Assembly (NCBI GenBank): GCA_963663765.2
Contig: CAXXUA010000006.1
Coordinates: 457,610 to 521,609, forward strand
DNA length: 64,000 nt
Origin: Candidatus Poribacteria bacterium
GTDB lineage: Bacteria > Poribacteria > WGA-4E > WGA-3G
Direction: 5' to 3'
Positions 1-64,000 of the stretch are shown here, piece after piece. The position numbers and the translations under genes were made by a program. Each line of letters starts with the position of its first letter. Positions within the stretch are counted from its first letter, which is position 1. The notes beneath the pieces were generated by a model. The model did not search any database. It had not been told where the DNA came from and saw nothing but the letters and a program-made list of their open reading frames with translations.

Positions 1-1
1 C

Positions 2-3000
2 CGCGCACCCGTCTTTGCTGGTGATAGCGCCACACGCTCCGTAGCGGAAAACACAGGTACTGGTGTGAACATCGGCGATGTTGTCTCTGCGACTGACCCT
101 GATAACGATGATTTGACATACACACTCGGTGGCACGGACGCTGCATCATTTGACATTGGTAGCACGAATGGGCAACTCCGCACTAAAGATGCGTTAGACT
201 TTGAAGACAAACCTTCTTATACCGTCACCATCACTGCATCTGATGGAAAACTAACAGATAGTATCACGGTGTCAATCAAAGTTACGGATGTAGATGAGAA
301 CCGCGCACCTGTATTCACAGATGGCAACAGCACAACCCGATCCATCGCTGAAAATACGGATGCTGGCACAAACATCGGTAGTGCGGTAGCTGCAACGGAT
401 GCAGATGATGACGATTTGACATATACACTCGGTGGCACAGATGCTGCATCATTTGACATTGTAAGCACAAGTGGACAAATCAAAACAAAATCTGCATTGG
501 ATTATGAGACTAAAGCCTCTTATACAGTGGCCATTACGGCATCTGATGGAAATCTATCAGATAGTATCACGGTGACAATCAATGTTACCGATGTAGATGA
601 AAACAACGCGCCTGCGTTTGCCTTTGCAATCACGACCCGGTCCGTTGCTGAAAATACGGCATCAAACACAGATATCGGTGATGCCGTTTCTGCTACGGAT
701 GAAGATGACGATACATTGACATATACACTCGGTGGCACGAATGCGTCCTCGTTTAACATCGTTAGTTCATCAGGGCAGCTAAAAACGAAGGCTGCATTAA
801 ATTATGAGAACAAAGACGCATATTCTGTTACTGTTTCAGTCTCTGATGGGAATGGTGGTACCGATAGTATTAACGTTTCAATCAATATCTCAGATGTTAA
901 CGATCCACCTAAGTTCACCGATGGCAATAGCACATCTCGTTCTGTTGAAGAAGGGGTTGAGACCGATACCAACATAGGGACTCCAATCGCTGCAACAGAT
1001 GAGGATGGTGATACACTTACCTATTCCATGACGGGTGATGATGCCGATGCGTTCAGTATTGATGAGGAAACAGGACAGTTGAAAACAAAGGAGTCATTGG
1101 ATTACGAGACGAAAAACAGTTACGCTTTTTCTGTGTGGGTTGCTGATGCAGCCAATACAGAGGTGATTATTGTGACAGTGAAGGTTACGGATGTAGATGA
1201 AAACCGTGCACCTGTCTTTTCGGATGATAGTACAACGTTATCTGTTGCTGAGAATACGCGAGCAAGTACGAATATCGGAAATGCAATCACTGCCACCGAT
1301 CCCGATGGGGATAACTTGACCTACACACTCAGTGGAGATGATGCAAATTCTTTCTCAATTGTAAGTACGTCAGGACAACTGAAGACGAAATCATCTCTTG
1401 ATTATGAGGATACAAACTCATACTCCGTCACTGTCACGGCTTCTGATGGGGATCTTGAAGATAGCATAAATGTGACTATCAATGTCACCGATGACACGAC
1501 AGAGAATAACCCGCCCGTGTTCTCAGATGGCGAAACCACTACGCGTAGTATCGCTGAAAACTCCGATTTAGGAACAAGCATTGGCACACCTATCGTAGCG
1601 ACAGATACGGATAACGATACACTTAGCTATACCATCAGCGGTACTAATGCAGCGTCGTTTTCGCTTGTTAGTATTACAGGACAACTCAAAACAGTTGCGT
1701 CGCTTGATTATGAGCAAAAAGGCTCCTATTCTGTCACAATCTCCGTTCACGATGGCAATGGTGGGTCGGATTCTATTGCTGTCACGATCAACATCACGAA
1801 CGTTCACCCTGAAATAGCCGAACAAGGTGGTACGAATAATGCCCCTGTATTTACCGAGGGTGACAGCACCACTCGCTCTGTGCCCGAAAGAACAGCCTCT
1901 GGTGAAAATATCGGTGACCCCGTTACGGCTACTGATGCCGATGCCGATACGCTCACATACACACTTAGCGGCACAGATGCGGCCTCTTTCAGTATTGTCA
2001 GCTCTACCGGACAGTTACAAACGAGTGCAGCACTGGATTATGACATAAAAACTACCTATACGGTAACGGTCACTGTCGTTGATGGTGAGAGTGGCACAGA
2101 TACCATCACTGTCACGATAAATGTTGAAAATGTGAACCTTATATCAACTCGCACGCAAGCAGTGATAGATGAAATTGTTGAAAGGGCAATTGTGGAATCG
2201 GCAGATGATATTACAACTGAGCACCTTCAAAATATAACATATATGGATTTAGCTGTTTATACACTCACGTCTTTGAAAGCTGGAGATTTTGATGGACTTA
2301 CGGGTCTTGAAGAACTTTTGATGGATAGAAACAGCCTGACATCTATACCGGCTGGCATTTTTGACGAACTCACTTCATTGGAAAGACTTACTCTGTGGGC
2401 TAACAACTTCACTTCATTTCCCGATGGACTGTTTGATAATCTGACAAATCTTGAAGTGCTCCAAATAGGGTCTCAAAGTAGTACAGTTCAGTTAACATCG
2501 GGTATGTTTGATAATCTGACGAAACTGAGGGTTCTCAGCTTAAGTGGAAGCCATCTTTCTTCACTACCAGATGATATTTTTGATGAACTTACAAGTTTGA
2601 CTGATTTACGTTTAGAACATAACAATTTCACGACGTTCGCTGATGATACATTTGAGGATCTTACAGCACTTGTTAAACTTGAACTTGGTTTCAACGATAT
2701 AACTACATTAACGAGTGACGTTTTTAGTGGCTTAACGAATTTGGAACGTATTCATCTGTATGATAATGATTTTACAACAATACCCGCAGATATATTCGAA
2801 TCTAATACGAAATTAATATTCATTGAAATGTTTGATAATCAGTTAAGTTCAATACCGGATAACCTCTTTAAAGGTCTCAGTGTTTTGTTTGGTCTTGATA
2901 TACGTTCTAAAAAAGTTAACCCCTTACCGATAACAGCCTCGTTGGAGAAGGTTGCAGATGGACAGTTTAAAGTGAAAGTGCACTCGGGGGCACCCCTTGA

Positions 3001-3565
3001 AGTGGAGTTCCAATTGAGTGTATCGAATGGCAGTATCAATGGGGGTTCAACGCGTGCGACTATAGATGTGGGGAGTGTGGAAAGTAGTACGTTCACCGTC
3101 ACGCGTACCTCTGGTACAACTGGTGCAGTTACTGTGGATATTTCCACATTACCAAGGAAACCGTATGAGTACGGTTATTTAGGTTTCGAATTCGTGAAAT
3201 CTGCCGATCTACCGCTGACAGTGATCGCTGCGGGTGCCGCTCCTGTTAACACTGATTCCAATCCAATACCCGATCAAACTGCCTTGCTGTCAAACTATCC
3301 CAACCCGTTCAATCCTGAGACGTGGATACCTTATCAACTGGCAAATCCTACAGATGTATCATTGACGATCTATAACATCCGTGGTGTTGTAGTGCGACAG
3401 ATCGCGTTGAAACAGCAGCCTGCGGGGTTCTATACCACGCGTAACCGCGCACTGCATTGGGATGGACGCAATGTGGTCGGTGAAAAAGTTGCCGGGGGAG
3501 TGTATTTCTATCAGTTCAAGGCAGGCGAATATTCTGCCCTGCGGAAAATGTTGATTGTGAAGTAG
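2..3565 (+). CDS. Giant cadherin-repeat/LRR surface protein, paralogue 1 (5' part outside window)
   Basis: Frame open from base 2 (RAPVFAGDSATRSVAEN...). Seven cadherin-like repeats (A.D.D.D.LTY...G.L.T...LDYE), an LRR block at about 2140-2930, a beta-rich domain and a C-terminal NYPNPFNPETWIPY...LRKMLIVK tag. Confidence 0.9.
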   Translation, partial: RAPVFAGDSATRSVAENTGTGVNIGDVVSATDPDNDDLTYTLGGTDAASFDIGSTNGQLRTKDALDFEDKPSYTVTITASDGKLTDSITVSIKVTDVDENRAPVFTDGNSTTRSIAENTDAGTNIGSAVAATDADDDDLTYTLGGTDAASFDIVSTSGQIKTKSALDYETKASYTVAITASDGNLSDSITVTINVTDVDENNAPAFAFAITTRSVAENTASNTDIGDAVSATDEDDDTLTYTLGGTNASSFNIVSSSGQLKTKAALNYENKDAYSVTVSVSDGNGGTDSINVSINISDVNDPPKFTDGNSTSRSVEEGVETDTNIGTPIAATDEDGDTLTYSMTGDDADAFSIDEETGQLKTKESLDYETKNSYAFSVWVADAANTEVIIVTVKVTDVDENRAPVFSDDSTTLSVAENTRASTNIGNAITATDPDGDNLTYTLSGDDANSFSIVSTSGQLKTKSSLDYEDTNSYSVTVTASDGDLEDSINVTINVTDDTTENNPPVFSDGETTTRSIAENSDLGTSIGTPIVATDTDNDTLSYTISGTNAASFSLVSITGQLKTVASLDYEQKGSYSVTISVHDGNGGSDSIAVTINITNVHPEIAEQGGTNNAPVFTEGDSTTRSVPERTASGENIGDPVTATDADADTLTYTLSGTDAASFSIVSSTGQLQTSAALDYDIKTTYTVTVTVVDGESGTDTITVTINVENVNLISTRTQAVIDEIVERAIVESADDITTEHLQNITYMDLAVYTLTSLKAGDFDGLTGLEELLMDRNSLTSIPAGIFDELTSLERLTLWANNFTSFPDGLFDNLTNLEVLQIGSQSSTVQLTSGMFDNLTKLRVLSLSGSHLSSLPDDIFDELTSLTDLRLEHNNFTTFADDTFEDLTALVKLELGFNDITTLTSDVFSGLTNLERIHLYDNDFTTIPADIFESNTKLIFIEMFDNQLSSIPDNLFKGLSVLFGLDIRSKKVNPLPITASLEKVADGQFKVKVHSGAPLEVEFQLSVSNGSINGGSTRATIDVGSVESSTFTVTRTSGTTGAVTVDISTLPRKPYEYGYLGFEFVKSADLPLTVIAAGAAPVNTDSNPIPDQTALLSNYPNPFNPETWIPYQLANPTDVSLTIYNIRGVVVRQIALKQQPAGFYTTRNRALHWDGRNVVGEKVAGGVYFYQFKAGEYSALRKMLIVK

Positions 3566-3600
3566 TATTTTCACTGTGAAGTAGTGTTTTCACAGTGTAA

Positions 3601-3622
3601 GGCAGGGCTTTTGTGTCCTGCC
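3601..3622. terminator. GC-rich intergenic hairpin (possible terminator or mRNA-stabilising stem)
   Basis: ggcagg-gcttttgtgt-cctgcc followed by an A-run; a variant recurs at about 24983-25004. Confidence 0.4.
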
Positions 3623-3650
3623 AAAAAATAAAATAAGTAAGGGGAATTGT

Positions 3651-6600
3651 ATGAATCGTCAATGTATTTTATCTCTAATTATAACGCTCTTGTTAATGAT
3701 TGGATTGACAGCTTATAGCGACATAACACCCGTATCAGACCGCACACCAGAGGTTCGTGATGCCATCGTTGATGCGATTTCAGGTGTAGATGCTGCAGTT
3801 GATGTAACTGAAACTCATCTTGCTGCAATCACAAGTCTCAATCTACGGAATGCAGGTATCCCAGAGCTTAAGACAGGTGATTTGTCAGGGCTGAGCGGAT
3901 TGACAAGCCTCAATCTCTACGGGAATGAGTTGAACACCCTACCTGACGGTATATTTGAAGGTTTGACTGCATTGACGACGTTACGGTTAGGAGGTAACAC
4001 CGTTGATCGGATGCCAATATCTGTTTCTCTTGAGAGAGTTTCTGATGGACAACTCAAGGCAGTTGCACCCACAGGCGCACCGTTTGCAATTGTAGTACCA
4101 ATTTCGGCAACCAACGGCAGCATAGCAGATAATGCTTCATCACTCTCTATAGCTAAAGGTAGCACAGAGAGTAGCCCGGTTATCATAACACGCTCCGAAA
4201 ACACCACCGTGGCAGTTATTGCTAACATCGGCACGTTACCGAGTTTGCCTACTAACCACTATGGCTATGTGCTATCAAAATCGAGTGCTTTACCGTTAGA
4301 AGTGGCATCGGCATTAGAAACCCCTCTCATAACGGAGGTTCTCCCTCCAACGGAGACAGAGGACACCCCATCTGAAAACGTTACGCCTGTCTTTACAGAT
4401 GGTAGTATTACCATCCGATCAATCGCAGAGAACACCGAATCAGACACCAACATCGGGAGGCCAATATCCGCTACAGACACCCAGACGCTCACTTACACAT
4501 TGGGTGGAATAGATAGAACATCGTTCAGTATAAACAGTGATACCGGACAGTTACTCACAAAAGCAAGCCTTGACTATGAAACAAAACGTGTCTACATAGT
4601 GGTTGTCACTTCTTCTGATGGTGTTCTTACAGATACTATTACCGTCGTCATTAGCGTTATAGATATATCAGAGACTACATTTGTTTCAACAGCTGCCCTT
4701 GCTGTCAGTGATAGAACACCGGCAGTCCGCGATGCTATTGTTGATGCGGTGTCAGGTGTGGATTCTGCTGACGACATTACCGCAATGCATCTTGCCTCCA
4801 TCACAAGTCTTAATCTGCGGGGCGCAGGTATTACATCCCTCAAAACAGGTGATTTTTCTGGTCTCACAGCTCTTTCCAGTCTTAATTTATACGGCAATAT
4901 GTTGAGCAGGCTACCGCATGGCATTTTTGATGGATTGACATCTCTGCTGTCACTTCGTTTAGGTGACAACCTCTTTGACCCGATGCCGCTTACCGTATCA
5001 TTGCAACAAGTTGGAACAGGACAATTCCGAGCTGTCATCCTCACAGGTGCACCTTTTGATGTTACCCTCACAATCGGTAATATGATGGTCACAATCTCTA
5101 AAGGCAGCCTGACCAGTGAAAACTTCACCGCTACAGGCATACCCACTATAAGTGCGTTACCGGTACTACCTGCTACCCATTTCGGGTATATCATTGCAAA
5201 CTCTGATGTGTGTAGCCGCACATTGCAAGTAAGCGACGCTATTGTTGCAGCACTTTCAGACATTACTGATTGCCGAAATGTTAGCGATGTTCACCTTGCA
5301 CAGATAACCCGTTTGGATTTAAGTGGTGTCTTTATAACATCACTTGCAGCAGACGACTTTGCAGGTTTACTCTCACTTACCACGCTTGACCTCAGTGATA
5401 ACCAACTCATCAATCTCCCTAAGAGATTTTTTGATGGTTTTCTATCACTAACAGCACTCAATCTGAGTGGAAACACTTTTGACCCATTGTCAATCAATGT
5501 GATGCTTGAAAAGGTCGGCACAAATCAAGTCAAAGTTGTTGTTCCAAGTGGTGCACCTTTTGAGATGACATTGCCGATAAATGTGGTGAATGGAGGAATT
5601 TTAGGGGGTACAAATACCATTACACTCATGCAAGGAAGTATGGAAAGTCAACCACTGACAATCATACGTGCGCCTAACACCTTTGATTTTGTCACTGCGG
5701 ACATCAGCACAATGCCGAACCTTCCAACAAACCATGCAGGTTATGTATTCACAAATTCTAATGATACCCCGTTGCAAATCTTTGAACAAATTAATGTTGC
5801 TCCTGTCTTCACAGATGACACTACCGCTACACGTTCCATAGCAGAAAACACGGAGGCTGGTACAGACATTGGCACGCCAATATCTGCAACCGATGTAAAT
5901 AATGATACACTCACCTATTCCTTGGGTGGTTCTGATGTAACTTGCTTTGATATTGATAGTACTACTGGACAACTGAAAACGAAAGAGGCACTTGACTATG
6001 AAACCAAAACATCTTATTCGGTAGTGATTACGGTTTCCGATGGTAGTTTGACAGATACCATTGACGTGACGATAAACATCACAGATGTGGACGAGGCACC
6101 GCCGAAAGAGGACGAGGTCGTTGTTATACCCAATGACGATGAGGTCGTTGTTCTACCCGATGACTATGATGAGGTCGTTGTAGAAGATACACCCCCACAA
6201 AATAACGCACCTATGTTCACCGATGGGAACAGCACAACCCGTTCCATAGCGGAGAATACCACTTCTGGTGCCAACATAGGCAATTCTGTGAGTGCGACCG
6301 ATGCGGATCGTGACACGCTTACATACACACTTGATGGAACTGATGCCTCTGCCTTCACCATCAATAGAACAAATGGACAATTGCAAACCAGTGCAGCACT
6401 TGACTTTGAAGCCAAGAACTCCTATTCCGTCACAATCACCGTCTCTGATGGAAAAGATGGCACCGATAGCATTAGCGTCACCATTAACATCACGAATGTA
6501 AACGAAGATATTCCAAACAACGACCCTGTATTTACCGATGGAAGTAATGCCATCCGTTCTATCGCAGAGAATACCGGTTCTGGTGTAGATATAGACACAC

Positions 6601-9600
6601 CTGTCTCAGCAACGGATGCGGATGATGGTAACACGTTATCTTATAGTTTGGGTGGCACGGATGCTGCAGCGTTCAGTATTGATAGCACATCCGGTCAATT
6701 GCGAACGAGTGCTGCTTTAGATTATGAGACGAAGAATACCTATTCCATCACAATATCTGTTTCCGATGGCAATGGTGGTAGTGATACTATATCGGTTACA
6801 ATAAACATTACGAATGTAGATGAAACCCCGACAAACAGTGCGCCTGAGTTCGCTGAGGGTGTTAGCACAAGTCGTTCTGTTGCTGAAAACACAGGTTCTG
6901 GTGTAGACATCGGTTCTGCTGTTTCAGCTACAGATGTGGACGGGGATACGCTCACATACACACTCGGTGGCACAGATGCCTCCTCCTTCAGTCTTGATAG
7001 TAGTTCCGGTCAATTGCGAACGAGTGCTTCCTTAGACTACGAGACAAAAACTTCCTATTCTGTGGTCTTGACAGTTTCTGATGAAAATGGAGGGAGTGAT
7101 AGTCTTCGTGTCACAATAAATATCACAAACATAGATGAAGCACCCGCGAACAATTCCCCTGTCTTCACATCTGACAGCACAACGCGCACTATAGCGGAAA
7201 ATACGGTGGTAGATACAAACATTGGTGCTGCCATCACCGCAACGGATGCGGATGACGATACATTGACTTATGGACTGACTGGAACTGATGCTGCGTCTTT
7301 CAGTATTGTCAGCCGCACAGGACAACTCAAAACGAAAGCAGTCCTCAATCACGAAGTTAAGGACTCCTATTCATTAATTGTCACCGTGTCAGATGGACAA
7401 GGTGGGAGTGATAGCATTAGTATCACTATCAACGTTTTGGATGTGAATGAATCCCCGTCATTTTCAGGAGAAAGTACGACCCGTTCTATCGCTGAAAACA
7501 CAACGTTGAACACGAACATCGGGGCAGCTGTTATTGCTACGGATCCGGATGACGGCACAACGCTTACATACACACTTGGTGGCACGGATGCTGCAGTGTT
7601 TAGTATTGATAGCAAAACCGGACAGTTGAAAACGAAGGGCGACTTGGACTTTGAAACCAAAAAGACTTATTCTGTGACAATTGCTGTTTCCGATGGAAAT
7701 CTTTCGGATATGATTACAGTAACTATAAACGTCACAGATCTTGACGAAACGCCCTCTAACAATCCACCCGTTTTCACAGATGGTGAAACCACCACCCGTT
7801 CTGTTGCAGAAAACACAGCAACAGGCACCGATATTGGTAATCCTATTGCTGTGACCGATGCTGACCAAAACACACTTGCTTATGCCATGAGTGGAGACGA
7901 TGCGTCAACGTTCAGTATTAACCTCAACACAGGACAACTGAAGACCAGCGCAGTGTTAAACTATGAGGTGAAAAAAGTCTACGAGGTGTCAGTTACTGTC
8001 AATGATGGTAGCGGCACAGATAGCATTGTGGTGACTATCAACGTTACGGATGTCAACGAAGCTCCCGTATTTGAGGATGATAGCGTAACACACACCATCG
8101 CAGAAAACACCGCAGCGAATACAAATATTGGGAGTGCTATTACCATCACTGATCCGGATGGTGATAACTTGACATATACACTTGGTGGAACAGATGCTGC
8201 CTCTTTTAACATTGGTAGCACAAATGGACAACTCCGAACAAAAGACGCGTTAGACTATGAAACCAAACGCACCTATTCTGTAACAGTCACCGCATCCGAT
8301 GGAAAACTATCAGATAGCATCACGGTGACAATCAATGTTACCGATGTAGATGAAAACAACGCGCCTGCCTTTGCCAGTGCAAGCACGACCCGGTCCGTTG
8401 CTGAGAATACAGGTTCTGGTGTAAACATTGGCAATGCGGTTTCCGCCTCCGACCCTGATAACGATGATTTGACATATACACTTGGTGGAACAGATGCTGC
8501 CTCTTTTAACATTGGTAGCACAAACGGACAACTCCGAACAAAAGACGCGTTAGACTATGAAACCAAACGCACCTATTCTGTAACAGTCACCGCATCCGAT
8601 GGAAAACTATCAGATAGCATCACGGTGACAATCAATGTTACCGATGTAGATGAAAACAACGCGCCTGCGTTTGCCAGTGCAAGCACGACCCGGTCCGTTG
8701 CTGAGAATACAGGTTCTGGTGTAAACATTGGTAGTGTCATCACCGCCACCGATCCTGATAATGATGATTTGACATATACACTGGGCGGAACAGATGCTGC
8801 CTCTTTTAACATTGGTAGCATAAATGGACAACTCCGAACAAAAGACGCGTTAGACTATGAAACCAAACGCACCTATTCTGTAACAGTCACCGCATCCGAT
8901 GGAAAACTATCAGATAGCATCACGGTGACAATCAATGTTAACGATGTAGACGAGAACCGATCTCCTGCGTTTGCCAGTGCAAGCACGACCCGGTCTGTTG
9001 CTGAAAATACAGGGTCTGGTGTAAACATTGGCAATGCGGTTTCCGCCACCGACCCTGATAATGATGATTTAACATATACACTGGGCGGAACAGACGCTGC
9101 CTCTTTTAACATTGGTAGCACAAATGGACAACTCCGAACAAAAGACGCGTTAGACTATGAAACCAAACGCACCTATTCTGTAACAGTCACCGCATCCGAT
9201 GGAAAACTATCAGATAGTATCACGGTGACAATCAATGTTACCGATGTAGATGAAAACAACGCGCCTGCCTTTGCCAGTGCAAGCACGACCCGGTCCGTTG
9301 CTGAGAATACGGCAACAAACACAGATATAGGTCATGTCGTTTCTGCTACGGATGAAGATGACGATACATTGACATATACGCTCGGTGGCACGAATGCGTC
9401 CTCGTTTAACATCGTTAGTTCATCAGGGCAGCTGAAAACGAAGGCTGCATTAAATTATGAGAACAAAAATTCATATTCTGTTACCGTTTCTGTCTCTGAT
9501 GGCGGAGGTGGTACCGATAGTATCAACGTTTCAATCAATATCTCAGATGTCAACGATCCACCTAAGTTCACCGATGGTAATAGCACATCTCGTTCTGTTG

Positions 9601-12305
9601 AAGAAGAGGTTGAGCCCGATACCAACATAGGTACTCCAATCGCTGCAACAGATGAGGATGGTGATACACTTACCTATTACATGACGGGTGATGATGCCGA
9701 TGCGTTCAGTATTGATGAGGAAATAGGACAGTTGAAAACAAAGGAGTCATTGGATTACGAGACGAAAAAGAGTTACGCTTTTTCTGTGTGGGTTACAGAT
9801 GCAGACAATACAGAGGTGATTATTGTGACAGTGAAGGTTACGGATGTAGATGAGAACCGCGCACCTGTGTTTACAGATGGTGAGAGTATCACCCGATCCA
9901 TCATAGAAAACTCGCCTCCGGATACCAATATAGGTAATCCAATTTCTGCAACTGATATCAATGGAGATACGCTTACCTACACACTGAATGGTACAGACTC
10001 AGAATCCTTTACTATTGATAGTGCGACAGGCCAATTGAAAACAAAGAAAATACTGGATTTCGAGAGACAATCTTCTTATACGTTTACCATCACTGTGAGC
10101 GATGGTAATGGGAAGACCGACTCTATCCGGGTCACGATCAACATTACGAATGACACAACGGATAATTCATACCCTACATTCACTGACGGTGATAGTACAT
10201 TGCGCTCCGTTCAAGAAAACTTATCTGTTGGTACAAATATCGGTGCAGCAGTCACCGCGACCGATGTAGATAGTCAGGATACTCTTATTTACAGCATCAG
10301 TGGTACAAATGCAGCATTCTTTACTATTGATAGCAGCACAGGACAAATCAAAACTGCAAGACGTTTTGACTATGAGACGCAGGCATCCTATTCTGTAACT
10401 GTTCATGTTAACGATGGCGTAGGTGGTAGCGATAGAATTAGCGTCACTATCAATGTTACAGATGAAGATCCCGAAGCAGAAAGATCAACAACCTTTAACA
10501 CGCCACCTGACTTCGGTATCGAGGACTTTAGAGGACGTTCTTTTAGAGGACGTTCTATAGATGAAAACAAATCAGCAGGTACAAATATTGGTATACCTGT
10601 TACTGCAACGGATGAGGAGAGCGATACACTTACTTATACGCTGAGTGGGGCAGATGCTGGAACATTTACAATTGTCAGCAGCACTGGACAAATCAAAACA
10701 ACTATCATCCATAACTTTGAAGTGAGGTCTGAATACAGAGTAGATGTCAACGTCTCAGATGGGAACGGTGGTACAGATTCCATTGAAGTACGCATAAATG
10801 TAAATGATCTAATTGAAAATCCATTACTCCTCAATCGTAAAAGTGAAGTAATTGACTCGTTCCTGTACGCATTGAATAAGGCAGAGGCTACTATTACGTC
10901 CGCGGATATCGCGGGTATTGCAGAAATAAACCTACACAGATCCGGTATCACAACGTTGAGCGCATCTGATTTGTCTGGACTCAACTCGATCACCGAGCTC
11001 AGTCTTAGTGGTAATAACATAAGTAGCTTACCTGCGGATGTTTTCAATAATGTCACCACGTTGACAAACCTATTTATGGATGGCAGCCAAATAACTTCAT
11101 TGCCATCGGGTATCTTTGATAAACTCACCGCACTGGAATATCTCTATCTATCCTCTAATAAATTAACTTCATTGCCATCGGGTATCTTTGATAAACTCAC
11201 CGCACTGAGAAGGTTAGAAATTTCTAACACGTTCTCATCGTTACCTACCGGGGTCTTTGACAAACTGACGAGTCTGAGATACTTACAAATGAGTGCAGTT
11301 AGTAATAGTTTGTTCACTGCAACTATCTTTGATAAACTCACGAGTCTTTACCGTCTTAGTATGATCGGTGGCGACATAACTACTTTGCCATCCGGGATCT
11401 TTGACAAACTTACATCCATGGTAGAATTGGAGATAATTCTTACCGATTTGAGCTCGTTACCAGAGGATATCTTTGACAAACTCACATCTTTGAGAAGACT
11501 ACAACTTTATAGAAACAATTTAACTTCGTTGCCAGCCGGTATATTTGGAAACCTTACTGCGTTAGAAATTCTGGAACTTGATAATAACGAGTTGAGTTCT
11601 ATACCAGATAATCTCTTTAAAGGGCTTACCCGACTGGAATTGGTTGATCTACGTAACAACACAGATAATCCGCTCCCGATACTTGTGATCCTTGAGAAGG
11701 TCGCAGATGGGCAGTTCAAAGTAAAAGTGCCTACCGGTGCCCCGATGAGTTTTTCCGTTGGGTTCAGCACCACGAATGGCAGTATTAGTGGTGGTACAAC
11801 GAGTGTCACTATAGATGTTGGTAGTGTGGAAAGCAGCACGTTCACCGTCACCCGGACCGATGGCACAACTGGTGCTGTTACTGTAGATATTAGTAGTTTA
11901 CCCAGTAAACCTTACAACGACTTTAATGATGGTTTCACTATCGTTAAAGAGGATAGTCTGCCGTTGACAGTAATTGGTGCTATCAGTAGTGCTCCATCAC
12001 AACAGATACCTAATGAAACCTCACTCTTGGCGAACTATCCCAACCCGTTCAATCCTGATACGTGGATTCCTTACCGCCTTGCAAAACCTGCCGATGTGTC
12101 ATTAACGATCTATGATGTGAGCGGTGTTGTTGTGCGAACGTTGAGGTTAGGACATAAACCTGCGGGTATCTATACGAGTAGGAGTCGTGCGATCCATTGG
12201 GATGGTCGGAATGCGGGTGGTGAGAAAGTTGCGGGGGGTGTGTATTTTTATCAGTTCAAGGCAGGCGAATATTCTGCCCTGCGGAAAATGTTGATTGTGA
12301 AGTAG
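3651..12305 (+). CDS. Giant cadherin-repeat/LRR surface protein, paralogue 2 (2884 aa)
   Basis: RBS taagggga, signal peptide, 3 short LRR modules, 17 cadherin-like repeats (LDYE-type motifs counted), a terminal LRR block (LPSGIFDKLT) at about 10830-11680 and the C-terminal FlgD-Ig/T9SS-like tag. Confidence 0.93.
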   Translation: MNRQCILSLIITLLLMIGLTAYSDITPVSDRTPEVRDAIVDAISGVDAAVDVTETHLAAITSLNLRNAGIPELKTGDLSGLSGLTSLNLYGNELNTLPDGIFEGLTALTTLRLGGNTVDRMPISVSLERVSDGQLKAVAPTGAPFAIVVPISATNGSIADNASSLSIAKGSTESSPVIITRSENTTVAVIANIGTLPSLPTNHYGYVLSKSSALPLEVASALETPLITEVLPPTETEDTPSENVTPVFTDGSITIRSIAENTESDTNIGRPISATDTQTLTYTLGGIDRTSFSINSDTGQLLTKASLDYETKRVYIVVVTSSDGVLTDTITVVISVIDISETTFVSTAALAVSDRTPAVRDAIVDAVSGVDSADDITAMHLASITSLNLRGAGITSLKTGDFSGLTALSSLNLYGNMLSRLPHGIFDGLTSLLSLRLGDNLFDPMPLTVSLQQVGTGQFRAVILTGAPFDVTLTIGNMMVTISKGSLTSENFTATGIPTISALPVLPATHFGYIIANSDVCSRTLQVSDAIVAALSDITDCRNVSDVHLAQITRLDLSGVFITSLAADDFAGLLSLTTLDLSDNQLINLPKRFFDGFLSLTALNLSGNTFDPLSINVMLEKVGTNQVKVVVPSGAPFEMTLPINVVNGGILGGTNTITLMQGSMESQPLTIIRAPNTFDFVTADISTMPNLPTNHAGYVFTNSNDTPLQIFEQINVAPVFTDDTTATRSIAENTEAGTDIGTPISATDVNNDTLTYSLGGSDVTCFDIDSTTGQLKTKEALDYETKTSYSVVITVSDGSLTDTIDVTINITDVDEAPPKEDEVVVIPNDDEVVVLPDDYDEVVVEDTPPQNNAPMFTDGNSTTRSIAENTTSGANIGNSVSATDADRDTLTYTLDGTDASAFTINRTNGQLQTSAALDFEAKNSYSVTITVSDGKDGTDSISVTINITNVNEDIPNNDPVFTDGSNAIRSIAENTGSGVDIDTPVSATDADDGNTLSYSLGGTDAAAFSIDSTSGQLRTSAALDYETKNTYSITISVSDGNGGSDTISVTINITNVDETPTNSAPEFAEGVSTSRSVAENTGSGVDIGSAVSATDVDGDTLTYTLGGTDASSFSLDSSSGQLRTSASLDYETKTSYSVVLTVSDENGGSDSLRVTINITNIDEAPANNSPVFTSDSTTRTIAENTVVDTNIGAAITATDADDDTLTYGLTGTDAASFSIVSRTGQLKTKAVLNHEVKDSYSLIVTVSDGQGGSDSISITINVLDVNESPSFSGESTTRSIAENTTLNTNIGAAVIATDPDDGTTLTYTLGGTDAAVFSIDSKTGQLKTKGDLDFETKKTYSVTIAVSDGNLSDMITVTINVTDLDETPSNNPPVFTDGETTTRSVAENTATGTDIGNPIAVTDADQNTLAYAMSGDDASTFSINLNTGQLKTSAVLNYEVKKVYEVSVTVNDGSGTDSIVVTINVTDVNEAPVFEDDSVTHTIAENTAANTNIGSAITITDPDGDNLTYTLGGTDAASFNIGSTNGQLRTKDALDYETKRTYSVTVTASDGKLSDSITVTINVTDVDENNAPAFASASTTRSVAENTGSGVNIGNAVSASDPDNDDLTYTLGGTDAASFNIGSTNGQLRTKDALDYETKRTYSVTVTASDGKLSDSITVTINVTDVDENNAPAFASASTTRSVAENTGSGVNIGSVITATDPDNDDLTYTLGGTDAASFNIGSINGQLRTKDALDYETKRTYSVTVTASDGKLSDSITVTINVNDVDENRSPAFASASTTRSVAENTGSGVNIGNAVSATDPDNDDLTYTLGGTDAASFNIGSTNGQLRTKDALDYETKRTYSVTVTASDGKLSDSITVTINVTDVDENNAPAFASASTTRSVAENTATNTDIGHVVSATDEDDDTLTYTLGGTNASSFNIVSSSGQLKTKAALNYENKNSYSVTVSVSDGGGGTDSINVSINISDVNDPPKFTDGNSTSRSVEEEVEPDTNIGTPIAATDEDGDTLTYYMTGDDADAFSIDEEIGQLKTKESLDYETKKSYAFSVWVTDADNTEVIIVTVKVTDVDENRAPVFTDGESITRSIIENSPPDTNIGNPISATDINGDTLTYTLNGTDSESFTIDSATGQLKTKKILDFERQSSYTFTITVSDGNGKTDSIRVTINITNDTTDNSYPTFTDGDSTLRSVQENLSVGTNIGAAVTATDVDSQDTLIYSISGTNAAFFTIDSSTGQIKTARRFDYETQASYSVTVHVNDGVGGSDRISVTINVTDEDPEAERSTTFNTPPDFGIEDFRGRSFRGRSIDENKSAGTNIGIPVTATDEESDTLTYTLSGADAGTFTIVSSTGQIKTTIIHNFEVRSEYRVDVNVSDGNGGTDSIEVRINVNDLIENPLLLNRKSEVIDSFLYALNKAEATITSADIAGIAEINLHRSGITTLSASDLSGLNSITELSLSGNNISSLPADVFNNVTTLTNLFMDGSQITSLPSGIFDKLTALEYLYLSSNKLTSLPSGIFDKLTALRRLEISNTFSSLPTGVFDKLTSLRYLQMSAVSNSLFTATIFDKLTSLYRLSMIGGDITTLPSGIFDKLTSMVELEIILTDLSSLPEDIFDKLTSLRRLQLYRNNLTSLPAGIFGNLTALEILELDNNELSSIPDNLFKGLTRLELVDLRNNTDNPLPILVILEKVADGQFKVKVPTGAPMSFSVGFSTTNGSISGGTTSVTIDVGSVESSTFTVTRTDGTTGAVTVDISSLPSKPYNDFNDGFTIVKEDSLPLTVIGAISSAPSQQIPNETSLLANYPNPFNPDTWIPYRLAKPADVSLTIYDVSGVVVRTLRLGHKPAGIYTSRSRAIHWDGRNAGGEKVAGGVYFYQFKAGEYSALRKMLIVK
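8150..9390 (+). repeat. 300-bp intragenic tandem repeat (about 4 near-identical cadherin units)
   Basis: acatatac recurs at 8172, 8472, 8772, 9072 and 9372; LRTKDALDYETKRTYSVTVTASDGKLSDS occurs 4 times. Confidence 0.92.
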
Positions 12306-15300
12306 TGTGATACCCCACCAACTAATAAAATAAGGAGAAGTTTTGTGAAAACAAGTTCTATAAATCGTAAATGTGTCCAATTTATTGCTATAGTGATTTT
12401 GTTAATGGTTGCAGTAGCATCTTATGGAGACATCACACCCGTATCAGACCGCACACCTGAAGTGCGTGACGCAATCGTGGCAGCAATATCAGATGTAGAC
12501 AACGCAGCAGACGTAACCGAAGCACATCTCGCTACAATAATAGGTCTCAATCTCAGGAATAAAGGTATAACTGAACTAAAATCCGGTGACTTTTCGGGAC
12601 TTACCAGCCTAACAAACCTAAATCTTTTCAATAACCGACTCAGTAGTCTACCCGATAACATCTTTAATGGACTGGCTGCCTTGACAACTCTCCGCTTAGG
12701 GAGCAACACCGTTGATCCGATGCCGATAACAGTATCCCTGGAGAAAGTCGGAACAGATCAGTTCAAAGCAGTTGCCCCCACAGGCGCGCCGTTTGCGGTT
12801 GTAGTGCCAATTTCGGCAACCAACGGCAGTATTGCAGATAGTGCGACATCCCTTACAATTGCTAAGGGTAGCACAGAAAGCAGTGCCATTACGATAACAC
12901 GCACCGCTAACTCAACCGAAGCCGTAACAGCAGACATCGGAACACTGCCCAGTTTGCCAATACATCATTACGGCTATGTGTTTAGTAAATCTGCTAATCT
13001 GCCACTGGAAGTTATATCGGGGTTAGAAACCCCTCCAACAACAGAGGTAACGCCTCCCGAAATAGAGGTACCGCCTCCCACAACGGAGCCAGAGGAAACA
13101 CCATCTGCAAACGCTGCTCCAACCTTTACAGATGGCAGTTCAGTAGTCCGCACCATCGCAGAAAACACGGCAGCAAACTCGATTATCGGCACCCCTGTTT
13201 CTGCGACAGATGCTGACAACGACACATTGACATACACACTCGGTGGTATAGACGCAGCATCATTTGCTATTGACAGTACGACAGGACAACTCAAGACAAA
13301 AGCAGCATTAGACTATGAAATGAGACGTGTTTATGTTGTGTCTGTCTCTGTCTCCGATGACGCACAAACAGCCACAATTTCAGTTATTATTAGCGTTATT
13401 GATATAGCAGATACTCCGCTCGTTTCAACGATGCTACCTGTGAGTGAACGCACAGAACAAGTGAAGAATGCAATTGTAGCAGCCGTGTCCGGTGTGGATT
13501 CTGCAGATGCTATAACCGCAACACATCTATCCACAATCACAAGTCTCAATCTACTCCGTGCAGGTATAACCGCACTCAAAACAGGCGATTTTGCGGGACT
13601 CACCGCCCTCACAAGTCTCAATCTTTACGGCAATATGCTCAACGGTTTGCCGGTGCGTATATTTGAAGAATTAACCGCGCTCACAAGTCTACGATTAGGC
13701 GGCAATGTGCTTGATCCGATGCCTTTGATAGTGTCGGTGCAGCAGGTTAGTGCAGGACAATTCAGAGCAGTGGTACCGACAGGTGCCCCTTTTGATGTCA
13801 ATCTACTTGTCAACGGCAGCACCATCACAATACCGAAGGGGAGCATAGCAAGTGCAGCCTTTACATCAGTATCCGCAAACGTGAGTATCGGTGAATTGCC
13901 GTCACTACCCCCGAATCATTTTGGATATGTCCTCGCTAAATCTTCCATTTGTAGCCGCACACAACAAGTGTCAGATGCGATCACCGCAGCAGTCCCGAAC
14001 ATAACCGATTGTCGGAATGTGAGCGATGTTCAGCTCGCTGCTATCACAAGTCTTGACCTCAGTGGTATGTCAATAGCATCACTGGATGCGCGCGACTTCG
14101 CAGGGATGTTGAGCCTCACAACGCTCAATTTGAGTAACAACCAGCTGACAAGTCTACCCGATGGTATTATTGCGGGATTGACAAATTTGGAAGCCCTCAA
14201 CTTAAGTGGCAATACCGCATCACCTATTCGCTTTTCTGTTTCTCTACAGAAGGTCGGTAGCAATATGGTCAAAGCGTTTGTGCCGACAGGTGCACCTTTT
14301 GATATGCGTTTGCCTATCATAGTCGTGAACGGCAGTACGAGCGGTAGCAGTGAGCTAATTGTGCAAAAGGGTATGACAGAAAGCGAAGCACTTCTCGTAA
14401 CACGCGCAAGCAACACAGGTACAGTTACAGCCGATATTGGCACACTGCCGAACCTACCATCGTTGAACTCAGGGTATGCCCTCACCAAAACTAACACACA
14501 ACCGCTTGAGATCTTTAGTGAAATAAACGTTGCGCCTGTATTCACAGAAGGCACGGCAGCGAACCGCAGCATTGCAGAGAACACCGATGCTGGCACAAAT
14601 ATAGGTAATCCCGTTACAGCAACAGATGCAAACAATGATACACTCACCTATACCCTGGGGGGTACTGATGCAATTGGGTTTGATATTGATAGCACATCAG
14701 GACAACTCAAAACGAAGTCCATGTTGGACTATGTAACGAAGACATCTTACTCGGTAACTATCACTGTCACTGATGGCAGTTTGACCGATACAATCGCAGC
14801 CACCATCACAGTTACAGATGTGGACGAGGCACCGCCGAAAGAGGATGAGGATGAGGTCGTTGTTATACCTGATGACGAGGATGATGAGGTCGTTGTTATA
14901 CCCGATGACGAGGATGAGGTCATTGTTACACCCCCACAAAATAGCGCACCGACCTTCATAGATGGGAACAGCACAACCCGTTCCGTAGCAGAAAATACCG
15001 AAAGCGGTCAAAATATCGGCAGTCCGGTTTCCGCGACAGATGCAGATGAAGATACACTCACCTACACACTGAGCGGAACGGACGCCGTCGCGTTTAGCAT
15101 TGATAGCGGTTCAGGGCAGCTGCAAACCAGTGCAGCAATTGACTATGAAACAAAAACCTTTTTTTCAGTTACTATTACTGTGTCTGATGGTAGTCTTTCA
15201 GATAGCATCAGCGTTACTATCAATGTCACCAATATTGACGAAACAACACCGAACAATGCGCCTGTCTTTAACGATGGAAATAGCACAACCCGATCAGTCG

Positions 15301-17999
15301 CAGAGAACACAGCAGCAAATACAAACATCGGTTCTGCAGTGTCTGCGACCGATGCAGATGAAGATACGTTAACCTACAGTCTTGATGGCACCGATGCGAG
15401 TGTGTTTAGTATTGATAGCAGTTCAGGCCTATTAATAACCAATGCTGCACTTGATTATGAAACAAAAGATTCCTATTCTCTCACCATCACAGTCTCAGAT
15501 GATAATGGCGGTACCGATTCTATTTCCGTCACGATCAATATTACCGATGTAAATGAAGACATTCCAAACAATGAACCTGTATTTACCGAGGGTGGTAGTG
15601 CCATCCGTTCTATTGCAGAGAATACAGGTTCTGGTGTGGATATCGGCACTCCAGTTTCCGCGACGGATGCAGATGGCGATACGCTTACCTATTCTCTTGA
15701 AGCGGGGGATACATCTGCATTCAGCATAGATAGTTCCTCTGGTCAATTGCGAACCGATGCATCCTTAGATTATGAGACGAAGGACACCTATTCCGTCACG
15801 GTCTCTGTTTCCGATGCTAATGGTGGCAGTGATTCTATATCGGTCACGATAAACATTACGAATGTAGACGAAACCCCCACAAACAACGCACCTGAGTTCA
15901 CTGAGGGCGATAGCACGAGTCGTTCTGTTGATGAAAACACAAGAACCGGTGTAGACATCGGTTCTGCAGTATCATCTACAGATGCAGATGACGATACCCT
16001 CACTTACACACTCGGTGGCACAGATGCCGCCTCCTTTAGTATTAATAGTAGTTCCGGGCAATTGCGAACCAGTGCATCCTTAGACTATGAGATAAAAACT
16101 TCCTATTCTGTGATCATGACGGTGTCTGATGAAAATGGGGGAAGTGATAGTATCAGCATACTTATCAATGTTATAGATGTAGATGAAACGCCTGTTAACA
16201 ATCCACCAGTATTTGCTTCAGACAGTATTACACGTTCGGTTAATGAAAACAGTGAGACAGCCACAAATATCGGTAGTCTTATAACAGCAACCGATGCGGA
16301 TAACGATACGTTGACTTATGGACTGATAGGAACGGACGCTGCGTCGTTTGATATTGACAGTAACACGGGTCAGCTCAAAACGAAGGCATCCCTTAACCAC
16401 GAAACAAAGGGTTCCTATTCAGTCATCGTTACCGTGTCTGATGGGAAAGGTGGGAGTGACAGCATAAGTGTCACCATCAACGTCACTGATCTGAATGAAG
16501 CACCTATGTTTGCTGCGGGTAGCACTACACGTGTCATCGCTGAAAACACAGCACCGAATACAAACATCGGGGCAGCTGTTGTCGCAACCGATCCAGATGA
16601 TGGCGCGACCCTTACATACACACTCGGTGGCACGAACGGCGCATCGTTTAGTATTGATAGCAAAACCGGACAGTTGAAAACGCAGGACGAGTTGGACTTT
16701 GAAACCAAAAACACTTATTCGGTGACGATTGCTGTCTCCGATGGAAGTCTTACGGATACTATTAGCGTAACGATTAACCTCACAAATCTTGATGAAACAC
16801 CTTCTAACAATCCACCCGTGTTCACGGATGGTGAAACCACAACACGTTCCGTTGCAGAAAACACAGCAACAGGCACAAACATCGGTAAACCTATTGCTGC
16901 GACCGATGCTGACCAAAACACACTCGCTTATGCGTTGAGTGGAGACGATGCGGCTGCGTTTAGTATTGACCTCAACACAGGGCAACTGAAAACCAACACA
17001 GCACTGAATTATGAGGTGAAAAATGTCTATAAGGTGACTGTTACTGTCAATGACGGTGGCGACAGAGACACCATCACGTTGACTATCAACGTCACAGATG
17101 TCAACGAAGCACCTGCTTTTGCTGATGATAGCAAAACGTATACTGTTGCAGAAAACACCGTGGCGAATACGAACCTCGGCAGTCCCATCACGGCAACCGA
17201 CCCAGATGGTGATGACCTGACATACACGGTCGGTGGTGATGATGCGGTGTCATTTGATATTGATGAAAACACGGGACAACTCAAAACAAAGGCAGCGTTG
17301 GATTATGAGACGAAATCATCATACGCTGTAAATATAATCGCTACCGACGGCAATCTTGAAGATAGTATTTCAGTTACCATAAAGGTTACCGATATTGACG
17401 AGAACCGTGCACCCGCGTTCACAGATGGCGATGAGACGGTGCGGTCTGTCGCCGAAAATACGGGGTCGGGTGTGAATATAGGCGATGCTGTCTCTGCTAC
17501 GGATCCAGATGATGAGGATTTGACATATACGGTTGGTGGTACAGATGCTGCCTCGTTCAACATCAATAGCACAAATGGGCAGCTCCGCACAAAAGACGCG
17601 CTGGACTATGAAACCAAAAGATCGTATTCAGTAACAATCACTGTTTCCGATGGCAAGAAAACCGATTCTATTGCTGTCACGATTAATATCACCAATGTAG
17701 ACGAAAACCGCGCACCCGCATTCGCAAGTGCAAGCACAACGCGGTCTATCGCTGAAACTACGGGGTCGGGCGTGAATATAGGCGATGCTGTCTCTGCTAC
17801 GGATCCAGATGATGACGCTTTGACATACACACTCGATGGCACAGATGCAAGTTCGTTCAACATCAATAGCACAAATGGGCAGCTCCGCACAAAAGATGCG
17901 TTAGACTTTGAAGACAAACCTTCTTATACCGTCACCATCACTGCATCTGATGGAAAACTAACAGATAGTATCACGGTGTCAATCAAAGTTACGGATGTA

Positions 18000-19140
18000 G
18001 ATGAGAACCGCGCACCTGCGTTTGCCAGTGCAAGCACGACCCGGTCTGTTCCAGAAAACACTGCTGCGAATACGAATATCGGTGATGCTGTCTCTGCGAC
18101 TGACCCAGATGATGACGCTTTGACATATACGCTTGGTGGCACAGACGCTGCATCATTTGACATTGTAAGCACAAGTGGACAACTCAAAACAAAATCTGCG
18201 TTGGATTATGAGACAAATGCCTCTTATACAGTGACCATCTCTGTTTCCGATGGCAAAGAGAGCGACTCAATCAGCGTCACTATCAATATCACCAATGTAG
18301 ATGAGAACCGCGCACCTGTATTCACAGATGGTGATAGCACAACCCGGTCTATCGCAGAAAACACTGCTGCGAATACGAATATCGGTGATGCTGCCTCTGC
18401 GACTGACCCAGATGATGACAATTTGACATATACGCTTGGTGGCACGGACGCTGCATCATTTGACATTGGTAGCACAAGTGGACAACTCAAAACAAAATCT
18501 GCGTTGGATTATGAGACAAATGCCTCTTATACCGTCACCATTACTGCTTCTGATGGAAATCTATCAGATAGTATCACGGTGACAATCAACGTTACGAATG
18601 TAGATGAGAACCGCGCACCTGTATTCACAGATGGCAACAGCACGACCCGGTCTATCGCAGAAAACACTGCTGCGAATACGAATATCGGTGATGCTGTCTC
18701 TGCGACTGACCCAGATGATGACACCTTGACATATACGCTTGAGGGCACGGATGCTGCATCATTTGACATTGTAAGCACAAGTGGACAACTCAAAACAAAA
18801 TCTGCGTTGGATTATGAGACAAATGCCTCTTATACCGTCACCATTACTGCTTCTGATGGAAATCTATCAGATAGTATCACGGTGACAATCAACGTTACGA
18901 ATGTAGATGAGAACCGCGCACCTGTATTCACAGATGGCAACAGCACGACCCGGTCTGTCGCAGAAAATACGGATGCTGGTACAAACATCGGCACGCCAGT
19001 AGCTGCTACGGATGCAGAAAATGACGATTTGACATACACACTCGGTGGCACAAATGCTGCATCATTTGACATTGTAAGCACAAGTGGACAACTCAAAACA
19101 AAATCTGCGTTGGATTATGAGACAAATGCCTCTTATACGG
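18000..19140 (+). repeat. About 303-bp intragenic tandem repeat of cadherin units
   Basis: tgagaaccgcgcacctg at 18002, 18302, 18605 and 18908; KSALDYETNASY occurs 4 times. Confidence 0.88.
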
Positions 19141-20000
19141 TAACCGTTTCAGTATCCGATAGCAAGAGTGGTACAGATAGCATCACCGTCACAATCAACA
19201 TAACGGATGACACGACAGAGAATAACGCACCCGTGTTCACCGATGGCACCAGCGCGACGCGTTCCATCGCAGAAAATACGGACGCTGGCACAAACATCGG
19301 CGCGCCAGTAGCTGCTACAGATGCAGATGACGATACCCTAACCTACAGTATCGGTGGCACGGATGCAGCAGCATTCTCACTGGCAAGCACCACTGGGCAG
19401 CTGAAAACCGTCGCACCACTCGATTATGAAAATAAGGACTCTTATTCTGTTACAATCACCGTCACCGATGGCAGAGATGGTTATGATTCTATTGGCGTCA
19501 CGATCAATATCAGCAACATTCACCCTGAAATTTCTGAACAAGGTGCTGTGAACAATGCACCTATGTTTGACGATGGTGAAAGCACTACGCGGTCGGTTGA
19601 AGAGGGCACTGCTACCGGTACAAATATCGGGGATGCCATTTCCGCAACAGATGCAGATACTTCAGATACACTCACATACACACTCAGCGGCACGGACGCA
19701 GCATCGTTCACCATTGTTAGCACAACCGGACAACTCCGCACAAGTGCAGCACTGGATTATGACACGAATAATTCGTATTCGGTGACGGTCACCGTCTATG
19801 ATGGTGAGGGTGGCACAGATACGATCTCTGTCACGATCAATGTTACCGAAATAGGTGCAAACAACGCGCCAGTGTTTACCGATGGCGAAACAACTACACG
19901 GTCAGTTAATGAGGGGCAGAACAGAAAAACCGTAGTTGGTAGTCAAATTGCTGCAACTGATGCGGACGATGATACGCTCACCTATACAATCGTTATTGAA

Positions 20001-21315
20001 CAGGGTTATTTAGTTTTAGGAGTTTTGGTTGTTTTTTATCACAATCGTTAATATTTTTGGATATGCAGATATAGCGTGATTTATCGTGCTATATCTGCTA
20101 TACTTCACCTAAAAAATCTTACCTTTGAGGTGAAAAATGCCAGAGAAAAACTCTCGACACTTGTTAGATAGATTAGCAGAAATCCAAGACCCGCGCAACA
20201 ATAAAGGAAAACGACACCCATTGAAATCAATCATCGGACTTAACATTATTGGTTTTATGACTGGACATAAAGGATATACATCCATCGCAACTTGGGCCCG
20301 AACCCAACCAGACCTCGCAAGAACACTCGGTTTTACACACAAGAAAACACCTTGTCCCGCAACAATACATAATGTTCTAAAAGATTTAGATGCTGATGCT
20401 GTTGAAAAGACATTTACAGACTGGGTAGAAGACGTTTGTCAAAGTCGACCTGATTTAGAAGGTTGTCTTGACGCAGTCGCTATAGACGGTAAAACGATGC
20501 GTGCCAGTAAGAAAAGTGGTGCGACAATAAGCCATTTACTCTCTGTTGTGTCTCATGAGTTAGGCGTCACACTTACACAAAAAGGTGTCAGTGATAAAAC
20601 CAACGAAATACCGATCTCAACAGAGATCCTCAAAAACTTTGATGTGAGTGGTAAAGTCATCACAACAGACGCACTTTTGACACAGCGACCATTCTGCCAC
20701 GCCATCATAGAGGGTAATGGAGACTATGTGCTCCCTGTCAAAAAGAACCAACCGGACCTTTACGATGAGATCCAAAAACTCTTTCAAGACGTTCCAGACA
20801 CGCTTTCTGATAACACACCACATCCTAAATTGGGAGCCCCTATTTACACTCACGAGACTTCTGAAAAATCACATGGTAGAATAGAGACAAGGTGTTTGAA
20901 AGCAAGCACAAGTCTCAACGCATATCTGGATTGGCCAGGTATAGCACAAGTGTTCCAATATCGTTATACTTACAAAAATACGAAAACAGGAGAAGAAAAA
21001 ACCAAAATCCATTATGGTATTACAAGTCTGACACCCGAAGAAACTTCTGCCCAACGTTTACTTGAGCTACGCCGTGGGCATTGGTCAATAGAGAACAAGT
21101 CGCATTGGATGCGTGATACACAACTTGGAGAAGACGCATCGTCTGTCCGATGCGGTGCTATTCCACAAATCATGGCTGCTTTGCGAAATACAGCATTAGC
21201 AGTGTTGCGATTTGCTGGGATAACGCGTATAGCAGATGAGATAAAATACTTAGCTTCAAAACCTAAACTCGCAGTTAACTTGATAACTGAGAGTTTTTAA
21301 AACTAAATAACCCTG
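20001..21315 (+). mobile_element. ISAs1-family insertion sequence, complete (1315 bp)
   Basis: Perfect 18-bp terminal IRs CAGGGTTATTTAGTTTTA / TAAAACTAAATAACCCTG; 9-bp direct repeat GTTATTGAA at 19992-20000 and 21316-21324. Confidence 0.95.
20137..21300 (+). CDS. ISAs1-family DDE transposase
   Basis: Motifs DPR...KRHPL, AIDGKT.R, KTNEIP, ITTDALLTQ, DYVLPVKKNQ, HGRIETR and RGHWSIENK.HW.RD...ED. Confidence 0.96.
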   Translation: MPEKNSRHLLDRLAEIQDPRNNKGKRHPLKSIIGLNIIGFMTGHKGYTSIATWARTQPDLARTLGFTHKKTPCPATIHNVLKDLDADAVEKTFTDWVEDVCQSRPDLEGCLDAVAIDGKTMRASKKSGATISHLLSVVSHELGVTLTQKGVSDKTNEIPISTEILKNFDVSGKVITTDALLTQRPFCHAIIEGNGDYVLPVKKNQPDLYDEIQKLFQDVPDTLSDNTPHPKLGAPIYTHETSEKSHGRIETRCLKASTSLNAYLDWPGIAQVFQYRYTYKNTKTGEEKTKIHYGITSLTPEETSAQRLLELRRGHWSIENKSHWMRDTQLGEDASSVRCGAIPQIMAALRNTALAVLRFAGITRIADEIKYLASKPKLAVNLITESF

Positions 21316-24300
21316 GTTATTGAAGGTGCAAAGGGAACTGGTGATGAAGGTACTGACGTTGCAATAGATAATATTGACGGTTGGTTCACGATTGATAGTA
21401 ACTCCGGACAGATCAGAACAAATTCACCCATAAGTCACGAATCGTGGAGTTCCTTCACTTTCACCGTTAAAGTGACTGATGGGAACGGTGGTAGTGACAC
21501 GATCATTGTTACGGTTAATGTGAGAGATATCAACACCGCTTCCCCAGTGTTTACCGAGGGAGATTCTTCAACAAGGTCAATCCCAGAGAATACTGGTCCG
21601 AATGTCAACGTCGGTGCTCCTGTCACCGCCACGGATGCGGATGGTACGACATTATCATACACGATGAGACATTTAGATCTCGGTTTCTTTGATCCAGATG
21701 TTTTCACAATTGACAGTGCAACCGGGCAGATAAAGACGAAATTACCGCTGGATTTTGAAACAAAGCGATCCTATAGAGTGAGTGTAACTGTATGGGATGG
21801 TGATCATACCTTACCCCTTGTACGCACCGATAGAATTTTCATTAACATCAATATAAGCAATGTCAACGAAGCACCTATCATCAAGCAAGGCAGTTCTGCG
21901 ACTTTCAGTGTGAATGAGAACACCGCTGCAGACACAAATATCGGTTCCCCTTTCACGGCATCCGATGAAGATGGCGATGACATATCTTGGTCACTTGATG
22001 GTACTGATAAGGATTCCTTTAATATTGATGAAAATACGGGGCAGGTTAAGACCAGTGATGCATTGGACTATGAGACAAAGAGATCCTATTCCATGAAAGT
22101 GGTTGCAAGTGATGGGAATAATGGAACAGATTCGCTTGATCTCACAATAACTCTGAATGACCTCTTTGAAAACCCACTGCTTGTGAATCGCACACCCCAT
22201 ATCGCATGGAAAATCATATCAGAAACTGGTGTGAGTAATGAGGCTGAAATAACAGAAGCTCATCTCGCAGCAATTCAAAGATTGTTAATTAATAGAACAA
22301 GCTTAAGTTCTCTTATGGAAGATGATTTTGATGGGTTATCAGGATTAACAAAACTTTTTTTATGGAACAATGAACTGACAAGTCTACCAGAAAACATATT
22401 TGATGGATTGTCAAATCTGGAACTCCTTGATCTGTCAAGTAACAGATTGACAAGTCTACCAGAAAACATATTTGATGGATTGTCAAATCTGGATCACCTT
22501 GAAATATATGGTAACGAACTGTCAAGCCTGTCAGCAGAGATATTTGATGGATTGTCCTCACTTAATTATTTAGACATGAGTTACATTGATGTGACAAGTC
22601 TACCGGATGGTATATTTATAGGGCTTACAGCGTTGGAGACCTTGGATCTTAATGGTAATGGAGTCAGAGATTCGGAGGGTAATAAAGACGTTCATATACC
22701 AGTAAGATTAGTAAAAGATGGCACTGGTGTGAAGGTGCAAATACCCATCGGTGCACCGTATGATGTGAGTGTTCCTGTTACGATTACAAATGGCAGTCTG
22801 AGTGATAGTGCAACGAGTATTACTGTCTCTGCTGGAACAGTGGAAAGCAGTACTGTAAGCGTAACACGGACGGTTGGCACGACTGAACCTGTTACCGCGA
22901 ATATCGGTACATTTTCAAGCCTACCAAGCGGGCATTCAGGCTATAAGTTCGTAAATGGATTGGATTCAGCGGTAACCATCATACCAAGGAATGCCGCCAA
23001 CGCTGCACCTATCTTCACTGATGGGACAGAGACGGCGCGAACCATCGCTGAAAATACCGCTGCGGATACCAACATCGGTACACCGATTGCCGCGACAGAT
23101 GCAAATAGCGATACACTTACCTATACCCTAACTGGAACAGACGCTGCATCGTTTGATATTGTCAGCACGACCGGTCAGTTGAAAACAGAGGCTGCATTAG
23201 ACTTTGAAACAAAGACCTTGTATACGGTAACCATTACTGTCTCTGATGGAAACGGTGGCTTAGATAGTATCACAGTTACTATAAATGTTACCGATATAAC
23301 CGTAAACAACGTACCAACCTTCACCGATGGGGCAAATACAACACGTTCAGTTGAAGAGAATACGGCTGCAGGTACAAACATCGGAACTGCTGTTGCTGCA
23401 ACGGATGCGGATGGGGATACATTGGCTTATACACTTACCGGCACAGATGCGTCTTCGTTCTCAATCGTCAGCACAACCGGTCAACTGCAAACGAGTGTTG
23501 CCCTTGACTATGAGACGAAGACATCCTATTCGGTCACCATAAAAGTTACAGCTGCAAATGAAGGTGGAAATGCCTCTATTGATGTCACCATCAACGTCAC
23601 GAACATCGTTGAAGATACATTGCTTGTAGGTCGTACGCCTGCGGTGGTAAAAGGTATCTTAGATAAGGCAAATCTTGAGAGTGCCGATTCAATGACTGCA
23701 GAGATACTGAATGCACTTGATGGAACACTGGACTTAAGTGAAAAGAGTATCTCTTCCTTGAAGGAAGGTGATTTTGATGGATTATCGTCTGTTAAGCGCG
23801 TTGATTTGGATAATAATTCTTTGACAAGCCTACCGGATAATGTGTTCAAAGGGTTGACGGCAGTCACCTATATCGTCTTGAGTGCAAATCGCATATCAAG
23901 TATTTCGGAAGATGCTTTTGATGGATTATCCACATTAGAGGCACTCCGCCTCAGCTCTAATTCATTGTCAAGTTTAGACGTGAATGTGTTTGATGGGTTG
24001 TCCGCCTTGAAAGACCTCGGTTTAGGGGAAAATTCGCTGTCAAGTTTAGACGAGGACCTATTTGAGGACCTAACATCTCTTGAAATTCTACGTCTCTCTT
24101 ATAACGAACTGACGACTCTACCGGAAGATATTTTTGATGGATTAACCTCGCTTAAGGAACTTAATCTGCCCAAAAATGAGTTGACGAGTTTGCCATCCGG
24201 GTTATTTGATGGATTGTCTTCTCTTAATAAGATTTACTTATACCTGAACAAACTAACAAGTCTACCTGATGGTTTGCTGGAAGGACTTACATCACTGACG

Positions 24301-25016
24301 AGATTTTGGGCTGAGGATAATACAACCGATCCGCTTAAATTCACGGTGAATCTTGTGTTGGATGGCAGTAGTGTGAAGGTGCAAATCCCTATCGGGGTAC
24401 CGAAAGACGTTGATATACCAATTACTATCACGAACGGTAGTCTGAGTGGGGATGTGACCAGCATCCGGGTACTTAAAGGTTCAGTTGAAAGCGAAGCGGT
24501 CGCTGTGATACGCACTGCAGGTACAACAGGTGCAGTTACAGCAGATATCGGCACTTTACCGAATCTTACCAGTAACAAGAACATATTTGATGGGATTGCG
24601 CTTTCTAAAGCCTCCACAGGTCTACCGTTGACAGTATTTGCTGCTGGGGCTGCTCCTGCTCACCAGACACCAAATTCCACCGCATTACTCCCGAACTTCC
24701 CAAACCCGTTCAACCCTGAGACGTGGATACCTTATCAACTGGCAAATCCTGCAGATGTATCATTGACGATCTATAACATCCGTGGTGTTGTGGTGCGACA
24801 GATCGCGTTGAAACAGCAGCCTGCGGGGTTCTATACCACGCGTAGCCGCGCACTGCATTGGGATGGACGCAATGCGGTCGGTGAGAAAGTTGCGGGGGGT
24901 GTGTATTTCTATCATTTCAAGGCAGGCGAATATTCTGCCCTGCGGAAAATGTTGATTTTGAAGTAGTATTTTCACAGTGTAAGGCATGGCTTTTGTGTCC
25001 TGCCAAATAATATAAT

Positions 25017-25082
25017 AGGACTTACGCATTTCCTCTAAACGTTCCCTTGATAAGGGGATTTAGGGTGTAATGAGTAAGTCCT
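25017..25082. repeat. Small palindromic MITE/REP-like insertion
   Basis: aggacttacgcatt...aatgagtaagtcct arms with an inner cccttgataaggg hairpin; absent from the otherwise homologous intergenic region at 3566-3650. Confidence 0.75.
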
Positions 25083-25107
25083 GAATAAAATAAGTAAGGG
25101 GAATTGT

Positions 25108-28100
25108 ATGAATCGTCAATGTATTTTACCTATAACTATAACGCTCTTGTTAATGATTGGATTGTCAGCTTATAGCGACATAACACCCGTATCAGACCGC
25201 ACACCTGAAGTGCGTGACGCAATTGTCGCGGCAATATCAGATGTAGACAACGCAGCAGAGGTAACCGAAGCACATCTCGCTGCAATCACAACACTTGACC
25301 TACGCAACAAAGGCATTACCGAACTACAATCAGGCGATTTTTCGGGACTTACTGGACTTACCAATCTCAACCTATACAACAACGAACTGAGCAGCCTTCC
25401 AGATGGTATCTTTGAAGGGCTGGCTGCTTTGACAACCCTCCGTTTAGGGAGCAACACCGTTAATCCGATGCCGATAACAGTAGCCATTGAGAAAGTCGGA
25501 ACAGATCAGATCAAGGCAGTTGCACCCACAGGCGCACCGTTTAGGATTGTAGTGCCAATTTCGGCAACCAACGGTAGTATTGCAGATAGTGCAACTTCGC
25601 TGACTATCGCCAAGGGTCGCGCAGAGAGCAGCACTGTCACCGTAACACGCACCGCTAACTCAACCGAAGCCGTAACAGCAGACATTGGAACACTGCCCAG
25701 TTTGCCAATAAATCATTACGGCTATGTGTTGAGTAAATCTGCTAATCTGCTACTGGAAGTTATCTCAGATATTAGCACAACAGAAGAAGAACAGACGACA
25801 CCTACCCCACCCGTAGTAGAAGAAACAGAAACACCTGTACAAAACGCTGCCCCAACCTTTTCAGACGGTAGTTCAGCAGTCCGATCCATCGCAGAGAACA
25901 CAGCATCAGATATGAACATCGGCACTCCCGTAGCAGCAACGGACGCAAACGAAGATACGCTCACCTATACACTTGATGGTATAGACGCAGCATCATTTGC
26001 TGTTGACAGTACGACAGGACAACTCAAGACAAAAGCAATTTTAGACTATGAAACAAAACGTATCTATACCCTCACAATCACTGCTTCTGATGGCAGTCTT
26101 ACAGGCACAATCTCTGTCATTATTAGCGTCATAGATGTTGCAGAAACCACGATTGTCTCAAATACACTCTCTTTGAACGATCGCACGCCAGTTGTCCGCA
26201 ATGCCATCGTCGCAGCGATCCCCGATGTTGATGACCCAAATGATGTTACCGAAACCCATCTCGCCACAATCACTTCTCTCAGTTTACTGAATGCCAATAT
26301 AACAGAACTCAAAACAGGGGACTTTAGCGGACTATCCGCAGTCTCTAATCTCAACCTATACGGCAATATGTTAAGTAGTCTGCCGAATGGTATCTTTCAA
26401 GGGTTAACCGGATTATCAACGTTACGCTTAGGAGGCAATGCTGTTGATCCGATGCCGTTGACTGTGGCATTGCAGCAAGACAGCAATGGTGAGTTTAAGG
26501 CAGTGGTTCCCGTAGGGGCACCGTTTGATATTATGCTTCAAATTAACGGCAGCACCATAACAATCCCGAAAGGTAGCATTGCAAGTGAAACATTTATGTC
26601 GGCTGATATTCCCAATATAGATGGACTGCCAACACGACCAAAAACGCATTTCGGGTATATCCTCACCAAATCCGATGTGTGTAACCGTACACAGCAAGTG
26701 TCAGATACGATCACCGAGGTAGTACCACACATAACAGATTGTCGGAATGTAAGTGATGTGCATCTCGCAGCGATCACAAGCCTGGATCTTAGCGGTATGT
26801 CGATAGACTCGCTGATGTCAGGCGACTTCGCAAGATTATACACACTTCACACACTCAATTTGAGTAACAACCAGCTGACAAGTCTACCCGATAGTATTTT
26901 CAGTGGCTTGAAAACGCTGGATGAACTCAACCTGAGTGTCAATGCCGTTGACCCGTTGCCGCTTTCAGTCAGAGTGCAAAAGGTCGGTAACAATAGCATC
27001 AAAGTCGTTGTGCCGACAGGTGCACCTTTTGATATGCGTTTGCCTATCACTGTCGTGAACGGCAGTACGATCGGTAGTAGTATGCTGATTGTGCAAAAGG
27101 GTATGACGGAAAGCGATACACTTCTCGTAACACGCAACGATAATACATTATCTGCCGTTACCGTTGACCTTGGCACATTGCCGAACCTTCCATCGCTACA
27201 TACAGGATATTCGCTTACGAAATCTAACACAGAACCGCTTGAGATTTTTAGTGAAAACAATGTTGCACCAGTGTTCACAGATGGAACAAGCACGACACGT
27301 ACCATCGCAGAGAACTCTGTAGCTAACAGAAACATCGGTGCTGCTATAACAGCGACTGATGCGAATAACGACACATTGAGATATACACTCAGCGGCACAG
27401 ATGCCGACTCGTTTAGTATAGTCAGCACAACTGGACAACTCCAAACAAAGTCCGATCTAGACTACGAAACGAAGACCACCTATTCGGTAAACATCACAGT
27501 CTCCGATGGCAGTTTGACCGATGCAATCGCTGTCACCATCAACGTAACAGATGTGTCGGAGAACCACGCACCTGTATTCACCGAGGGAGATTCTGCCACG
27601 CGTTCTATTTCTGAGAACACAGATGCTGGTACAAATATCGGTAGCCCTATCATCGCTACAGATGCGGATGATGACAGGCTTAACTATACGCTTAGTGGAA
27701 CAGATGCCGTTGATTTTGAAATTGACAGAGGAACAGGACAACTCAAAGCAAAGTCCGATCTTGACTACGAAACGAAGACCACTTATTCAGTAACAGTTAA
27801 TGTCTCCGATGGCAGTTTGACCGATATAATTTCTGTCACCATCAATATCACAAACATAGACGAAACACCGCCAAAACCGGTTATAGATGATGATATTGTC
27901 ATTACACCAGATGATGATGATATTGTCATTACACCAGATGATGATACACCACCAATACAGAATACGCTACCCAACAACGCGCCTGTGTTCACCGATGGTG
28001 CCAGCACAACCCGGTCTGTTGAGGAAAACACAGGCTCAGGCGTAGACATCGGTTCAGCAATATCTGCTACTGACGAGGATAATGATACTTTGACCTACAG

Positions 28101-31100
28101 CCTTGATGGAACGGATGCATCCTCGTTCAGCATAGACAGCAGTTCCGGACAATTGCGGACAAGCGCACCGTTGGATTATGAGGACAAAACATCTTACTCG
28201 GTTACCGTCTCTGTGACTGATGGCGAAGGTGGTAGCGATTCAATCTCGGTCACCATCAACATCACGAATGTCGACGAATCACCCACGAATAACGCGCCTG
28301 TGTTCACCGATGGCAGTAGCACAACCCGGTCTGTTGAGGAAAACACCAGTTCAGGCGTAGAGATCGGTTCAGCCGTCTCTGCGACTGATGTAGATGACGA
28401 TACACTAACATACACACTCAGCGGCACGGATGCATCCTCGTTCAGCATAGACAGCAGTTCTGGGCAGCTGCAGACAAGTACACAACTGAATTATGAAGAG
28501 AAAACATCTTATTCAGTGACCGTGTCTGTGACTGACGGCAATGGTGGTAACGATTCTATTGCTGTCACGATAAACGTCACAGATGTGAATGAAGCACCTG
28601 AATTCTCCGATGGTGATACCACAAACCGATCCATCGCAGAAAACACAACGGCGAATACAAACATCGGTTCTGCTGTTTCCGCGACTGATGTGGATGGCGA
28701 TACGTTGACTTATACGCTCAGCGGCACTAATGCAACGGATTTCAATATTGAAAGCTCGACCGGGCAGCTGAAGACCAAATCTCCGTTAGACTATGAGCTC
28801 AATACCTCTTATTCCGTGACGATTACCGTTTCCGATGGTAATCTTGAGGATACAATCGTAGTCACTATCAATGTTACCAATTTAGACGAAACACCGTCAA
28901 ACAATGCACCCGTGTTCTCCGATGGCAATAGCACTACGCGTTCCGTTGACGAAAATACGCCATCAGGCACAAATATCGGCTCAGCTGTCTCTGCAACTGA
29001 TGCGGATAACAACACGCTAACTTATACGTTCAGCGGAGACGATGCCTCATCGTTTAGCATTGTTAGCACGACCGGGCAGCTAAAAACGAATGCTGCACTG
29101 AACCACGAAGAAAATGCGTCCTATTCTGTTACTGTCACCGTGAACGATGGCACACTTCAAGACACTATCACTGTCACAATCAACGTCAATGATGTGAACG
29201 ATGCACCCGTGTATGCATCAAGTAGTGCGACGCGCTCTATTGATGAAAATACTGCTATAGGCACAAATATCGGTGCTGCGTTCACTGCAACGGATGAGGA
29301 CAACGATACGTTGGCATACGCACTGAGTGGACCGAATGCTAGTTCTTTTGACATTGATAGCACCACAGGACAACTAAAAACGAAGACAGCCCTGGATTAT
29401 GAGACAAAAACCTCCTATTCGGTGACTATTACTGTGACCGATGATGATGAGGATAATCCGCTCTCTGACTCTATATCGGTTACGGTCACTATCAATAATT
29501 TAGACGAGAACCGAGCACCTGTGTTCACCGAAGGCACAAGCACAACCCGCTCAATCGTTGAAAATACGGGTTCGGGTGTGAATATCGGTTCTGCTGTTTC
29601 TGCAACGGATATTGATAACGACACTTTGGAATACTCACTCGGTGGCACGGATGCAAGTTCGTTCCGTATTGATAGCACATCGGGGCAGCTACGAACAAGG
29701 ACAGCACTAAATTACGAGGATGATTCCTCCTATTCTGTCACAATTACCGTTGACGATAACAACGGCGGTGAGGATACTATCAACGTGACGATAAACGTTA
29801 CCGATAGGAATGATCCTCCTGTTTTCGTATCCAATAGTGTAACCCGTAGCGTTGTGGAAAACACGGCAGCAGACACAAACATTGGTTCTCCTATTACTGC
29901 CACAGATGAAGACAACGACACATTGGAATACTCCCTCGGCGGTGATGATGCAAGTGAATTTGACATTGTTAGCACGACAGGACAACTAAAAACAAAAGCG
30001 GCACTGGATTATGAGACAAAAGCCTCCTATTCAGTTATTGTCACTGCGAAAGATGGAGATAATGCCGATGACACTATCAACGTTACAATCAACGTCACGA
30101 ATGTAGACGAAGTTCCCATAGTCGTTAATAACGCACCTACATTCACAGAAGGAAATAGCACCACGCGGTCTGTTGATGAAAATACAGGTTCGGGTGTGAA
30201 TATCGGATCTGCTGTTTCTGCAACTGATGCGGATAACGACACTTTGGAATACTCCCTCGGTGGCGCGGATGCAAGTTCGTTCCGTATTGATAGCACATCG
30301 GGGCAGCTACGAACAAGGACAGCACTAAATTATGAGGATGATTCCTCCTATTCTGTTACAATTACCGTTGACGATAACAACGGCGGTGAGGATACTATCA
30401 ACGTGACGATAAACGTTACCGATAGGAATGATCCCCCTGTTTTCGCATCCAATAGTGTAACCCGTAGCGTTGTGGAAAACACGGCAGCAGACACAAACAT
30501 CGGTTCTCCTATTACTGCCACAGATGAAGACAACGACACATTGGAATACTCCCTCGGCGGTGATGATGCAAGTGAATTTGACATTGTTAGCACGACAGGA
30601 CAACTAAAAACAAAAGCGGCACTGGATTATGAGACAAAAGCCTCCTATTCAGTTATTGTCACTGCGAAAGATGGAGATAATGCCGATGACACTATCAACG
30701 TTACAATCAACGTCACGAATGTAGACGAAGTTCCCATAGTCGTTAATAACGCACCTACATTCACAGAAGGAAATAGCACCACGCGGTCTGTTGATGAAAA
30801 CACGAATTCTGGAGTGAATATCGGTAGTCCAATTGCTGCGACAGATGACGATAACAATAATTTGACATACACACTCCATGGTACGGATGCTTCTATTTTC
30901 AGTATTGTCAGGACATCAGGGCAGTTGAAAACGAATACTGCGCTGAATTACGAAATGAAGGATACCTATTCCGTTACAATCACTGTCAATGATGGAAATG
31001 GTGGTGAAGATACAATATCGGTCACTATCAATGTCAACGATGTCAGCGAACCGCCTGTATTCACGGATAGTTTCCCAGCGTCGCGTTCTATCGCTGAAAA

Positions 31101-32811
31101 TACGGGTGCTGGTGAAAATGTTGGCGCACCGATCGCCGCTACCGATGACGATGGGGATTCCATCCGATATAGACATGCTGGATTGGATCAGGACTCGTTT
31201 GATATTGTGAGAAGCACAGGACAGTTGAAAACAAAAGCCCCACTGGATCATGAAACGAAGGATACATATAGAGTATTAGTGTGGGCGGATACAAACGATA
31301 AGAGCACTCCGATGAATGTCATTATCAGCATCACCGATGTAAATGAAGCACCTGTGTTTGACGATGGCGATAGCATCACGTTGTCTGTTGATGAGAATAC
31401 CGCTACAAACACAAATTTAGGTGCCCCTGTGACCGCGACAGATGAAGATGATGACGATACCCTTACTTACACGCTTAGTGGCACGGATGCTGCCTCCTTT
31501 GGTATTGATAGCACCACCGGACAACTGAAAACGAGTGCTGCACTCAATCACGAAACGAAGGACTCCTACTCCGTGACTATCACCGTAACTGATGGTGACA
31601 CAGATGATCCACTATCCGACAGTATTACTGTCAATATTCAAGTGAGAGATGTTCTGGAAAATAACCTGCTCACCAATCGCACGGAAAAGATTGCAAGAGA
31701 AATAATCAATGTCACTGGACAGACGCATGAGACTGATATTACCGCTGAACATCTCGCAGCGATTGAGGAACTGTACCTAGATTCAAAACAGATAAGTTCG
31801 CTCAAAAATGGAGATTTTTCTGGGTTGACAGGTCTTGTCAACTTATACTTAGGACATAATGAAATAACCAGTTTTCCTGAAGATGTGTTTGATGGACTTT
31901 CGAATTTAACAGTGCTTTTTATTGATAACAATCCTTTTACCAGCTTGCCTGAAAATATATTTGATGGATTATCCTCTCTTGAAAAATTGTGGATAGAAAG
32001 TTCAGAAATAACGAGTTTCCCAGCAGGTCTGTTTGATGGATTGTCGTCTCTAACATACCTTGTTGCTGGACGTTCACTTCATACAGGTCTGCCTGACGGT
32101 ATTTTTGAAGGTTTAACTTCTTTGATGGTTGTACAGGTGCATAGTAATTTGACAGACTCAGAGGGTCAATTTATAGATTGGTTTGATCTGACTGTGGAAT
32201 TAGAGCTGGTTGAATCGGGGAAAATAAAAGCGTCTATCCGCACGGGGGCACCGTTCAGTATTGAAGTGCCACTTACCGTCACGAATGGGAGTCTCGGTGA
32301 TGGTGCCACCAGCATCACAATTCCTACTGGTAGCATCGAAAGCAGTGAATTGACGGTGACACGCACCGCTGGTACAACTGCGGCAGTTACGGTAGGTATG
32401 GGTGATTTACCTGACATACCGGGACACGGACCTCATACGGGATACAATCTGGTAAAACCGACGAACCTGCCCTTGACGGTGATTGATGCAGGGGCTGCTC
32501 CTGCTTACCAGAAACCAAATTCAACTGCACTGTTCCCTAACTTTCCCAACCCGTTCAATCCTGAGACGTGGATACCTTATCAACTTGCAAAACCTGCAGA
32601 TGTGTCTTTGACGATCTCTGACATCAGAGGTGTTGTTGTGCGGACGTTGACGTTGGGACATGTGCCTACGGGTGTGTATACCACTCGTAGCCGTGCTATC
32701 CATTGGGATGGTCGGAATGTGTTTGGTGAAAAGGTTGCTGGTGGCATGTATTTCTATGTTCTAAAAGCAGGGGATTATTCTGCCACGCGGAAAATGTTGA
32801 TTGTGAAGTAA
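25108..32811 (+). CDS. Giant cadherin-repeat/LRR surface protein, paralogue 4 (2567 aa)
   Basis: Same RBS and signal peptide as paralogue 2; 15 cadherin units, one terminal LRR block at about 31630-32150 and an NFPNPFNPETWIPY tag. Confidence 0.93.
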   Translation: MNRQCILPITITLLLMIGLSAYSDITPVSDRTPEVRDAIVAAISDVDNAAEVTEAHLAAITTLDLRNKGITELQSGDFSGLTGLTNLNLYNNELSSLPDGIFEGLAALTTLRLGSNTVNPMPITVAIEKVGTDQIKAVAPTGAPFRIVVPISATNGSIADSATSLTIAKGRAESSTVTVTRTANSTEAVTADIGTLPSLPINHYGYVLSKSANLLLEVISDISTTEEEQTTPTPPVVEETETPVQNAAPTFSDGSSAVRSIAENTASDMNIGTPVAATDANEDTLTYTLDGIDAASFAVDSTTGQLKTKAILDYETKRIYTLTITASDGSLTGTISVIISVIDVAETTIVSNTLSLNDRTPVVRNAIVAAIPDVDDPNDVTETHLATITSLSLLNANITELKTGDFSGLSAVSNLNLYGNMLSSLPNGIFQGLTGLSTLRLGGNAVDPMPLTVALQQDSNGEFKAVVPVGAPFDIMLQINGSTITIPKGSIASETFMSADIPNIDGLPTRPKTHFGYILTKSDVCNRTQQVSDTITEVVPHITDCRNVSDVHLAAITSLDLSGMSIDSLMSGDFARLYTLHTLNLSNNQLTSLPDSIFSGLKTLDELNLSVNAVDPLPLSVRVQKVGNNSIKVVVPTGAPFDMRLPITVVNGSTIGSSMLIVQKGMTESDTLLVTRNDNTLSAVTVDLGTLPNLPSLHTGYSLTKSNTEPLEIFSENNVAPVFTDGTSTTRTIAENSVANRNIGAAITATDANNDTLRYTLSGTDADSFSIVSTTGQLQTKSDLDYETKTTYSVNITVSDGSLTDAIAVTINVTDVSENHAPVFTEGDSATRSISENTDAGTNIGSPIIATDADDDRLNYTLSGTDAVDFEIDRGTGQLKAKSDLDYETKTTYSVTVNVSDGSLTDIISVTINITNIDETPPKPVIDDDIVITPDDDDIVITPDDDTPPIQNTLPNNAPVFTDGASTTRSVEENTGSGVDIGSAISATDEDNDTLTYSLDGTDASSFSIDSSSGQLRTSAPLDYEDKTSYSVTVSVTDGEGGSDSISVTINITNVDESPTNNAPVFTDGSSTTRSVEENTSSGVEIGSAVSATDVDDDTLTYTLSGTDASSFSIDSSSGQLQTSTQLNYEEKTSYSVTVSVTDGNGGNDSIAVTINVTDVNEAPEFSDGDTTNRSIAENTTANTNIGSAVSATDVDGDTLTYTLSGTNATDFNIESSTGQLKTKSPLDYELNTSYSVTITVSDGNLEDTIVVTINVTNLDETPSNNAPVFSDGNSTTRSVDENTPSGTNIGSAVSATDADNNTLTYTFSGDDASSFSIVSTTGQLKTNAALNHEENASYSVTVTVNDGTLQDTITVTINVNDVNDAPVYASSSATRSIDENTAIGTNIGAAFTATDEDNDTLAYALSGPNASSFDIDSTTGQLKTKTALDYETKTSYSVTITVTDDDEDNPLSDSISVTVTINNLDENRAPVFTEGTSTTRSIVENTGSGVNIGSAVSATDIDNDTLEYSLGGTDASSFRIDSTSGQLRTRTALNYEDDSSYSVTITVDDNNGGEDTINVTINVTDRNDPPVFVSNSVTRSVVENTAADTNIGSPITATDEDNDTLEYSLGGDDASEFDIVSTTGQLKTKAALDYETKASYSVIVTAKDGDNADDTINVTINVTNVDEVPIVVNNAPTFTEGNSTTRSVDENTGSGVNIGSAVSATDADNDTLEYSLGGADASSFRIDSTSGQLRTRTALNYEDDSSYSVTITVDDNNGGEDTINVTINVTDRNDPPVFASNSVTRSVVENTAADTNIGSPITATDEDNDTLEYSLGGDDASEFDIVSTTGQLKTKAALDYETKASYSVIVTAKDGDNADDTINVTINVTNVDEVPIVVNNAPTFTEGNSTTRSVDENTNSGVNIGSPIAATDDDNNNLTYTLHGTDASIFSIVRTSGQLKTNTALNYEMKDTYSVTITVNDGNGGEDTISVTINVNDVSEPPVFTDSFPASRSIAENTGAGENVGAPIAATDDDGDSIRYRHAGLDQDSFDIVRSTGQLKTKAPLDHETKDTYRVLVWADTNDKSTPMNVIISITDVNEAPVFDDGDSITLSVDENTATNTNLGAPVTATDEDDDDTLTYTLSGTDAASFGIDSTTGQLKTSAALNHETKDSYSVTITVTDGDTDDPLSDSITVNIQVRDVLENNLLTNRTEKIAREIINVTGQTHETDITAEHLAAIEELYLDSKQISSLKNGDFSGLTGLVNLYLGHNEITSFPEDVFDGLSNLTVLFIDNNPFTSLPENIFDGLSSLEKLWIESSEITSFPAGLFDGLSSLTYLVAGRSLHTGLPDGIFEGLTSLMVVQVHSNLTDSEGQFIDWFDLTVELELVESGKIKASIRTGAPFSIEVPLTVTNGSLGDGATSITIPTGSIESSELTVTRTAGTTAAVTVGMGDLPDIPGHGPHTGYNLVKPTNLPLTVIDAGAAPAYQKPNSTALFPNFPNPFNPETWIPYQLAKPADVSLTISDIRGVVVRTLTLGHVPTGVYTTRSRAIHWDGRNVFGEKVAGGMYFYVLKAGDYSATRKMLIVK
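29560..30800 (+). repeat. 618-bp tandem duplication of a two-cadherin unit
   Basis: gggcagctacgaacaagg at 29683 and 30301, with near-identical flanking sequence. Confidence 0.9.
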
Positions 32812-33162
32812 TTTGAAAACGCTTATCAAGGTTTTGTATACGATATCCGAGACGTATCTGCCAAAACAGTGTGCAGAGATGAATGTCAGTCTTTTCACTA
32901 TATTGCGCAAGATCTTCCGCATTCTATCGTTTACTTGCAGTGCCCAATGATATACTTTCTTGATATTTTCTGATACGCTGGACTGAATGAGATGCACAAT
33001 ATTCGCAGATGTATTTTAGACGGAATTATCTTTTGATAAGGAGTTATCAAAACCTATTTCATCTATAAAACAAGCATATTCTATTCCAACCACTAATCTC
33101 ATTACTTAGTTAACACTTATCTTCTGTGAGACACTCTCATGCGTGTGTAATAATGTGTGAGG

Positions 33163-33205
33163 TTTCTCTTGTGTGAGGGGTTTTCAACCCCTCACACAAG
33201 AGAAA
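33163..33205. repeat. Perfect 20-bp-arm hairpin (REP-like or terminator)
   Basis: tttctcttgtgtgaggggtt-ttc-aacccctcacacaagagaaa. Confidence 0.75.
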
Positions 33206-33223
33206 ATGCCAACACTTTTTTCT

Positions 33224-33360
33224 TATAGTGAAATATACAATTAAGTTTACACGTTTTCTGTAGGAGCGATCTCCGAATCGCGACTGAACGCCTTGATTGT
33301 CGGGAATCGGAGTTCCCTCCTACACCTGAAAGTGTAAAAATAATTCTAAAATCCACTATA
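33224..33360. mobile_element. MITE-like element containing a GTAG-type REP
   Basis: Outer imperfect IR tatagtg...tttacac / gtgtaaa...cactata; inner gtaggagcga...ccctcctac at 33260-33323. It abuts the break point of IS3 orfB. Confidence 0.65.
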
Positions 33361-33450
33361 AATTGACGCTTATGGGTGTCGCAAATTTTTCGCACAGAGT
33401 AGTCGGTTCGCAAAGTTTCTACAATTCCTCGTTTTTCTGCTGGAGCCAAC

Positions 33451-33732
33451 TCAGCAAGGTTGAGACTTTTTTTGGATGTCCAAAGCAAGGGTCAACTTAT
33501 CAACGAGTTGCTCAAGTTGAACAATCATCTGTTGAGACACGTGGGTCTGTTTATCAATAGGTTCAAAGAGGGTTGCTGCATTTTCAAGAAGTTGGCGTTT
33601 CCACTTTGAGAGTTGAACATCGCTGAGATTATGTTTACGACACAGTTCCGCTTGTGAACTTTGACCGCTAAGTGCCTCAATCACAACTTCAGCTTTAAAT
33701 TCGGGTGTGAATCTTCTTCGTTTGGTCTCCAT
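33451..33732 (-). CDS. IS3-family transposase OrfA (HTH)
   Basis: RRRFTPEFKAEVV...SQAELCRKHNLS..QLSKWKRQ followed by a coiled-coil segment. Confidence 0.88.
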   Translation of the reverse strand: METKRRRFTPEFKAEVVIEALSGQSSQAELCRKHNLSDVQLSKWKRQLLENAATLFEPIDKQTHVSQQMIVQLEQLVDKLTLALDIQKKSQPC

Positions 33733-33778
33733 CGGATTCTCCTTTTAGTTTAGATTGATATTATATCACAATCTTATA

Positions 33779-33948
33779 TTAGAACTTGTAGCGAGTAAGA
33801 GCTAAGAATTCAAAGTAAATGGAGATCTGAAGCAGTAAGAAAAGGATACAAATAATCTCTCTTTCTTTCCCAATTGACCACATCCTTATGTTTTACTCAC
33901 TATGACTTCTTAGACAGTGTTCTGAATTTCCGATGGCTACAGTTCTAA
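33779..33948. mobile_element. Putative 170-bp MITE inserted between the IS3 left end and orfA
   Basis: Imperfect IR ttagaacttgtagc / gctacagttctaa; it would explain the long distance from the IS end to the orfA ATG. Confidence 0.5.
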
Positions 33949-34016
33949 CTATAACTGAATTTGGGTCTAAAAAATGGATGGCACTTCATTAGTTAGACTA
34001 TCGTAACATTGTTGTG

Positions 34017-36311
34017 TTAATATCTTGATTTTAATTTTCCCCACCGTGTAGTGAATCTATTTTTGGCAGAGATAAGACCTTTCAATCGGGTTGTAGTGAG
34101 CGTTTGACACAGTCCAGCAAAAGACACATCTTCAATTTGGTAGTAATACGCAATATTTGGTTTAGCAGTTGTGTCTGTCCATGTATATTCGTTGCGTTTG
34201 CCTGTAGTGCCAGCACCTTGGATAAGTTTCGGATTGACTTGTACAAACGGACCCTGTTTACATTGACTTCGCAGGATGTTGAAACCCGCATTTTCAAGTT
34301 CTGATTCAGTAATCCAACTTATCGTAATTTGCCCATCTTTATTCAATTGAGGACGAAACGAAGATAGTGTAACAGGTAAAATTCCTTCTTCTTCATTCCT
34401 ATAACCCGGATTTCCTATATCAGTATATCTTCCGTAATAATATTGAATTCTATCTTCAACCAGACCTTTTACTTTTTCAGCCGGAAACCATCCAAATCCT
34501 TTTATGCTTAAGGTAAAATTATATTTTTTTGATCGAACGGATTTCAGTCTTCTAATCAAAGAAATTCTTTTTTTCCGAACAACCACAGGTATGTCCCAAA
34601 CAATCTCGTTTTCTTTGTTTAGGTTACCAATACGATCTATAGGATTACCTTCTACATCTTGTAATTCCAATACAAACCCCTCGTAATTCCAGAAGTTCTT
34701 TGGTGTTGATTGTAAAGCAAAAGTTTTCTCTGCTAAACCTTTAGAAATTCTATCTCTGGAATTCGGAATTGCAAAACTTACTACTAATATTGTTCCTTTA
34801 CCTTTGATTGTAAAAGAAGATTCTGAAATAACCTGAGATTCTAATATATTAATTGTATTTGAATCATCTAAATATCTCCCGACAAGTTTCCATCCATTAA
34901 TATTAATTTCTTGATCCGTAGTATTATATAATTCGATCCATTGAGGATATCTATTTAACTGTGCTAACATCAATTCACTAAATACTACTTTACCAACACC
35001 TTCCTTTTCATAATCAAAAGGAATTATAGTGTAATTTGGTGCAGGTTGTGGATCTGAGTCTAATGGTTGTAGTTCCTGTTGTTGCTGTGGAATATCCGTA
35101 TCAGGATCATCTGCTGGTGGTTCTTGTTCTTGCTGTGGAATCTGTTCTTCCTGTTGAGGTTGTTCTTGCTGTTCTTGTTCTTGTTCTTGTTGCTGTGGAG
35201 TCTGTTCTTCCTGTTGGGGTGGCAGCTCTTGTTGTTCTTGTTGTTCTTGTTGTTCTTGTTGCTCCTGTTGTTGAGGTGGTACATCTGTATCAGATCCATC
35301 TACTATCGGCTCCTGCTGGGATGGTTGTTCTTGTAATGATGGCAGGGGAGTAGGTCCTTCTGTAACCGTTACCCTAAAAGTTTCCGAGCTCGCATCTTGC
35401 ATAATTACAATAACAAGGTATGTACCTGTGACAGATCCAGTTGTGAAAGTTGCCGAGGCTCTGCCATCGGCATCAGTTTTCGTGTAAAAGTCTGCGCCAA
35501 AATCGCCGCTTCCACTTAAGCCGCTTCCACTTAAAATATAAAACCTGATATCGTTTCCTGAGAGTTTGTTGTTATTTCTATCATACGCTTCTACGACAAA
35601 CGGTTGAAGCCTTGTGTTGGTGTTTGCTGTTTGATGATCGCCTGATACCTTTTTTATGAATTTGATATAGAATATTACATTTGCACCTCTATCTTTGAGT
35701 ATTGGAATGTAGGTGTTCAGGGATGTGTCATCAAGCGGGTTTTCTTCCAAGTTAATATAAACATCATCTGTCAACTCAGTGTGATTGACTAAAGATTCAA
35801 TATTGCTAATTTGGTTGAAATCAAAATGTAGTGCATACGTTGAACTTAGGTCTGGCAACCCATCCAGACTTGTAAGATTGTTGTGTTCAAGGTGTAGACT
35901 CTGTAAAGCAGCTATGTTGGAAAGTGCTGAAATGTCTGATATCTGGTTGTTAGCAAGGTGTAGATGTTCCAAACGGGTTAATTTAGATAAAGGTGTAAGA
36001 TCTGATATTACGTTGCCATCAAGGTACACAGTTTGTAAGTTCGTAGCATATTCAAGTCCCGTCAAATCTCTAATATCCATATCATTTCCAAAAAGGAAGG
36101 TGAAATCATCATTCCTCATTTCTGCTTCGGTAATTATATTTCCAGGTTTCTTTGCAAGTGCTTGTTCCACTGCAACGCGAAGTCCGGGATCCGGAATGTT
36201 AACGGGTTGTGCCATTGTTTCAGATAAAAAAGATAATAAGATGAGTAGATAAACCGGAAAAGTAAAAGAAAAACGAATTGATTGTTTTTGCATTAATTGA
36301 CTCACCGACAA
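34017..36311 (-). CDS. Secreted internalin-like LRR / Ig-like / Gln-Glu linker / lamin-tail-like protein
   Basis: Signal peptide, VNIPDPGLR cap, 22-aa LRRs (ISDLTPLSKLTRL), KVSGDHQ...TDADGRAS Ig-like domain, FSELM...QWIELYN lamin-tail-like motif, LPVTLSSF...W.TESELENAGFNILR and a TTRWGKLK tail. Confidence 0.85.
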   Translation of the reverse strand: MSVSQLMQKQSIRFSFTFPVYLLILLSFLSETMAQPVNIPDPGLRVAVEQALAKKPGNIITEAEMRNDDFTFLFGNDMDIRDLTGLEYATNLQTVYLDGNVISDLTPLSKLTRLEHLHLANNQISDISALSNIAALQSLHLEHNNLTSLDGLPDLSSTYALHFDFNQISNIESLVNHTELTDDVYINLEENPLDDTSLNTYIPILKDRGANVIFYIKFIKKVSGDHQTANTNTRLQPFVVEAYDRNNNKLSGNDIRFYILSGSGLSGSGDFGADFYTKTDADGRASATFTTGSVTGTYLVIVIMQDASSETFRVTVTEGPTPLPSLQEQPSQQEPIVDGSDTDVPPQQQEQQEQQEQQEQQELPPQQEEQTPQQQEQEQEQQEQPQQEEQIPQQEQEPPADDPDTDIPQQQQELQPLDSDPQPAPNYTIIPFDYEKEGVGKVVFSELMLAQLNRYPQWIELYNTTDQEININGWKLVGRYLDDSNTINILESQVISESSFTIKGKGTILVVSFAIPNSRDRISKGLAEKTFALQSTPKNFWNYEGFVLELQDVEGNPIDRIGNLNKENEIVWDIPVVVRKKRISLIRRLKSVRSKKYNFTLSIKGFGWFPAEKVKGLVEDRIQYYYGRYTDIGNPGYRNEEEGILPVTLSSFRPQLNKDGQITISWITESELENAGFNILRSQCKQGPFVQVNPKLIQGAGTTGKRNEYTWTDTTAKPNIAYYYQIEDVSFAGLCQTLTTTRLKGLISAKNRFTTRWGKLKSRY
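35070..35275 (-). repeat. Gln/Glu/Pro low-complexity linker with 9-bp caagaacaa repeats
   Basis: ttgttcttg tandem on the plus strand; protein QQEQQEQQEQQE. Confidence 0.85.
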
Positions 36312-36407
36312 CAGAAAAATAGGGTATTACCTAATTAACAATAACCTCCGAAGGTAGGTGCGTATTGAAACCGAGTTTACTGGCTACTTTTAGCTGAAAA
36401 CCGATTG

Positions 36408-36644
36408 CTATTTCGCTATCAATATCTTCCACTGATATGTGTAATCGCCTGCCTTCAGTTCATAGAAATAAACACCATTTGCCACGCGTTCACTGACAGC
36501 ACTCCGACCATCCCAATGCGCCTCGCACGGTTAGGATCCGTAAAGAATCCAGCCTTTGCTGACCAAAGCCTTGTTGACACACAACGTTTCCACTAATATC
36601 GTAGATCGTGATAGAAACATTAGTCGGTGATGCAAGTTGATAAG
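36408..36644 (-). pseudogene. Orphan frameshifted C-terminal FlgD-Ig/T9SS-like tag
   Basis: The minus strand reads YQLASPTNVSITIYDISGNVV / AGFFTDPNRA / AHWDGRSAVSERVANGVYFYELKAGDYTYQWKILIAK* across two frameshifts. Confidence 0.85.
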
Positions 36645-36849
36645 ATATCTTATGGGAAAACCACGCATCCTATCCGGACGGCATTCTGCCAAAACTATGC
36701 ATTAATATAAATCCCTAACAAAATTAAATTTCAATATTTTTGATCAAAAACATTTGAAATTAAAACAATATTAGACTATTATAATAATTAATGCAAATTA
36801 AATATTATAGACTACTATTTATTGCTTCTTATAGATTATCAATGGAAGG

Positions 36850-39800
36850 ATGTTATTTTTGAAATTATCTATATTAACTATTCTATTGTGTGCCTTGACA
36901 ATTCTTAGCACAGCAGGAAATATAAGTATAACGCCCGTAGCATCCCGCACAGTGCAAGTGCGCGATGCAATCGTTAATGCGATACCGAATGTGAATACTT
37001 CAGCCGATGTTACCACAGCGCAGCTTGCCACCATTACCTCACTTGATTTACGCGGTAAAGGTATCACTGCGCTCCAATCAGGTGACTTTTCCGGGCTCAC
37101 TTCACTTACGAACCTTAATTTATATAACAACGAACTGAGTAGTCTTCCAGATGGCATCTTTGAAGGACTGACTGCTCTGACAGCGCTCCGTTTAGGGAAG
37201 AACAAGGTTACTCCCTTACCCTTTACTGTGTCTCTTGAAAAAGTCGGAGATGGACAATTCAAGTCAGTCGTCCCCACAGGTGCGCCGTTTGACATCGTGG
37301 TGCCGATTACTGCCACAAACGGCAGCATCAGCAGCGGGACAACCTCAGTCACGATCATCAAAGGTAGCACAACAAGCACTAGCCTGACCGTTACACGCAC
37401 CGCTGGCACAACTGCCGTGGTATCCGTTGATATCGGTACACTCCCCACTCTGCCCATTAATCATTACGGTTATATGTTATCCAAATCTGATACTTTACCG
37501 GTGGAAGTTATTTCACGATTAGAAAACCCTCCCACAGAAGAAACACCAGACACAACAGAAACAGACGATAGCCCCGCACCAAACACCGCACCGATATTTG
37601 TTGACGGTACTATCACGGTCCGATCAATTGCAGAGAATACGGCTGCGGATGTGGATATTGGCACTGCAGTGGGTGCAACGGATGTAGATGAGGATGCACT
37701 TACTTATACGCTGAGGGGCACTGATATGTCATCATTTACCATTGATAGCAGTTCGGGACAACTGAAAACAAAATCAGCGTTAGACTATGAAACGAAACGA
37801 ATATATACGGTAACAATCACTGCTTCTGATGGTAATCTAATTGCCACAATCTCTGTCATTATTAGCGTTATAGATGTTGCAGAGATGGCTTTAACGACGA
37901 CATTCCTGACTGTAAGTAACCGCACACCAGCAGTCCGTGATGCGATCGTTACCGCTGTGCCGGGTATCAGCACAGCAGAAAATATAACTGTCGCACACCT
38001 TGCATCTATTACCTCACTTGATTTACGCGGTAAAGGTATCACTGTACTCCAATCAGGCGACTTTTCCGGGCTCACTTCACTTACGAACCTTAATTTATAT
38101 GGCAACATGCTCAGCCGATTACCGATAGGTGTGTTTGAAGGATTGACTGTTCTGACAAGCCTCCGATTAGGCGGAAACCTCGTTGACCCGATGCCGTTGA
38201 TAGTGTCGTTGCAGCGGATCGGGATAGGTAGATTCAGAGCACTCATCCATACAGGGGCACCATTTGATGTCGTGCTGCTTATAAACAATGCGGATACAAC
38301 AACGATCACAATTCCAAAAGGTAGTGTCCAAAGTCCTGTCTTTACATCAACATCGGCAAATGTGAGTATAGGTGCATTACCCTCACTCCCCGCAAATCAT
38401 TACGGGTATATCCTTGCGAAATCCACTGCCTGCAACCGCACGTCTCAAGTAAGCGATGGTATTGTAGCAGCACTTTCAGATATAACTGACTGCCGAAACG
38501 TTACTGATGTTGACCTCGCCTCCATTACATCACTTAATTTGTCAAATGCATCTATCACATCGCTTGAGGCGGGCGATTTTGAAGGCATGTTATTACTCAC
38601 AACGCTTGACCTGAGCAATAACCAGTTGACCGAACTCCCCGATCACATTTTTGAGGGTTTGTTGTCATTGACACATCTTAATCTGAGCGGAAACGCGGCA
38701 GCACCTCTCTTGATACCTTATTCTTTAGAAAAGGTCGGCAGTAATCAATTCAAGGTAGTAGTGCCGACAGGCACACCGTTTAACATACAGATGCCGATCA
38801 GTGTGACAAATGGCAGTGTTGCGGGTGACGTGAATGCTATCACACTTCCTGTCGGTACTATTCAGAGCATGCCATTTGCTGTTACTCGGACACCTAACAC
38901 GATGGGTGCTGTTATGGTAGGCTTCGGAACGTTACCTAATCTACCAGCATCACATAGTGGTTATGCGCTTGCTAAATCTAATACGTTAGAGATGTCCGGT
39001 GCTATTAATGTTGCCCCTGTGTTTACAGAAGGTACGACAACCATACGAAGTATTGCAGAGAACACGGCTGTAGGCACAAACATCGGTAATACCATCAGTG
39101 CGACAGATGCCAACAACGATACTTTGACATATAGTTTGAGTGGGTCGGATGCAGCAGCGTTTGATATTGATAAATTAACTGGTCAATTGAAAACTAAGAC
39201 TGCACTTGACTATGAAACGAAGAATTCCTATTCCGTAACAATCACCGTGAGTGATGGAACACTCACAGATACGATAGATGTCACCATCAACATCACAGAT
39301 GTTGATGAGAACCGCGCCCCGGTCTTCACAGAAGGAGGCACCACGACACGCACCATTTCAGAAAACACCGATGCAGGTGTCAACATCGGTAATCCTGTGA
39401 GTGCAACAGACCTTGATAAAGACACGCTCATCTACTCGCTTGTGGGAAATGCCGCAGCATTTGACATTGTTAGCACAACAGGACAGTTGAAAACAAAGGC
39501 TGCGCTTGATTATGAAACCCGAACCTCTTATTCAGTGTCGGTCAGTGTTACTGATGGAAAACTGACCGACACAATAGCCGTTACAATCAACATCACAGAC
39601 GTAGACGAAACACCATTGAAAGCGGATGAGGTCGTCGTTCTACTTGATGAAGACGAAGATGATATTGTCGTAACCACTGATGACGATAAAGAGGAAACAC
39701 CGACACCAAATAATGCACCTGTCTTCACAGATGGGAACAGCACCATGCGCTCTATAGCGGAAAATAGGGTTAGCGGAATGGATATTGGTAGTGCAGTATC

Positions 39801-42800
39801 TGCGACGGATGCGGATGGCGATACGTTAGCCTATACCTTCGGTGGAACAGATGCAAGTTCATTTACGATTGATAGCAGTTCAGGGCAATTGAGAACCGGG
39901 GAAGCATTGGATTTTGAAACGAAAAACGCTTATTCCGTTACTATTACCGTTTCTGATGGGAATGGTGGTAGCGATAGCATAAGTGTCACCATTAACGTCA
40001 CGGATGTAGATGAAGCACTGCCAAATAACGATCCTGTATTTACAGCGGGTGATAGAGTCAGCCGTTCTGTAGATGAGAATACCGGCTCAGGTGTGAACAT
40101 CGGTGACCCAGTTTCTGCAACTGATGCGGATGATGATATACTCAGCTATAGTCTCGGTGGAACGGATTTCAGTTCATTTACGATTGATAGCAGTTCAGGC
40201 CAGTTGCGCACCTACGCATCGCTGGATTATGAGACCAAATCCACTTATTCAGTGACAATAAGTGTTTCTGATGGTAAGGGTGGTAGCGATTCGATCTTGG
40301 TTGCCATCAACATTACCAATGTAGACGAAACAGTGCCAAACAGTGCGCCTGTGTTCGCATTGGACAGTACCACGCGTTCAGTTGCGGAAAATACGGCGGC
40401 AAATACAAACATTGGTGCTGCTATCACCGCAACAGATGACGACAACGATAGCTTGACTTACGGTCTTAACGGGACAGACGCGGCTTCTTTTAGTATTGAT
40501 GTCAACACTGGACAACTGAAAACAAAGATAGACCTCAATCACGAAACAAAAGACTCCTATTTGGTAACCGTATCGGTTTCTGATGGCAAAGGTGGTACAG
40601 ACAGCATTAGTGTCACGATTAATGTGTCAGATGTAAACGAATCCCCTGAGTTTACGGATGGTGCTACCACAACACGCGCCATTGCAGAGAACGCCGGGGC
40701 AGGTGCCAACATCGGAATTGCTGTATCTGCAACCGATCCTGATGATGGGGAAACGCTCACCTACACGCTGGGCGTAACAGACGGTGCAGCTTTTGATATT
40801 GGTAATACGACTGGTCAGTTAAAAACGAAAGCAGCCCTTGATTACGAAACCAAAAACTCTTATTCAGTTATCATGATTGTATCTGATGGAACACTTTCAG
40901 ATACAATCATGGTAACAATTAACGTCACAAACTTGGACGAAACACCCTCCAACAATCCACCTGTTTTTACGGATGGGAATAGCACGATCCGCACGGTAGC
41001 AGAAAATACAGTGGCTGGCACAAATATCGGCACCCCTATTTCTGCAACCGATGTGGATAATAACACACTCACTTATCTACTGAGTGGGGATGATGCCTCA
41101 TCGTTTGGCATTGTTAGCACGACAGGGCAACTCCAAACCAGGGCATCACTCAACCACGAAATCAAAGACGAGTATGAGGTCATGGTCACCGTTTCTGATG
41201 GCAGCACTACCGATACTATCATGGTGACGATTAGCGTCACAGATGTCAACGAATCCCCCGTTTTTGTAAATGACAGCATAACACGATCTGTCGCAGAAAA
41301 CACAGCTGCGAATACTAACATCGGCAGTGCCATTACCGCTACCGACCCCGATGGCAATAATTTGACGTATACACTCGGTGGTACCGATGCAACGTCGTTT
41401 AATATTGATGAGGACACAGGCCAACTGAAAACAAAGGCAGCACTGGACTATGAAACCAAAAGAGTATATTCCGTCACTATCACTGCCAAAGACGAAGACA
41501 ACCTCAGCGAAAGTATCAACGTAACCATCAATATCACAGATGTAGACGAGAACCGGGCACCTGTGTTTACAGAAGGAGACAGCACCGCACGTTCTGTCGC
41601 AGAAAATACGGGGAGTGGTGTAAATATCGGCACACCTGTGTCCGCAACTGATGCGGATGGTGATACGCTTGAATATACGTTAAGTGGCACTGATGCGGCA
41701 TCCTTTGATATTGATAGCATAACAGGGCAGCTCCGCACAAAGGCTGCGTTGGATTATGAAACGAAAGACACATATTCCGTAATAATAACTGCCTCTGACA
41801 GCAAACTTTCAGACACTATCACGGTAACGATTAATGTGACGAATGTTGATGAGAACCGTCCACCTGTGTTTTTGAGTGAAAGCACAACGCGTTCCGTTGC
41901 TGAAAATACAAGCTCTGGTATGGACATTGGCAGTGCCGTTTCGGCAAATGACCCCGATGGTGATGATTTGACATACACGCTCAGTGGCACAGATGCAACG
42001 TCGTTTGATATTGATGAGGACACAGGCCAACTCAAAACAAAGGCAGCACTGGACTATGAAACCAAAAGGTCATACGCCGTCACCATCACTGCCAAAGACG
42101 AAGACAATCTCAGCGATAGTATCAATGTAACCATTAATGTTACTAATGTAGACGAGAACCGGGCACCTGTATTTACAGAAGGTAGCAGCACGACACGTTC
42201 TGTCGCAGAAAATACGGGGAGTGGTGTAAATATCGGCACACCTGTGTCCGCAACTGATGATGATCAAGATACACTTACTTACACACTCGGTGGTACTGAT
42301 GTAGACTCCTTTGATATTGACACTGCCACAGCACAACTGAAAACAAAGAACGCATTAGATTATGAGATAAAGTCATCTTATTCACTCACTATTACAGCAA
42401 TGGATGGAAATAGCGGAGAAGATACCATTGATGTTACCATCAATGTCACCGATGCAAACGATCCACCCATTTTTACAGATGGAGATAGCACCACACGTTC
42501 AATTGCAGAGAACACACCACGAAATAAAATTATCGGTGATAGGGTGGTAGCAACGGATGTAGATGGTGACAAAGTGACCTACAGTCTCAGTGGCACAGAT
42601 ATGAACTCGTTTGGGATCAGACCAAACATCGGACGATTGGTAACCAAGGCATCGCTTGACTTTGAAACAAAAAGCACGTACGAGGTGACTGTCACCGCAT
42701 CCGATAGCAATGGTGGCATTGACACGATTGATGTGGCTATCCATGTCATTGATGTCAATGATGCCCCAGTGTTTACAGATGGAGATAGCACCACACGTTC

Positions 42801-45800
42801 TGTCGCAGAAAATACTACGGCGGATACTGATATTGGTACACCTGTGTCCGCAACCGATGATGATCAAGATACGCTTACTTACATACTCGGTGGCACCGAT
42901 GCAGCATCGTTTGATATCGTTAGCACAACAGGACAACTGAAAACAAAGAACGCTTTAGATCATGAGACAAAGTCGTCTTATACGATCACTATCACCGTTG
43001 ACGATCAAAACGGAGGTGAAGATACCATCAACGTCACGGTCAACATCACCGATGTAACAGAATCCTTGCTTGAAGGGCGTACCGGTGCGGTACGTTCGGC
43101 TATATTAAGTAAATTGTCCGGTGTAGATGCCGATGACGTTACAGCAGAACACCTCGCATCAATTACCGAAATCGTTATTTCAACGCAATCACCTAAACTT
43201 GGGGATTTTGATGGACTCGCAGGTTTGGTAAGGTTGTATATCGGACATAATCTGATACGTTCATTGCCGGCGGGTATTTTTGATGATCTCGTTAACCTGG
43301 AATATATTGGTCTGGGCCTCAATCTGTTTGAAACATTGCCGGGAGGTTTATTTGATAATAATACAAAACTGAAGACTATCCTTTTGGATATTGGCGAGTT
43401 AAGATCGCTGCCGGGAGGTTTATTTGATAATAATACAGAGTTGACAAAGATTGATCTACACGATAACAAATTGTCATCATTACCGACAGGGTTCTTCAAC
43501 AATAACACAGAACTGGTAACTCTCGATCTCAGTAGGAATCAGATACATTCATTACCAACAGGATTTTTTGACAATAATACCAAACTGGAAAACCTACACC
43601 TTAATAGAAATGGGTTGCATTCATTGCCAAGCGGTATTTTTGATAAGCTTACTAAGCCGACATCCCTCAATCTTGATAGCAACAACTTAGAATCGCTGCC
43701 TGCTGGTGTATTCGACACTCTCACGTTACTGAATACACTTGAACTCCGAGATAATAAGTTGACTACGTTACCAAACAACATTTTTGATAAAAACACGGCA
43801 CTGACACATCTATATCTGCAAAGGAACGAATTGACTTCGTTGCCAAGCGGTGTTTTTGACAAGCTCACTAATCTAACCAGACTGGATCTGAACAATAATG
43901 AATTGTCATCGTTTCCCACGGGTATCTTTGACAAACTGACTAACCTGACATTTCTCAAAATGTATGACAATGATTTTACTTCGTTGCCAAGTAGCATCTT
44001 TGACAAACTTATAAACCTGACAAGGCTTGATTTACGACAAAACGGGTTGACTTCGTTGCCGGACAATATATTTAAGGGACTCACAGAATTGAGCGAGGTG
44101 AAATTGGAATCTAATGCGGTGGACCCACTATCAGTGACTGTTTCTCTGGTTAAGGTAGAATCAGGTAAGTTCAAGACAACAGTTCATACCGGCGCACCAT
44201 TTGATATAAACTTACCTATTACCGTTGTAAATGGAAGTCTCAGCGGTGGAACGACAAGTATTTCTATTTCCACCGGTAGCATTGAAAGTAATACATATAC
44301 GGTGACACGCACTACTGGCACAACGGGTGCTGTTACTGTGAATATTGGAACATTGCCAACAATACCCAGTGATCATTCCGGATATGCCCTAGTTAAACCC
44401 ACAACAGGTTTGCCGTTAATAGTCATTGATGAAAATGTGGTGAATACAAAAGGCGCAAATATAGACGAAACGCCAATCAATCCGCCACTCAACGGGCGCA
44501 CACAACAGGTGCAGGATGCGATTGTTGCCGCTATTGATGGGATAGATTCTGCTGACGATGTGACAGCAGAACACCTCGCAGCAATTACATCATTGTATCT
44601 AGATCAAAATTCGATCACCTCGCTAAAATCTGGTGATTTTGATGGACTAAGTGCTTTGTCAACTCTCACTCTGTCCGGCACGGGTTTGACCGCATTGCCT
44701 TCTGGTATTTTTGACAATAACACAGCACTGGAAACGCTCAATCTGTTCAACAACGATTTGACCTCATTGCCTTCCGGTATTTTTGACAATAACACAGCAC
44801 TGACAAGTATGCATCTGAACAATAATGCTTTGACCTCATTACCATCAGGTATTTTTGACAATAATACAGCACTGAATACGATCCGTCTGCACCTAAACGA
44901 TTTGACCTCATTGCCGTCAGGTATCTTTGACAATAATACAGCACTGAATACGATCAATCTGTCCAGCAACGGCACGGGTTTGGCGTCATTGCCCTCAGGT
45001 ATTTTTGACAATAACACAGCACTGAAAACGATCAATCTGCACGACAACGGTTTGACCTCATTGCCTTCAGGTGTCTTTGACAATAACACAACAGTGACAA
45101 CGATCTATTTGTACGACAATGCTTTGACCTCGTTGCCTTCCGGTATTTTTGACAATAATACAGCACTGAAAACGATCTATTTAGCCGAGAATTCTTTGAC
45201 CTCATTATCTTCAGATGTCTTTGACAATAACACAGCAGTGACACGTATTGAGTTGTCCGGTAATTCTTTGACTTCATTGCCTTCAGGTGTCTTTGACAAC
45301 AACACAGCAGTGACAACGATCCATCTGTACAATAATGCTTTGACCTCGTTGCCTTCCGGTATTTTTGACAATAACACAGCACTGAAAACGCTCTATCTGC
45401 AAATAAACGGTTTGACCTCATTGCCTTCCGGTATTTTTGACAATAACACAACACTGAAAACGCTCTATCTGCAAAACAACGAAATTAGCGATGTCTCGGA
45501 ACTTGAACATTTGACATCTCTAACGGATTTACAGATTGGTGGAAATCTAATTTCAGATTACGGGCCGCTTCGTAGACTCAGGGCAGCGAATCCTGATATT
45601 AAGTTTGATATTGATATTGATAACAATCCTCCTGTCTTTACAGATGGCAGCAGTACTACCCGCTCCGTATCTGAGAATACTACTGCAGGACAAAACATCG
45701 GCAGCGCCGTTACTGCCACAGATACGGACACCGAGAATACGCTTACCTATACGCTCGGTGGAACTGATGCATCATCATTCGATATTGTCAGCACATCGGG

Positions 45801-46995
45801 GCAGCTGCAAACAAAGGCAGCTCTGGACTATGAAACAAAGTCGTCGTATACGGTCACCGTTTCTGTCTCTGATGGCAATGGTGGCATAGATAGGATCACT
45901 GTCACCATCAACGTCACGAATGTAGCGGAAATAAGGACACCGGTCAATGAACGCACACAGCAGGTGCAAGATAGTATTGTTGATGCGATAGAAGGCGTTG
46001 ATAATGCTGATGATGTAACCATCACACACATCACATCAATTACCTCACTTGATCTGTCTAATGAATTAATTAGATCCATATCAGCCGGTGATTTTGACGA
46101 TCTTACAGCACTGACAACATTGAATCTGAGCAGTAATTCTTTGAGTTCTTTACCGTCGGGTATTTTTGACGATCTCACGGCACTGACAACACTCGACCTC
46201 AGTAGTAATTCTTTGAGTTCATTGCCTTCCGATATATTTGAGAAACTTACAAAATTAACAACACTTGACCTATACGAAAATTCCTTAAGCACATTGCCAT
46301 CAGGTCTCTTTAAAGGACTGACCGCGCTGTCATCACTGTTTATTGAAGATAACACCGTTGATCCGCTACTGATCATGGTATCATTGGAAAAAGTTATTGA
46401 TGGTCAGTTCAAGGCGGTTTGTCCTATTTGCGCACCATTTGATATTGAGGTACCGCTGACTGCCACGAACGGAACTATCAGCGACAATGCAACGAGTGTC
46501 ACTATTTCCACTGGGACGGTGGAGAGTGGGGTGGTCGCTATCACACGCACCGCTGGCACAACTGCTGCTGTCACCGTTGACATTGGCACTTTACCATCAT
46601 TGCCAGCATTACACGACGGGTACACACTTGTTAGAACTTCGTCAGATTTGCCGTTGACGGTAATCGACGCTATCCCCGAATCACCGAGACAGTTTACACC
46701 AGACAAAACCGCACTGCTGGCGAACTATCCCAATCCGTTCAACCCTGAAACGTGGATACCGTTTCAACTTGCTAAGTCTGTTGATGTCACGCTGACGATT
46801 TACGATGTCCGTGGTGTTGTGGTGCGTAAGATGTCGTTAGGGTATAAACTTTCTGGCGTATATACGAACCGTCGTCGTGCTATCCACTGGGATGGTCGAA
46901 ATATGCATGGTGAAAAAGTTGCAGGTGGTGTCTATTTTTATCACTTCAAAGCAGGAAATTATAGTGCTTTGCGTAAGATGTTGATTTTGAAATAG
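36850..46995 (+). CDS. Giant cadherin-repeat/LRR surface protein, paralogue 5 (3381 aa)
   Basis: Signal peptide, 3 short LRR modules, 15 cadherin units, three terminal LRR blocks (about 43070-44130, 44490-45560 and 45940-46365) and the C-terminal tag. Confidence 0.93.
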   Translation: MLFLKLSILTILLCALTILSTAGNISITPVASRTVQVRDAIVNAIPNVNTSADVTTAQLATITSLDLRGKGITALQSGDFSGLTSLTNLNLYNNELSSLPDGIFEGLTALTALRLGKNKVTPLPFTVSLEKVGDGQFKSVVPTGAPFDIVVPITATNGSISSGTTSVTIIKGSTTSTSLTVTRTAGTTAVVSVDIGTLPTLPINHYGYMLSKSDTLPVEVISRLENPPTEETPDTTETDDSPAPNTAPIFVDGTITVRSIAENTAADVDIGTAVGATDVDEDALTYTLRGTDMSSFTIDSSSGQLKTKSALDYETKRIYTVTITASDGNLIATISVIISVIDVAEMALTTTFLTVSNRTPAVRDAIVTAVPGISTAENITVAHLASITSLDLRGKGITVLQSGDFSGLTSLTNLNLYGNMLSRLPIGVFEGLTVLTSLRLGGNLVDPMPLIVSLQRIGIGRFRALIHTGAPFDVVLLINNADTTTITIPKGSVQSPVFTSTSANVSIGALPSLPANHYGYILAKSTACNRTSQVSDGIVAALSDITDCRNVTDVDLASITSLNLSNASITSLEAGDFEGMLLLTTLDLSNNQLTELPDHIFEGLLSLTHLNLSGNAAAPLLIPYSLEKVGSNQFKVVVPTGTPFNIQMPISVTNGSVAGDVNAITLPVGTIQSMPFAVTRTPNTMGAVMVGFGTLPNLPASHSGYALAKSNTLEMSGAINVAPVFTEGTTTIRSIAENTAVGTNIGNTISATDANNDTLTYSLSGSDAAAFDIDKLTGQLKTKTALDYETKNSYSVTITVSDGTLTDTIDVTINITDVDENRAPVFTEGGTTTRTISENTDAGVNIGNPVSATDLDKDTLIYSLVGNAAAFDIVSTTGQLKTKAALDYETRTSYSVSVSVTDGKLTDTIAVTINITDVDETPLKADEVVVLLDEDEDDIVVTTDDDKEETPTPNNAPVFTDGNSTMRSIAENRVSGMDIGSAVSATDADGDTLAYTFGGTDASSFTIDSSSGQLRTGEALDFETKNAYSVTITVSDGNGGSDSISVTINVTDVDEALPNNDPVFTAGDRVSRSVDENTGSGVNIGDPVSATDADDDILSYSLGGTDFSSFTIDSSSGQLRTYASLDYETKSTYSVTISVSDGKGGSDSILVAINITNVDETVPNSAPVFALDSTTRSVAENTAANTNIGAAITATDDDNDSLTYGLNGTDAASFSIDVNTGQLKTKIDLNHETKDSYLVTVSVSDGKGGTDSISVTINVSDVNESPEFTDGATTTRAIAENAGAGANIGIAVSATDPDDGETLTYTLGVTDGAAFDIGNTTGQLKTKAALDYETKNSYSVIMIVSDGTLSDTIMVTINVTNLDETPSNNPPVFTDGNSTIRTVAENTVAGTNIGTPISATDVDNNTLTYLLSGDDASSFGIVSTTGQLQTRASLNHEIKDEYEVMVTVSDGSTTDTIMVTISVTDVNESPVFVNDSITRSVAENTAANTNIGSAITATDPDGNNLTYTLGGTDATSFNIDEDTGQLKTKAALDYETKRVYSVTITAKDEDNLSESINVTINITDVDENRAPVFTEGDSTARSVAENTGSGVNIGTPVSATDADGDTLEYTLSGTDAASFDIDSITGQLRTKAALDYETKDTYSVIITASDSKLSDTITVTINVTNVDENRPPVFLSESTTRSVAENTSSGMDIGSAVSANDPDGDDLTYTLSGTDATSFDIDEDTGQLKTKAALDYETKRSYAVTITAKDEDNLSDSINVTINVTNVDENRAPVFTEGSSTTRSVAENTGSGVNIGTPVSATDDDQDTLTYTLGGTDVDSFDIDTATAQLKTKNALDYEIKSSYSLTITAMDGNSGEDTIDVTINVTDANDPPIFTDGDSTTRSIAENTPRNKIIGDRVVATDVDGDKVTYSLSGTDMNSFGIRPNIGRLVTKASLDFETKSTYEVTVTASDSNGGIDTIDVAIHVIDVNDAPVFTDGDSTTRSVAENTTADTDIGTPVSATDDDQDTLTYILGGTDAASFDIVSTTGQLKTKNALDHETKSSYTITITVDDQNGGEDTINVTVNITDVTESLLEGRTGAVRSAILSKLSGVDADDVTAEHLASITEIVISTQSPKLGDFDGLAGLVRLYIGHNLIRSLPAGIFDDLVNLEYIGLGLNLFETLPGGLFDNNTKLKTILLDIGELRSLPGGLFDNNTELTKIDLHDNKLSSLPTGFFNNNTELVTLDLSRNQIHSLPTGFFDNNTKLENLHLNRNGLHSLPSGIFDKLTKPTSLNLDSNNLESLPAGVFDTLTLLNTLELRDNKLTTLPNNIFDKNTALTHLYLQRNELTSLPSGVFDKLTNLTRLDLNNNELSSFPTGIFDKLTNLTFLKMYDNDFTSLPSSIFDKLINLTRLDLRQNGLTSLPDNIFKGLTELSEVKLESNAVDPLSVTVSLVKVESGKFKTTVHTGAPFDINLPITVVNGSLSGGTTSISISTGSIESNTYTVTRTTGTTGAVTVNIGTLPTIPSDHSGYALVKPTTGLPLIVIDENVVNTKGANIDETPINPPLNGRTQQVQDAIVAAIDGIDSADDVTAEHLAAITSLYLDQNSITSLKSGDFDGLSALSTLTLSGTGLTALPSGIFDNNTALETLNLFNNDLTSLPSGIFDNNTALTSMHLNNNALTSLPSGIFDNNTALNTIRLHLNDLTSLPSGIFDNNTALNTINLSSNGTGLASLPSGIFDNNTALKTINLHDNGLTSLPSGVFDNNTTVTTIYLYDNALTSLPSGIFDNNTALKTIYLAENSLTSLSSDVFDNNTAVTRIELSGNSLTSLPSGVFDNNTAVTTIHLYNNALTSLPSGIFDNNTALKTLYLQINGLTSLPSGIFDNNTTLKTLYLQNNEISDVSELEHLTSLTDLQIGGNLISDYGPLRRLRAANPDIKFDIDIDNNPPVFTDGSSTTRSVSENTTAGQNIGSAVTATDTDTENTLTYTLGGTDASSFDIVSTSGQLQTKAALDYETKSSYTVTVSVSDGNGGIDRITVTINVTNVAEIRTPVNERTQQVQDSIVDAIEGVDNADDVTITHITSITSLDLSNELIRSISAGDFDDLTALTTLNLSSNSLSSLPSGIFDDLTALTTLDLSSNSLSSLPSDIFEKLTKLTTLDLYENSLSTLPSGLFKGLTALSSLFIEDNTVDPLLIMVSLEKVIDGQFKAVCPICAPFDIEVPLTATNGTISDNATSVTISTGTVESGVVAITRTAGTTAAVTVDIGTLPSLPALHDGYTLVRTSSDLPLTVIDAIPESPRQFTPDKTALLANYPNPFNPETWIPFQLAKSVDVTLTIYDVRGVVVRKMSLGYKLSGVYTNRRRAIHWDGRNMHGEKVAGGVYFYHFKAGNYSALRKMLILK
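44685..45480 (+). repeat. 72-bp LRR-coding repeat, 11 copies, with a constant half and a variable half
   Basis: ttgacctcattgccttccggtatttttgacaataacacagcactg (LTSLPSGIFDNNTAL) alternates with a variable segment of about 27 bp. Confidence 0.92.
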
Positions 46996-47003
46996 GCGTG
47001 TCT

Positions 47004-47898
47004 GAATCGCGGATTACACGGAGGTTCGCGGATAAGACCTCTTAGTAGGAGCGACCTCCTGGTCGCGACCGTGTTTATACAATACGCCTGAACAGTCGCG
47101 ACCGGGAGGTCGCTCCTACCGACGGGGGTGTTGTTTGTCTGAACCGGGATTTTCAGGATTTACCTCATTGTAATCAGTCCATCCTGTGAATCCTTGTTCA
47201 GACAGAATCGCGGATTACACGGATTGCGCGGAGGTTCGCGGATAAGACCTCTTGGTAGGTGCGACCTCCTGGTCGCGACCGTGTTTATACAATACGCCTG
47301 AACAGTCGCGACCGGGAGGTCGCTCCTACCGACGGGGGTGTTGTTTGTCTGAACCGGGATTTTCAGGATTTACCTCATTGTAATCAGTCCATCCTGTGAA
47401 TCCTTGTTCAGACAGAATCGCGGATTACACGGATTGCGCGGAGGTTCGCGGATAAGACCTCTTGGTAGGTGCGACCTCCTGGTCGCGACCGTGTTTATAC
47501 AATACGCCTGAACAGTCGCGACCGGGAGGTCGCTCCTACCGACGGGGGTGTTGTTTGTCTGAACCGGGATTTTCAGGATTTACCTCATTGTAATCAGTCC
47601 ATTCTGTGAATCCTTGTTCAGACAGAATCGCGGATTACACGGATTGCGCGGAGGTTCGCGGATAAGACCTCTTGGTAGGAGCGACCTCCTGGTCGCGACC
47701 GTGTTTATACAATACGCCTGAACAGTCGCGACCGGGAGGTCGCTCCTACCGACGGGGGTGTTGTTTGTCTGAACCGGGATTTTCAGGATTTACCTCATTG
47801 TAATCAGTCCATTCTGTGAATCCTTGTTCAGACAGAATCGCGGATTACACGGATTACACGGATTGCGCGGAGGTACGCGGATAAAACCTCTTGGTAGG
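47004..47898. repeat. 210-bp tandem array (4 copies plus a partial) of a REP/MITE mosaic (BIME-like)
   Basis: Units start at 47004, 47205, 47415, 47625 and 47835. Each full unit has a GTAG REP with 25-bp arms, a tgtctgaac...gttcagaca hairpin and 9-bp ggattacac-type subrepeats. Confidence 0.93.
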
Positions 47899-48001
47899 AC
47901 CGACTCGGGGAATGCCATAGGGCGAATACGGTTATGGTATTCGTCATGATTCATACCGTTTATTTCTTGATTATTTGTTTTGGACCTACGCAAGTAATTC
48001 A

Positions 48002-48048
48002 CGAATGTTATAAATATCTGCCAAAAAACCGAAAACTAAATAACCCTG
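48002..48048 (-). mobile_element. Isolated diverged left end of an ISAs1-like element
   Basis: The 47 bp align without gaps to the reverse complement of 20001-20047, and the terminal 17 bp are identical (aaaactaaataaccctg). Confidence 0.75.
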
Positions 48049-48055
48049 ACGTTTT

Positions 48056-51000
48056 CTAAGATTTTGGGAGTGTATATAGTCCTCGTTTGACTCGGACAAT
48101 CTCCCCCTTATCAACAAGCCGAGAAAGTGCATAGTTTATCGCCTGTGGCATTCCATCAAGTGCAGCAACTAACTCGGCTGTTTTTTTCTCACCATCAGCC
48201 AGCAAAGAAAGTATTTCATCTCGGTAAGGGGCACGTAAGATATTCCTACCTCTCATCTTTTGTAGGATACGGTTCGCTTGCCGGACAGAGCATCCCAAAA
48301 TACGCTCCACTTCTTCTCTGCTTGTTTCAGCAGTAATACTTTCTCGTTCAGTTTCAAAACGTTGTCTTGTGCGTATCGTCTCCGCAAACCTATCTATCCC
48401 ACCGGCAATCTCAAAATCTTCCCAGTCAAAAAGTAGGACTTCCGGTCTGTTAGTGATATTCGGTAGTTCTAAACTTGATATTAAAACGATTTTTTTGTCT
48501 GTGAAACGATCTAATCCCGCTTTCCCGATAATCTGTGTGAGTATACTAATTACTTCTTCTTCATAAACACTTTGTACGCGTTCATCTTTGTAGTATCCTG
48601 TTTCTGAATCTCTTTCATGACGCAGCGGATTAACGTCATTTCCAAACAGAATATGTGCTCTTGACCAAACAGCACGCGGTCCGACTTCTGGTGTGCTGAC
48701 GACCCAGATAACATCTGCTGCCCCAAAGACTGCTTCAAATCTTTCTATTTCCTCAAAGTGCGTTACGAAACAAACGTTTTCTTTCTGGGCAGCAGCTCTT
48801 AAGTGTCTGATCAGTGTGCTATGCGTGATAATTGCATGCTTTACACTCGGTACTCTCTCAACTTCTGCAAGAATAGAAAGAAATAAATGTTGTCCAAGTT
48901 TAGACATACCGATATATTGCCAATTCTTGTCAACGTCTAACATCATATTCCGAGGATAGGTGCCTGTTCGTATTTGAAAAAGGTTATTCCCTGGTAACCA
49001 TGTAGCAGGTTTAATACGAATGACTTGTCTTTCCTCGTTTGAAAATGCCTGTGGGAGATGTCTATCTAGGTTGGTAGAAGATATTAACAATAAACGTTTG
49101 ACATCTTGGTGCAGCACGGGTGGCACTCGGAACTTTAGGATTTTGTCATCCCATTCCATCGGCGGATTATTACCCGTAGAATAGTGTGTACAGAAACATT
49201 TGAGTTGATGCCAATACGTCCAATTCGGGTTTTGACAAACGGTCGGGAATCCATTTATGTTTTCAACAGTTTCGGTATCCAAAATGTCTAACTGAATGGC
49301 TCGTGCCATAGACAGCGGTACTCCTTTTCTCGGCACTTTGACTTGACACATCTGTTCAATGATCATTTCTTCCTGCCATTCAAACATCTTGATTACAAGC
49401 CGAATCCTATTGGCAGCCTCTGTCTGGGATTTATATTTGATTTCTAAAGCATTCAATAAGACTTTAGCAAAATCGCCTAAAACATCTCCTTGCCAGTTCA
49501 CAGTCCACTCTTCTATCTGTTTTCTTGAAAGTTCACACTCAGGGAATAATCTAAAGAAACGTATCCCATTTATGATACATAGCCGTTCTGTATTATCCTT
49601 TTGTTTGAGCATTTTTCTGGCAATATCAGCATATTGTGGATTGAATAACAGTTGAGGTATAGCCGTTACTTGTGTCTTTGCATGCTGTAATGTGTGGTAT
49701 TGTGATAAATAGCCGTGAACTTGACATGTTTTATAGACGGGACACTGCGGACAGATACTTTCACTCGCGTTGCCACCCTTTTTTTCAAGACTATCACACC
49801 GTTCAGCATCTTCACACATATTTCCATGTTGGAATGGGTTTGCCATGCGTTCATCAACACGGATGTCTTTCACTTTTTCCCATAGATGCATGCGAGGTTT
49901 CCAGCGAACGACTGACTGTGAACTCTGCTGAATTCGTTGTTCTGCTGCTTCTGCTAATTTGCTACTTGGTAGATTTATGCAAGTTGGGTAATTGGTGAGG
50001 AGATCCAATTCCAATTCAAAGTTTTTTTCTTCATTGTTTTCAGTCACCAGAGCAATAACTCGGTTATTTTGATCAAAAGAATGTTTTAACTTGTCCGCAA
50101 TCTGTTCTGTAGGATTTTCTACTGTATGCGTAAGTTCTGACTTCTTTAGTATCGGTGTTGAGCGTTTTATCGCCAGAGGACTCAGTTTTCCTTCTTGCAC
50201 AGCCAATATCTCACTGCTAATAGGCATCCCCGCATCGGGTATCTGTGGCAGTATGCCAGTATCGTCCCAAACATCTGTGATTGGTGTAGCAGTCGTCGGT
50301 ATGCCAAAACCATCTGTGGATGCACATACCCAAACAATGTGTTCGCTTTCCCACAATGCAACATGTCCATCATCAACATTGTCAAAGTTTTTATTCCAAA
50401 GGTGAGTGTTGTTATCTTTTCGAAAATAAGAAAAACCGCGTTTTAGAAATGCTTGCTTTGCAAGATTAAGCAGATATGAACCAAGATCTAAGGGAGTCAT
50501 ATTAGGTTTAATCTTCGGTTTATCTGTTCCATACGATACCGGTTCGTGAAGCTCAGCACGAAGGGCATTGATAGGTGCAAACAGGACTTCTTCTGCAATA
50601 ACAGGCGGATCTAATAAGTTTCCAAGCAGGATTTCGTGGCGTGCATCCCAGCAACTATATGCCTCTTGCGCTAACATCTCAAGAAAGACAACACGTTGAT
50701 GTGGATCTTCCGATGTCGGTGTACCTTTATGAATATAATATGTTGCCTCAGCGGTATTTGGATGGAGGTAATCCTGCACCCTACAAGAAAAGCGTAAACC
50801 TCCTGATTTTGTTAATGTCAAGAGTGGGTTTTCAACAAAATTAACAAGTGCTTCAACACAGAGATGAACAGCATCTGGGGCAGCACATATTCCCGCGTAA
50901 GTAAATACAATGTCATGCCAGTGTGCCCCGTCTTGTCCGGAGGACGTGCCAGTATAAACGTTAATACCCCACGAGTTATCCCACCTTTCCATCGCCCAAT

Positions 51001-51190
51001 TTGTTATCCCTTGGCGTTGAAAAAAACGGTCTCCGCCAAAGAAACTCGGACCATGGTCATTTTCAGGGGCGCGCCCTATCGGCATAAAGGATATACCAGC
51101 ATCCTCTATATCATCAAGAAGCACAGAATAATTGCGGGCACAATAGACTGTGTGTTGATGCGGATAGCCTCTGTTGTGAACGGCGGGCAT
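48056..51190 (-). CDS. Large putative DNA-replication/processing protein: degenerate prim-pol-like N-terminus, Cys-cluster helicase-like middle, C-terminal winged HTH
   Basis: WGINVYTG...WHDIVF...LTKSGGLRFS resembles prim-pol motifs; CEDAERC...ICPQCPVYKTC; RDEILSLL...TAELVAAL...AINYALSRLVDKGEIVRVKRGLY. The ORF is open to 51289; the ATG at 51190 has an AGGA upstream. Confidence 0.6.
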   Translation of the reverse strand: MPAVHNRGYPHQHTVYCARNYSVLLDDIEDAGISFMPIGRAPENDHGPSFFGGDRFFQRQGITNWAMERWDNSWGINVYTGTSSGQDGAHWHDIVFTYAGICAAPDAVHLCVEALVNFVENPLLTLTKSGGLRFSCRVQDYLHPNTAEATYYIHKGTPTSEDPHQRVVFLEMLAQEAYSCWDARHEILLGNLLDPPVIAEEVLFAPINALRAELHEPVSYGTDKPKIKPNMTPLDLGSYLLNLAKQAFLKRGFSYFRKDNNTHLWNKNFDNVDDGHVALWESEHIVWVCASTDGFGIPTTATPITDVWDDTGILPQIPDAGMPISSEILAVQEGKLSPLAIKRSTPILKKSELTHTVENPTEQIADKLKHSFDQNNRVIALVTENNEEKNFELELDLLTNYPTCINLPSSKLAEAAEQRIQQSSQSVVRWKPRMHLWEKVKDIRVDERMANPFQHGNMCEDAERCDSLEKKGGNASESICPQCPVYKTCQVHGYLSQYHTLQHAKTQVTAIPQLLFNPQYADIARKMLKQKDNTERLCIINGIRFFRLFPECELSRKQIEEWTVNWQGDVLGDFAKVLLNALEIKYKSQTEAANRIRLVIKMFEWQEEMIIEQMCQVKVPRKGVPLSMARAIQLDILDTETVENINGFPTVCQNPNWTYWHQLKCFCTHYSTGNNPPMEWDDKILKFRVPPVLHQDVKRLLLISSTNLDRHLPQAFSNEERQVIRIKPATWLPGNNLFQIRTGTYPRNMMLDVDKNWQYIGMSKLGQHLFLSILAEVERVPSVKHAIITHSTLIRHLRAAAQKENVCFVTHFEEIERFEAVFGAADVIWVVSTPEVGPRAVWSRAHILFGNDVNPLRHERDSETGYYKDERVQSVYEEEVISILTQIIGKAGLDRFTDKKIVLISSLELPNITNRPEVLLFDWEDFEIAGGIDRFAETIRTRQRFETERESITAETSREEVERILGCSVRQANRILQKMRGRNILRAPYRDEILSLLADGEKKTAELVAALDGMPQAINYALSRLVDKGEIVRVKRGLYTLPKS

Positions 51191-51480
51191 TATCTCTGTC
51201 CTACGTTGCCGAAGTGGATTCTTGCGCCGTTCGTGGCAAAGTGATATTAGATTTTTTAAGATATTATTCATAATTCTATAGTAATACAAACTTGCTTTTT
51301 ATTCAAGAAATCATCTTGAATAAAGTTCTAAAACTCTATCCCACCTACGAAACACAAGATTCAATAGAAAATAATTGTTTTATATTTATAAATAGTTGAC
51401 TTAATATGATATTAAAGTAATAATATATTATATTGACATATATTTATTATGACTCACGTCTTACAAGGGAGAGTGGTATT

Positions 51481-51702
51481 TTGTTGAAGAAACAGGTATT
51501 TCTTTTAATGTTACCATGTCTGTTAACACTATTTGGAACATGGAGTTATGCTGACATAACAGCAGTTGTTGATCGCACGGCAATAGTGCGGGATGTGATC
51601 GTCGCAGCAATATCAGATGTAGACACCGCAGCAGACGTAACCGAAGCACATCTTGCTACCATCAGCGCGCTGGACTTACGCAATCAAGGAATAACCGAAC
51701 TA
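51481..51702 (+). pseudogene. Orphan 5' fragment (signal peptide and LRR N-cap) of the giant cadherin/LRR family
   Basis: SYADITAVVDRTAIVRDVIVAAISDVDTAADVTEAHLATISALDLRNQGITEL, then similarity ends abruptly; the DNA closely matches 12481-12530. Confidence 0.85.
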
Positions 51703-51751
51703 ATTTATTCTTCCAGACTTCCATTAATAATTAATATAATGAAAAAATCTA

Positions 51752-52213
51752 ATGAATATAAATTCAATGTTTCAAGTGTTAGTATTTTATTTAATAATAT
51801 TGATGTTATGCATGCCATTTGTTTCTAATGCACAACAAAGCATAAATCTTTCTGCTATAAAAGCGTCAGTCGTATCTGATATTGAAGAACATTTTGAAGG
51901 CATATCTTGGTATATGCAAGCATGCCTTCACAACATTATTCGTGTAAATATGGCAGATACGAACACAATTCCTGTCCCAGCACAAAGTTTTATTGGTAAA
52001 TCACCTGAGTATGTTGGTGTATATACAACAATATACAAACAAGAAAAGACAAAAAATCAACGGGACGCTGCTACAATAGTTGGAATTCTCATCGGTGTAG
52101 GGGCTTGTATAGGTTGCGTTATGTATGTAAGTAACGAATCAGATGATTTGTTTGACGACATTTTTGATTTTGACGCTTGCAGTGGTTGTAACCATTTTGG
52201 ATATGGATTCTGA
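51752..52213 (+). CDS. Hypothetical membrane/secreted protein
   Basis: 153-aa ORF with a signal peptide, a GKSPEYV motif and a C-terminal hydrophobic helix. Confidence 0.65.
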   Translation: MNINSMFQVLVFYLIILMLCMPFVSNAQQSINLSAIKASVVSDIEEHFEGISWYMQACLHNIIRVNMADTNTIPVPAQSFIGKSPEYVGVYTTIYKQEKTKNQRDAATIVGILIGVGACIGCVMYVSNESDDLFDDIFDFDACSGCNHFGYGF

Positions 52214-52239
52214 AACAGCTCCAAAATGGAATATTACTA

Positions 52240-53483
52240 ACGTGAGTTTGATAAATATTTTTAGAAGTTACATATCATTGGTATCTGAAAGTCTTTTTCC
52301 TGTAATTCTTTATGTTTGAGTGATAGTATTTTCTTCAGACAAGTAGAAGTGATCAAGGCAGGAACTGTGTTCACTTGAAAATTTGCTTTGCACAACTTCT
52401 ATGGCGTGTGTGTTCTATCTCTATCTGATATTTTAGGAGTATACCCCTTATGATTTATTGTAGATACTCTTGTAGGCTAACCCTCATCGGCATCTTATGC
52501 ATCGGCTTATTCGCTTGTGGTGAAGATGTCCCAACCGAACCCGAAGTAGAAGTCTTTACAGACAAGTGGGGTGATCCCATAGATATTGGTAAAGAGTATT
52601 CTATTGATGATCCAAAGACCGGCGATATTGTTCACCTTTCAACAGGTGAGACATACAAAGTTGGAGTCCGTCCACGTGGCAAAGAAGTAAGTCATGATAA
52701 TTTAGAAATTGATTATATAGAACCCACAGATGACGGACTACTCATTTATACAAATATATTTGAACCAGTACCCGGTGAAGATAATGCTTATATAGTGATA
52801 AACACTATTGAAAGAGGTATCATCGTCCCCGAAGGTCCACCTATTGTTGGAATTAAAAGGAGCTTCAGACATCCGTATATCACAAAAGAAAATAATGTTT
52901 TAGATTACGTAGACTTTTTTTGTGAGATTGTTATTGATCGAAAACTTGATTACCATCTTCCAATTTACTTAGAGCACCGAGTTCAAGATATTTATGCACT
53001 CGGTGAGCAAGTTTATGTAACCCGTTTCATAGCTATTGTGGAAAAAGGATATACCAGAGCTGAGATTGTCGGTGAAGATTACCTTGCCCTGCTTGTTGGA
53101 GAAGGAGACAAGCACCAGAAATCATCTCTAAGCATACTCCCCTACGCAGAGATGAAGAAGATTAATCTGCCTGCTGCAACAGGTTTTCCTAACACAGGCA
53201 TGGTAGAACCTACAGAAATCAGTAGAATACCCGAAGGACACAAATTCCGTCCATACCGTATCCGTTCATCCTCCTTTTTAATGGGAAAACCTGAAATTGA
53301 AGGAACATGGTAAACCTTAACACAGGCGACATAGAAGTATTGTCAACTTTCAAGTAAATGTGGTTACTGCCCTGATTGCTTATCAACTTTTAGAGCACAA
53401 ACCCTCGGTGAATCTGCGAAAACTTCAGGAAATCAACGATTTACCTATGCTTTTTAACTTCTAAACTATTTTCAAACTCACGT
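52240..53483. mobile_element. Non-autonomous cassette bounded by two inverted IS982-family 3' ends
   Basis: Ends ACGTGAGTTTGA / TCAAACTCACGT; 8-bp direct repeat TATTACTA at 52232-52239 and 53484-53491. Both arms of about 145 bp encode NFQVN.V.ALI transposase C-termini. Confidence 0.78.
52450..53313 (+). CDS. Hypothetical lipoprotein
   Basis: 287-aa ORF with RBS aggag and lipobox LFAC-G. Confidence 0.8.
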   Translation: MIYCRYSCRLTLIGILCIGLFACGEDVPTEPEVEVFTDKWGDPIDIGKEYSIDDPKTGDIVHLSTGETYKVGVRPRGKEVSHDNLEIDYIEPTDDGLLIYTNIFEPVPGEDNAYIVINTIERGIIVPEGPPIVGIKRSFRHPYITKENNVLDYVDFFCEIVIDRKLDYHLPIYLEHRVQDIYALGEQVYVTRFIAIVEKGYTRAEIVGEDYLALLVGEGDKHQKSSLSILPYAEMKKINLPAATGFPNTGMVEPTEISRIPEGHKFRPYRIRSSSFLMGKPEIEGTW

Positions 53484-53489
53484 TATTAC

Positions 53490-54202
53490 TACGTAGTGTT
53501 TACATTTTTTCGCAGTAATGAGTATGGCTGCGAAATACACGAAACCGAGGTAGCGACGGGCGTATTTATCATAACTTGTAGCCACCCGACGATACTGCTT
53601 CAACCGATGAAAAAAACGTTCAATAACATTACGAAGTTTATACAAGTCTTTATCATAAGGGCGATCTTCAAGACGGTTCTTGCGGGGACGGGTCACCGGA
53701 ACACTTCCTTGATCGCCGCATGGAGTTTCGTGGTAAAGCCACCATGACTTCGACCGAGGGCTTCATCGGCTTGTCCTTCATTTTTTTAGGGGCACCCGCT
53801 GCAGATGAATGCGCCCGAACGATCGTTGAATCAACGAGGAACGCAGAGATTCACCGGCATCATGGAAATATTCATGGAGTTTTTCAAAGACTCCGGCATC
53901 ACACCATCTGCCGAAACGTCTTTAGATAGTATTCCAATAACCATAAACTTTCGGCAGCACACGCCAAGTGGCTCCCTGTTTTGTTATCCAGACGATTGCT
54001 GAGAGAAAACGTCTACAGTCTTCGGGTTTACCGACATAAACGTTTCGTAACGTTTTCAGAAACGGGTGGATGCTCTGCCAAGCAGCATCACTAATCATAA
54101 TAGGAAAATCTTGAGTGTTATCTATGTTTTGAGTTTTCATGGAAAATAGTCTACCAATCCATGCTCAAAATGTCAATAACTTCTAAATGTAAACACTACG
54201 TA
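53490..54202 (-). mobile_element. Internally deleted IS5-family element (transposase pseudogene)
   Basis: IR tacgtagtgtttacattt / aaatgtaaacactacgta. Fragments ISDAAWQSI...GATWRVLP..YGYWNTI*RRFGRW, VDSTIVRAH, LGRSHGGFTTKLH and RNVIERFFHRLKQYRRVAT.YDK. Confidence 0.88.
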
Positions 54203-54254
54203 ATCATTTTGCCTTTGTTTATCTAATCTTAACTTGTAATACGGAGATTATAAA

Positions 54255-56465
54255 ATGAAAATAAAAACAACAACTTCGCTACTAATCTTTTCTATCTTAG
54301 CAACACTCAGTCTGTCAAACGGTTTTGCCCAATATGCACCTCACATGCAAGTGGGTTTACCCGAAGGGGCAATAGCTCGCCTTGGAACAGGACCTTTCAA
54401 TGATTTCAGACCTACCTTTGCATATTCGCCTAATGCGAAAAATCCGCAATTGGCTGTTCCGGGTTTAATTGGGATCTGGCTCTACGATGCTGAGACATTA
54501 CAGGCACGCGACTTGCTTTCAAAACCCTATCCTAATGTTGTGAGTATGAATTACAGTCCCGATGGGAACACTCTCGTAACTGGGTATTACGATGGAAACA
54601 TAGATTTGTGGGATGTCGCCACAGGAGAACTCCGCAAAACCATTACTCCACATCCGAGCATAGCCTATTGGGATGAATCAGCTGGTCATTGGCGACATAA
54701 CTTCTCCAGATTTCGCCGTTTTGCCACAAGCGTGAGTTTCAGTCCAGATGGTACCATCCTTGCTGCAGGTATCGACAATGGTACAATAGAATTTTGGAAT
54801 GCTACCACGGGAGAATTTCATAAAATCCTTGATGGCCATCATGAAACAATTGATAATCCTGCTGAAATGGGGGTAAGTTTCAGTAACGATGGTACTACAC
54901 TTGCTTCTACGAGTAAATATAGCGAAGTACATTTGTGGGATGTCGCCACAGGAAAACTCCGCAAAACTCTTGGAAGACAGAGTGGGGGAACAGAGAGCGT
55001 GAGTTTTAGTCCAGATGGTAACACGATGGCAACCTATAATAGTTATGGAACAATACATTTATGGAATGTTGCCACTTATGAACTGATTCAAACCTTTGAA
55101 AAACCCGTCGAGTTGATTGACCAAATAAATTTAAATGCTAACATCACTTTCAGCCCTGATGGTAGCACTATAGTTACATATTCTCACAATACAATCTCAC
55201 GTAAACGTGCACTATATCTATGGGATGTTCCCACAGGCACAATACGTGATATCCTCAATGGACCTTATTCTTGTGTCGAACACATGAGTTACAGCCCAGA
55301 TGGGAATACCCTCGCAGTTTTAACGAATCAAGGAGTTTTCATCTGGGATGTCATCAAGAGGGAAATTCGCGATCGGATCAAAGAAGAAATACTAAATCCT
55401 CACAGCGCAATCAGTCCTGATGGGGAGACACTTGCTACTGGACATCTTCTTTGGGATATTTCTATAGGTGCAATACGCAATTATTCTCTTGAAGGACATA
55501 TCGGTTTTATAAGAGACGTTTCATTCAGTCCGGATGGCAAAAGTCTTGCTATTGCTGTCTATAACTGGGTCTATTTGTGGGATGTCCCAACAGGAACACT
55601 TCGCAATATCTTTAAAGGGCATACCGATACCGTTATGAGTGTGGAATTCAGTCCCGATAGCAGCACAGTCGCTTCTGGGAGTGTCTATTTCCAGCCTGAT
55701 TATCTGTTAACGGAACCTGCTACTTCTACTCTGAACACAAATATGGAACAGAAGAAAAAAGGCGAATTGTTATTATGGGATGTCTCCACTGGACAACAGA
55801 AAAACAATTTTATGAAACATGTCGGGAATGTCTATAGCATAAGTTTTAACTTTGATAATAGCTACCTCGCTGTAGCGAGTGACAACAACGTATATTTGTT
55901 GGACGCTGTCACCGGTGAAACTTCTAAATTCTTCCCGAATCCCGGCAATGTCTATAGTGTAAGTTTCAGTCCCGATGGCAACTCCATTGCTACAGGGAGT
56001 GATGATAAGGTGCGTTTGTGGGATATCACCACAGGCACTATCCGCACATTTGACACAATCTTTAATGATCATACGCCAAATATCAGGAGCGTTAAATTTA
56101 GCCCTGATGGTAGGACACTCGCAGCAAGCATCTACAATACAGTTCATTTGTGGGATATCGCTACGAGTGACACCATCACCGTCTTCAAAGGACATGCAGC
56201 TGATGTTTACAGAGTTAATTTCAATGATGATGGTACCATCCTGGCATCTGGAAGTATTGATGGCACGTTACTTCTATGGGAAGTTAGAGTGTCAAAACAA
56301 CTCAAAGAGGATATCAATGATGATAGTGTTGTCAATATCCAGGACCTGGTTTTGGTTGCCGCACAGTTCGGGCAAACAGGGGACAATAAAGAGGATGTGA
56401 ATGGCGATGGCGTTGTCAATATCAAAGATCTCGTCTTGGTAGCCGCCGCATTTAGGAAAGATTAG
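54255..56465 (+). CDS. Secreted WD40-repeat protein with C-terminal dockerin-like pair
   Basis: LPEGAIARLG.G leader; many SVSFSPDG.TLA...LWDV.TG repeats; DINDDSVVNIQDLVLVA / DVNGDGVVNIKDLVLVA. Confidence 0.92.
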   Translation: MKIKTTTSLLIFSILATLSLSNGFAQYAPHMQVGLPEGAIARLGTGPFNDFRPTFAYSPNAKNPQLAVPGLIGIWLYDAETLQARDLLSKPYPNVVSMNYSPDGNTLVTGYYDGNIDLWDVATGELRKTITPHPSIAYWDESAGHWRHNFSRFRRFATSVSFSPDGTILAAGIDNGTIEFWNATTGEFHKILDGHHETIDNPAEMGVSFSNDGTTLASTSKYSEVHLWDVATGKLRKTLGRQSGGTESVSFSPDGNTMATYNSYGTIHLWNVATYELIQTFEKPVELIDQINLNANITFSPDGSTIVTYSHNTISRKRALYLWDVPTGTIRDILNGPYSCVEHMSYSPDGNTLAVLTNQGVFIWDVIKREIRDRIKEEILNPHSAISPDGETLATGHLLWDISIGAIRNYSLEGHIGFIRDVSFSPDGKSLAIAVYNWVYLWDVPTGTLRNIFKGHTDTVMSVEFSPDSSTVASGSVYFQPDYLLTEPATSTLNTNMEQKKKGELLLWDVSTGQQKNNFMKHVGNVYSISFNFDNSYLAVASDNNVYLLDAVTGETSKFFPNPGNVYSVSFSPDGNSIATGSDDKVRLWDITTGTIRTFDTIFNDHTPNIRSVKFSPDGRTLAASIYNTVHLWDIATSDTITVFKGHAADVYRVNFNDDGTILASGSIDGTLLLWEVRVSKQLKEDINDDSVVNIQDLVLVAAQFGQTGDNKEDVNGDGVVNIKDLVLVAAAFRKD

Positions 56466-56466
56466 T

Positions 56467-56667
56467 ATGAGAATTAATTTATTGTCCTGCACATTGTCTA
56501 TCGTACTTCTAACCCAGATAATTACAGTTGTCCAACCTAGTGCCGCACTCGCTCAACAGACCTCTGATAGTGTTCTTGCAGTGTTTGACGCACAACGAGA
56601 TGCTAAAGATGATGTGAATAATTCATTTTTGCATCATAGTGATATTAGCATTTTTGGTGACACTTAA
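56467..56667 (+). pseudogene. Probable truncated secreted protein (signal peptide plus DAQRDAKDD stub)
   Basis: Starts 1 bp after the WD40 stop; a signal peptide is followed by an early end. Confidence 0.45.
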
Positions 56668-56949
56668 ACTGCTACAATTGTTATTTCCATGGGGTTCTCC
56701 TTTTGTTTTATTTCTATAAAAACATTATAGAGTAAATCCCATGGATTTAAAAGTGTTTCATAGGTAGCAACTTAGGTTAAATACATTACAGTTGAAATAT
56801 TAATTGAAATTTAGTTTTCAATATGTCTTGATATAGAATAGGAGCCTAACCAAAAATGTTGGTTAGGCAGCATCTTAAGTTTATATAATTATTTCATTCA
56901 GTGTATGTATCAAAATTCACGTACATTGGAGCAATAAGGAGAATATAAA

Positions 56950-57765
56950 ATGCAAAAATGGTTTAAACTTCCACTCTTCATACTTTTCGTTATGCTTTTT
57001 TTCAGTTATGTTGCAGCAGCGAGTTTACAAGATGGTTTACTTGTCTATTGGTCATTTGATGAAGCGGATGGAACAACTGCTTCTGACGTGTTAGGAAATG
57101 GCAACGAAGCAACACTTACAGGTAGTGCCAGTTGGGAACCCAACGGTGGAAAAATTGGTGGTGCTTTGAAGCTTGATGGCAGCGCCGGTAGCTCCGCTGA
57201 AGATAGCAACGGGGCAAACTACATCAATGGACTTACTGCTTTTTCAGTCTCAGTCTGGGTAAAATCCGCAGCGGATAACTCCGATAGAGGCATTTTTCAC
57301 GGCATTGATCCTGATGGAGGAGATGTTGTATTTACGCTACGCTATGATTCCGCTGGTTTTACTGGAGGCGGTACAAACGTTATCAAAATAGGCATTAATA
57401 CAACCGGTGGTCCACAACAGTATGAAAGTGCAAGTGGGGTACAAACTACTGAATGGCAACACCTTATTATAACGTGGAGTAGTGGCAACCAATTCGCTCT
57501 CTACATCAATGGCGAACTTGATGAACCAACCGATAATTACGATGGCGTGGAAGGTGAAATCACCGATGCCACAAAATTCGTGATCGGAAAAGGTGGCAAA
57601 GATGCCAACGCCTCATGGAACGGTCTGATTGACGAACTCCATCTCTACAACAGGGTACTAGACGAAACAGAAATTACAAGCTTAGCATCCGGCATTAATG
57701 TCACCCCCGTTGAAGTGCGTGGCAAATTAGTAACTGTTTGGGGTAACCTAAAACATCTATGGTAA
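56950..57765 (+). CDS. Secreted LamG/concanavalin A-like domain protein
   Basis: LLVYWSFDE...GKIGGALKLDG...FSVSVWVK...WQHL..TW...LYING...GLIDELHLYNRVL; tail PVEVRGKLVTVWGNLK. Confidence 0.9.
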   Translation: MQKWFKLPLFILFVMLFFSYVAAASLQDGLLVYWSFDEADGTTASDVLGNGNEATLTGSASWEPNGGKIGGALKLDGSAGSSAEDSNGANYINGLTAFSVSVWVKSAADNSDRGIFHGIDPDGGDVVFTLRYDSAGFTGGGTNVIKIGINTTGGPQQYESASGVQTTEWQHLIITWSSGNQFALYINGELDEPTDNYDGVEGEITDATKFVIGKGGKDANASWNGLIDELHLYNRVLDETEITSLASGINVTPVEVRGKLVTVWGNLKHLW

Positions 57766-57875
57766 AACCGCTTATGGATAATAACACAGTAGGCGTACTT
57801 CGTAGTGCGTCTACTATGAAAAAACAAGATTAAACTAATTAATTTGTTTTTAGATTAGTTAGTTTGGAGGAAAAA

Positions 57876-58685
57876 ATGCGTAACCAACTATTGCTTATAG
57901 TATTTACTCTCATATTCACTGTGTATTTCAGTACATTTACAGGTGCAGGTATTAACGATGGTTTAATCGTTTACTATCCCTTTGATGAAACATCCGGCAC
58001 CTCAGCAACAGATGATAGTAAGAATGGAAACGATGCAGAACTCACTGGTACTGCTGCATGGGCAACTGACGAAGGAAAAATTGGTGGTGCTTTAAGACTT
58101 GATGGGTCAGCAAGTTCCGCAGAAGATGCAGATGGTGCAGACTATATCAACGGACTTGAGGAATTTTCCGTCTCTGTCTGGGTTAAATCTGATACTGCAC
58201 CGCACGACAGAGGTATATTCATCGCAAAGGATCCTGAGGGTGGTGATGATACATTTACTCTACGATACGATTCCGCTGGTTTTAAAAATACCGCAGCAGT
58301 AAGTCTGATAAAAGCAGGTTTTACAACCACAGGTGGCGGAATTCAGTATGAGAGTGCTGACAACACACAAACGACAGAATGGCAACATATAGCGATTACG
58401 TGGAGTAGTGGTGATCCTGTTATGTTATATATTGATGGAACACTCGATGAACCCCAATATAATCAAGATATAAGAAACGGATCCATTTCAAATGCAACTA
58501 AATTTATTGTTGGACAAGGTGGTAAGGATAACGGAGGAACCTCATGGACAGGTCTAATAGATGAACTCCGTATCTACGACAGGATCATAGATGCAAACGA
58601 AATTGACGAATTAGCATCTGGTGTCCTTCCCGTTGAACCAATTGGAAAGTTAGCAACCACTTGGGGAGACCTCAAGCAAGATTAA
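57876..58685 (+). CDS. Secreted LamG/concanavalin A-like domain protein (tandem paralogue)
   Basis: Same motifs; RBS ggagg before the ATG at 57876; tail PVEPIGKLATTWGDLK. Confidence 0.9.
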   Translation: MRNQLLLIVFTLIFTVYFSTFTGAGINDGLIVYYPFDETSGTSATDDSKNGNDAELTGTAAWATDEGKIGGALRLDGSASSAEDADGADYINGLEEFSVSVWVKSDTAPHDRGIFIAKDPEGGDDTFTLRYDSAGFKNTAAVSLIKAGFTTTGGGIQYESADNTQTTEWQHIAITWSSGDPVMLYIDGTLDEPQYNQDIRNGSISNATKFIVGQGGKDNGGTSWTGLIDELRIYDRIIDANEIDELASGVLPVEPIGKLATTWGDLKQD

Positions 58686-59030
58686 AGACTAATCTGTCCG
58701 ATTGGTATGAATAAAACACAAGGCGTGTGTCCTTCTGACCATTTACTTGGATGCACGCCTTATTTCTTATGAAACTGGAGAACGCATTCTAATGAGTAGT
58801 GATGTACACAACTCCAAAACACAATTAACGGAAGATAAGACAGAGTTAATTGAAAACATACTCGGTTGCAAAATTCAAGATGTAACTGAAACCGATGATG
58901 TTACCCAAGATAACTTATTTAATAATATTGGTTTATGCAAGGATGTCTTCACAACCTAAATAACTTCACTCTATGTCATTTAGGGGTATCATGTGGAGAA
59001 ACGCAAAATCTAAATACTAAGGAGAACAGC

Positions 59031-59774
59031 ATGAACAAATGGACTATCATAATATCGTTTTTACTGGTTTTACTATTTACTGCGATGTTTGCCTACACAC
59101 ATAGTGGGGGCCTTGACGAAAATGGCGGACACACTAACCATGCAACTGGAGAGTATCATTATCATTCGCAAATGGACGAAGATATTCCAGCAGTTTCTGA
59201 TGCCCCACCTGAAACTATTCCTCCAGCTATACCTTTTCCGGTTAAAGATTTCACTGAATACACCGCTTACAAAGTAATACGTATTGTTGATGGCGATACA
59301 GTTAGAATTGATATTGATGGCACAGATACAAGCGTAAGACTTATCGGTGTAGATACACCAGAAACGGTGCATCCGAACAAACCGGAAGAAAAATATGGTA
59401 AAGAAGCATCAATATTCATTCATAATCTTTTAAAAGGTGAATCTGTTTATTTAGATACTGATCCTCAGAACACAACAGATATATTTGGACGGAAGTTAGC
59501 ATATCTTTACCGTGCGCCTGATGGGTTGTTCGTGAATTGAGAGATCATACGTCAGGGATATGGATTAGTGTATACAGATTTTCCGTTTGAATATATTGAT
59601 TTATTTAGGCAATACGGTAAACGCGCACGTTTAACCAAGAAAGGTTTATGGTCAGAGCAGGATGTTATACCTAATCTAGGAGGAGAAATATCTAATCCAG
59701 CTGATGTAAACGGTGACGGTAAAGTTAACATTTTAGACCTTGTCACCGTCGCTAATGCATTTGCTAACAACTGA
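59031..59774 (+). pseudogene. YHYH + thermonuclease (SNase) + dockerin-like protein with in-frame TGA
   Basis: HSGGLDENGGH...EYHYH; VDGDTV, VRLIGVDTPE, FGRKLAYLY, FVN*EIIRQGYG (TGA at 59538-59540), KKGLW and ADVNGDGKVNILDLV. Confidence 0.85.
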
Positions 59775-59815
59775 TGAGTTGGACCGCGCACTTGGTGTTA
59801 ATTTTTCTTGAAAAG

Positions 59816-60036
59816 CTAGGGTATAGGGATGTAGCAATGATACGGCTTATGTCTGACTGCTTACTGTGGGTCTCTGAAATGGTCGCGGTAGATGTATCGG
59901 ATTTTGAAAAGCAACTCTGATAGTTCGAATATCCAAAACAGATCAAGAGGAAACGGCAACCGCGCTTTATGTGACAAATGAAACACGGGACATCATAGAA
60001 AGGTATAAAACGCTTGCGGGTATTACATCGGGGCAT
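59816..60036 (+). pseudogene. Decayed Cre-like tyrosine recombinase fragment
   Basis: RDVAMIRLMSDCLLWVSEMVAVDVSD (box I, with W at the expected catalytic R), then a frameshift to TLIVRISKTDQEE (SKTDQE at 59932-59949). Confidence 0.7.
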
Positions 60037-60219
60037 TATCTATTACAGCACGGATCTAAGAGAAATCAAAGTGAAAAGAAATACTATCGGTTAACATCAA
60101 TCAAAAGGAATGTCTTATGTAACAGGAGTTCTAAAACAAAAAGGTATTTTGTGAATCGCTACCAGAAGATCGCTCTTACAGTAGAAAACGTACTGGGAGG
60201 TTAGAGAAAAGTTGTGCTA

Positions 60220-60402
60220 TTATCTTTTCTTGCGTCGTCTACGTCTTCTCACTTTATCCCGTTTAGGGCGAGGTTGACTCTGGTTCTTTATAAGTGTATC
60301 TGAATGGGACTGTATCACTGTCATGTTCCCTGATTCGTCAATGTAATGGTCTTGTAAACCTGCGGATGCGAGGTTTTCCATTCCTTCCATATACTTGTCT
60401 TT
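60220..60402 (-). pseudogene. Orphan 3' end of a gene with an Arg/Lys-rich tail, cut at the IS630 end
   Basis: KDKYMEGMENLASAGLQDHYIDESG...RPKRDKVRRRRRRKKR*. Confidence 0.45.
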
Positions 60403-61636
60403 AGTGGTTGACTCGTCAAGAATTTATGATATAATTCTTCTATCTATCGGATCAAAAACTATTAGGTCAAAAAATGGAGAGGAGAATTTAGATGGGAAAA
60501 CGAATACATCATATTCGTGAGGTCAATGTGGAAGAAAACGCTGAATTGAGGAGACTTGCGAGTTCACGCACGCATCCGTTTCGGACGGTGCAGCGTGCGA
60601 AATTGATTGTTAGCATGCTTGATGACGAGACACTCACAGCTACCCAAGCCGCACAACAGGTAGGTTTCAAATCAAGCAACTCCGGTGCGTGTTGGGTCAA
60701 ACGCTTCAATGAAGATGGTATTCCGGGACTTTCCGATAAACCGAAAAGTGGTAAGCCACGCATCCATTCAGATGAGGTGCGGGGGCAACTGATAGATTTA
60801 GCGTTGCGAAAACCGCGCAGTCTCGGTTATCCATTTGAGTTGTGGACACTCGTCCGGTTGCAAACTGCATTTAAAGAAAGAACAGGTATTCATCTTTCTG
60901 ATTCAACAATCTGGGAGTGGCTGAAAGAAGAGGGATTGCGTTGGAAGCGTCAACAAAGTTGGTTTCGTGAAACGGAGAAGCAAGACGAAGAGTTTGTAGA
61001 AAAAAGGGGCCGTTATTGCGGCGTATCGTTCCCCGCCGCCTAAGACGCGTGTTATCTGTATTGATGAGATGGGACCGATAAGTGCTAAAACGTATCCGGG
61101 CGAAGTTTGGAAACGAGGTGTGGGTCGTGCGACCTTTGAACCGGACTATGGTCGTCGTGGTAAAGTGTGGGTTCATGGTGCGTTTGAACCTGCGACGGGT
61201 CAGGCGGAAATAGTGATTTCAGAGAGAAGAGATAGTGCAAGTCATATAGCATTGCTTGAGAAAATCATAGAGAAGTTTCCATCAGACAAGTGGCTTTTGA
61301 TTGAAGACAATCTTTCTACTCACCATAGTCGTGATGTAAAAACCGCATTATTGGCGTGGCCGAATGTAGGTGTCCAGTTTATTCCGAAATATGCATGTTG
61401 GTTAAACCTGATAGAACCTTGGTGGAACAACTCAGATCACTGTCATTGAAAGGGAGAAAGTTTGAGACACAAGATGAACTCATCGAATCCATTGAGAGCG
61501 CGGTGTGTTGGTGGAATGCCCATAAACACCCTTACCATTGGAAGAAAGACCCACAAGAGCAACCGAGATACAAGTTAGAACCCTATGGAACTTCAATTGA
61601 AGATATATCACAAATACTTAAAGAGTGAACCATTTA
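60402..61636 (+). mobile_element. IS630-family element; transposase in three frames (60492-61043, about 61000-61449, 61356-61628)
   Basis: HTH ([22 protein letters not shown]), AAAAAAGGGG slippery site, CIDEMGP, EDNLSTH and [14 protein letters not shown], with an extra frameshift near 61425; imperfect IRs tagtggttgactc / gagtgaaccatt. Confidence 0.88.
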
Positions 61637-61741
61637 GTTCCGTAGGAACGACATAGAAGGATAAACAAATCGTCCCTACGGGACTAAAAAGACGTGGGGA
61701 TATGTCTTTCTATAAACATATCGTCCCTACGGGACTGAAGA
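61637..61741. repeat. REP-like short palindromes (atcgtccctacgggact, 2 copies)
   Basis: Direct copies at about 61669 and 61720, preceded by an inverted variant gttccgtaggaacgac. Confidence 0.7.
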
Positions 61742-61772
61742 ATATGGTTAATATAAACAATACCTTCGCCAA

Positions 61773-61994
61773 TTATCCAGGATTAAGATTGGCTTGAGTG
61801 TTGTGAATAGCACCGATTGAACTCAGGCGTTCAGTGATTTGCTGAATAACAACTGGTTCAGGTTTTTGCGGAAGTATTATTAATATTTCGTGTATATATT
61901 TCAGACCTCGGTAGTGCGATTTAAGATCTAATACACTATATACGGGATTTTGACATCTGTATTTTTCCATGAGTTTTGCACTTACATTTATCAT
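61773..61994 (-). pseudogene. C-terminal fragment of a DDE transposase (IS4/IS701-like)
   Basis: SVLDLKSHYRGLKYIHEIL..LPQKPEP...IGAIH recalls a transposase C-terminus; recognised from memory only. Confidence 0.55.
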
Positions 61995-62060
61995 AAACGA
62001 CTTGTGCCAGTTAACCCATTGTTTTCAAAGTTATTACATATATTAGGTTTATAATGCATA

Positions 62061-62276
62061 CATATCGTCCCTACCAAATCAACGCCAAATGCGCCAAATC
62101 AACGGTATGAATGCCATTAAGGCATTCCCCGTATGGCATTTGTCGGGACTAAAGAGGATGTACTATGCCGTTTTTCTATAAACATATCGTCCCTACCAAA
62201 TCAACGCCAAATGAGCCAAATCAACGGTATGAATGCAATTAAGGCATTCCCCGTATGGCATTTGTCGGGACTGAAG
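62061..62276. repeat. 122-bp tandem duplication of a REP carrying a 70-bp insert
   Basis: catatcgtccctac[70 bp]gggact at 62061 and 62183. Confidence 0.8.
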
Positions 62277-62504
62277 ATCGTTTCAAACTATGAAGGACAC
62301 CTGCAAAACGCCATGCTTATGTGAAACAATGATTAACATATAGTTATTTAGCACAACTCGTATACTTTATACGATGTTATTTTGCCTGGTATTTTTTGTG
62401 CATGCTTTATTATTGGAATACTGTTCTTCTTACACGAAAACTAGTATAGGGTTATCCACCTGATACAACGTAAGATAACGTGAAGAACATCTGAAAATAC
62501 AAGG

Positions 62505-62862
62505 TTATACCGTTTTCATGTGATAATGTCTCATTAGCAGCGGAAATCTGGTAGGAGTGACCTCACGGTCGCGACCGGGAGGTCGCTCCTACCGAAGAGA
62601 GTAACCCCCTGCCAGTAAACAGTAGAATTCCTTAATGAGACAAGATTTATTTGAATTGGTATTATACCATTTTCATGTGATAATGTCTCATTAGCAGCGG
62701 AAATCTGGTAGGAGTGACCTCACGGTCGCGACCGGGAGGTCGCTCCTACCGAAGAGAGTAACCCCCTGCCAGTAAACAGTAGAATTCCTTAATGAGACAA
62801 GATTTATTTGAATTGGTATTATACCATTTTCATGTGATAATGTCTCATTAGCAGCGGAAATC
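62505..62862. repeat. 157-bp tandem array (2 copies plus a partial) of a MITE enclosing a GTAG REP
   Basis: Units at 62505, 62662 and 62819. Outer IR atacc...tgtctcatta / taatgagaca...ggtat; inner gtaggagtgacc...ggtcgctcctac. The third unit is interrupted by ISAs1. Confidence 0.88.
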
Positions 62863-64000
62863 CAGGGTTATTTAGTTTTAGGAGTTTTGGTTGTTTTTTA
62901 TCACAATCGTTAATATTTTTGGATATGCAGATATAGCGTGATTTATCGCGCTATATCTGCTATACTTCACCTAAAAAATCTTACCTTTGAGGTGAAAAAT
63001 GCCAGAGAAAAACTCTCGACACTTGTTAGATAGATTAGCAGAAATCCAAGACCCGCGCAACAATAAAGGAAAACGACACCCATTGAAATCAATCATCGGA
63101 CTTAACATTATTGGTTTTATGACTGGACATAAAGGATATACATCCATCGCAACTTGGGCCCGAACCCAACCAGACCTCGCAAGAACACTCGGTTTTACAC
63201 ATAAGAAAACACCTTGTCCCGCAACAATACATAATGTTCTAAAAGATTTAGATGCTGATGCTGTTGAAAAGACATTTACAGACTGGGTAGAAGACGTTTG
63301 TCAAAGTCGACCTGATTTAGAAGGTTGTCTTGACGCAGTCGCTATAGACGGTAAAACGATGCGTGCCAGTAAGAAAAGTGGTGCGACAATAAGCCATTTA
63401 CTCTCTGTTGTGTCTCATGAGTTAGGCGTCACACTTACACAAAAAGGTGTCAGTGATAAAACCAACGAAATACCGATCTCAACAGAGATCCTCAAAAACT
63501 TTGATGTGAGTGGTAAAGTCATCACAACAGACGCACTTTTGACACAGCGACCATTCTGCCACGCCATCATAGAGGGTAATGGAGACTATGTGCTCCCTGT
63601 CAAAAAGAACCAACCGGACCTTTACGATGAGATCCAAAAACTCTTTCAAGACGTTCCAGACACGCTTTCTGATAACACACCACATCCTAAATTGGGAGCC
63701 CCTATTTACACTCACGAGACTTCTGAAAAATCACATGGTAGAATAGAGACAAGGTGTTTGAAAGCAAGCACAAGTCTCAACGCATATCTGGATTGGCCAG
63801 GTATAGCACAAGTGTTCCAATATCGTTATACTTACAAAAATACGAAAACAGGAGAAGAAAAAACCAAAATCCATTATGGTATTACAAGTCTGACACCCGA
63901 AGAAACTTCTGCCCAACGTTTACTTGAGCTACGCCGTGGGCATTGGTCAATAGAGAACAAGTCGCATTGGATGCGTGATACACAACTTGGAGAAGACGCA
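62863..64000 (+). mobile_element. ISAs1-family element, second copy (runs off the window)
   Basis: Starts CAGGGTTATTTAGTTTTA; nearly identical to 20001 onward (two substitutions noticed). Confidence 0.95.
62999..64000 (+). CDS. ISAs1-family transposase (3' end outside window)
   Basis: ATG 136 bp inside the element, as in copy 1; same MPEKNSRHLL... frame. Confidence 0.93.
   Translation, partial: MPEKNSRHLLDRLAEIQDPRNNKGKRHPLKSIIGLNIIGFMTGHKGYTSIATWARTQPDLARTLGFTHKKTPCPATIHNVLKDLDADAVEKTFTDWVEDVCQSRPDLEGCLDAVAIDGKTMRASKKSGATISHLLSVVSHELGVTLTQKGVSDKTNEIPISTEILKNFDVSGKVITTDALLTQRPFCHAIIEGNGDYVLPVKKNQPDLYDEIQKLFQDVPDTLSDNTPHPKLGAPIYTHETSEKSHGRIETRCLKASTSLNAYLDWPGIAQVFQYRYTYKNTKTGEEKTKIHYGITSLTPEETSAQRLLELRRGHWSIENKSHWMRDTQLGEDA

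Follow-up and report, generated by a model that had tools for sequence, protein, structure and literature searches.

A tandem array of giant cadherin and leucine-rich-repeat proteins in Candidatus Poribacteria, probably members of a large inherited family of surface adhesins

Introduction

BspA-type proteins of the Bacteroidota (e.g., BspA of Tannerella forsythia) consist of an LRR_5/LRR_8-type solenoid of leucine-rich repeats (LRRs), with Ig-like domains and a C-terminal T9SS sorting domain (CTD) after it, and occur as multigene families that are presumed to bind both host and microbial partners. The proteins described here resemble them in their LRR solenoids, their T9SS-type CTD and their organization as a multigene family, but are 5-10 times larger, have LRR modules at both ends with a rod of 15-23 cadherin units in between, carry a post-LRR β-sandwich for which Pfam holds no model, and come from another phylum, in which a T9SS is unproven. 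With the internalins of Listeria (InlA, InlB, InlH, InlF), which provide the best fold matches, they share the cap–LRR–β-sandwich order, the multigene family with paralogue-specific LRRs and, as predicted here, ligand binding at the concave LRR face. In contrast to internalins, their LRRs are 24 rather than 22 residues long, they lack an LPXTG or GW anchor, several modules are present per protein, the overlap in fold is limited to the LRR part, and the C-terminus is a T9SS tail. None of the NCBIfam internalin models matches the five genes studied, the only match being to a neighbouring LRR gene (34017-36311) and under the cut-off. Considering this, together with the 24-residue repeats, the T9SS tail and a TM-score of at most 0.40, we do not assign the proteins to the class 1 internalins.

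In SiiE and the LapA/MpIBP-type adhesins, a long calcium-binding β-sandwich rod keeps the ligand-binding domains off the cell, as outlined in PMC6272769 and PMC7493085. Those adhesins use type I secretion, RTX repeats, an N-terminal retention module and BIg repeats, whereas the present proteins have cadherin units, a T9SS-type tail, and many paralogues rather than one or two. As there are no RTX or haemolysin-type calcium-binding families among the Pfam or NCBIfam matches of the genes, they are not counted among the RTX or type I secreted giant adhesins. For Poribacteria, PMC3909097 describes eukaryote-like proteins with cadherin, LRR and Ig-like domains and signal peptides, many with a TIGR04183 tail, and PMC8163846 describes an enrichment of cadherin and LRR domains in sponge metagenome-assembled genomes. 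Where they describe these proteins, both sources count domains; the richness of sponge symbionts in cadherins and LRRs is therefore known, yet the form of the proteins, their exit route and their evolution have stayed at the level of domain counts. In the literature searched, we found neither such a fixed grammar, tandem arrays or a mosaic of homogenized 5' and unique 3' parts, nor the new post-LRR domain or PorU-, PorV- and SprA-like genes in this phylum. The array had initially been proposed to be an undescribed system, which holds for the family as such, but not for the kind of protein, since PMC3909097 already records eukaryote-like cadherin/LRR proteins of Poribacteria that end in a Por-type tail.

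Results

The window, i.e., the whole stretch of 64,000 nucleotides analyzed, contains five co-oriented paralogues on the + strand between positions 2 and 46995, according to the ORF listing and Pfam. The family genes and their neighbours are as follows:

2..3565, + strand: gene A, 3' 1187 codons of a gene of 2929 aa (ORF listing, Pfam, module HMMs); stalk 2-2140, its own LRR cassette 2141-3277, T9SS-type CTD 3278-3562; the 5' end, upstream of the window at C6:452298+, was completed from the contig
3651..12305, + strand: gene B, intact, 2884 aa (ORF, Pfam, module HMMs); three LRR modules and one cadherin unit 3651-5780, stalk 5781-10817, LRR cassette 10818-12017, CTD 12018-12302
12345..20000, + strand: gene C/D (gene 3), 5' part; N-terminal region 12345-14513, then stalk
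20001..21315, + strand: ISAs1-family insertion sequence (IS), 1315 bp; transposase ORF 20137-21300
21325..24966, + strand: gene C/D, 3' part; remainder of the stalk to 22170, cassette 22171-24678 (two LRR solenoids and two cadherin units), CTD 24679-24963
25108..32811, + strand: gene E, intact, 2567 aa (ORF, Pfam, module HMMs); N-terminal region 25108-27246, stalk 27247-31659, LRR cassette 31660-32523, CTD 32524-32808
33192..33732, - strand: IS3-type transposase remnant; orfA-like HTH_Tnp_1 ORF 33451-33732 and a following ORF without family match
34017..36311, - strand: unrelated secreted LRR protein, 764 aa; internalin-type LRR, Big_1-like region, Q/E-rich linker, lamin-tail domain
36411..36681, - strand: relic of a family CTD in two frame-shifted pieces (tblastn, 53-64% identity to the CTDs of A, C/D and B)
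36850..46995, + strand: gene G, intact, 3381 aa (ORF, Pfam, module HMMs); N-terminal region 36850-38997, stalk 38998-43062, cassette 43063-46707 (three LRR solenoids and one cadherin unit), CTD 46708-46992
51481..51702, + strand: 74-codon relic of the 5' end of a sixth family gene (tblastn, 78% identity to residues 1-74 of gene A)

The intergenic gaps A-B, B-C/D and C/D-E measure 85, 39 and 141 nt, respectively. Gene C/D corresponds to two listed ORFs (C, 12345-20051; D, 21472-24966). A search with the module HMMs found none of the four family modules in the minus-strand gene at 34017-36311, which is therefore not a family member. The 5' relic at 51481-51702 adjoins a copy of a neighbour gene of ~1100 aa, and the same neighbour precedes gene A. 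The broken 23-unit gene, the N-terminal LRR modules, the minus-strand LRR gene, the IS3 remnant and the two relics had been overlooked in the earlier reading of this DNA.

Module HMMs were built from gene E and used to count the units in all five genes. The proteins follow a single order: a signal-peptide-like start, three N-terminal modules, a cadherin rod, a cassette of 1-3 LRR solenoids, and a 95-residue sorting domain. The start, as judged by eye from the translations, is basic, with a hydrophobic run followed by A-Y-S/D-I-T-P. The shared N-terminal ~715 residues comprise three cap–LRR–β-sandwich modules, each made up of a helical cap, ~3 LRRs and a β-sandwich of ~105 residues, and one cadherin unit, which is placed after the first module; the stalk contains 13-20 further cadherin units beyond this region. 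Whole genes A, B, C/D, E and G have 17, 17, 23, 15 and 15 cadherin units and 1, 1, 2, 1 and 3 C-terminal LRR solenoids, respectively. The original prediction had named five co-oriented paralogues with these very solenoid counts, the same unit counts for the complete genes, a conserved C-terminal tag, and LRR solenoids that diverge strongly from one another, all of which was recovered here, with the tag present in all five genes. The shared N-terminal region that it described is present as well, but what it called constant shows just 59-74% identity across the array.

Pfam E-values across the five genes ranged from 1.9e-42 to 3.8e-197 for Cadherin and from 2.8e-26 to 3.3e-140 for LRR_8, values so low that the domain assignment is far beyond chance. 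The cadherin units strongly match eukaryotic PF00028 and FAT4/CELSR-type models, each complete gene having 15-18 PF00028-matching stretches (E 1e-166 to 1e-197). In the consensus over all 87 cadherin units, AENT, ATDxDxD, LDYE and DV(N)E-NxAPxF are conserved at 80-99%. We take these conserved motifs (E, DxDxD, LDYE, DVxE/NxAP) to be the inter-domain calcium-binding motifs, and the units appear to retain the predicted calcium-binding linker motifs that are typical of rigid rods.

An AlphaFold model of the first module of gene E (25198-25761; pLDDT 95.3, pTM 0.87) contains the cap, three LRR strands and a sandwich of 7-8 strands. Its best fold matches in the PDB are the internalins InlF, InlC2, InlH and InlB and lamprey VLRs; the similarity to internalins (TM at most 0.40) is confined to ~85-93 LRR residues. 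The post-LRR β-sandwich is without a Pfam model, and its Foldseek matches were weak. Within the 24-residue LRR unit, the concave positions 2, 3, 5, 7 and 8 showed an entropy of 3.27 bits, compared to 1.62 bits at positions 10-24; these figures refer to the 52 C-terminal LRRs, the N-terminal set being uneven (11 vs 52 repeats).

Gene C/D is a pseudogene, split within a cadherin unit by the 1315-bp ISAs1 element. The element has perfect 18-bp terminal inverted repeats and is flanked by a 9-bp target duplication, GTTATTGAA, at 19992-20000 and 21316-21324. Its transposase matches the NCBIfam model transpos_ISAs1 with 234.3 bits (cut-off 70), and ten further full-length copies of the IS, with 98.6-99.8% identity, are found in the genome. 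In silico excision of the IS together with one of the two duplicated 9-mers restored a single open frame of 3765 codons with 23 cadherin units. Unitigs at 19109-20030 reach 30 letters into the IS in all four sequencing runs considered, and the right-hand unitigs reach 19-30 letters, although no record in these runs spans either junction with at least 31 letters per side. An empty-site joint for the IS was not among the joints listed for the four runs, in which contigs show presence, not absence. Elsewhere in the genome, a second family gene, on contig C3, is split by a different IS of 1256 bp.

Between the five genes, the 95-residue C-terminal tag shows 73-93% identity, and from its sequence we classify it as a predicted T9SS sorting domain of the TIGR04183/PF18962 type. 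With TIGR04183 (cut-off 23 bits), A (28.8) and D (28.6) scored above the cut-off, B (22.5) and G (21.3) just below it, and E was unlisted; the isolated CTD of gene G matched Por_Secre_tail with 30.0 bits (cut-off 27) and FlgD_ig with 33.7 bits. As to the export machinery, the genome has three PorU-like ORFs, the one scanned of which matches Peptidase_C25 with 284.5 bits and bears a CTD of its own. A PorV match was found with Pfam (31.9 bits, cut-off 27), its NCBIfam score being 108.8 bits (cut-off 250). An ORF of 2159 aa matches SprA in five collinear pieces, the best of which reached 64.8 bits, all being under the cut-off of 200; it had no Pfam match. GldM had no match in the genome, the control also having matched in no genome, and the 60 matches of the GldK search were all generic sulfatase-maturase-type domains. 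By these profile searches the T9SS machinery appears incomplete in this genome. For Poribacteria, PMC3909097 reports that Por structural genes were not found.

The genome has at least five such clusters, including the window array, and about 14 further family genes lie outside the latter. In total, 27 ORF pieces representing about 19 genes and 59,270 codons (~178 kb) were found in clusters on contigs C6, C13, C3, C5 and C2 and as a single gene on C7, so that the family fills almost 3% of the genome. A profile of the post-LRR domain matches 54 of the phylum's 151 genomes; one family, with 99 genomes, accounts for 50 of these. Copy numbers range between 0 and at least 32, and species of a single genus span 0 to more than 30 modules. 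Across 1.84 billion proteins, the profile matches 1243 cluster representatives. In other poribacterial proteins, precomputed Pfam lists show the LRR and sandwich module joined to metallopeptidase, WD40, fn3 and Calx-beta domains.

Divergence is unevenly distributed along the proteins. Among the five window genes, divergence peaks in the C-terminal LRR regions, with 42-50% identity versus 59-74% for the remainder. In an N-terminal tree of 20 rows, all four G003 rows, all four G007 rows and the C13 trio each formed a clade with 100% support, and window genes A, C/D and E grouped at 98%. The C13 trio, a sister array in the same genome, is 94-95% identical in the N-terminus and 93-96% in the stalk, while its cassettes share 39-45% identity; the DNA of these genes is 97.0% identical over 8439 nt (dS 0.07), with no blastn match beyond, from the LRR cassettes on. 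The G003 genes behave alike, with N-termini that are 90-97% and cassettes that are 20-51% identical. The window genes are older: they differ by 22-30% in DNA, their dS is 0.74-2.1, and the sole recent exchange among them is one 270-nt tract in the sorting domains of A and C/D, which share 95.6% DNA identity there versus 70-78% elsewhere. N-terminal dN/dS was 0.16-0.27 in all 10 pairs.

Cassettes, on the other hand, can have histories different from those of the genes that carry them. The cassette of gene E is 74% identical to that of P0246, versus 61% for their N-termini and stalks, and the module histories are therefore incongruent, as had been suspected. Its dN/dS against a G098 counterpart is 0.18, which suggests purifying selection, based on one pair only, as this is the sole cassette with a cross-species counterpart. 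The G098 copy stops early within its β-sandwich, and thus may itself be decaying. Every cassette examined was unique, with a best non-self match of 27-62% among the 22 compared. Protein searches with the cassette of gene B are ranked by summed LRR bits, the lowest listed match having 801 and the self-match 1028, so that even a ~75% identical orthologue would fall below the list; we therefore searched genomes, and none of the family's 100 others had this cassette at E≤1e-100.

Discussion

We consider the genes of the array to belong to a large, inherited family encoding giant adhesins of the cell surface (~280-410 kDa each) in a probable poribacterial sponge symbiont, with a probability of roughly 0.6. 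The nearest homologues belong to Candidatus Poribacteria, which fits the earlier guess of a sponge symbiont. The proteins would be exported by Sec and subsequently by a T9SS-like outer-membrane translocon; a PorU-like C25 peptidase would then cleave the sorting domain, after which the protein would either be kept at the surface via its new C-terminus or be released. A calcium-stiffened rod would separate the two binding ends by some 70-100 nm. The concave LRR faces may bind host-matrix, host-cell or microbial ligands, with the cassette of each paralogue providing its own specificity, and the N-terminal triad binding something common to all. Some marine bacteria have cadherin-like domains that bind carbohydrates rather than act as spacers, so that the rod may be more than a passive stalk.

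The orientation of such a protein deserves separate attention. As described in PMC8545088 and PMC5562754, T9SS cargo in Porphyromonas is anchored via the new C-terminus that results from cleavage of the sorting domain. If anchored likewise, the variable LRRs would sit next to the membrane, probably with the conserved N-terminal modules at the far tip. The original prediction labeled these ends "base" and "tip" the other way around, which by this analogy is probably inverted.

Adhesion is not the only function that could be proposed for these proteins. They might be released to act as bridging or matrix proteins, or as devices that capture particles or polysaccharides, in which the LRR ends joined by the rod would cross-link and the cadherin-like units perhaps bind carbohydrates. 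Binding-type modules are present at both ends, the anchoring chemistry is not established outside the Bacteroidota, the LRR and sandwich module is paired with metallopeptidase, WD40, fn3 and Calx-beta domains in other poribacterial proteins, and Poribacteria are described as polysaccharide degraders in PMC8163846. However, PorU-like sortase-type peptidases and PorV are present, which serve attachment in the known system, and the cadherin units retain the linker calcium motifs of rigid rods; we regard release as possible, but rather unlikely. Another function would be that of a shield by host mimicry, in which eukaryote-like surfaces mainly evade or modulate phagocytosis and immune recognition by the sponge instead of mediating adhesion. 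The strong matches to eukaryotic PF00028 and FAT4/CELSR-type models are in line with this, as are single eukaryote-like proteins, including one with cadherin and FG-GAP domains, whose effects on bacteria-sponge interaction were assayed in PMC13747020, and the ankyrin precedent cited in PMC3909097. Sequence does not separate a shield from adhesion, but the assayed proteins are of other families and a simple shield needs neither rods of 15-23 units nor paralogue-specific LRR sets, making this explanation quite improbable.

Returning to the adhesin family, a more encompassing proposal combines its parts: a two-ended repertoire in which gene conversion homogenizes the N-terminal LRR triad and the rod per genome, C-terminal cassettes from a large, mostly species-specific pool are swapped from gene to gene and lineage to lineage through recombination where the stalk ends, the sets of cassettes encode host or partner specificity, and the variable modules act beside the bacterial surface, an arrangement that would be undescribed for bacterial adhesins. 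We consider it doubtful that all of these elements hold jointly. The locus does supply a defined protein grammar, a previously unmodelled post-LRR domain of ~105 residues, candidates for PorU, PorV and SprA-like export genes, which had been reported missing from this phylum, and a clear evolutionary pattern of homogenized 5' parts, unique 3' cassettes and varying copy numbers. The N-terminal triad, the individual cassettes and the rod are defined pieces with which to ask what poribacteria hold on to inside the sponge, and which end of the protein faces outward becomes a directly testable question.

With regard to the origin of the variation, the locus had been put forward as a system that generates diversity. 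This was not supported: no reverse transcriptase was found, the dN/dS of the E cassette is 0.18, four sequencing runs are identical over the C/D cassette, and one of the five genes is dead. In particular, RVT_1 had no match in the genome, which is 97.8% complete, while the control matched in 3 of 14 genomes, and we reject a diversity-generating retroelement. A programmed or recombination-driven process, in which recombination joins a common 5' region over and over to members of a library of 3' LRR cassettes, so that the module displayed by the symbiont population keeps changing, would account for the sharp boundary in C13 (97% over 8.4 kb, then no DNA match) and the similar one in G003 (N-termini 90-97%, cassettes 20-51%), the incongruent histories of E and P0246 (74% versus 61%), the relics of a 5' end and an inverted CTD in the window, the uniqueness of every examined cassette (27-62% among 22), and the absence of the B cassette from 100 other genomes of the family (E≤1e-100). 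The boundary can be explained by homology-limited gene conversion without dedicated machinery, though, and the exchange among the old window genes (dS 0.74-2.1) amounts to one recent 270-nt tract. No recombinase, invertase or reverse transcriptase is associated with the array, and no silent, promoterless store of cassettes was seen, each cassette being part of a full gene with its own start. In addition, four runs from two studies have identical unitigs over the C/D cassette (4/4), bearing in mind that contigs can hide rare variants and that run X1 may be the source sample. The only joint listed, from 22566 to 22717 with a 150-nt skip and a side of 26 letters, was judged to look like a repeat artefact and not a convincing rearrangement. 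Altogether, we think a programmed mechanism improbable. To the idea that strain variants of one gene were collapsed or joined in series during assembly, we give almost no credence: the region is highly repetitive and the assembly is of the metagenome type, in 15 contigs, but DNA divergence between the paralogues amounts to 22-30% and every one of them ends in a cassette of its own, the array sits on a contig of 521,609 bp, relatives have similar arrays in single-contig genomes, and the unitigs are identical in all four runs. Mis-assembly was rejected on the grounds of the cassettes, the DNA divergence and the unitigs.

Two further systems are comparable by analogy only. Polymorphic-toxin, Rhs and CDI loci likewise have a conserved N-terminal bulk and a sharp switch to a diverse C-terminal module, but here there is neither a toxin/immunity pair nor an orphan cassette store, the cassettes being the ends of whole genes. 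Lamprey VLRs have LRR variation on the concave face, whereas here there is no assembly machinery.

The repertoire is thus best described as fixed in the genome, and it is largely shown to be an inherited family under birth-and-death evolution and gene conversion, not a diversity generator. To a similar extent, the data show that gene conversion homogenizes the alignable 5' part and the sorting domain and halts at the unalignable cassettes, that the family decays via IS insertion, truncation and relics, and that it grows by tandem gene duplication and by tandem gain of cadherin and LRR units. The modular grammar with stalks of differing length, which the original prediction had read from the letters, was confirmed by the module HMMs and by such unit gains. 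Gene B has a recent tandem of a 300-nt unit (3.8 copies, 93% matches) at 8162-9310, gene C/D one of a 303-nt unit (5.5 copies, 83%), and gene G has 11 copies of a 72-nt LRR unit (80%) at 44685-45481.

A tandem array with one recently broken gene

The window forms the terminal 64 kb of a 521,609-bp contig (C6) in an assembly of 6.35 Mb (15 contigs, 97.8% complete), and the nearest loci and named homologues come from Candidatus Poribacteria MAGs. Using an ORF listing and Pfam and NCBIfam scans, we confirmed the five giant plus-strand genes that the original prediction had described:

Gene A, 2-3565, +: starts 5.3 kb upstream of the window; complete gene 2929 aa
Gene B, 3651-12305, +: 2884 aa
ORF C, 12345-20051, +: without C-terminal tag
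ISAs1-family element, 20001-21315: 1315 bp, 18-bp perfect terminal inverted repeats, 9-bp target duplication
ORF D, 21472-24966, +: without N-terminal region
Gene E, 25108-32811, +: 2567 aa
Gene G, 36850-46995, +: 3381 aa

An ISAs1-family transposase gene (234 bits against an NCBIfam cut-off of 70) sits between C and D, and its element has ten more full-length copies in the genome (98.6-99.8% identity). Omitting the element together with one of the two duplicate 9-bp sites joins C and D in one open frame of 3765 codons; they are therefore a single gene (C/D), split recently by this insertion. Unitigs from four sequencing runs of two studies, one run possibly being the source sample, showed zero differences from the window on either side of the element (over 922 nt to the left, and 911-1120 nt plus 1324 nt to the right), the base differences listed being confined to its interior. 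No empty-site joint is listed among the unitigs of these four runs; the junction unitigs extend 30 letters into the element, and the bridging rule requires one more.

A common module grammar

Four module HMMs were built from gene E (cadherin unit, LRR N-cap, post-LRR domain and C-terminal tag) and iterated on the gene family. All five window genes follow one grammar: a signal-peptide-like start, a cap-LRR-domain module, one cadherin unit and two further cap-LRR-domain modules; then a rod of cadherin units (the stalk), interrupted by a short acidic linker behind unit one or two; and finally, ahead of the tag, between one and three cap-LRR(-domain) modules of greater length, separated by one or two cadherin units. 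The shared N-terminal region of the original prediction is thus present but itself composite, consisting of three small LRR modules and one cadherin unit. The HMM totals for A, B, C/D, E and G (17, 17, 23, 15 and 15 cadherin units; 1, 1, 2, 1 and 3 C-terminal solenoids) equal those first counted. Across all 87 cadherin units, the consensus retains the cadherin-type acidic motifs at 80-99%, which we take to be calcium-binding.

The domain of approximately 105 residues behind each LRR belongs to no Pfam family (top match E 0.17), and for P0015, a homologous database protein with five copies of it, precomputed Pfam lists hold LRR families alone. In a search of 1.84 billion proteins, a profile from the 19 window copies matched 1243 cluster representatives (366 at E<=1e-30), mostly giant proteins with 2-9 copies. 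In the AlphaFold model of gene E module 1 (pLDDT 95.3, pTM 0.87), there are two cap helices, three LRR strands and a β-sandwich of 7-8 strands. Its nearest Foldseek matches were the internalins InlF, InlC2, InlH and InlB and lamprey VLRs, a likeness limited to 85-93 LRR residues (TM <=0.40). The modelled build resembles that of internalins, but the proteins do not class as internalins: no internalin NCBIfam model matches the five genes, and the array repeats are 24 residues long. Among the 52 C-terminal LRRs, variation is concentrated at concave-face positions (3.27 bits, vs 1.62 bits elsewhere).

Similar 5' parts and divergent cassettes

We then compared the genes region by region, calling the gene-specific C-terminal LRR region the cassette.

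Protein identity among the five window genes
N-terminus: 59-74%
Stalk: 62-74%
C-terminal LRR region: 42-50%
Tag: 73-93%

The "constant base" originally proposed is indeed more alike than the cassettes (59-74% vs 42-50%), but its constancy within the window is only moderate. Alignable DNA is 70-78% identical, the only tract at or above 85% being the sorting domain of A vs C/D (95.6% over 270 nt). With N-terminal dS values of 0.74-2.1 and dN/dS of 0.16-0.27 in 10 of 10 pairs, the five genes are old. The contrast is far sharper elsewhere. In three genes on contig C13, protein identity is 94-95% for the N-termini and 93-96% for the stalks, with cassettes at 39-45%; at the DNA level they agree at 97.0% over 8439 nt (dS 0.07), beyond which blastn finds no match. 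In G003, a related species, N-termini are 90-97% and cassettes 20-51% identical, and the four genes of its tandem array differ in stalk length and carry 2, 1, 5 and 4 C-terminal LRR modules. A tree built on 20 N-terminal regions (12 of the source genome, four each of G003 and the relative G007), restricted to members with a canonical start and leaving out the loci of the relatives G005 and G009, placed regions from the same genome and array together, at clade supports of 98-100. Together, these data fit gene conversion or recent duplication, which would homogenise the alignable parts and halt where cassettes cannot pair. Stalks change in length through tandem gain of units.

All 22 cassettes compared are unique, with top non-self matches of 27-62%. 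Among 100 other genomes of the taxonomic family, none has a counterpart of the gene B cassette at E<=1e-100. The gene E cassette has a counterpart in 1 of 100, G098 (78% identity over 209 residues), whose frame stops early within the sandwich. Gene E is also 74% identical to the metagenome protein P0246 in the cassette but only 61% in the N-terminus and stalk, where P0246 (12 cadherin units, vs 15) is no nearer to E than to the other four window genes. Between E and G098, dN/dS is 0.18 in the LRR cassette and 0.26 in the two cadherin units before it. The gene E cassette, one case, thus speaks for conserved cassette types carried on interchangeable 5' parts rather than for hypermutation. The genome has no reverse transcriptase. 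The proposal that the array "generates" diversity overreaches. What holds of that interpretation is that the proteins are modular, repertoire-like, from a symbiont and probably adhesive. The array falls within a known kind, surface proteins of eukaryote-like LRR/cadherin type that end in a T9SS tail.

Sorting tag, candidate export genes and polarity

The terminal 95 residues match the T9SS sorting domain. For TIGR04183 (cut-off 23 bits), A and D score 28.8 and 28.6, and B and G fall under it at 22.5 and 21.3; the isolated tail of gene G reaches 30.0 for Pfam Por_Secre_tail (cut-off 27). The genome also holds candidates for outer-membrane parts of such a system.

Candidate T9SS outer-membrane loci (PorU-like, PorV, SprA-like set)
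C5:1256500-1265500 (L029)
C15:35947-39936 (L011)
C4:1171500-1181500 (L028)

Of three PorU-like ORFs, the one scanned (2133 aa) carries Peptidase_C25 (284.5 bits) with its propeptide, as well as a sorting tail of its own; a gene for a β-barrel comes next. A PorV match exceeds the Pfam cut-off, and a 2159-aa SprA-like ORF contains five collinear SprA pieces, each under cut-off. GldM gave no match in the genome, the search's control being equally silent. A 2014 single-cell study reported a Por-type tail on poribacterial eukaryote-like proteins and did not find Por structural genes (PMC3909097). It is therefore plausible, though unproven, that the array proteins leave the cell by a T9SS-like route.

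In Porphyromonas, according to earlier work, cleavage removes the sorting domain, and the C-terminus that results is linked to anionic LPS, anchoring the cargo (PMC8545088, PMC4560394, PMC5562754). If such anchoring applies here, the paralogue-specific LRRs would adjoin the outer membrane, and the rod, ~70-100 nm long if 4.5 nm is taken per cadherin unit, would carry the conserved N-terminal triad at its distal end. The "constant base, variable tip" polarity is thus probably inverted, provided that C-terminal anchoring holds; an alternative is that the proteins are released from the cell rather than anchored.

Extent of the gene family

Scanning all open frames of at least 120 codons in the source genome with the module HMMs, we found 27 frames with family modules, corresponding to ~19 genes (59,270 codons, ~178 kb, 2.8% of the assembly):

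C6: cluster, the window array
C13: cluster, five in tandem
C3: cluster, three plus one
C5: cluster, includes one 6570-aa protein
C2: cluster
C7: single gene

The 6570-aa protein (C5:1059037-1078746, +) is an LRR-dominated extreme of the grammar, combining 12 LRR caps and 11 post-LRR domains with no more than 7 cadherin units; its cassette region and that of C2:83485-89391 share 62% identity. When the N-terminal region served as query, matches came from 19 of 31 genomes (the source and 30 relatives), with counts of 0 to 82 inside a single genus. Across the phylum, the post-LRR profile matches 54 of 151 genomes; 50 of these are among the 99 genomes of a single family.

Surroundings and mobile elements

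Between genes E and G, the stretch 32812-36849 breaks the array and contains an IS3 remnant, a minus-strand LRR gene unrelated to the family, and a relic of the tag in inverted orientation. The product of that LRR gene (34017-36311, -) is secreted and 764 aa long; it has LRRs of the 22-residue internalin type, a Big_1-like region, a long low-complexity linker rich in Q/E, a lamin-tail domain and an unassigned C-terminal domain of ~110 residues. Paralogous genes of ~1100 aa lie one on each side of the array:

Window 48056-51289, -
L001:7833-11288 (C6:448835-452311), -

The two are 72% identical and have only one known feature, an AbiEi_4-like helix within their final ~25 residues. Behind the downstream copy stand 74 codons of an A-like 5' end, a relic that is a sign of former segmental duplication. 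Of this flanking-gene family the genome contains at least 9 copies (43-72% identical); homologues at E<=1e-30 number at least 1352, those with a name being entered as "hypothetical protein [Candidatus Poribacteria]". One copy also stands beside the G003 array, a fragment adjoins a family gene at C3:402-410 kb, and the contigs of P0284 (a 60% homologue) and P0246 are both 24,872 long. The gene may be a conserved neighbour of adhesin arrays.

Directly 3' of gene G (47010-47862) stand 4.1 tandem copies of a 210-nt unit (98% matches), whose core is a long GC-rich palindrome with a predicted fold of -110 kcal/mol per unit. Its parts give 841 blastn matches genome-wide, including other tandem arrays at C6:349-353 kb, and it looks like a REP/BIME-like element family. 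An IS630-type element (HTH_32 and DDE_3 in two ORFs) occupies 60492-61449, and the contig terminates within another ISAs1 copy (62863-64000, 99.8% identical); in one run (X1), read depth over the ISAs1 element was ~13x that of its flanks. A family gene on C3 is split by a different IS of 1256 bp. IS elements appear very active in this genome, having broken two or more family genes. More eukaryote-like genes follow downstream at 54255-58685; they encode a WD40 β-propeller protein of 736 aa and, in tandem, two Laminin_G_3 (concanavalin-like lectin) proteins of ~270 aa.

Follow-up and report, generated by a model that had tools for sequence, protein, structure and literature searches.

A tandem array of leucine-rich repeat (LRR) units in a Candidatus Poribacteria genome presents a nearly constant framework that alternates with segments differing from one unit to the next. 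A sequence-only reading of this locus likened the layout to the LRRV modules of lamprey and hagfish VLRs and to TALE repeats, and it proposed that unit shuffling combined with diversification could yield a programmable binding surface. The question raised by the locus is whether the segments are rewritten by a dedicated system or whether the array is an inherited binding domain. We analyzed the array within its window (i.e., the whole stretch of 64,000 nucleotides) and within its genome (6.35 Mb in 15 contigs; 97.8% complete). On the basis of the results given below, the array is probably the germline-encoded, ligand-binding solenoid of an LRR module in a giant secreted or cell surface adhesin of a sponge symbiont belonging to Candidatus Poribacteria.

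Anatomy of the array and its host protein

The array (positions 44686 to 45483, + strand) consists of 11 LRR units in tandem. Unit 4 is 78 bp long and encodes 26 residues, while each of the other ten has 72 bp and encodes 24. Tandem Repeats Finder reported the array at 44685 to 45481 (period, 72; copies, 11.0; matches, 80%; score, 831), and no other long array with a 72-bp period occurs in the 64-kb window. It corresponds to residues 2613 to 2878 of a 3381-residue protein. The features of the gene are listed below (P0057 and P0081 are homologous proteins, and contig C3 of the same genome carries a paralogue).

36850..46995, + strand: giant cadherin and LRR protein, intact ORF of 3381 aa (ORF call; Pfam, Cadherin in 15 stretches, LRR_8 in 19, and Big_9 in 10)
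36850..36918, + strand: probable N-terminal signal peptide (hydrophobic stretch recognized on visual inspection of the sequence)
43399..44118, + strand: older, more diverged typical-class LRR array with 8 motif-matching units (scaffold entropy, 0.98 bit; scaffold nucleotide identity, 0.60)
44485..44685, + strand: N-terminal cap made of helices and a first irregular LRR, without cysteine, conserved in P0057 (model, H11-22, H33-37, E41-45, and E65-70)
44686..45483, + strand: LRR array of 11 typical-class units, 10 of 24 aa and 1 of 26 aa (repeat finding, unit parsing, entropy, dN/dS, and model)
Unit starts 1 to 11, + frame: 44686, 44758, 44830, 44902, 44980, 45052, 45124, 45196, 45268, 45340, and 45412
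45484..45582, + strand: C-terminal capping repeats ISDVSELEHLTSLTDLQIGGNLISDYGPLRRL, common to the contig C3 paralogue and P0057/P0081 (model, E353-357 and H365-373)
45613..45879, + strand: cadherin domain immediately past the LRR module (best stretch of Pfam Cadherin_CELSR2_9th, residues 2922-3010)
46726..46986, + strand: C-terminal sorting-like domain (FlgD_ig/Por_Secre_tail), below curated cut-offs (Pfam and NCBIfam)

Each unit contains a scaffold of 15 residues that is almost invariant across the 11 units. The exact sequence LTSLPSGIFDNNTAL occurs in 5 of the 11 units, and the remaining six deviate from it by one to four residues. Nine of the 15 scaffold positions show no amino acid variation (entropy, 0), and none of the remaining six exceeds 0.85 bit. 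Entropy rises to 1.8 to 2.7 bits at unit positions 16, 19, 21, 22, and 24. The near-constant framework and the 11 variable segments described in the sequence-only reading were recovered, every segment being reproduced exactly. Diversity does reside in the 27-bp segment that had been called hypervariable, but four of its nine residues, at positions 17, 18, 20, and 23 (T, I/L/M, L, and N, respectively), are conserved, so that the variable part consists of five residues rather than a 27-bp block. At the nucleotide sequence level, the mean pairwise identity between units is 0.89 in the 45-bp scaffold versus 0.64 in the 27-bp segment.

The scores of the C-terminal domain of the protein were 24.9 bits for FlgD_ig (cut-off, 27), 18.3 for Por_Secre_tail (27), and 21.3 for NCBIfam TIGR04183 (23). 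Six paralogous giant genes, including that of the array, lie in the window, and four paralogues there pass the FlgD_ig cut-off. The window also carries genes for two DDE transposases, one WD40 protein, and two Laminin_G_3 proteins. Across the genome we found 17 LRR-rich stop-to-stop frames (at least three typical-LRR motifs), 16 of which have an NPFNP motif near the C terminus. An FDNNT array comparable to that in the window occurs in only one other frame, on contig C3 (12 FDNNT/FNNNT motifs; a 12-unit array).

The combination of cadherin and LRR domains in one giant protein is shared with homologues in sponge-symbiont genomes. Kamke et al. (2014, PMC3909097) reported that Poribacteria encode LRR and cadherin proteins that carry signal peptides and C-terminal domains of the Por type. 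The protein described here agrees with those eukaryote-like proteins of Poribacteria and sponge symbionts in phylum (as judged from its nearest relatives) and in its LRR, cadherin, and bacterial Ig domains, and its C-terminal domain, below the cut-offs, resembles their Por-type domains. The portion of that report considered here gives domain counts rather than the anatomy of single arrays, and neither a homogenised FDNNT array nor unit dynamics are mentioned in it. According to the same portion, the structural genes for Por secretion were not found in poribacterial single-cell genomes. We infer that the protein is exported to the cell surface. It may bind a host (i.e., sponge) or matrix ligand and play a role in symbiont-host adhesion or recognition. 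Among the matches listed for the literature on LRR proteins of Poribacteria and sponge symbionts, no title concerned a homogenised LRR array in a sponge symbiont, and no paper treated sponge symbionts, leucine-rich repeats, and diversifying selection jointly.

Repeat class and relatives

The units belong to the typical class of LRRs. The protein matches Pfam LRR_8 at 456.4 bits (cut-off, 27; 19 stretches) and LRR_4 at 224 bits, and the array exhibits the 24-residue period, the LxxLxLxxN motif, and a solenoid with one short beta-strand per unit; it has Asn (FDNNT) where the canonical FDxL has Leu. A single-sequence AlphaFold2 model of the module (mean pLDDT, 78.6; pTM, 0.71) contains one short strand in each unit. 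DSSP placed these strands at unit positions 17 to 22 in 7 of the 11 units, while in the other four the strand starts earlier or ends one residue short. The strand of an LRR lines the concave face of the solenoid. In the model, positions 19 and 21 are predicted to point outward from the strand, and positions 16, 22, and 24 to flank it. The claim that variation falls on the concave positions of xxLxLxxN thus agrees with both the entropy profile and the modeled strands, which put the variable residues in or beside the beta-strand.

Among PDB sequences, the top matches were engineered LRRTM2 (5a5c; E, 1.9e-57), a Toll/VLR chimera, LRRC15, Toll, and designed LRRs. VLRs ranked lower (VLR A, 2o6q, E, 5e-38; VLR B, 2o6s, E, 9e-32). 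A Foldseek search with the module model likewise placed LRRTM2, designed LRRs, and Toll first. Since LRRTM2, Toll, and LRRC15 outscore the VLRs, the match is to the typical 24-residue LRR class and is not VLR specific. The similarity to VLR LRRV modules noted earlier is real, in that VLR A and VLR B do match, but it is a class-level resemblance; VLRs are one member of the class and not a specific relative of the array. LRRTM2 (5a5c), Drosophila Toll (4lxr), and LRRC15 (9oib) share with the array the repeat length and the consensus LxxLPxGxFDxLxxLxxLxLxxN, and they are its best matches in both sequence (E, 1.9e-57 to 1.8e-49) and fold. They differ in being animal proteins with Cys-rich caps, whereas the module described here (residues 2541 to 2957) contains no cysteine, has the Asn of FDNNT, and sits inside a 3381-aa bacterial protein. 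Listeria internalins are bacterial surface LRR solenoids that bind a host receptor, and they appeared among the fold matches (1o6v, 2omw, and 4fmz), with weak TM-scores of 0.31 to 0.36. Internalins are built of 22-residue units and carry an LPXTG or GW anchor.

In species-representative genomes, we identified 43 related loci, about half of them from Candidatus Poribacteria MAGs and the rest from Dehalococcoidia, Nitrospirales, Vicinamibacterales, and other MAGs. The window protein itself forms a one-member cluster represented by 1 contig (among 5.8 billion protein clusters). Its module matched 941 proteins (1859 to 5917 aa) at an E value of at most 1e-20 among the 2567 scored; the source name of one homologue reads [quoted passage not shown] The best other protein among those scored, P0057 (62% identity), has the same N-cap, a 10-unit FDNNT array, and the same C-cap, followed by a cadherin domain. 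A search of 41 genomes, its own among them and 24 of the other 40 belonging to the same genus, turned up no close orthologous DNA; the array was matched best, at 68% identity, by the C3 paralogue in its own genome. A metagenome scan recovered 2 distant loci (52% and 22% identity).

Comparisons within this family reveal how the arrays change. Of the close relatives P0057 and P0081, one has exactly one 24-residue unit more than the other, and in P0057 an identical variable segment is found in three units. Over the nine units shared by these two proteins, 1 of 45 concave cells differs, versus 7 of 171 other cells. Two orthologous 6-unit arrays from different Poribacteria species (L003 and L004) are separated by 12 nonsynonymous codons, one of which is concave. 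A duplicated 9-unit array (L001) shows 6 differences in 648 nt, and three of its four nonsynonymous changes fall at position 21 or 22. When the window array is compared with that of P0057 unit by unit, 13 of 50 residues are identical at the five concave positions and 154 of 190 elsewhere, although the aligned units are perhaps not orthologous if units turn over. Units are gained and lost in the family, and in the short term the concave residues are conserved to the same degree as the others; it is in them that differences appear over longer times or by way of unit turnover.

Segment rewriting, divergence, and selection

A VLR-like or otherwise programmed system (i.e., cassette gene conversion or a diversity-generating retroelement) could rewrite the segments in a population or cell line. 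Only the layout of a constant scaffold with variable concave residues, together with the sequence similarity to VLR repeat modules, speaks for such a system. Searches of the whole 6.35-Mb genome with the 11 segments and 11 units (blastn-short) yielded no donor cassette, all matches being at chance level or limited to the scaffold. The best out-of-array match for any 27-bp segment was 15 nt exact or 26 nt at 88% (E value of at least 0.07), and whole-unit matches outside the array were scaffold fragments in other LRR genes. No variable segment was common to other genomes among 232 units from 38 related loci, where the best cross-locus match was 7 of 9 residues with the four conserved ones counted. 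Reverse transcriptase (RVT_1) had 0 matches in the 97.8%-complete genome, control genomes being positive, and neither this enzyme nor the template copy of a diversity-generating retroelement target was found. The module lacks cysteine, the 15 Pfam hits of the protein include neither LRRNT nor LRRCT, and the differences between units involve more than one base type. Together with contigs that are identical in four runs and the missing short-term concave excess, these results make a programmed system highly improbable, and the programmable surface proposed in the sequence-only reading found no counterpart in the data. That the repeat was mis-assembled, or is an untranslated satellite, is less probable still. 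An array with a 72-bp period is difficult to assemble, and each scaffold copy interrupts the Logan contigs. However, the 10,146-bp frame stays open across the array, the period is a multiple of three with a sole length variant of +6 bp, each variable segment was found with its flanks at 0 mismatches in four runs, and homologous arrays occupy the same place in P0057 and P0081.

No sample examined departs from the array as assembled: in four runs, representing at most 4 samples from 2 studies, the same contig pieces tile it identically, with 0 other letters and 0 indels. The comparison is weak, since contigs lose rare variants and end at each scaffold copy and since the assembly itself may come from one of the runs. 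Low-frequency changes in unit number may therefore have escaped notice. The sampled words of the locus were present at 99% in five runs, four of which were compared; RNA was not on record among the runs carrying the locus. Joints in the placement of read contigs (skips of 247, 846, and 74 letters and one step back of 668) have sides of only 28 to 32 letters and lie at repeat copies, so they were taken as repeat cross-matches and not as variants. The idea of unit shuffling holds in part: relatives gain and lose units, as in the one-unit indel between P0057 and P0081, but no difference was seen among the contigs of the four runs.

The likeness to known variable systems is limited. VLR A and VLR B of lampreys and hagfish share with the array typical-class 24-residue LRRV-like units and diversity on the concave strand, and VLR assembly involves a cytidine deaminase (AID/APOBEC-type) step. 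Here, in contrast, the array belongs to a bacterial germline gene without donor cassettes, LRRNT/LRRCT caps, or variation between samples. TALE repeats are helical DNA-binding units of 33 to 35 residues with two specificity residues. The array has in common with TAL effectors only the logic of near-identical repeats differing at few specificity residues; its units form a 24-residue beta-solenoid, and their scaffolds are 80 to 98% identical at the nucleotide level, not near 100%. The TALE comparison is thus an analogy of layout.

For the scaffold, the Nei-Gojobori method applied to 55 unit pairs gave a dS of 0.35 and a dN of 0.06 (ratio, 0.17), which indicates that purifying selection, and not youth alone, maintains the scaffold. 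For the five concave codons, the same method (NG86) gave a dN of 0.86 and a dS of 0.31, a ratio of 2.8; it draws on 2.8 synonymous sites, and the positions were selected post hoc. Simple neutral simulations for these codons gave P values of 0 to 0.025. The concave divergence exceeds the synonymous prediction (pN, 0.51), so that purifying selection and relaxed constraint alone are insufficient to explain it. At the same five positions elsewhere, dN/dS was 0.78 in the C3 paralogue and 0.95 and 0.71 in two arrays of another Poribacteria genome. The same entropy profile is found in three other arrays and in P0057. The per-position comparison suggested with the original reading thus bore out the concentration of entropy at five positions, but the ratio of 2.8 is not robust.

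Other features of the units bear on the age of the array. For all 11 units, the three nearest units lie within this array itself and never in the C3 paralogue or L001. The scaffolds of units 2, 7, 10, and 11 are 1 to 2 of 45 nt apart (1 in four of the six pairs), and their variable segments are 12 of 27 nt apart in five of the six pairs, only the pair 10/11 being closer (4 of 27). Scaffold and variable-segment distances are not significantly correlated (Mantel r, 0.20; p, 0.16), a result that is compatible with decoupled histories but no proof of them. Relative to the older upstream array, scaffold entropy is 0.28 versus 0.98 bit and scaffold nucleotide identity 0.89 versus 0.60, while concave entropy is nearly equal (2.29 versus 2.22 bits). 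These values fit an array that is young or homogenised and whose concave residues changed fast; positive selection is not proved.

One refinement of the adhesin reading, which does not contradict it, is that the array is a germline arms-race domain, with diversifying selection acting on the concave face and gene conversion or the birth and death of units keeping the scaffold uniform. The binding surface would then turn over rapidly in evolution, as that of plant R-gene LRRs does. In plant R-gene/NLR LRRs, a conserved scaffold is combined with the fastest divergence at solvent-exposed strand residues (xxLxLxx) and with the gain and loss of units. The array shares this scaffold and strand pattern, and its relatives the gain and loss of units; it differs in LRR class, in kingdom, and from their intracellular immune role, and the diversifying selection of the plant genes contrasts with positive selection that is not robustly shown here. 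The concave ratio with its simulations, the near-identical scaffolds of units 2, 7, 10, and 11 beside their divergent segments, the uncorrelated distances, the concave entropy matching that of the old array, the low concave identity to P0057, and the one-unit indel between P0057 and P0081 all favor this refinement. It is opposed by the few synonymous sites and post hoc positions behind the ratio, the ratios below 1 in the three other arrays, the sparse concave changes between P0057 and P0081 and between L003 and L004, the doubtful orthology of the units aligned with P0057, and the four runs without variation. We regard it as possible, with the balance of probability against it. A homogenised scaffold beside a fully diversified concave face may nonetheless be the outcome of diversifying selection combined with the birth and death of units.

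The array as part of a probable adhesin module

The pattern is that of tandemly duplicated LRR units with a conserved scaffold and a diverged concave face, and the adhesin reading remains the one we favor. Under this reading, a 72-bp unit of the typical LRR class would have been duplicated in tandem within this lineage to give the 11 units. Purifying selection, possibly joined by gene conversion between units, would have kept the scaffold (LTSLPSGIFDNNTAL with T, I/L, L, and N). The five residues in or beside the beta-strand would have diverged between units, producing a nonperiodic concave face that presumably fits one extended ligand. The anatomy, fold class, and gene context of the array, the lack of cassettes in the genome and of variation among the samples, and the gain and loss of units in relatives are direct observations. 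The module is an ordinary inherited binding domain of the adhesin kind already described for Poribacteria, and the array opens no new category.

Sponge symbionts are rich in eukaryote-like repeat proteins. The array belongs to a clean, delimited module (i.e., N-cap, 11 units, and C-cap, with no cysteines), and its probable specificity residues can be read directly from the repeat pattern. The module therefore lends itself to use as a construct in binding and structural studies of symbiont-host recognition. More speculatively, and with a rather low probability, LRR arrays of this kind may be renewed over evolutionary time by unit birth and death and by gene conversion restricted to the scaffold, with positive selection replacing the five concave residues shortly after every duplication. 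If so, such arrays would parallel the VLR design in the germline and at the level of lineages, allowing a symbiont to keep matching or escaping a sponge surface molecule; the array in the window would then still be young, with a scaffold 89% identical in nucleotide sequence and a concave face that has already reached the diversity of an old array.

Organization and neighborhood of the probable adhesin genes

The window contains a row of six giant paralogues with cadherin and LRR domains (2-32811 and 36850-46995), the last of them being the 3381-aa probable adhesin gene that carries the 11-unit LRR array under study. The row is broken by a DDE_Tnp_1 transposase gene, and a second transposase gene with matches to the same two Pfam families extends past the window end. 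Further eukaryote-like repeat proteins (WD40 and Laminin_G_3) adjoin the adhesin cluster.

2-32811 and 36850-46995, + strand: giant cadherin + LRR paralogues; sizes in row, 1187+, 2884, 2568, 1164, 2567 and 3381 aa
20137-21300: DDE_Tnp_1 transposase gene
48056-51289, - strand: 1077-aa ORF; sole match, a short AbiEi_4 at the C-terminus
54255-56465: 736-aa WD40 protein, after the 1077-aa ORF
56950-58685: two Laminin_G_3 proteins, after the WD40 protein
62999-64000: second transposase gene

The largest LRR protein frame of this genome is encoded on contig C5, where a stop-to-stop frame of 6570 aa (+ strand, from 1059037) contains 29 typical-LRR motif matches and an NPFNP tail.

Directly 3' of the 3381-aa adhesin gene, a 210-bp tandem repeat (47010-47862; 4.1 copies, 98% matches) contains a long palindromic core, which it has in common with a 157-bp repeat (62505-62862; 2.3 copies, 99%) located close to the second transposase gene. 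The genome contains 229 occurrences of a 20-base piece from this core. The repeat appears to be a palindromic element distributed genome-wide.

Motif and possible duplication trace within the array

The convex-side motif DNNT (44713-44724 in the first unit and the equivalent place in the others) is invariant in all 11 units of the array. Its second Asn occupies the position that is held by a core Leu in the typical LRR consensus, and its NNT forms an N-x-T sequon.

A 12-base string coding for GTGL (44677-44688) bridges the pre-array unit and unit 1, and the same string is found again at the boundary of units 4 and 5 (44971-44982). Its repetition at this junction explains why unit 4 has 26 residues, two more than the other units. 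The recurrence may have been left by duplication of a block that took in the array start.

LRR arrays at other loci

In another Poribacteria genome (locus L001), an internal duplication of approximately 840 bp has copied an entire 9-unit LRR array:

1396-2043: 9-unit LRR array, one copy
3205-3852: 9-unit LRR array, other copy

These copies differ at 6 of 648 nt, with five of the six differences in the first unit. Two Dehalococcoidia MAG records, which are listed as different species representatives, have a 5-unit LRR array in common (L012, 4234-4593; L013, 3214-3573), with 0 differences in 360 nt. This identity could reflect either a very recent transfer or near-identical organisms.
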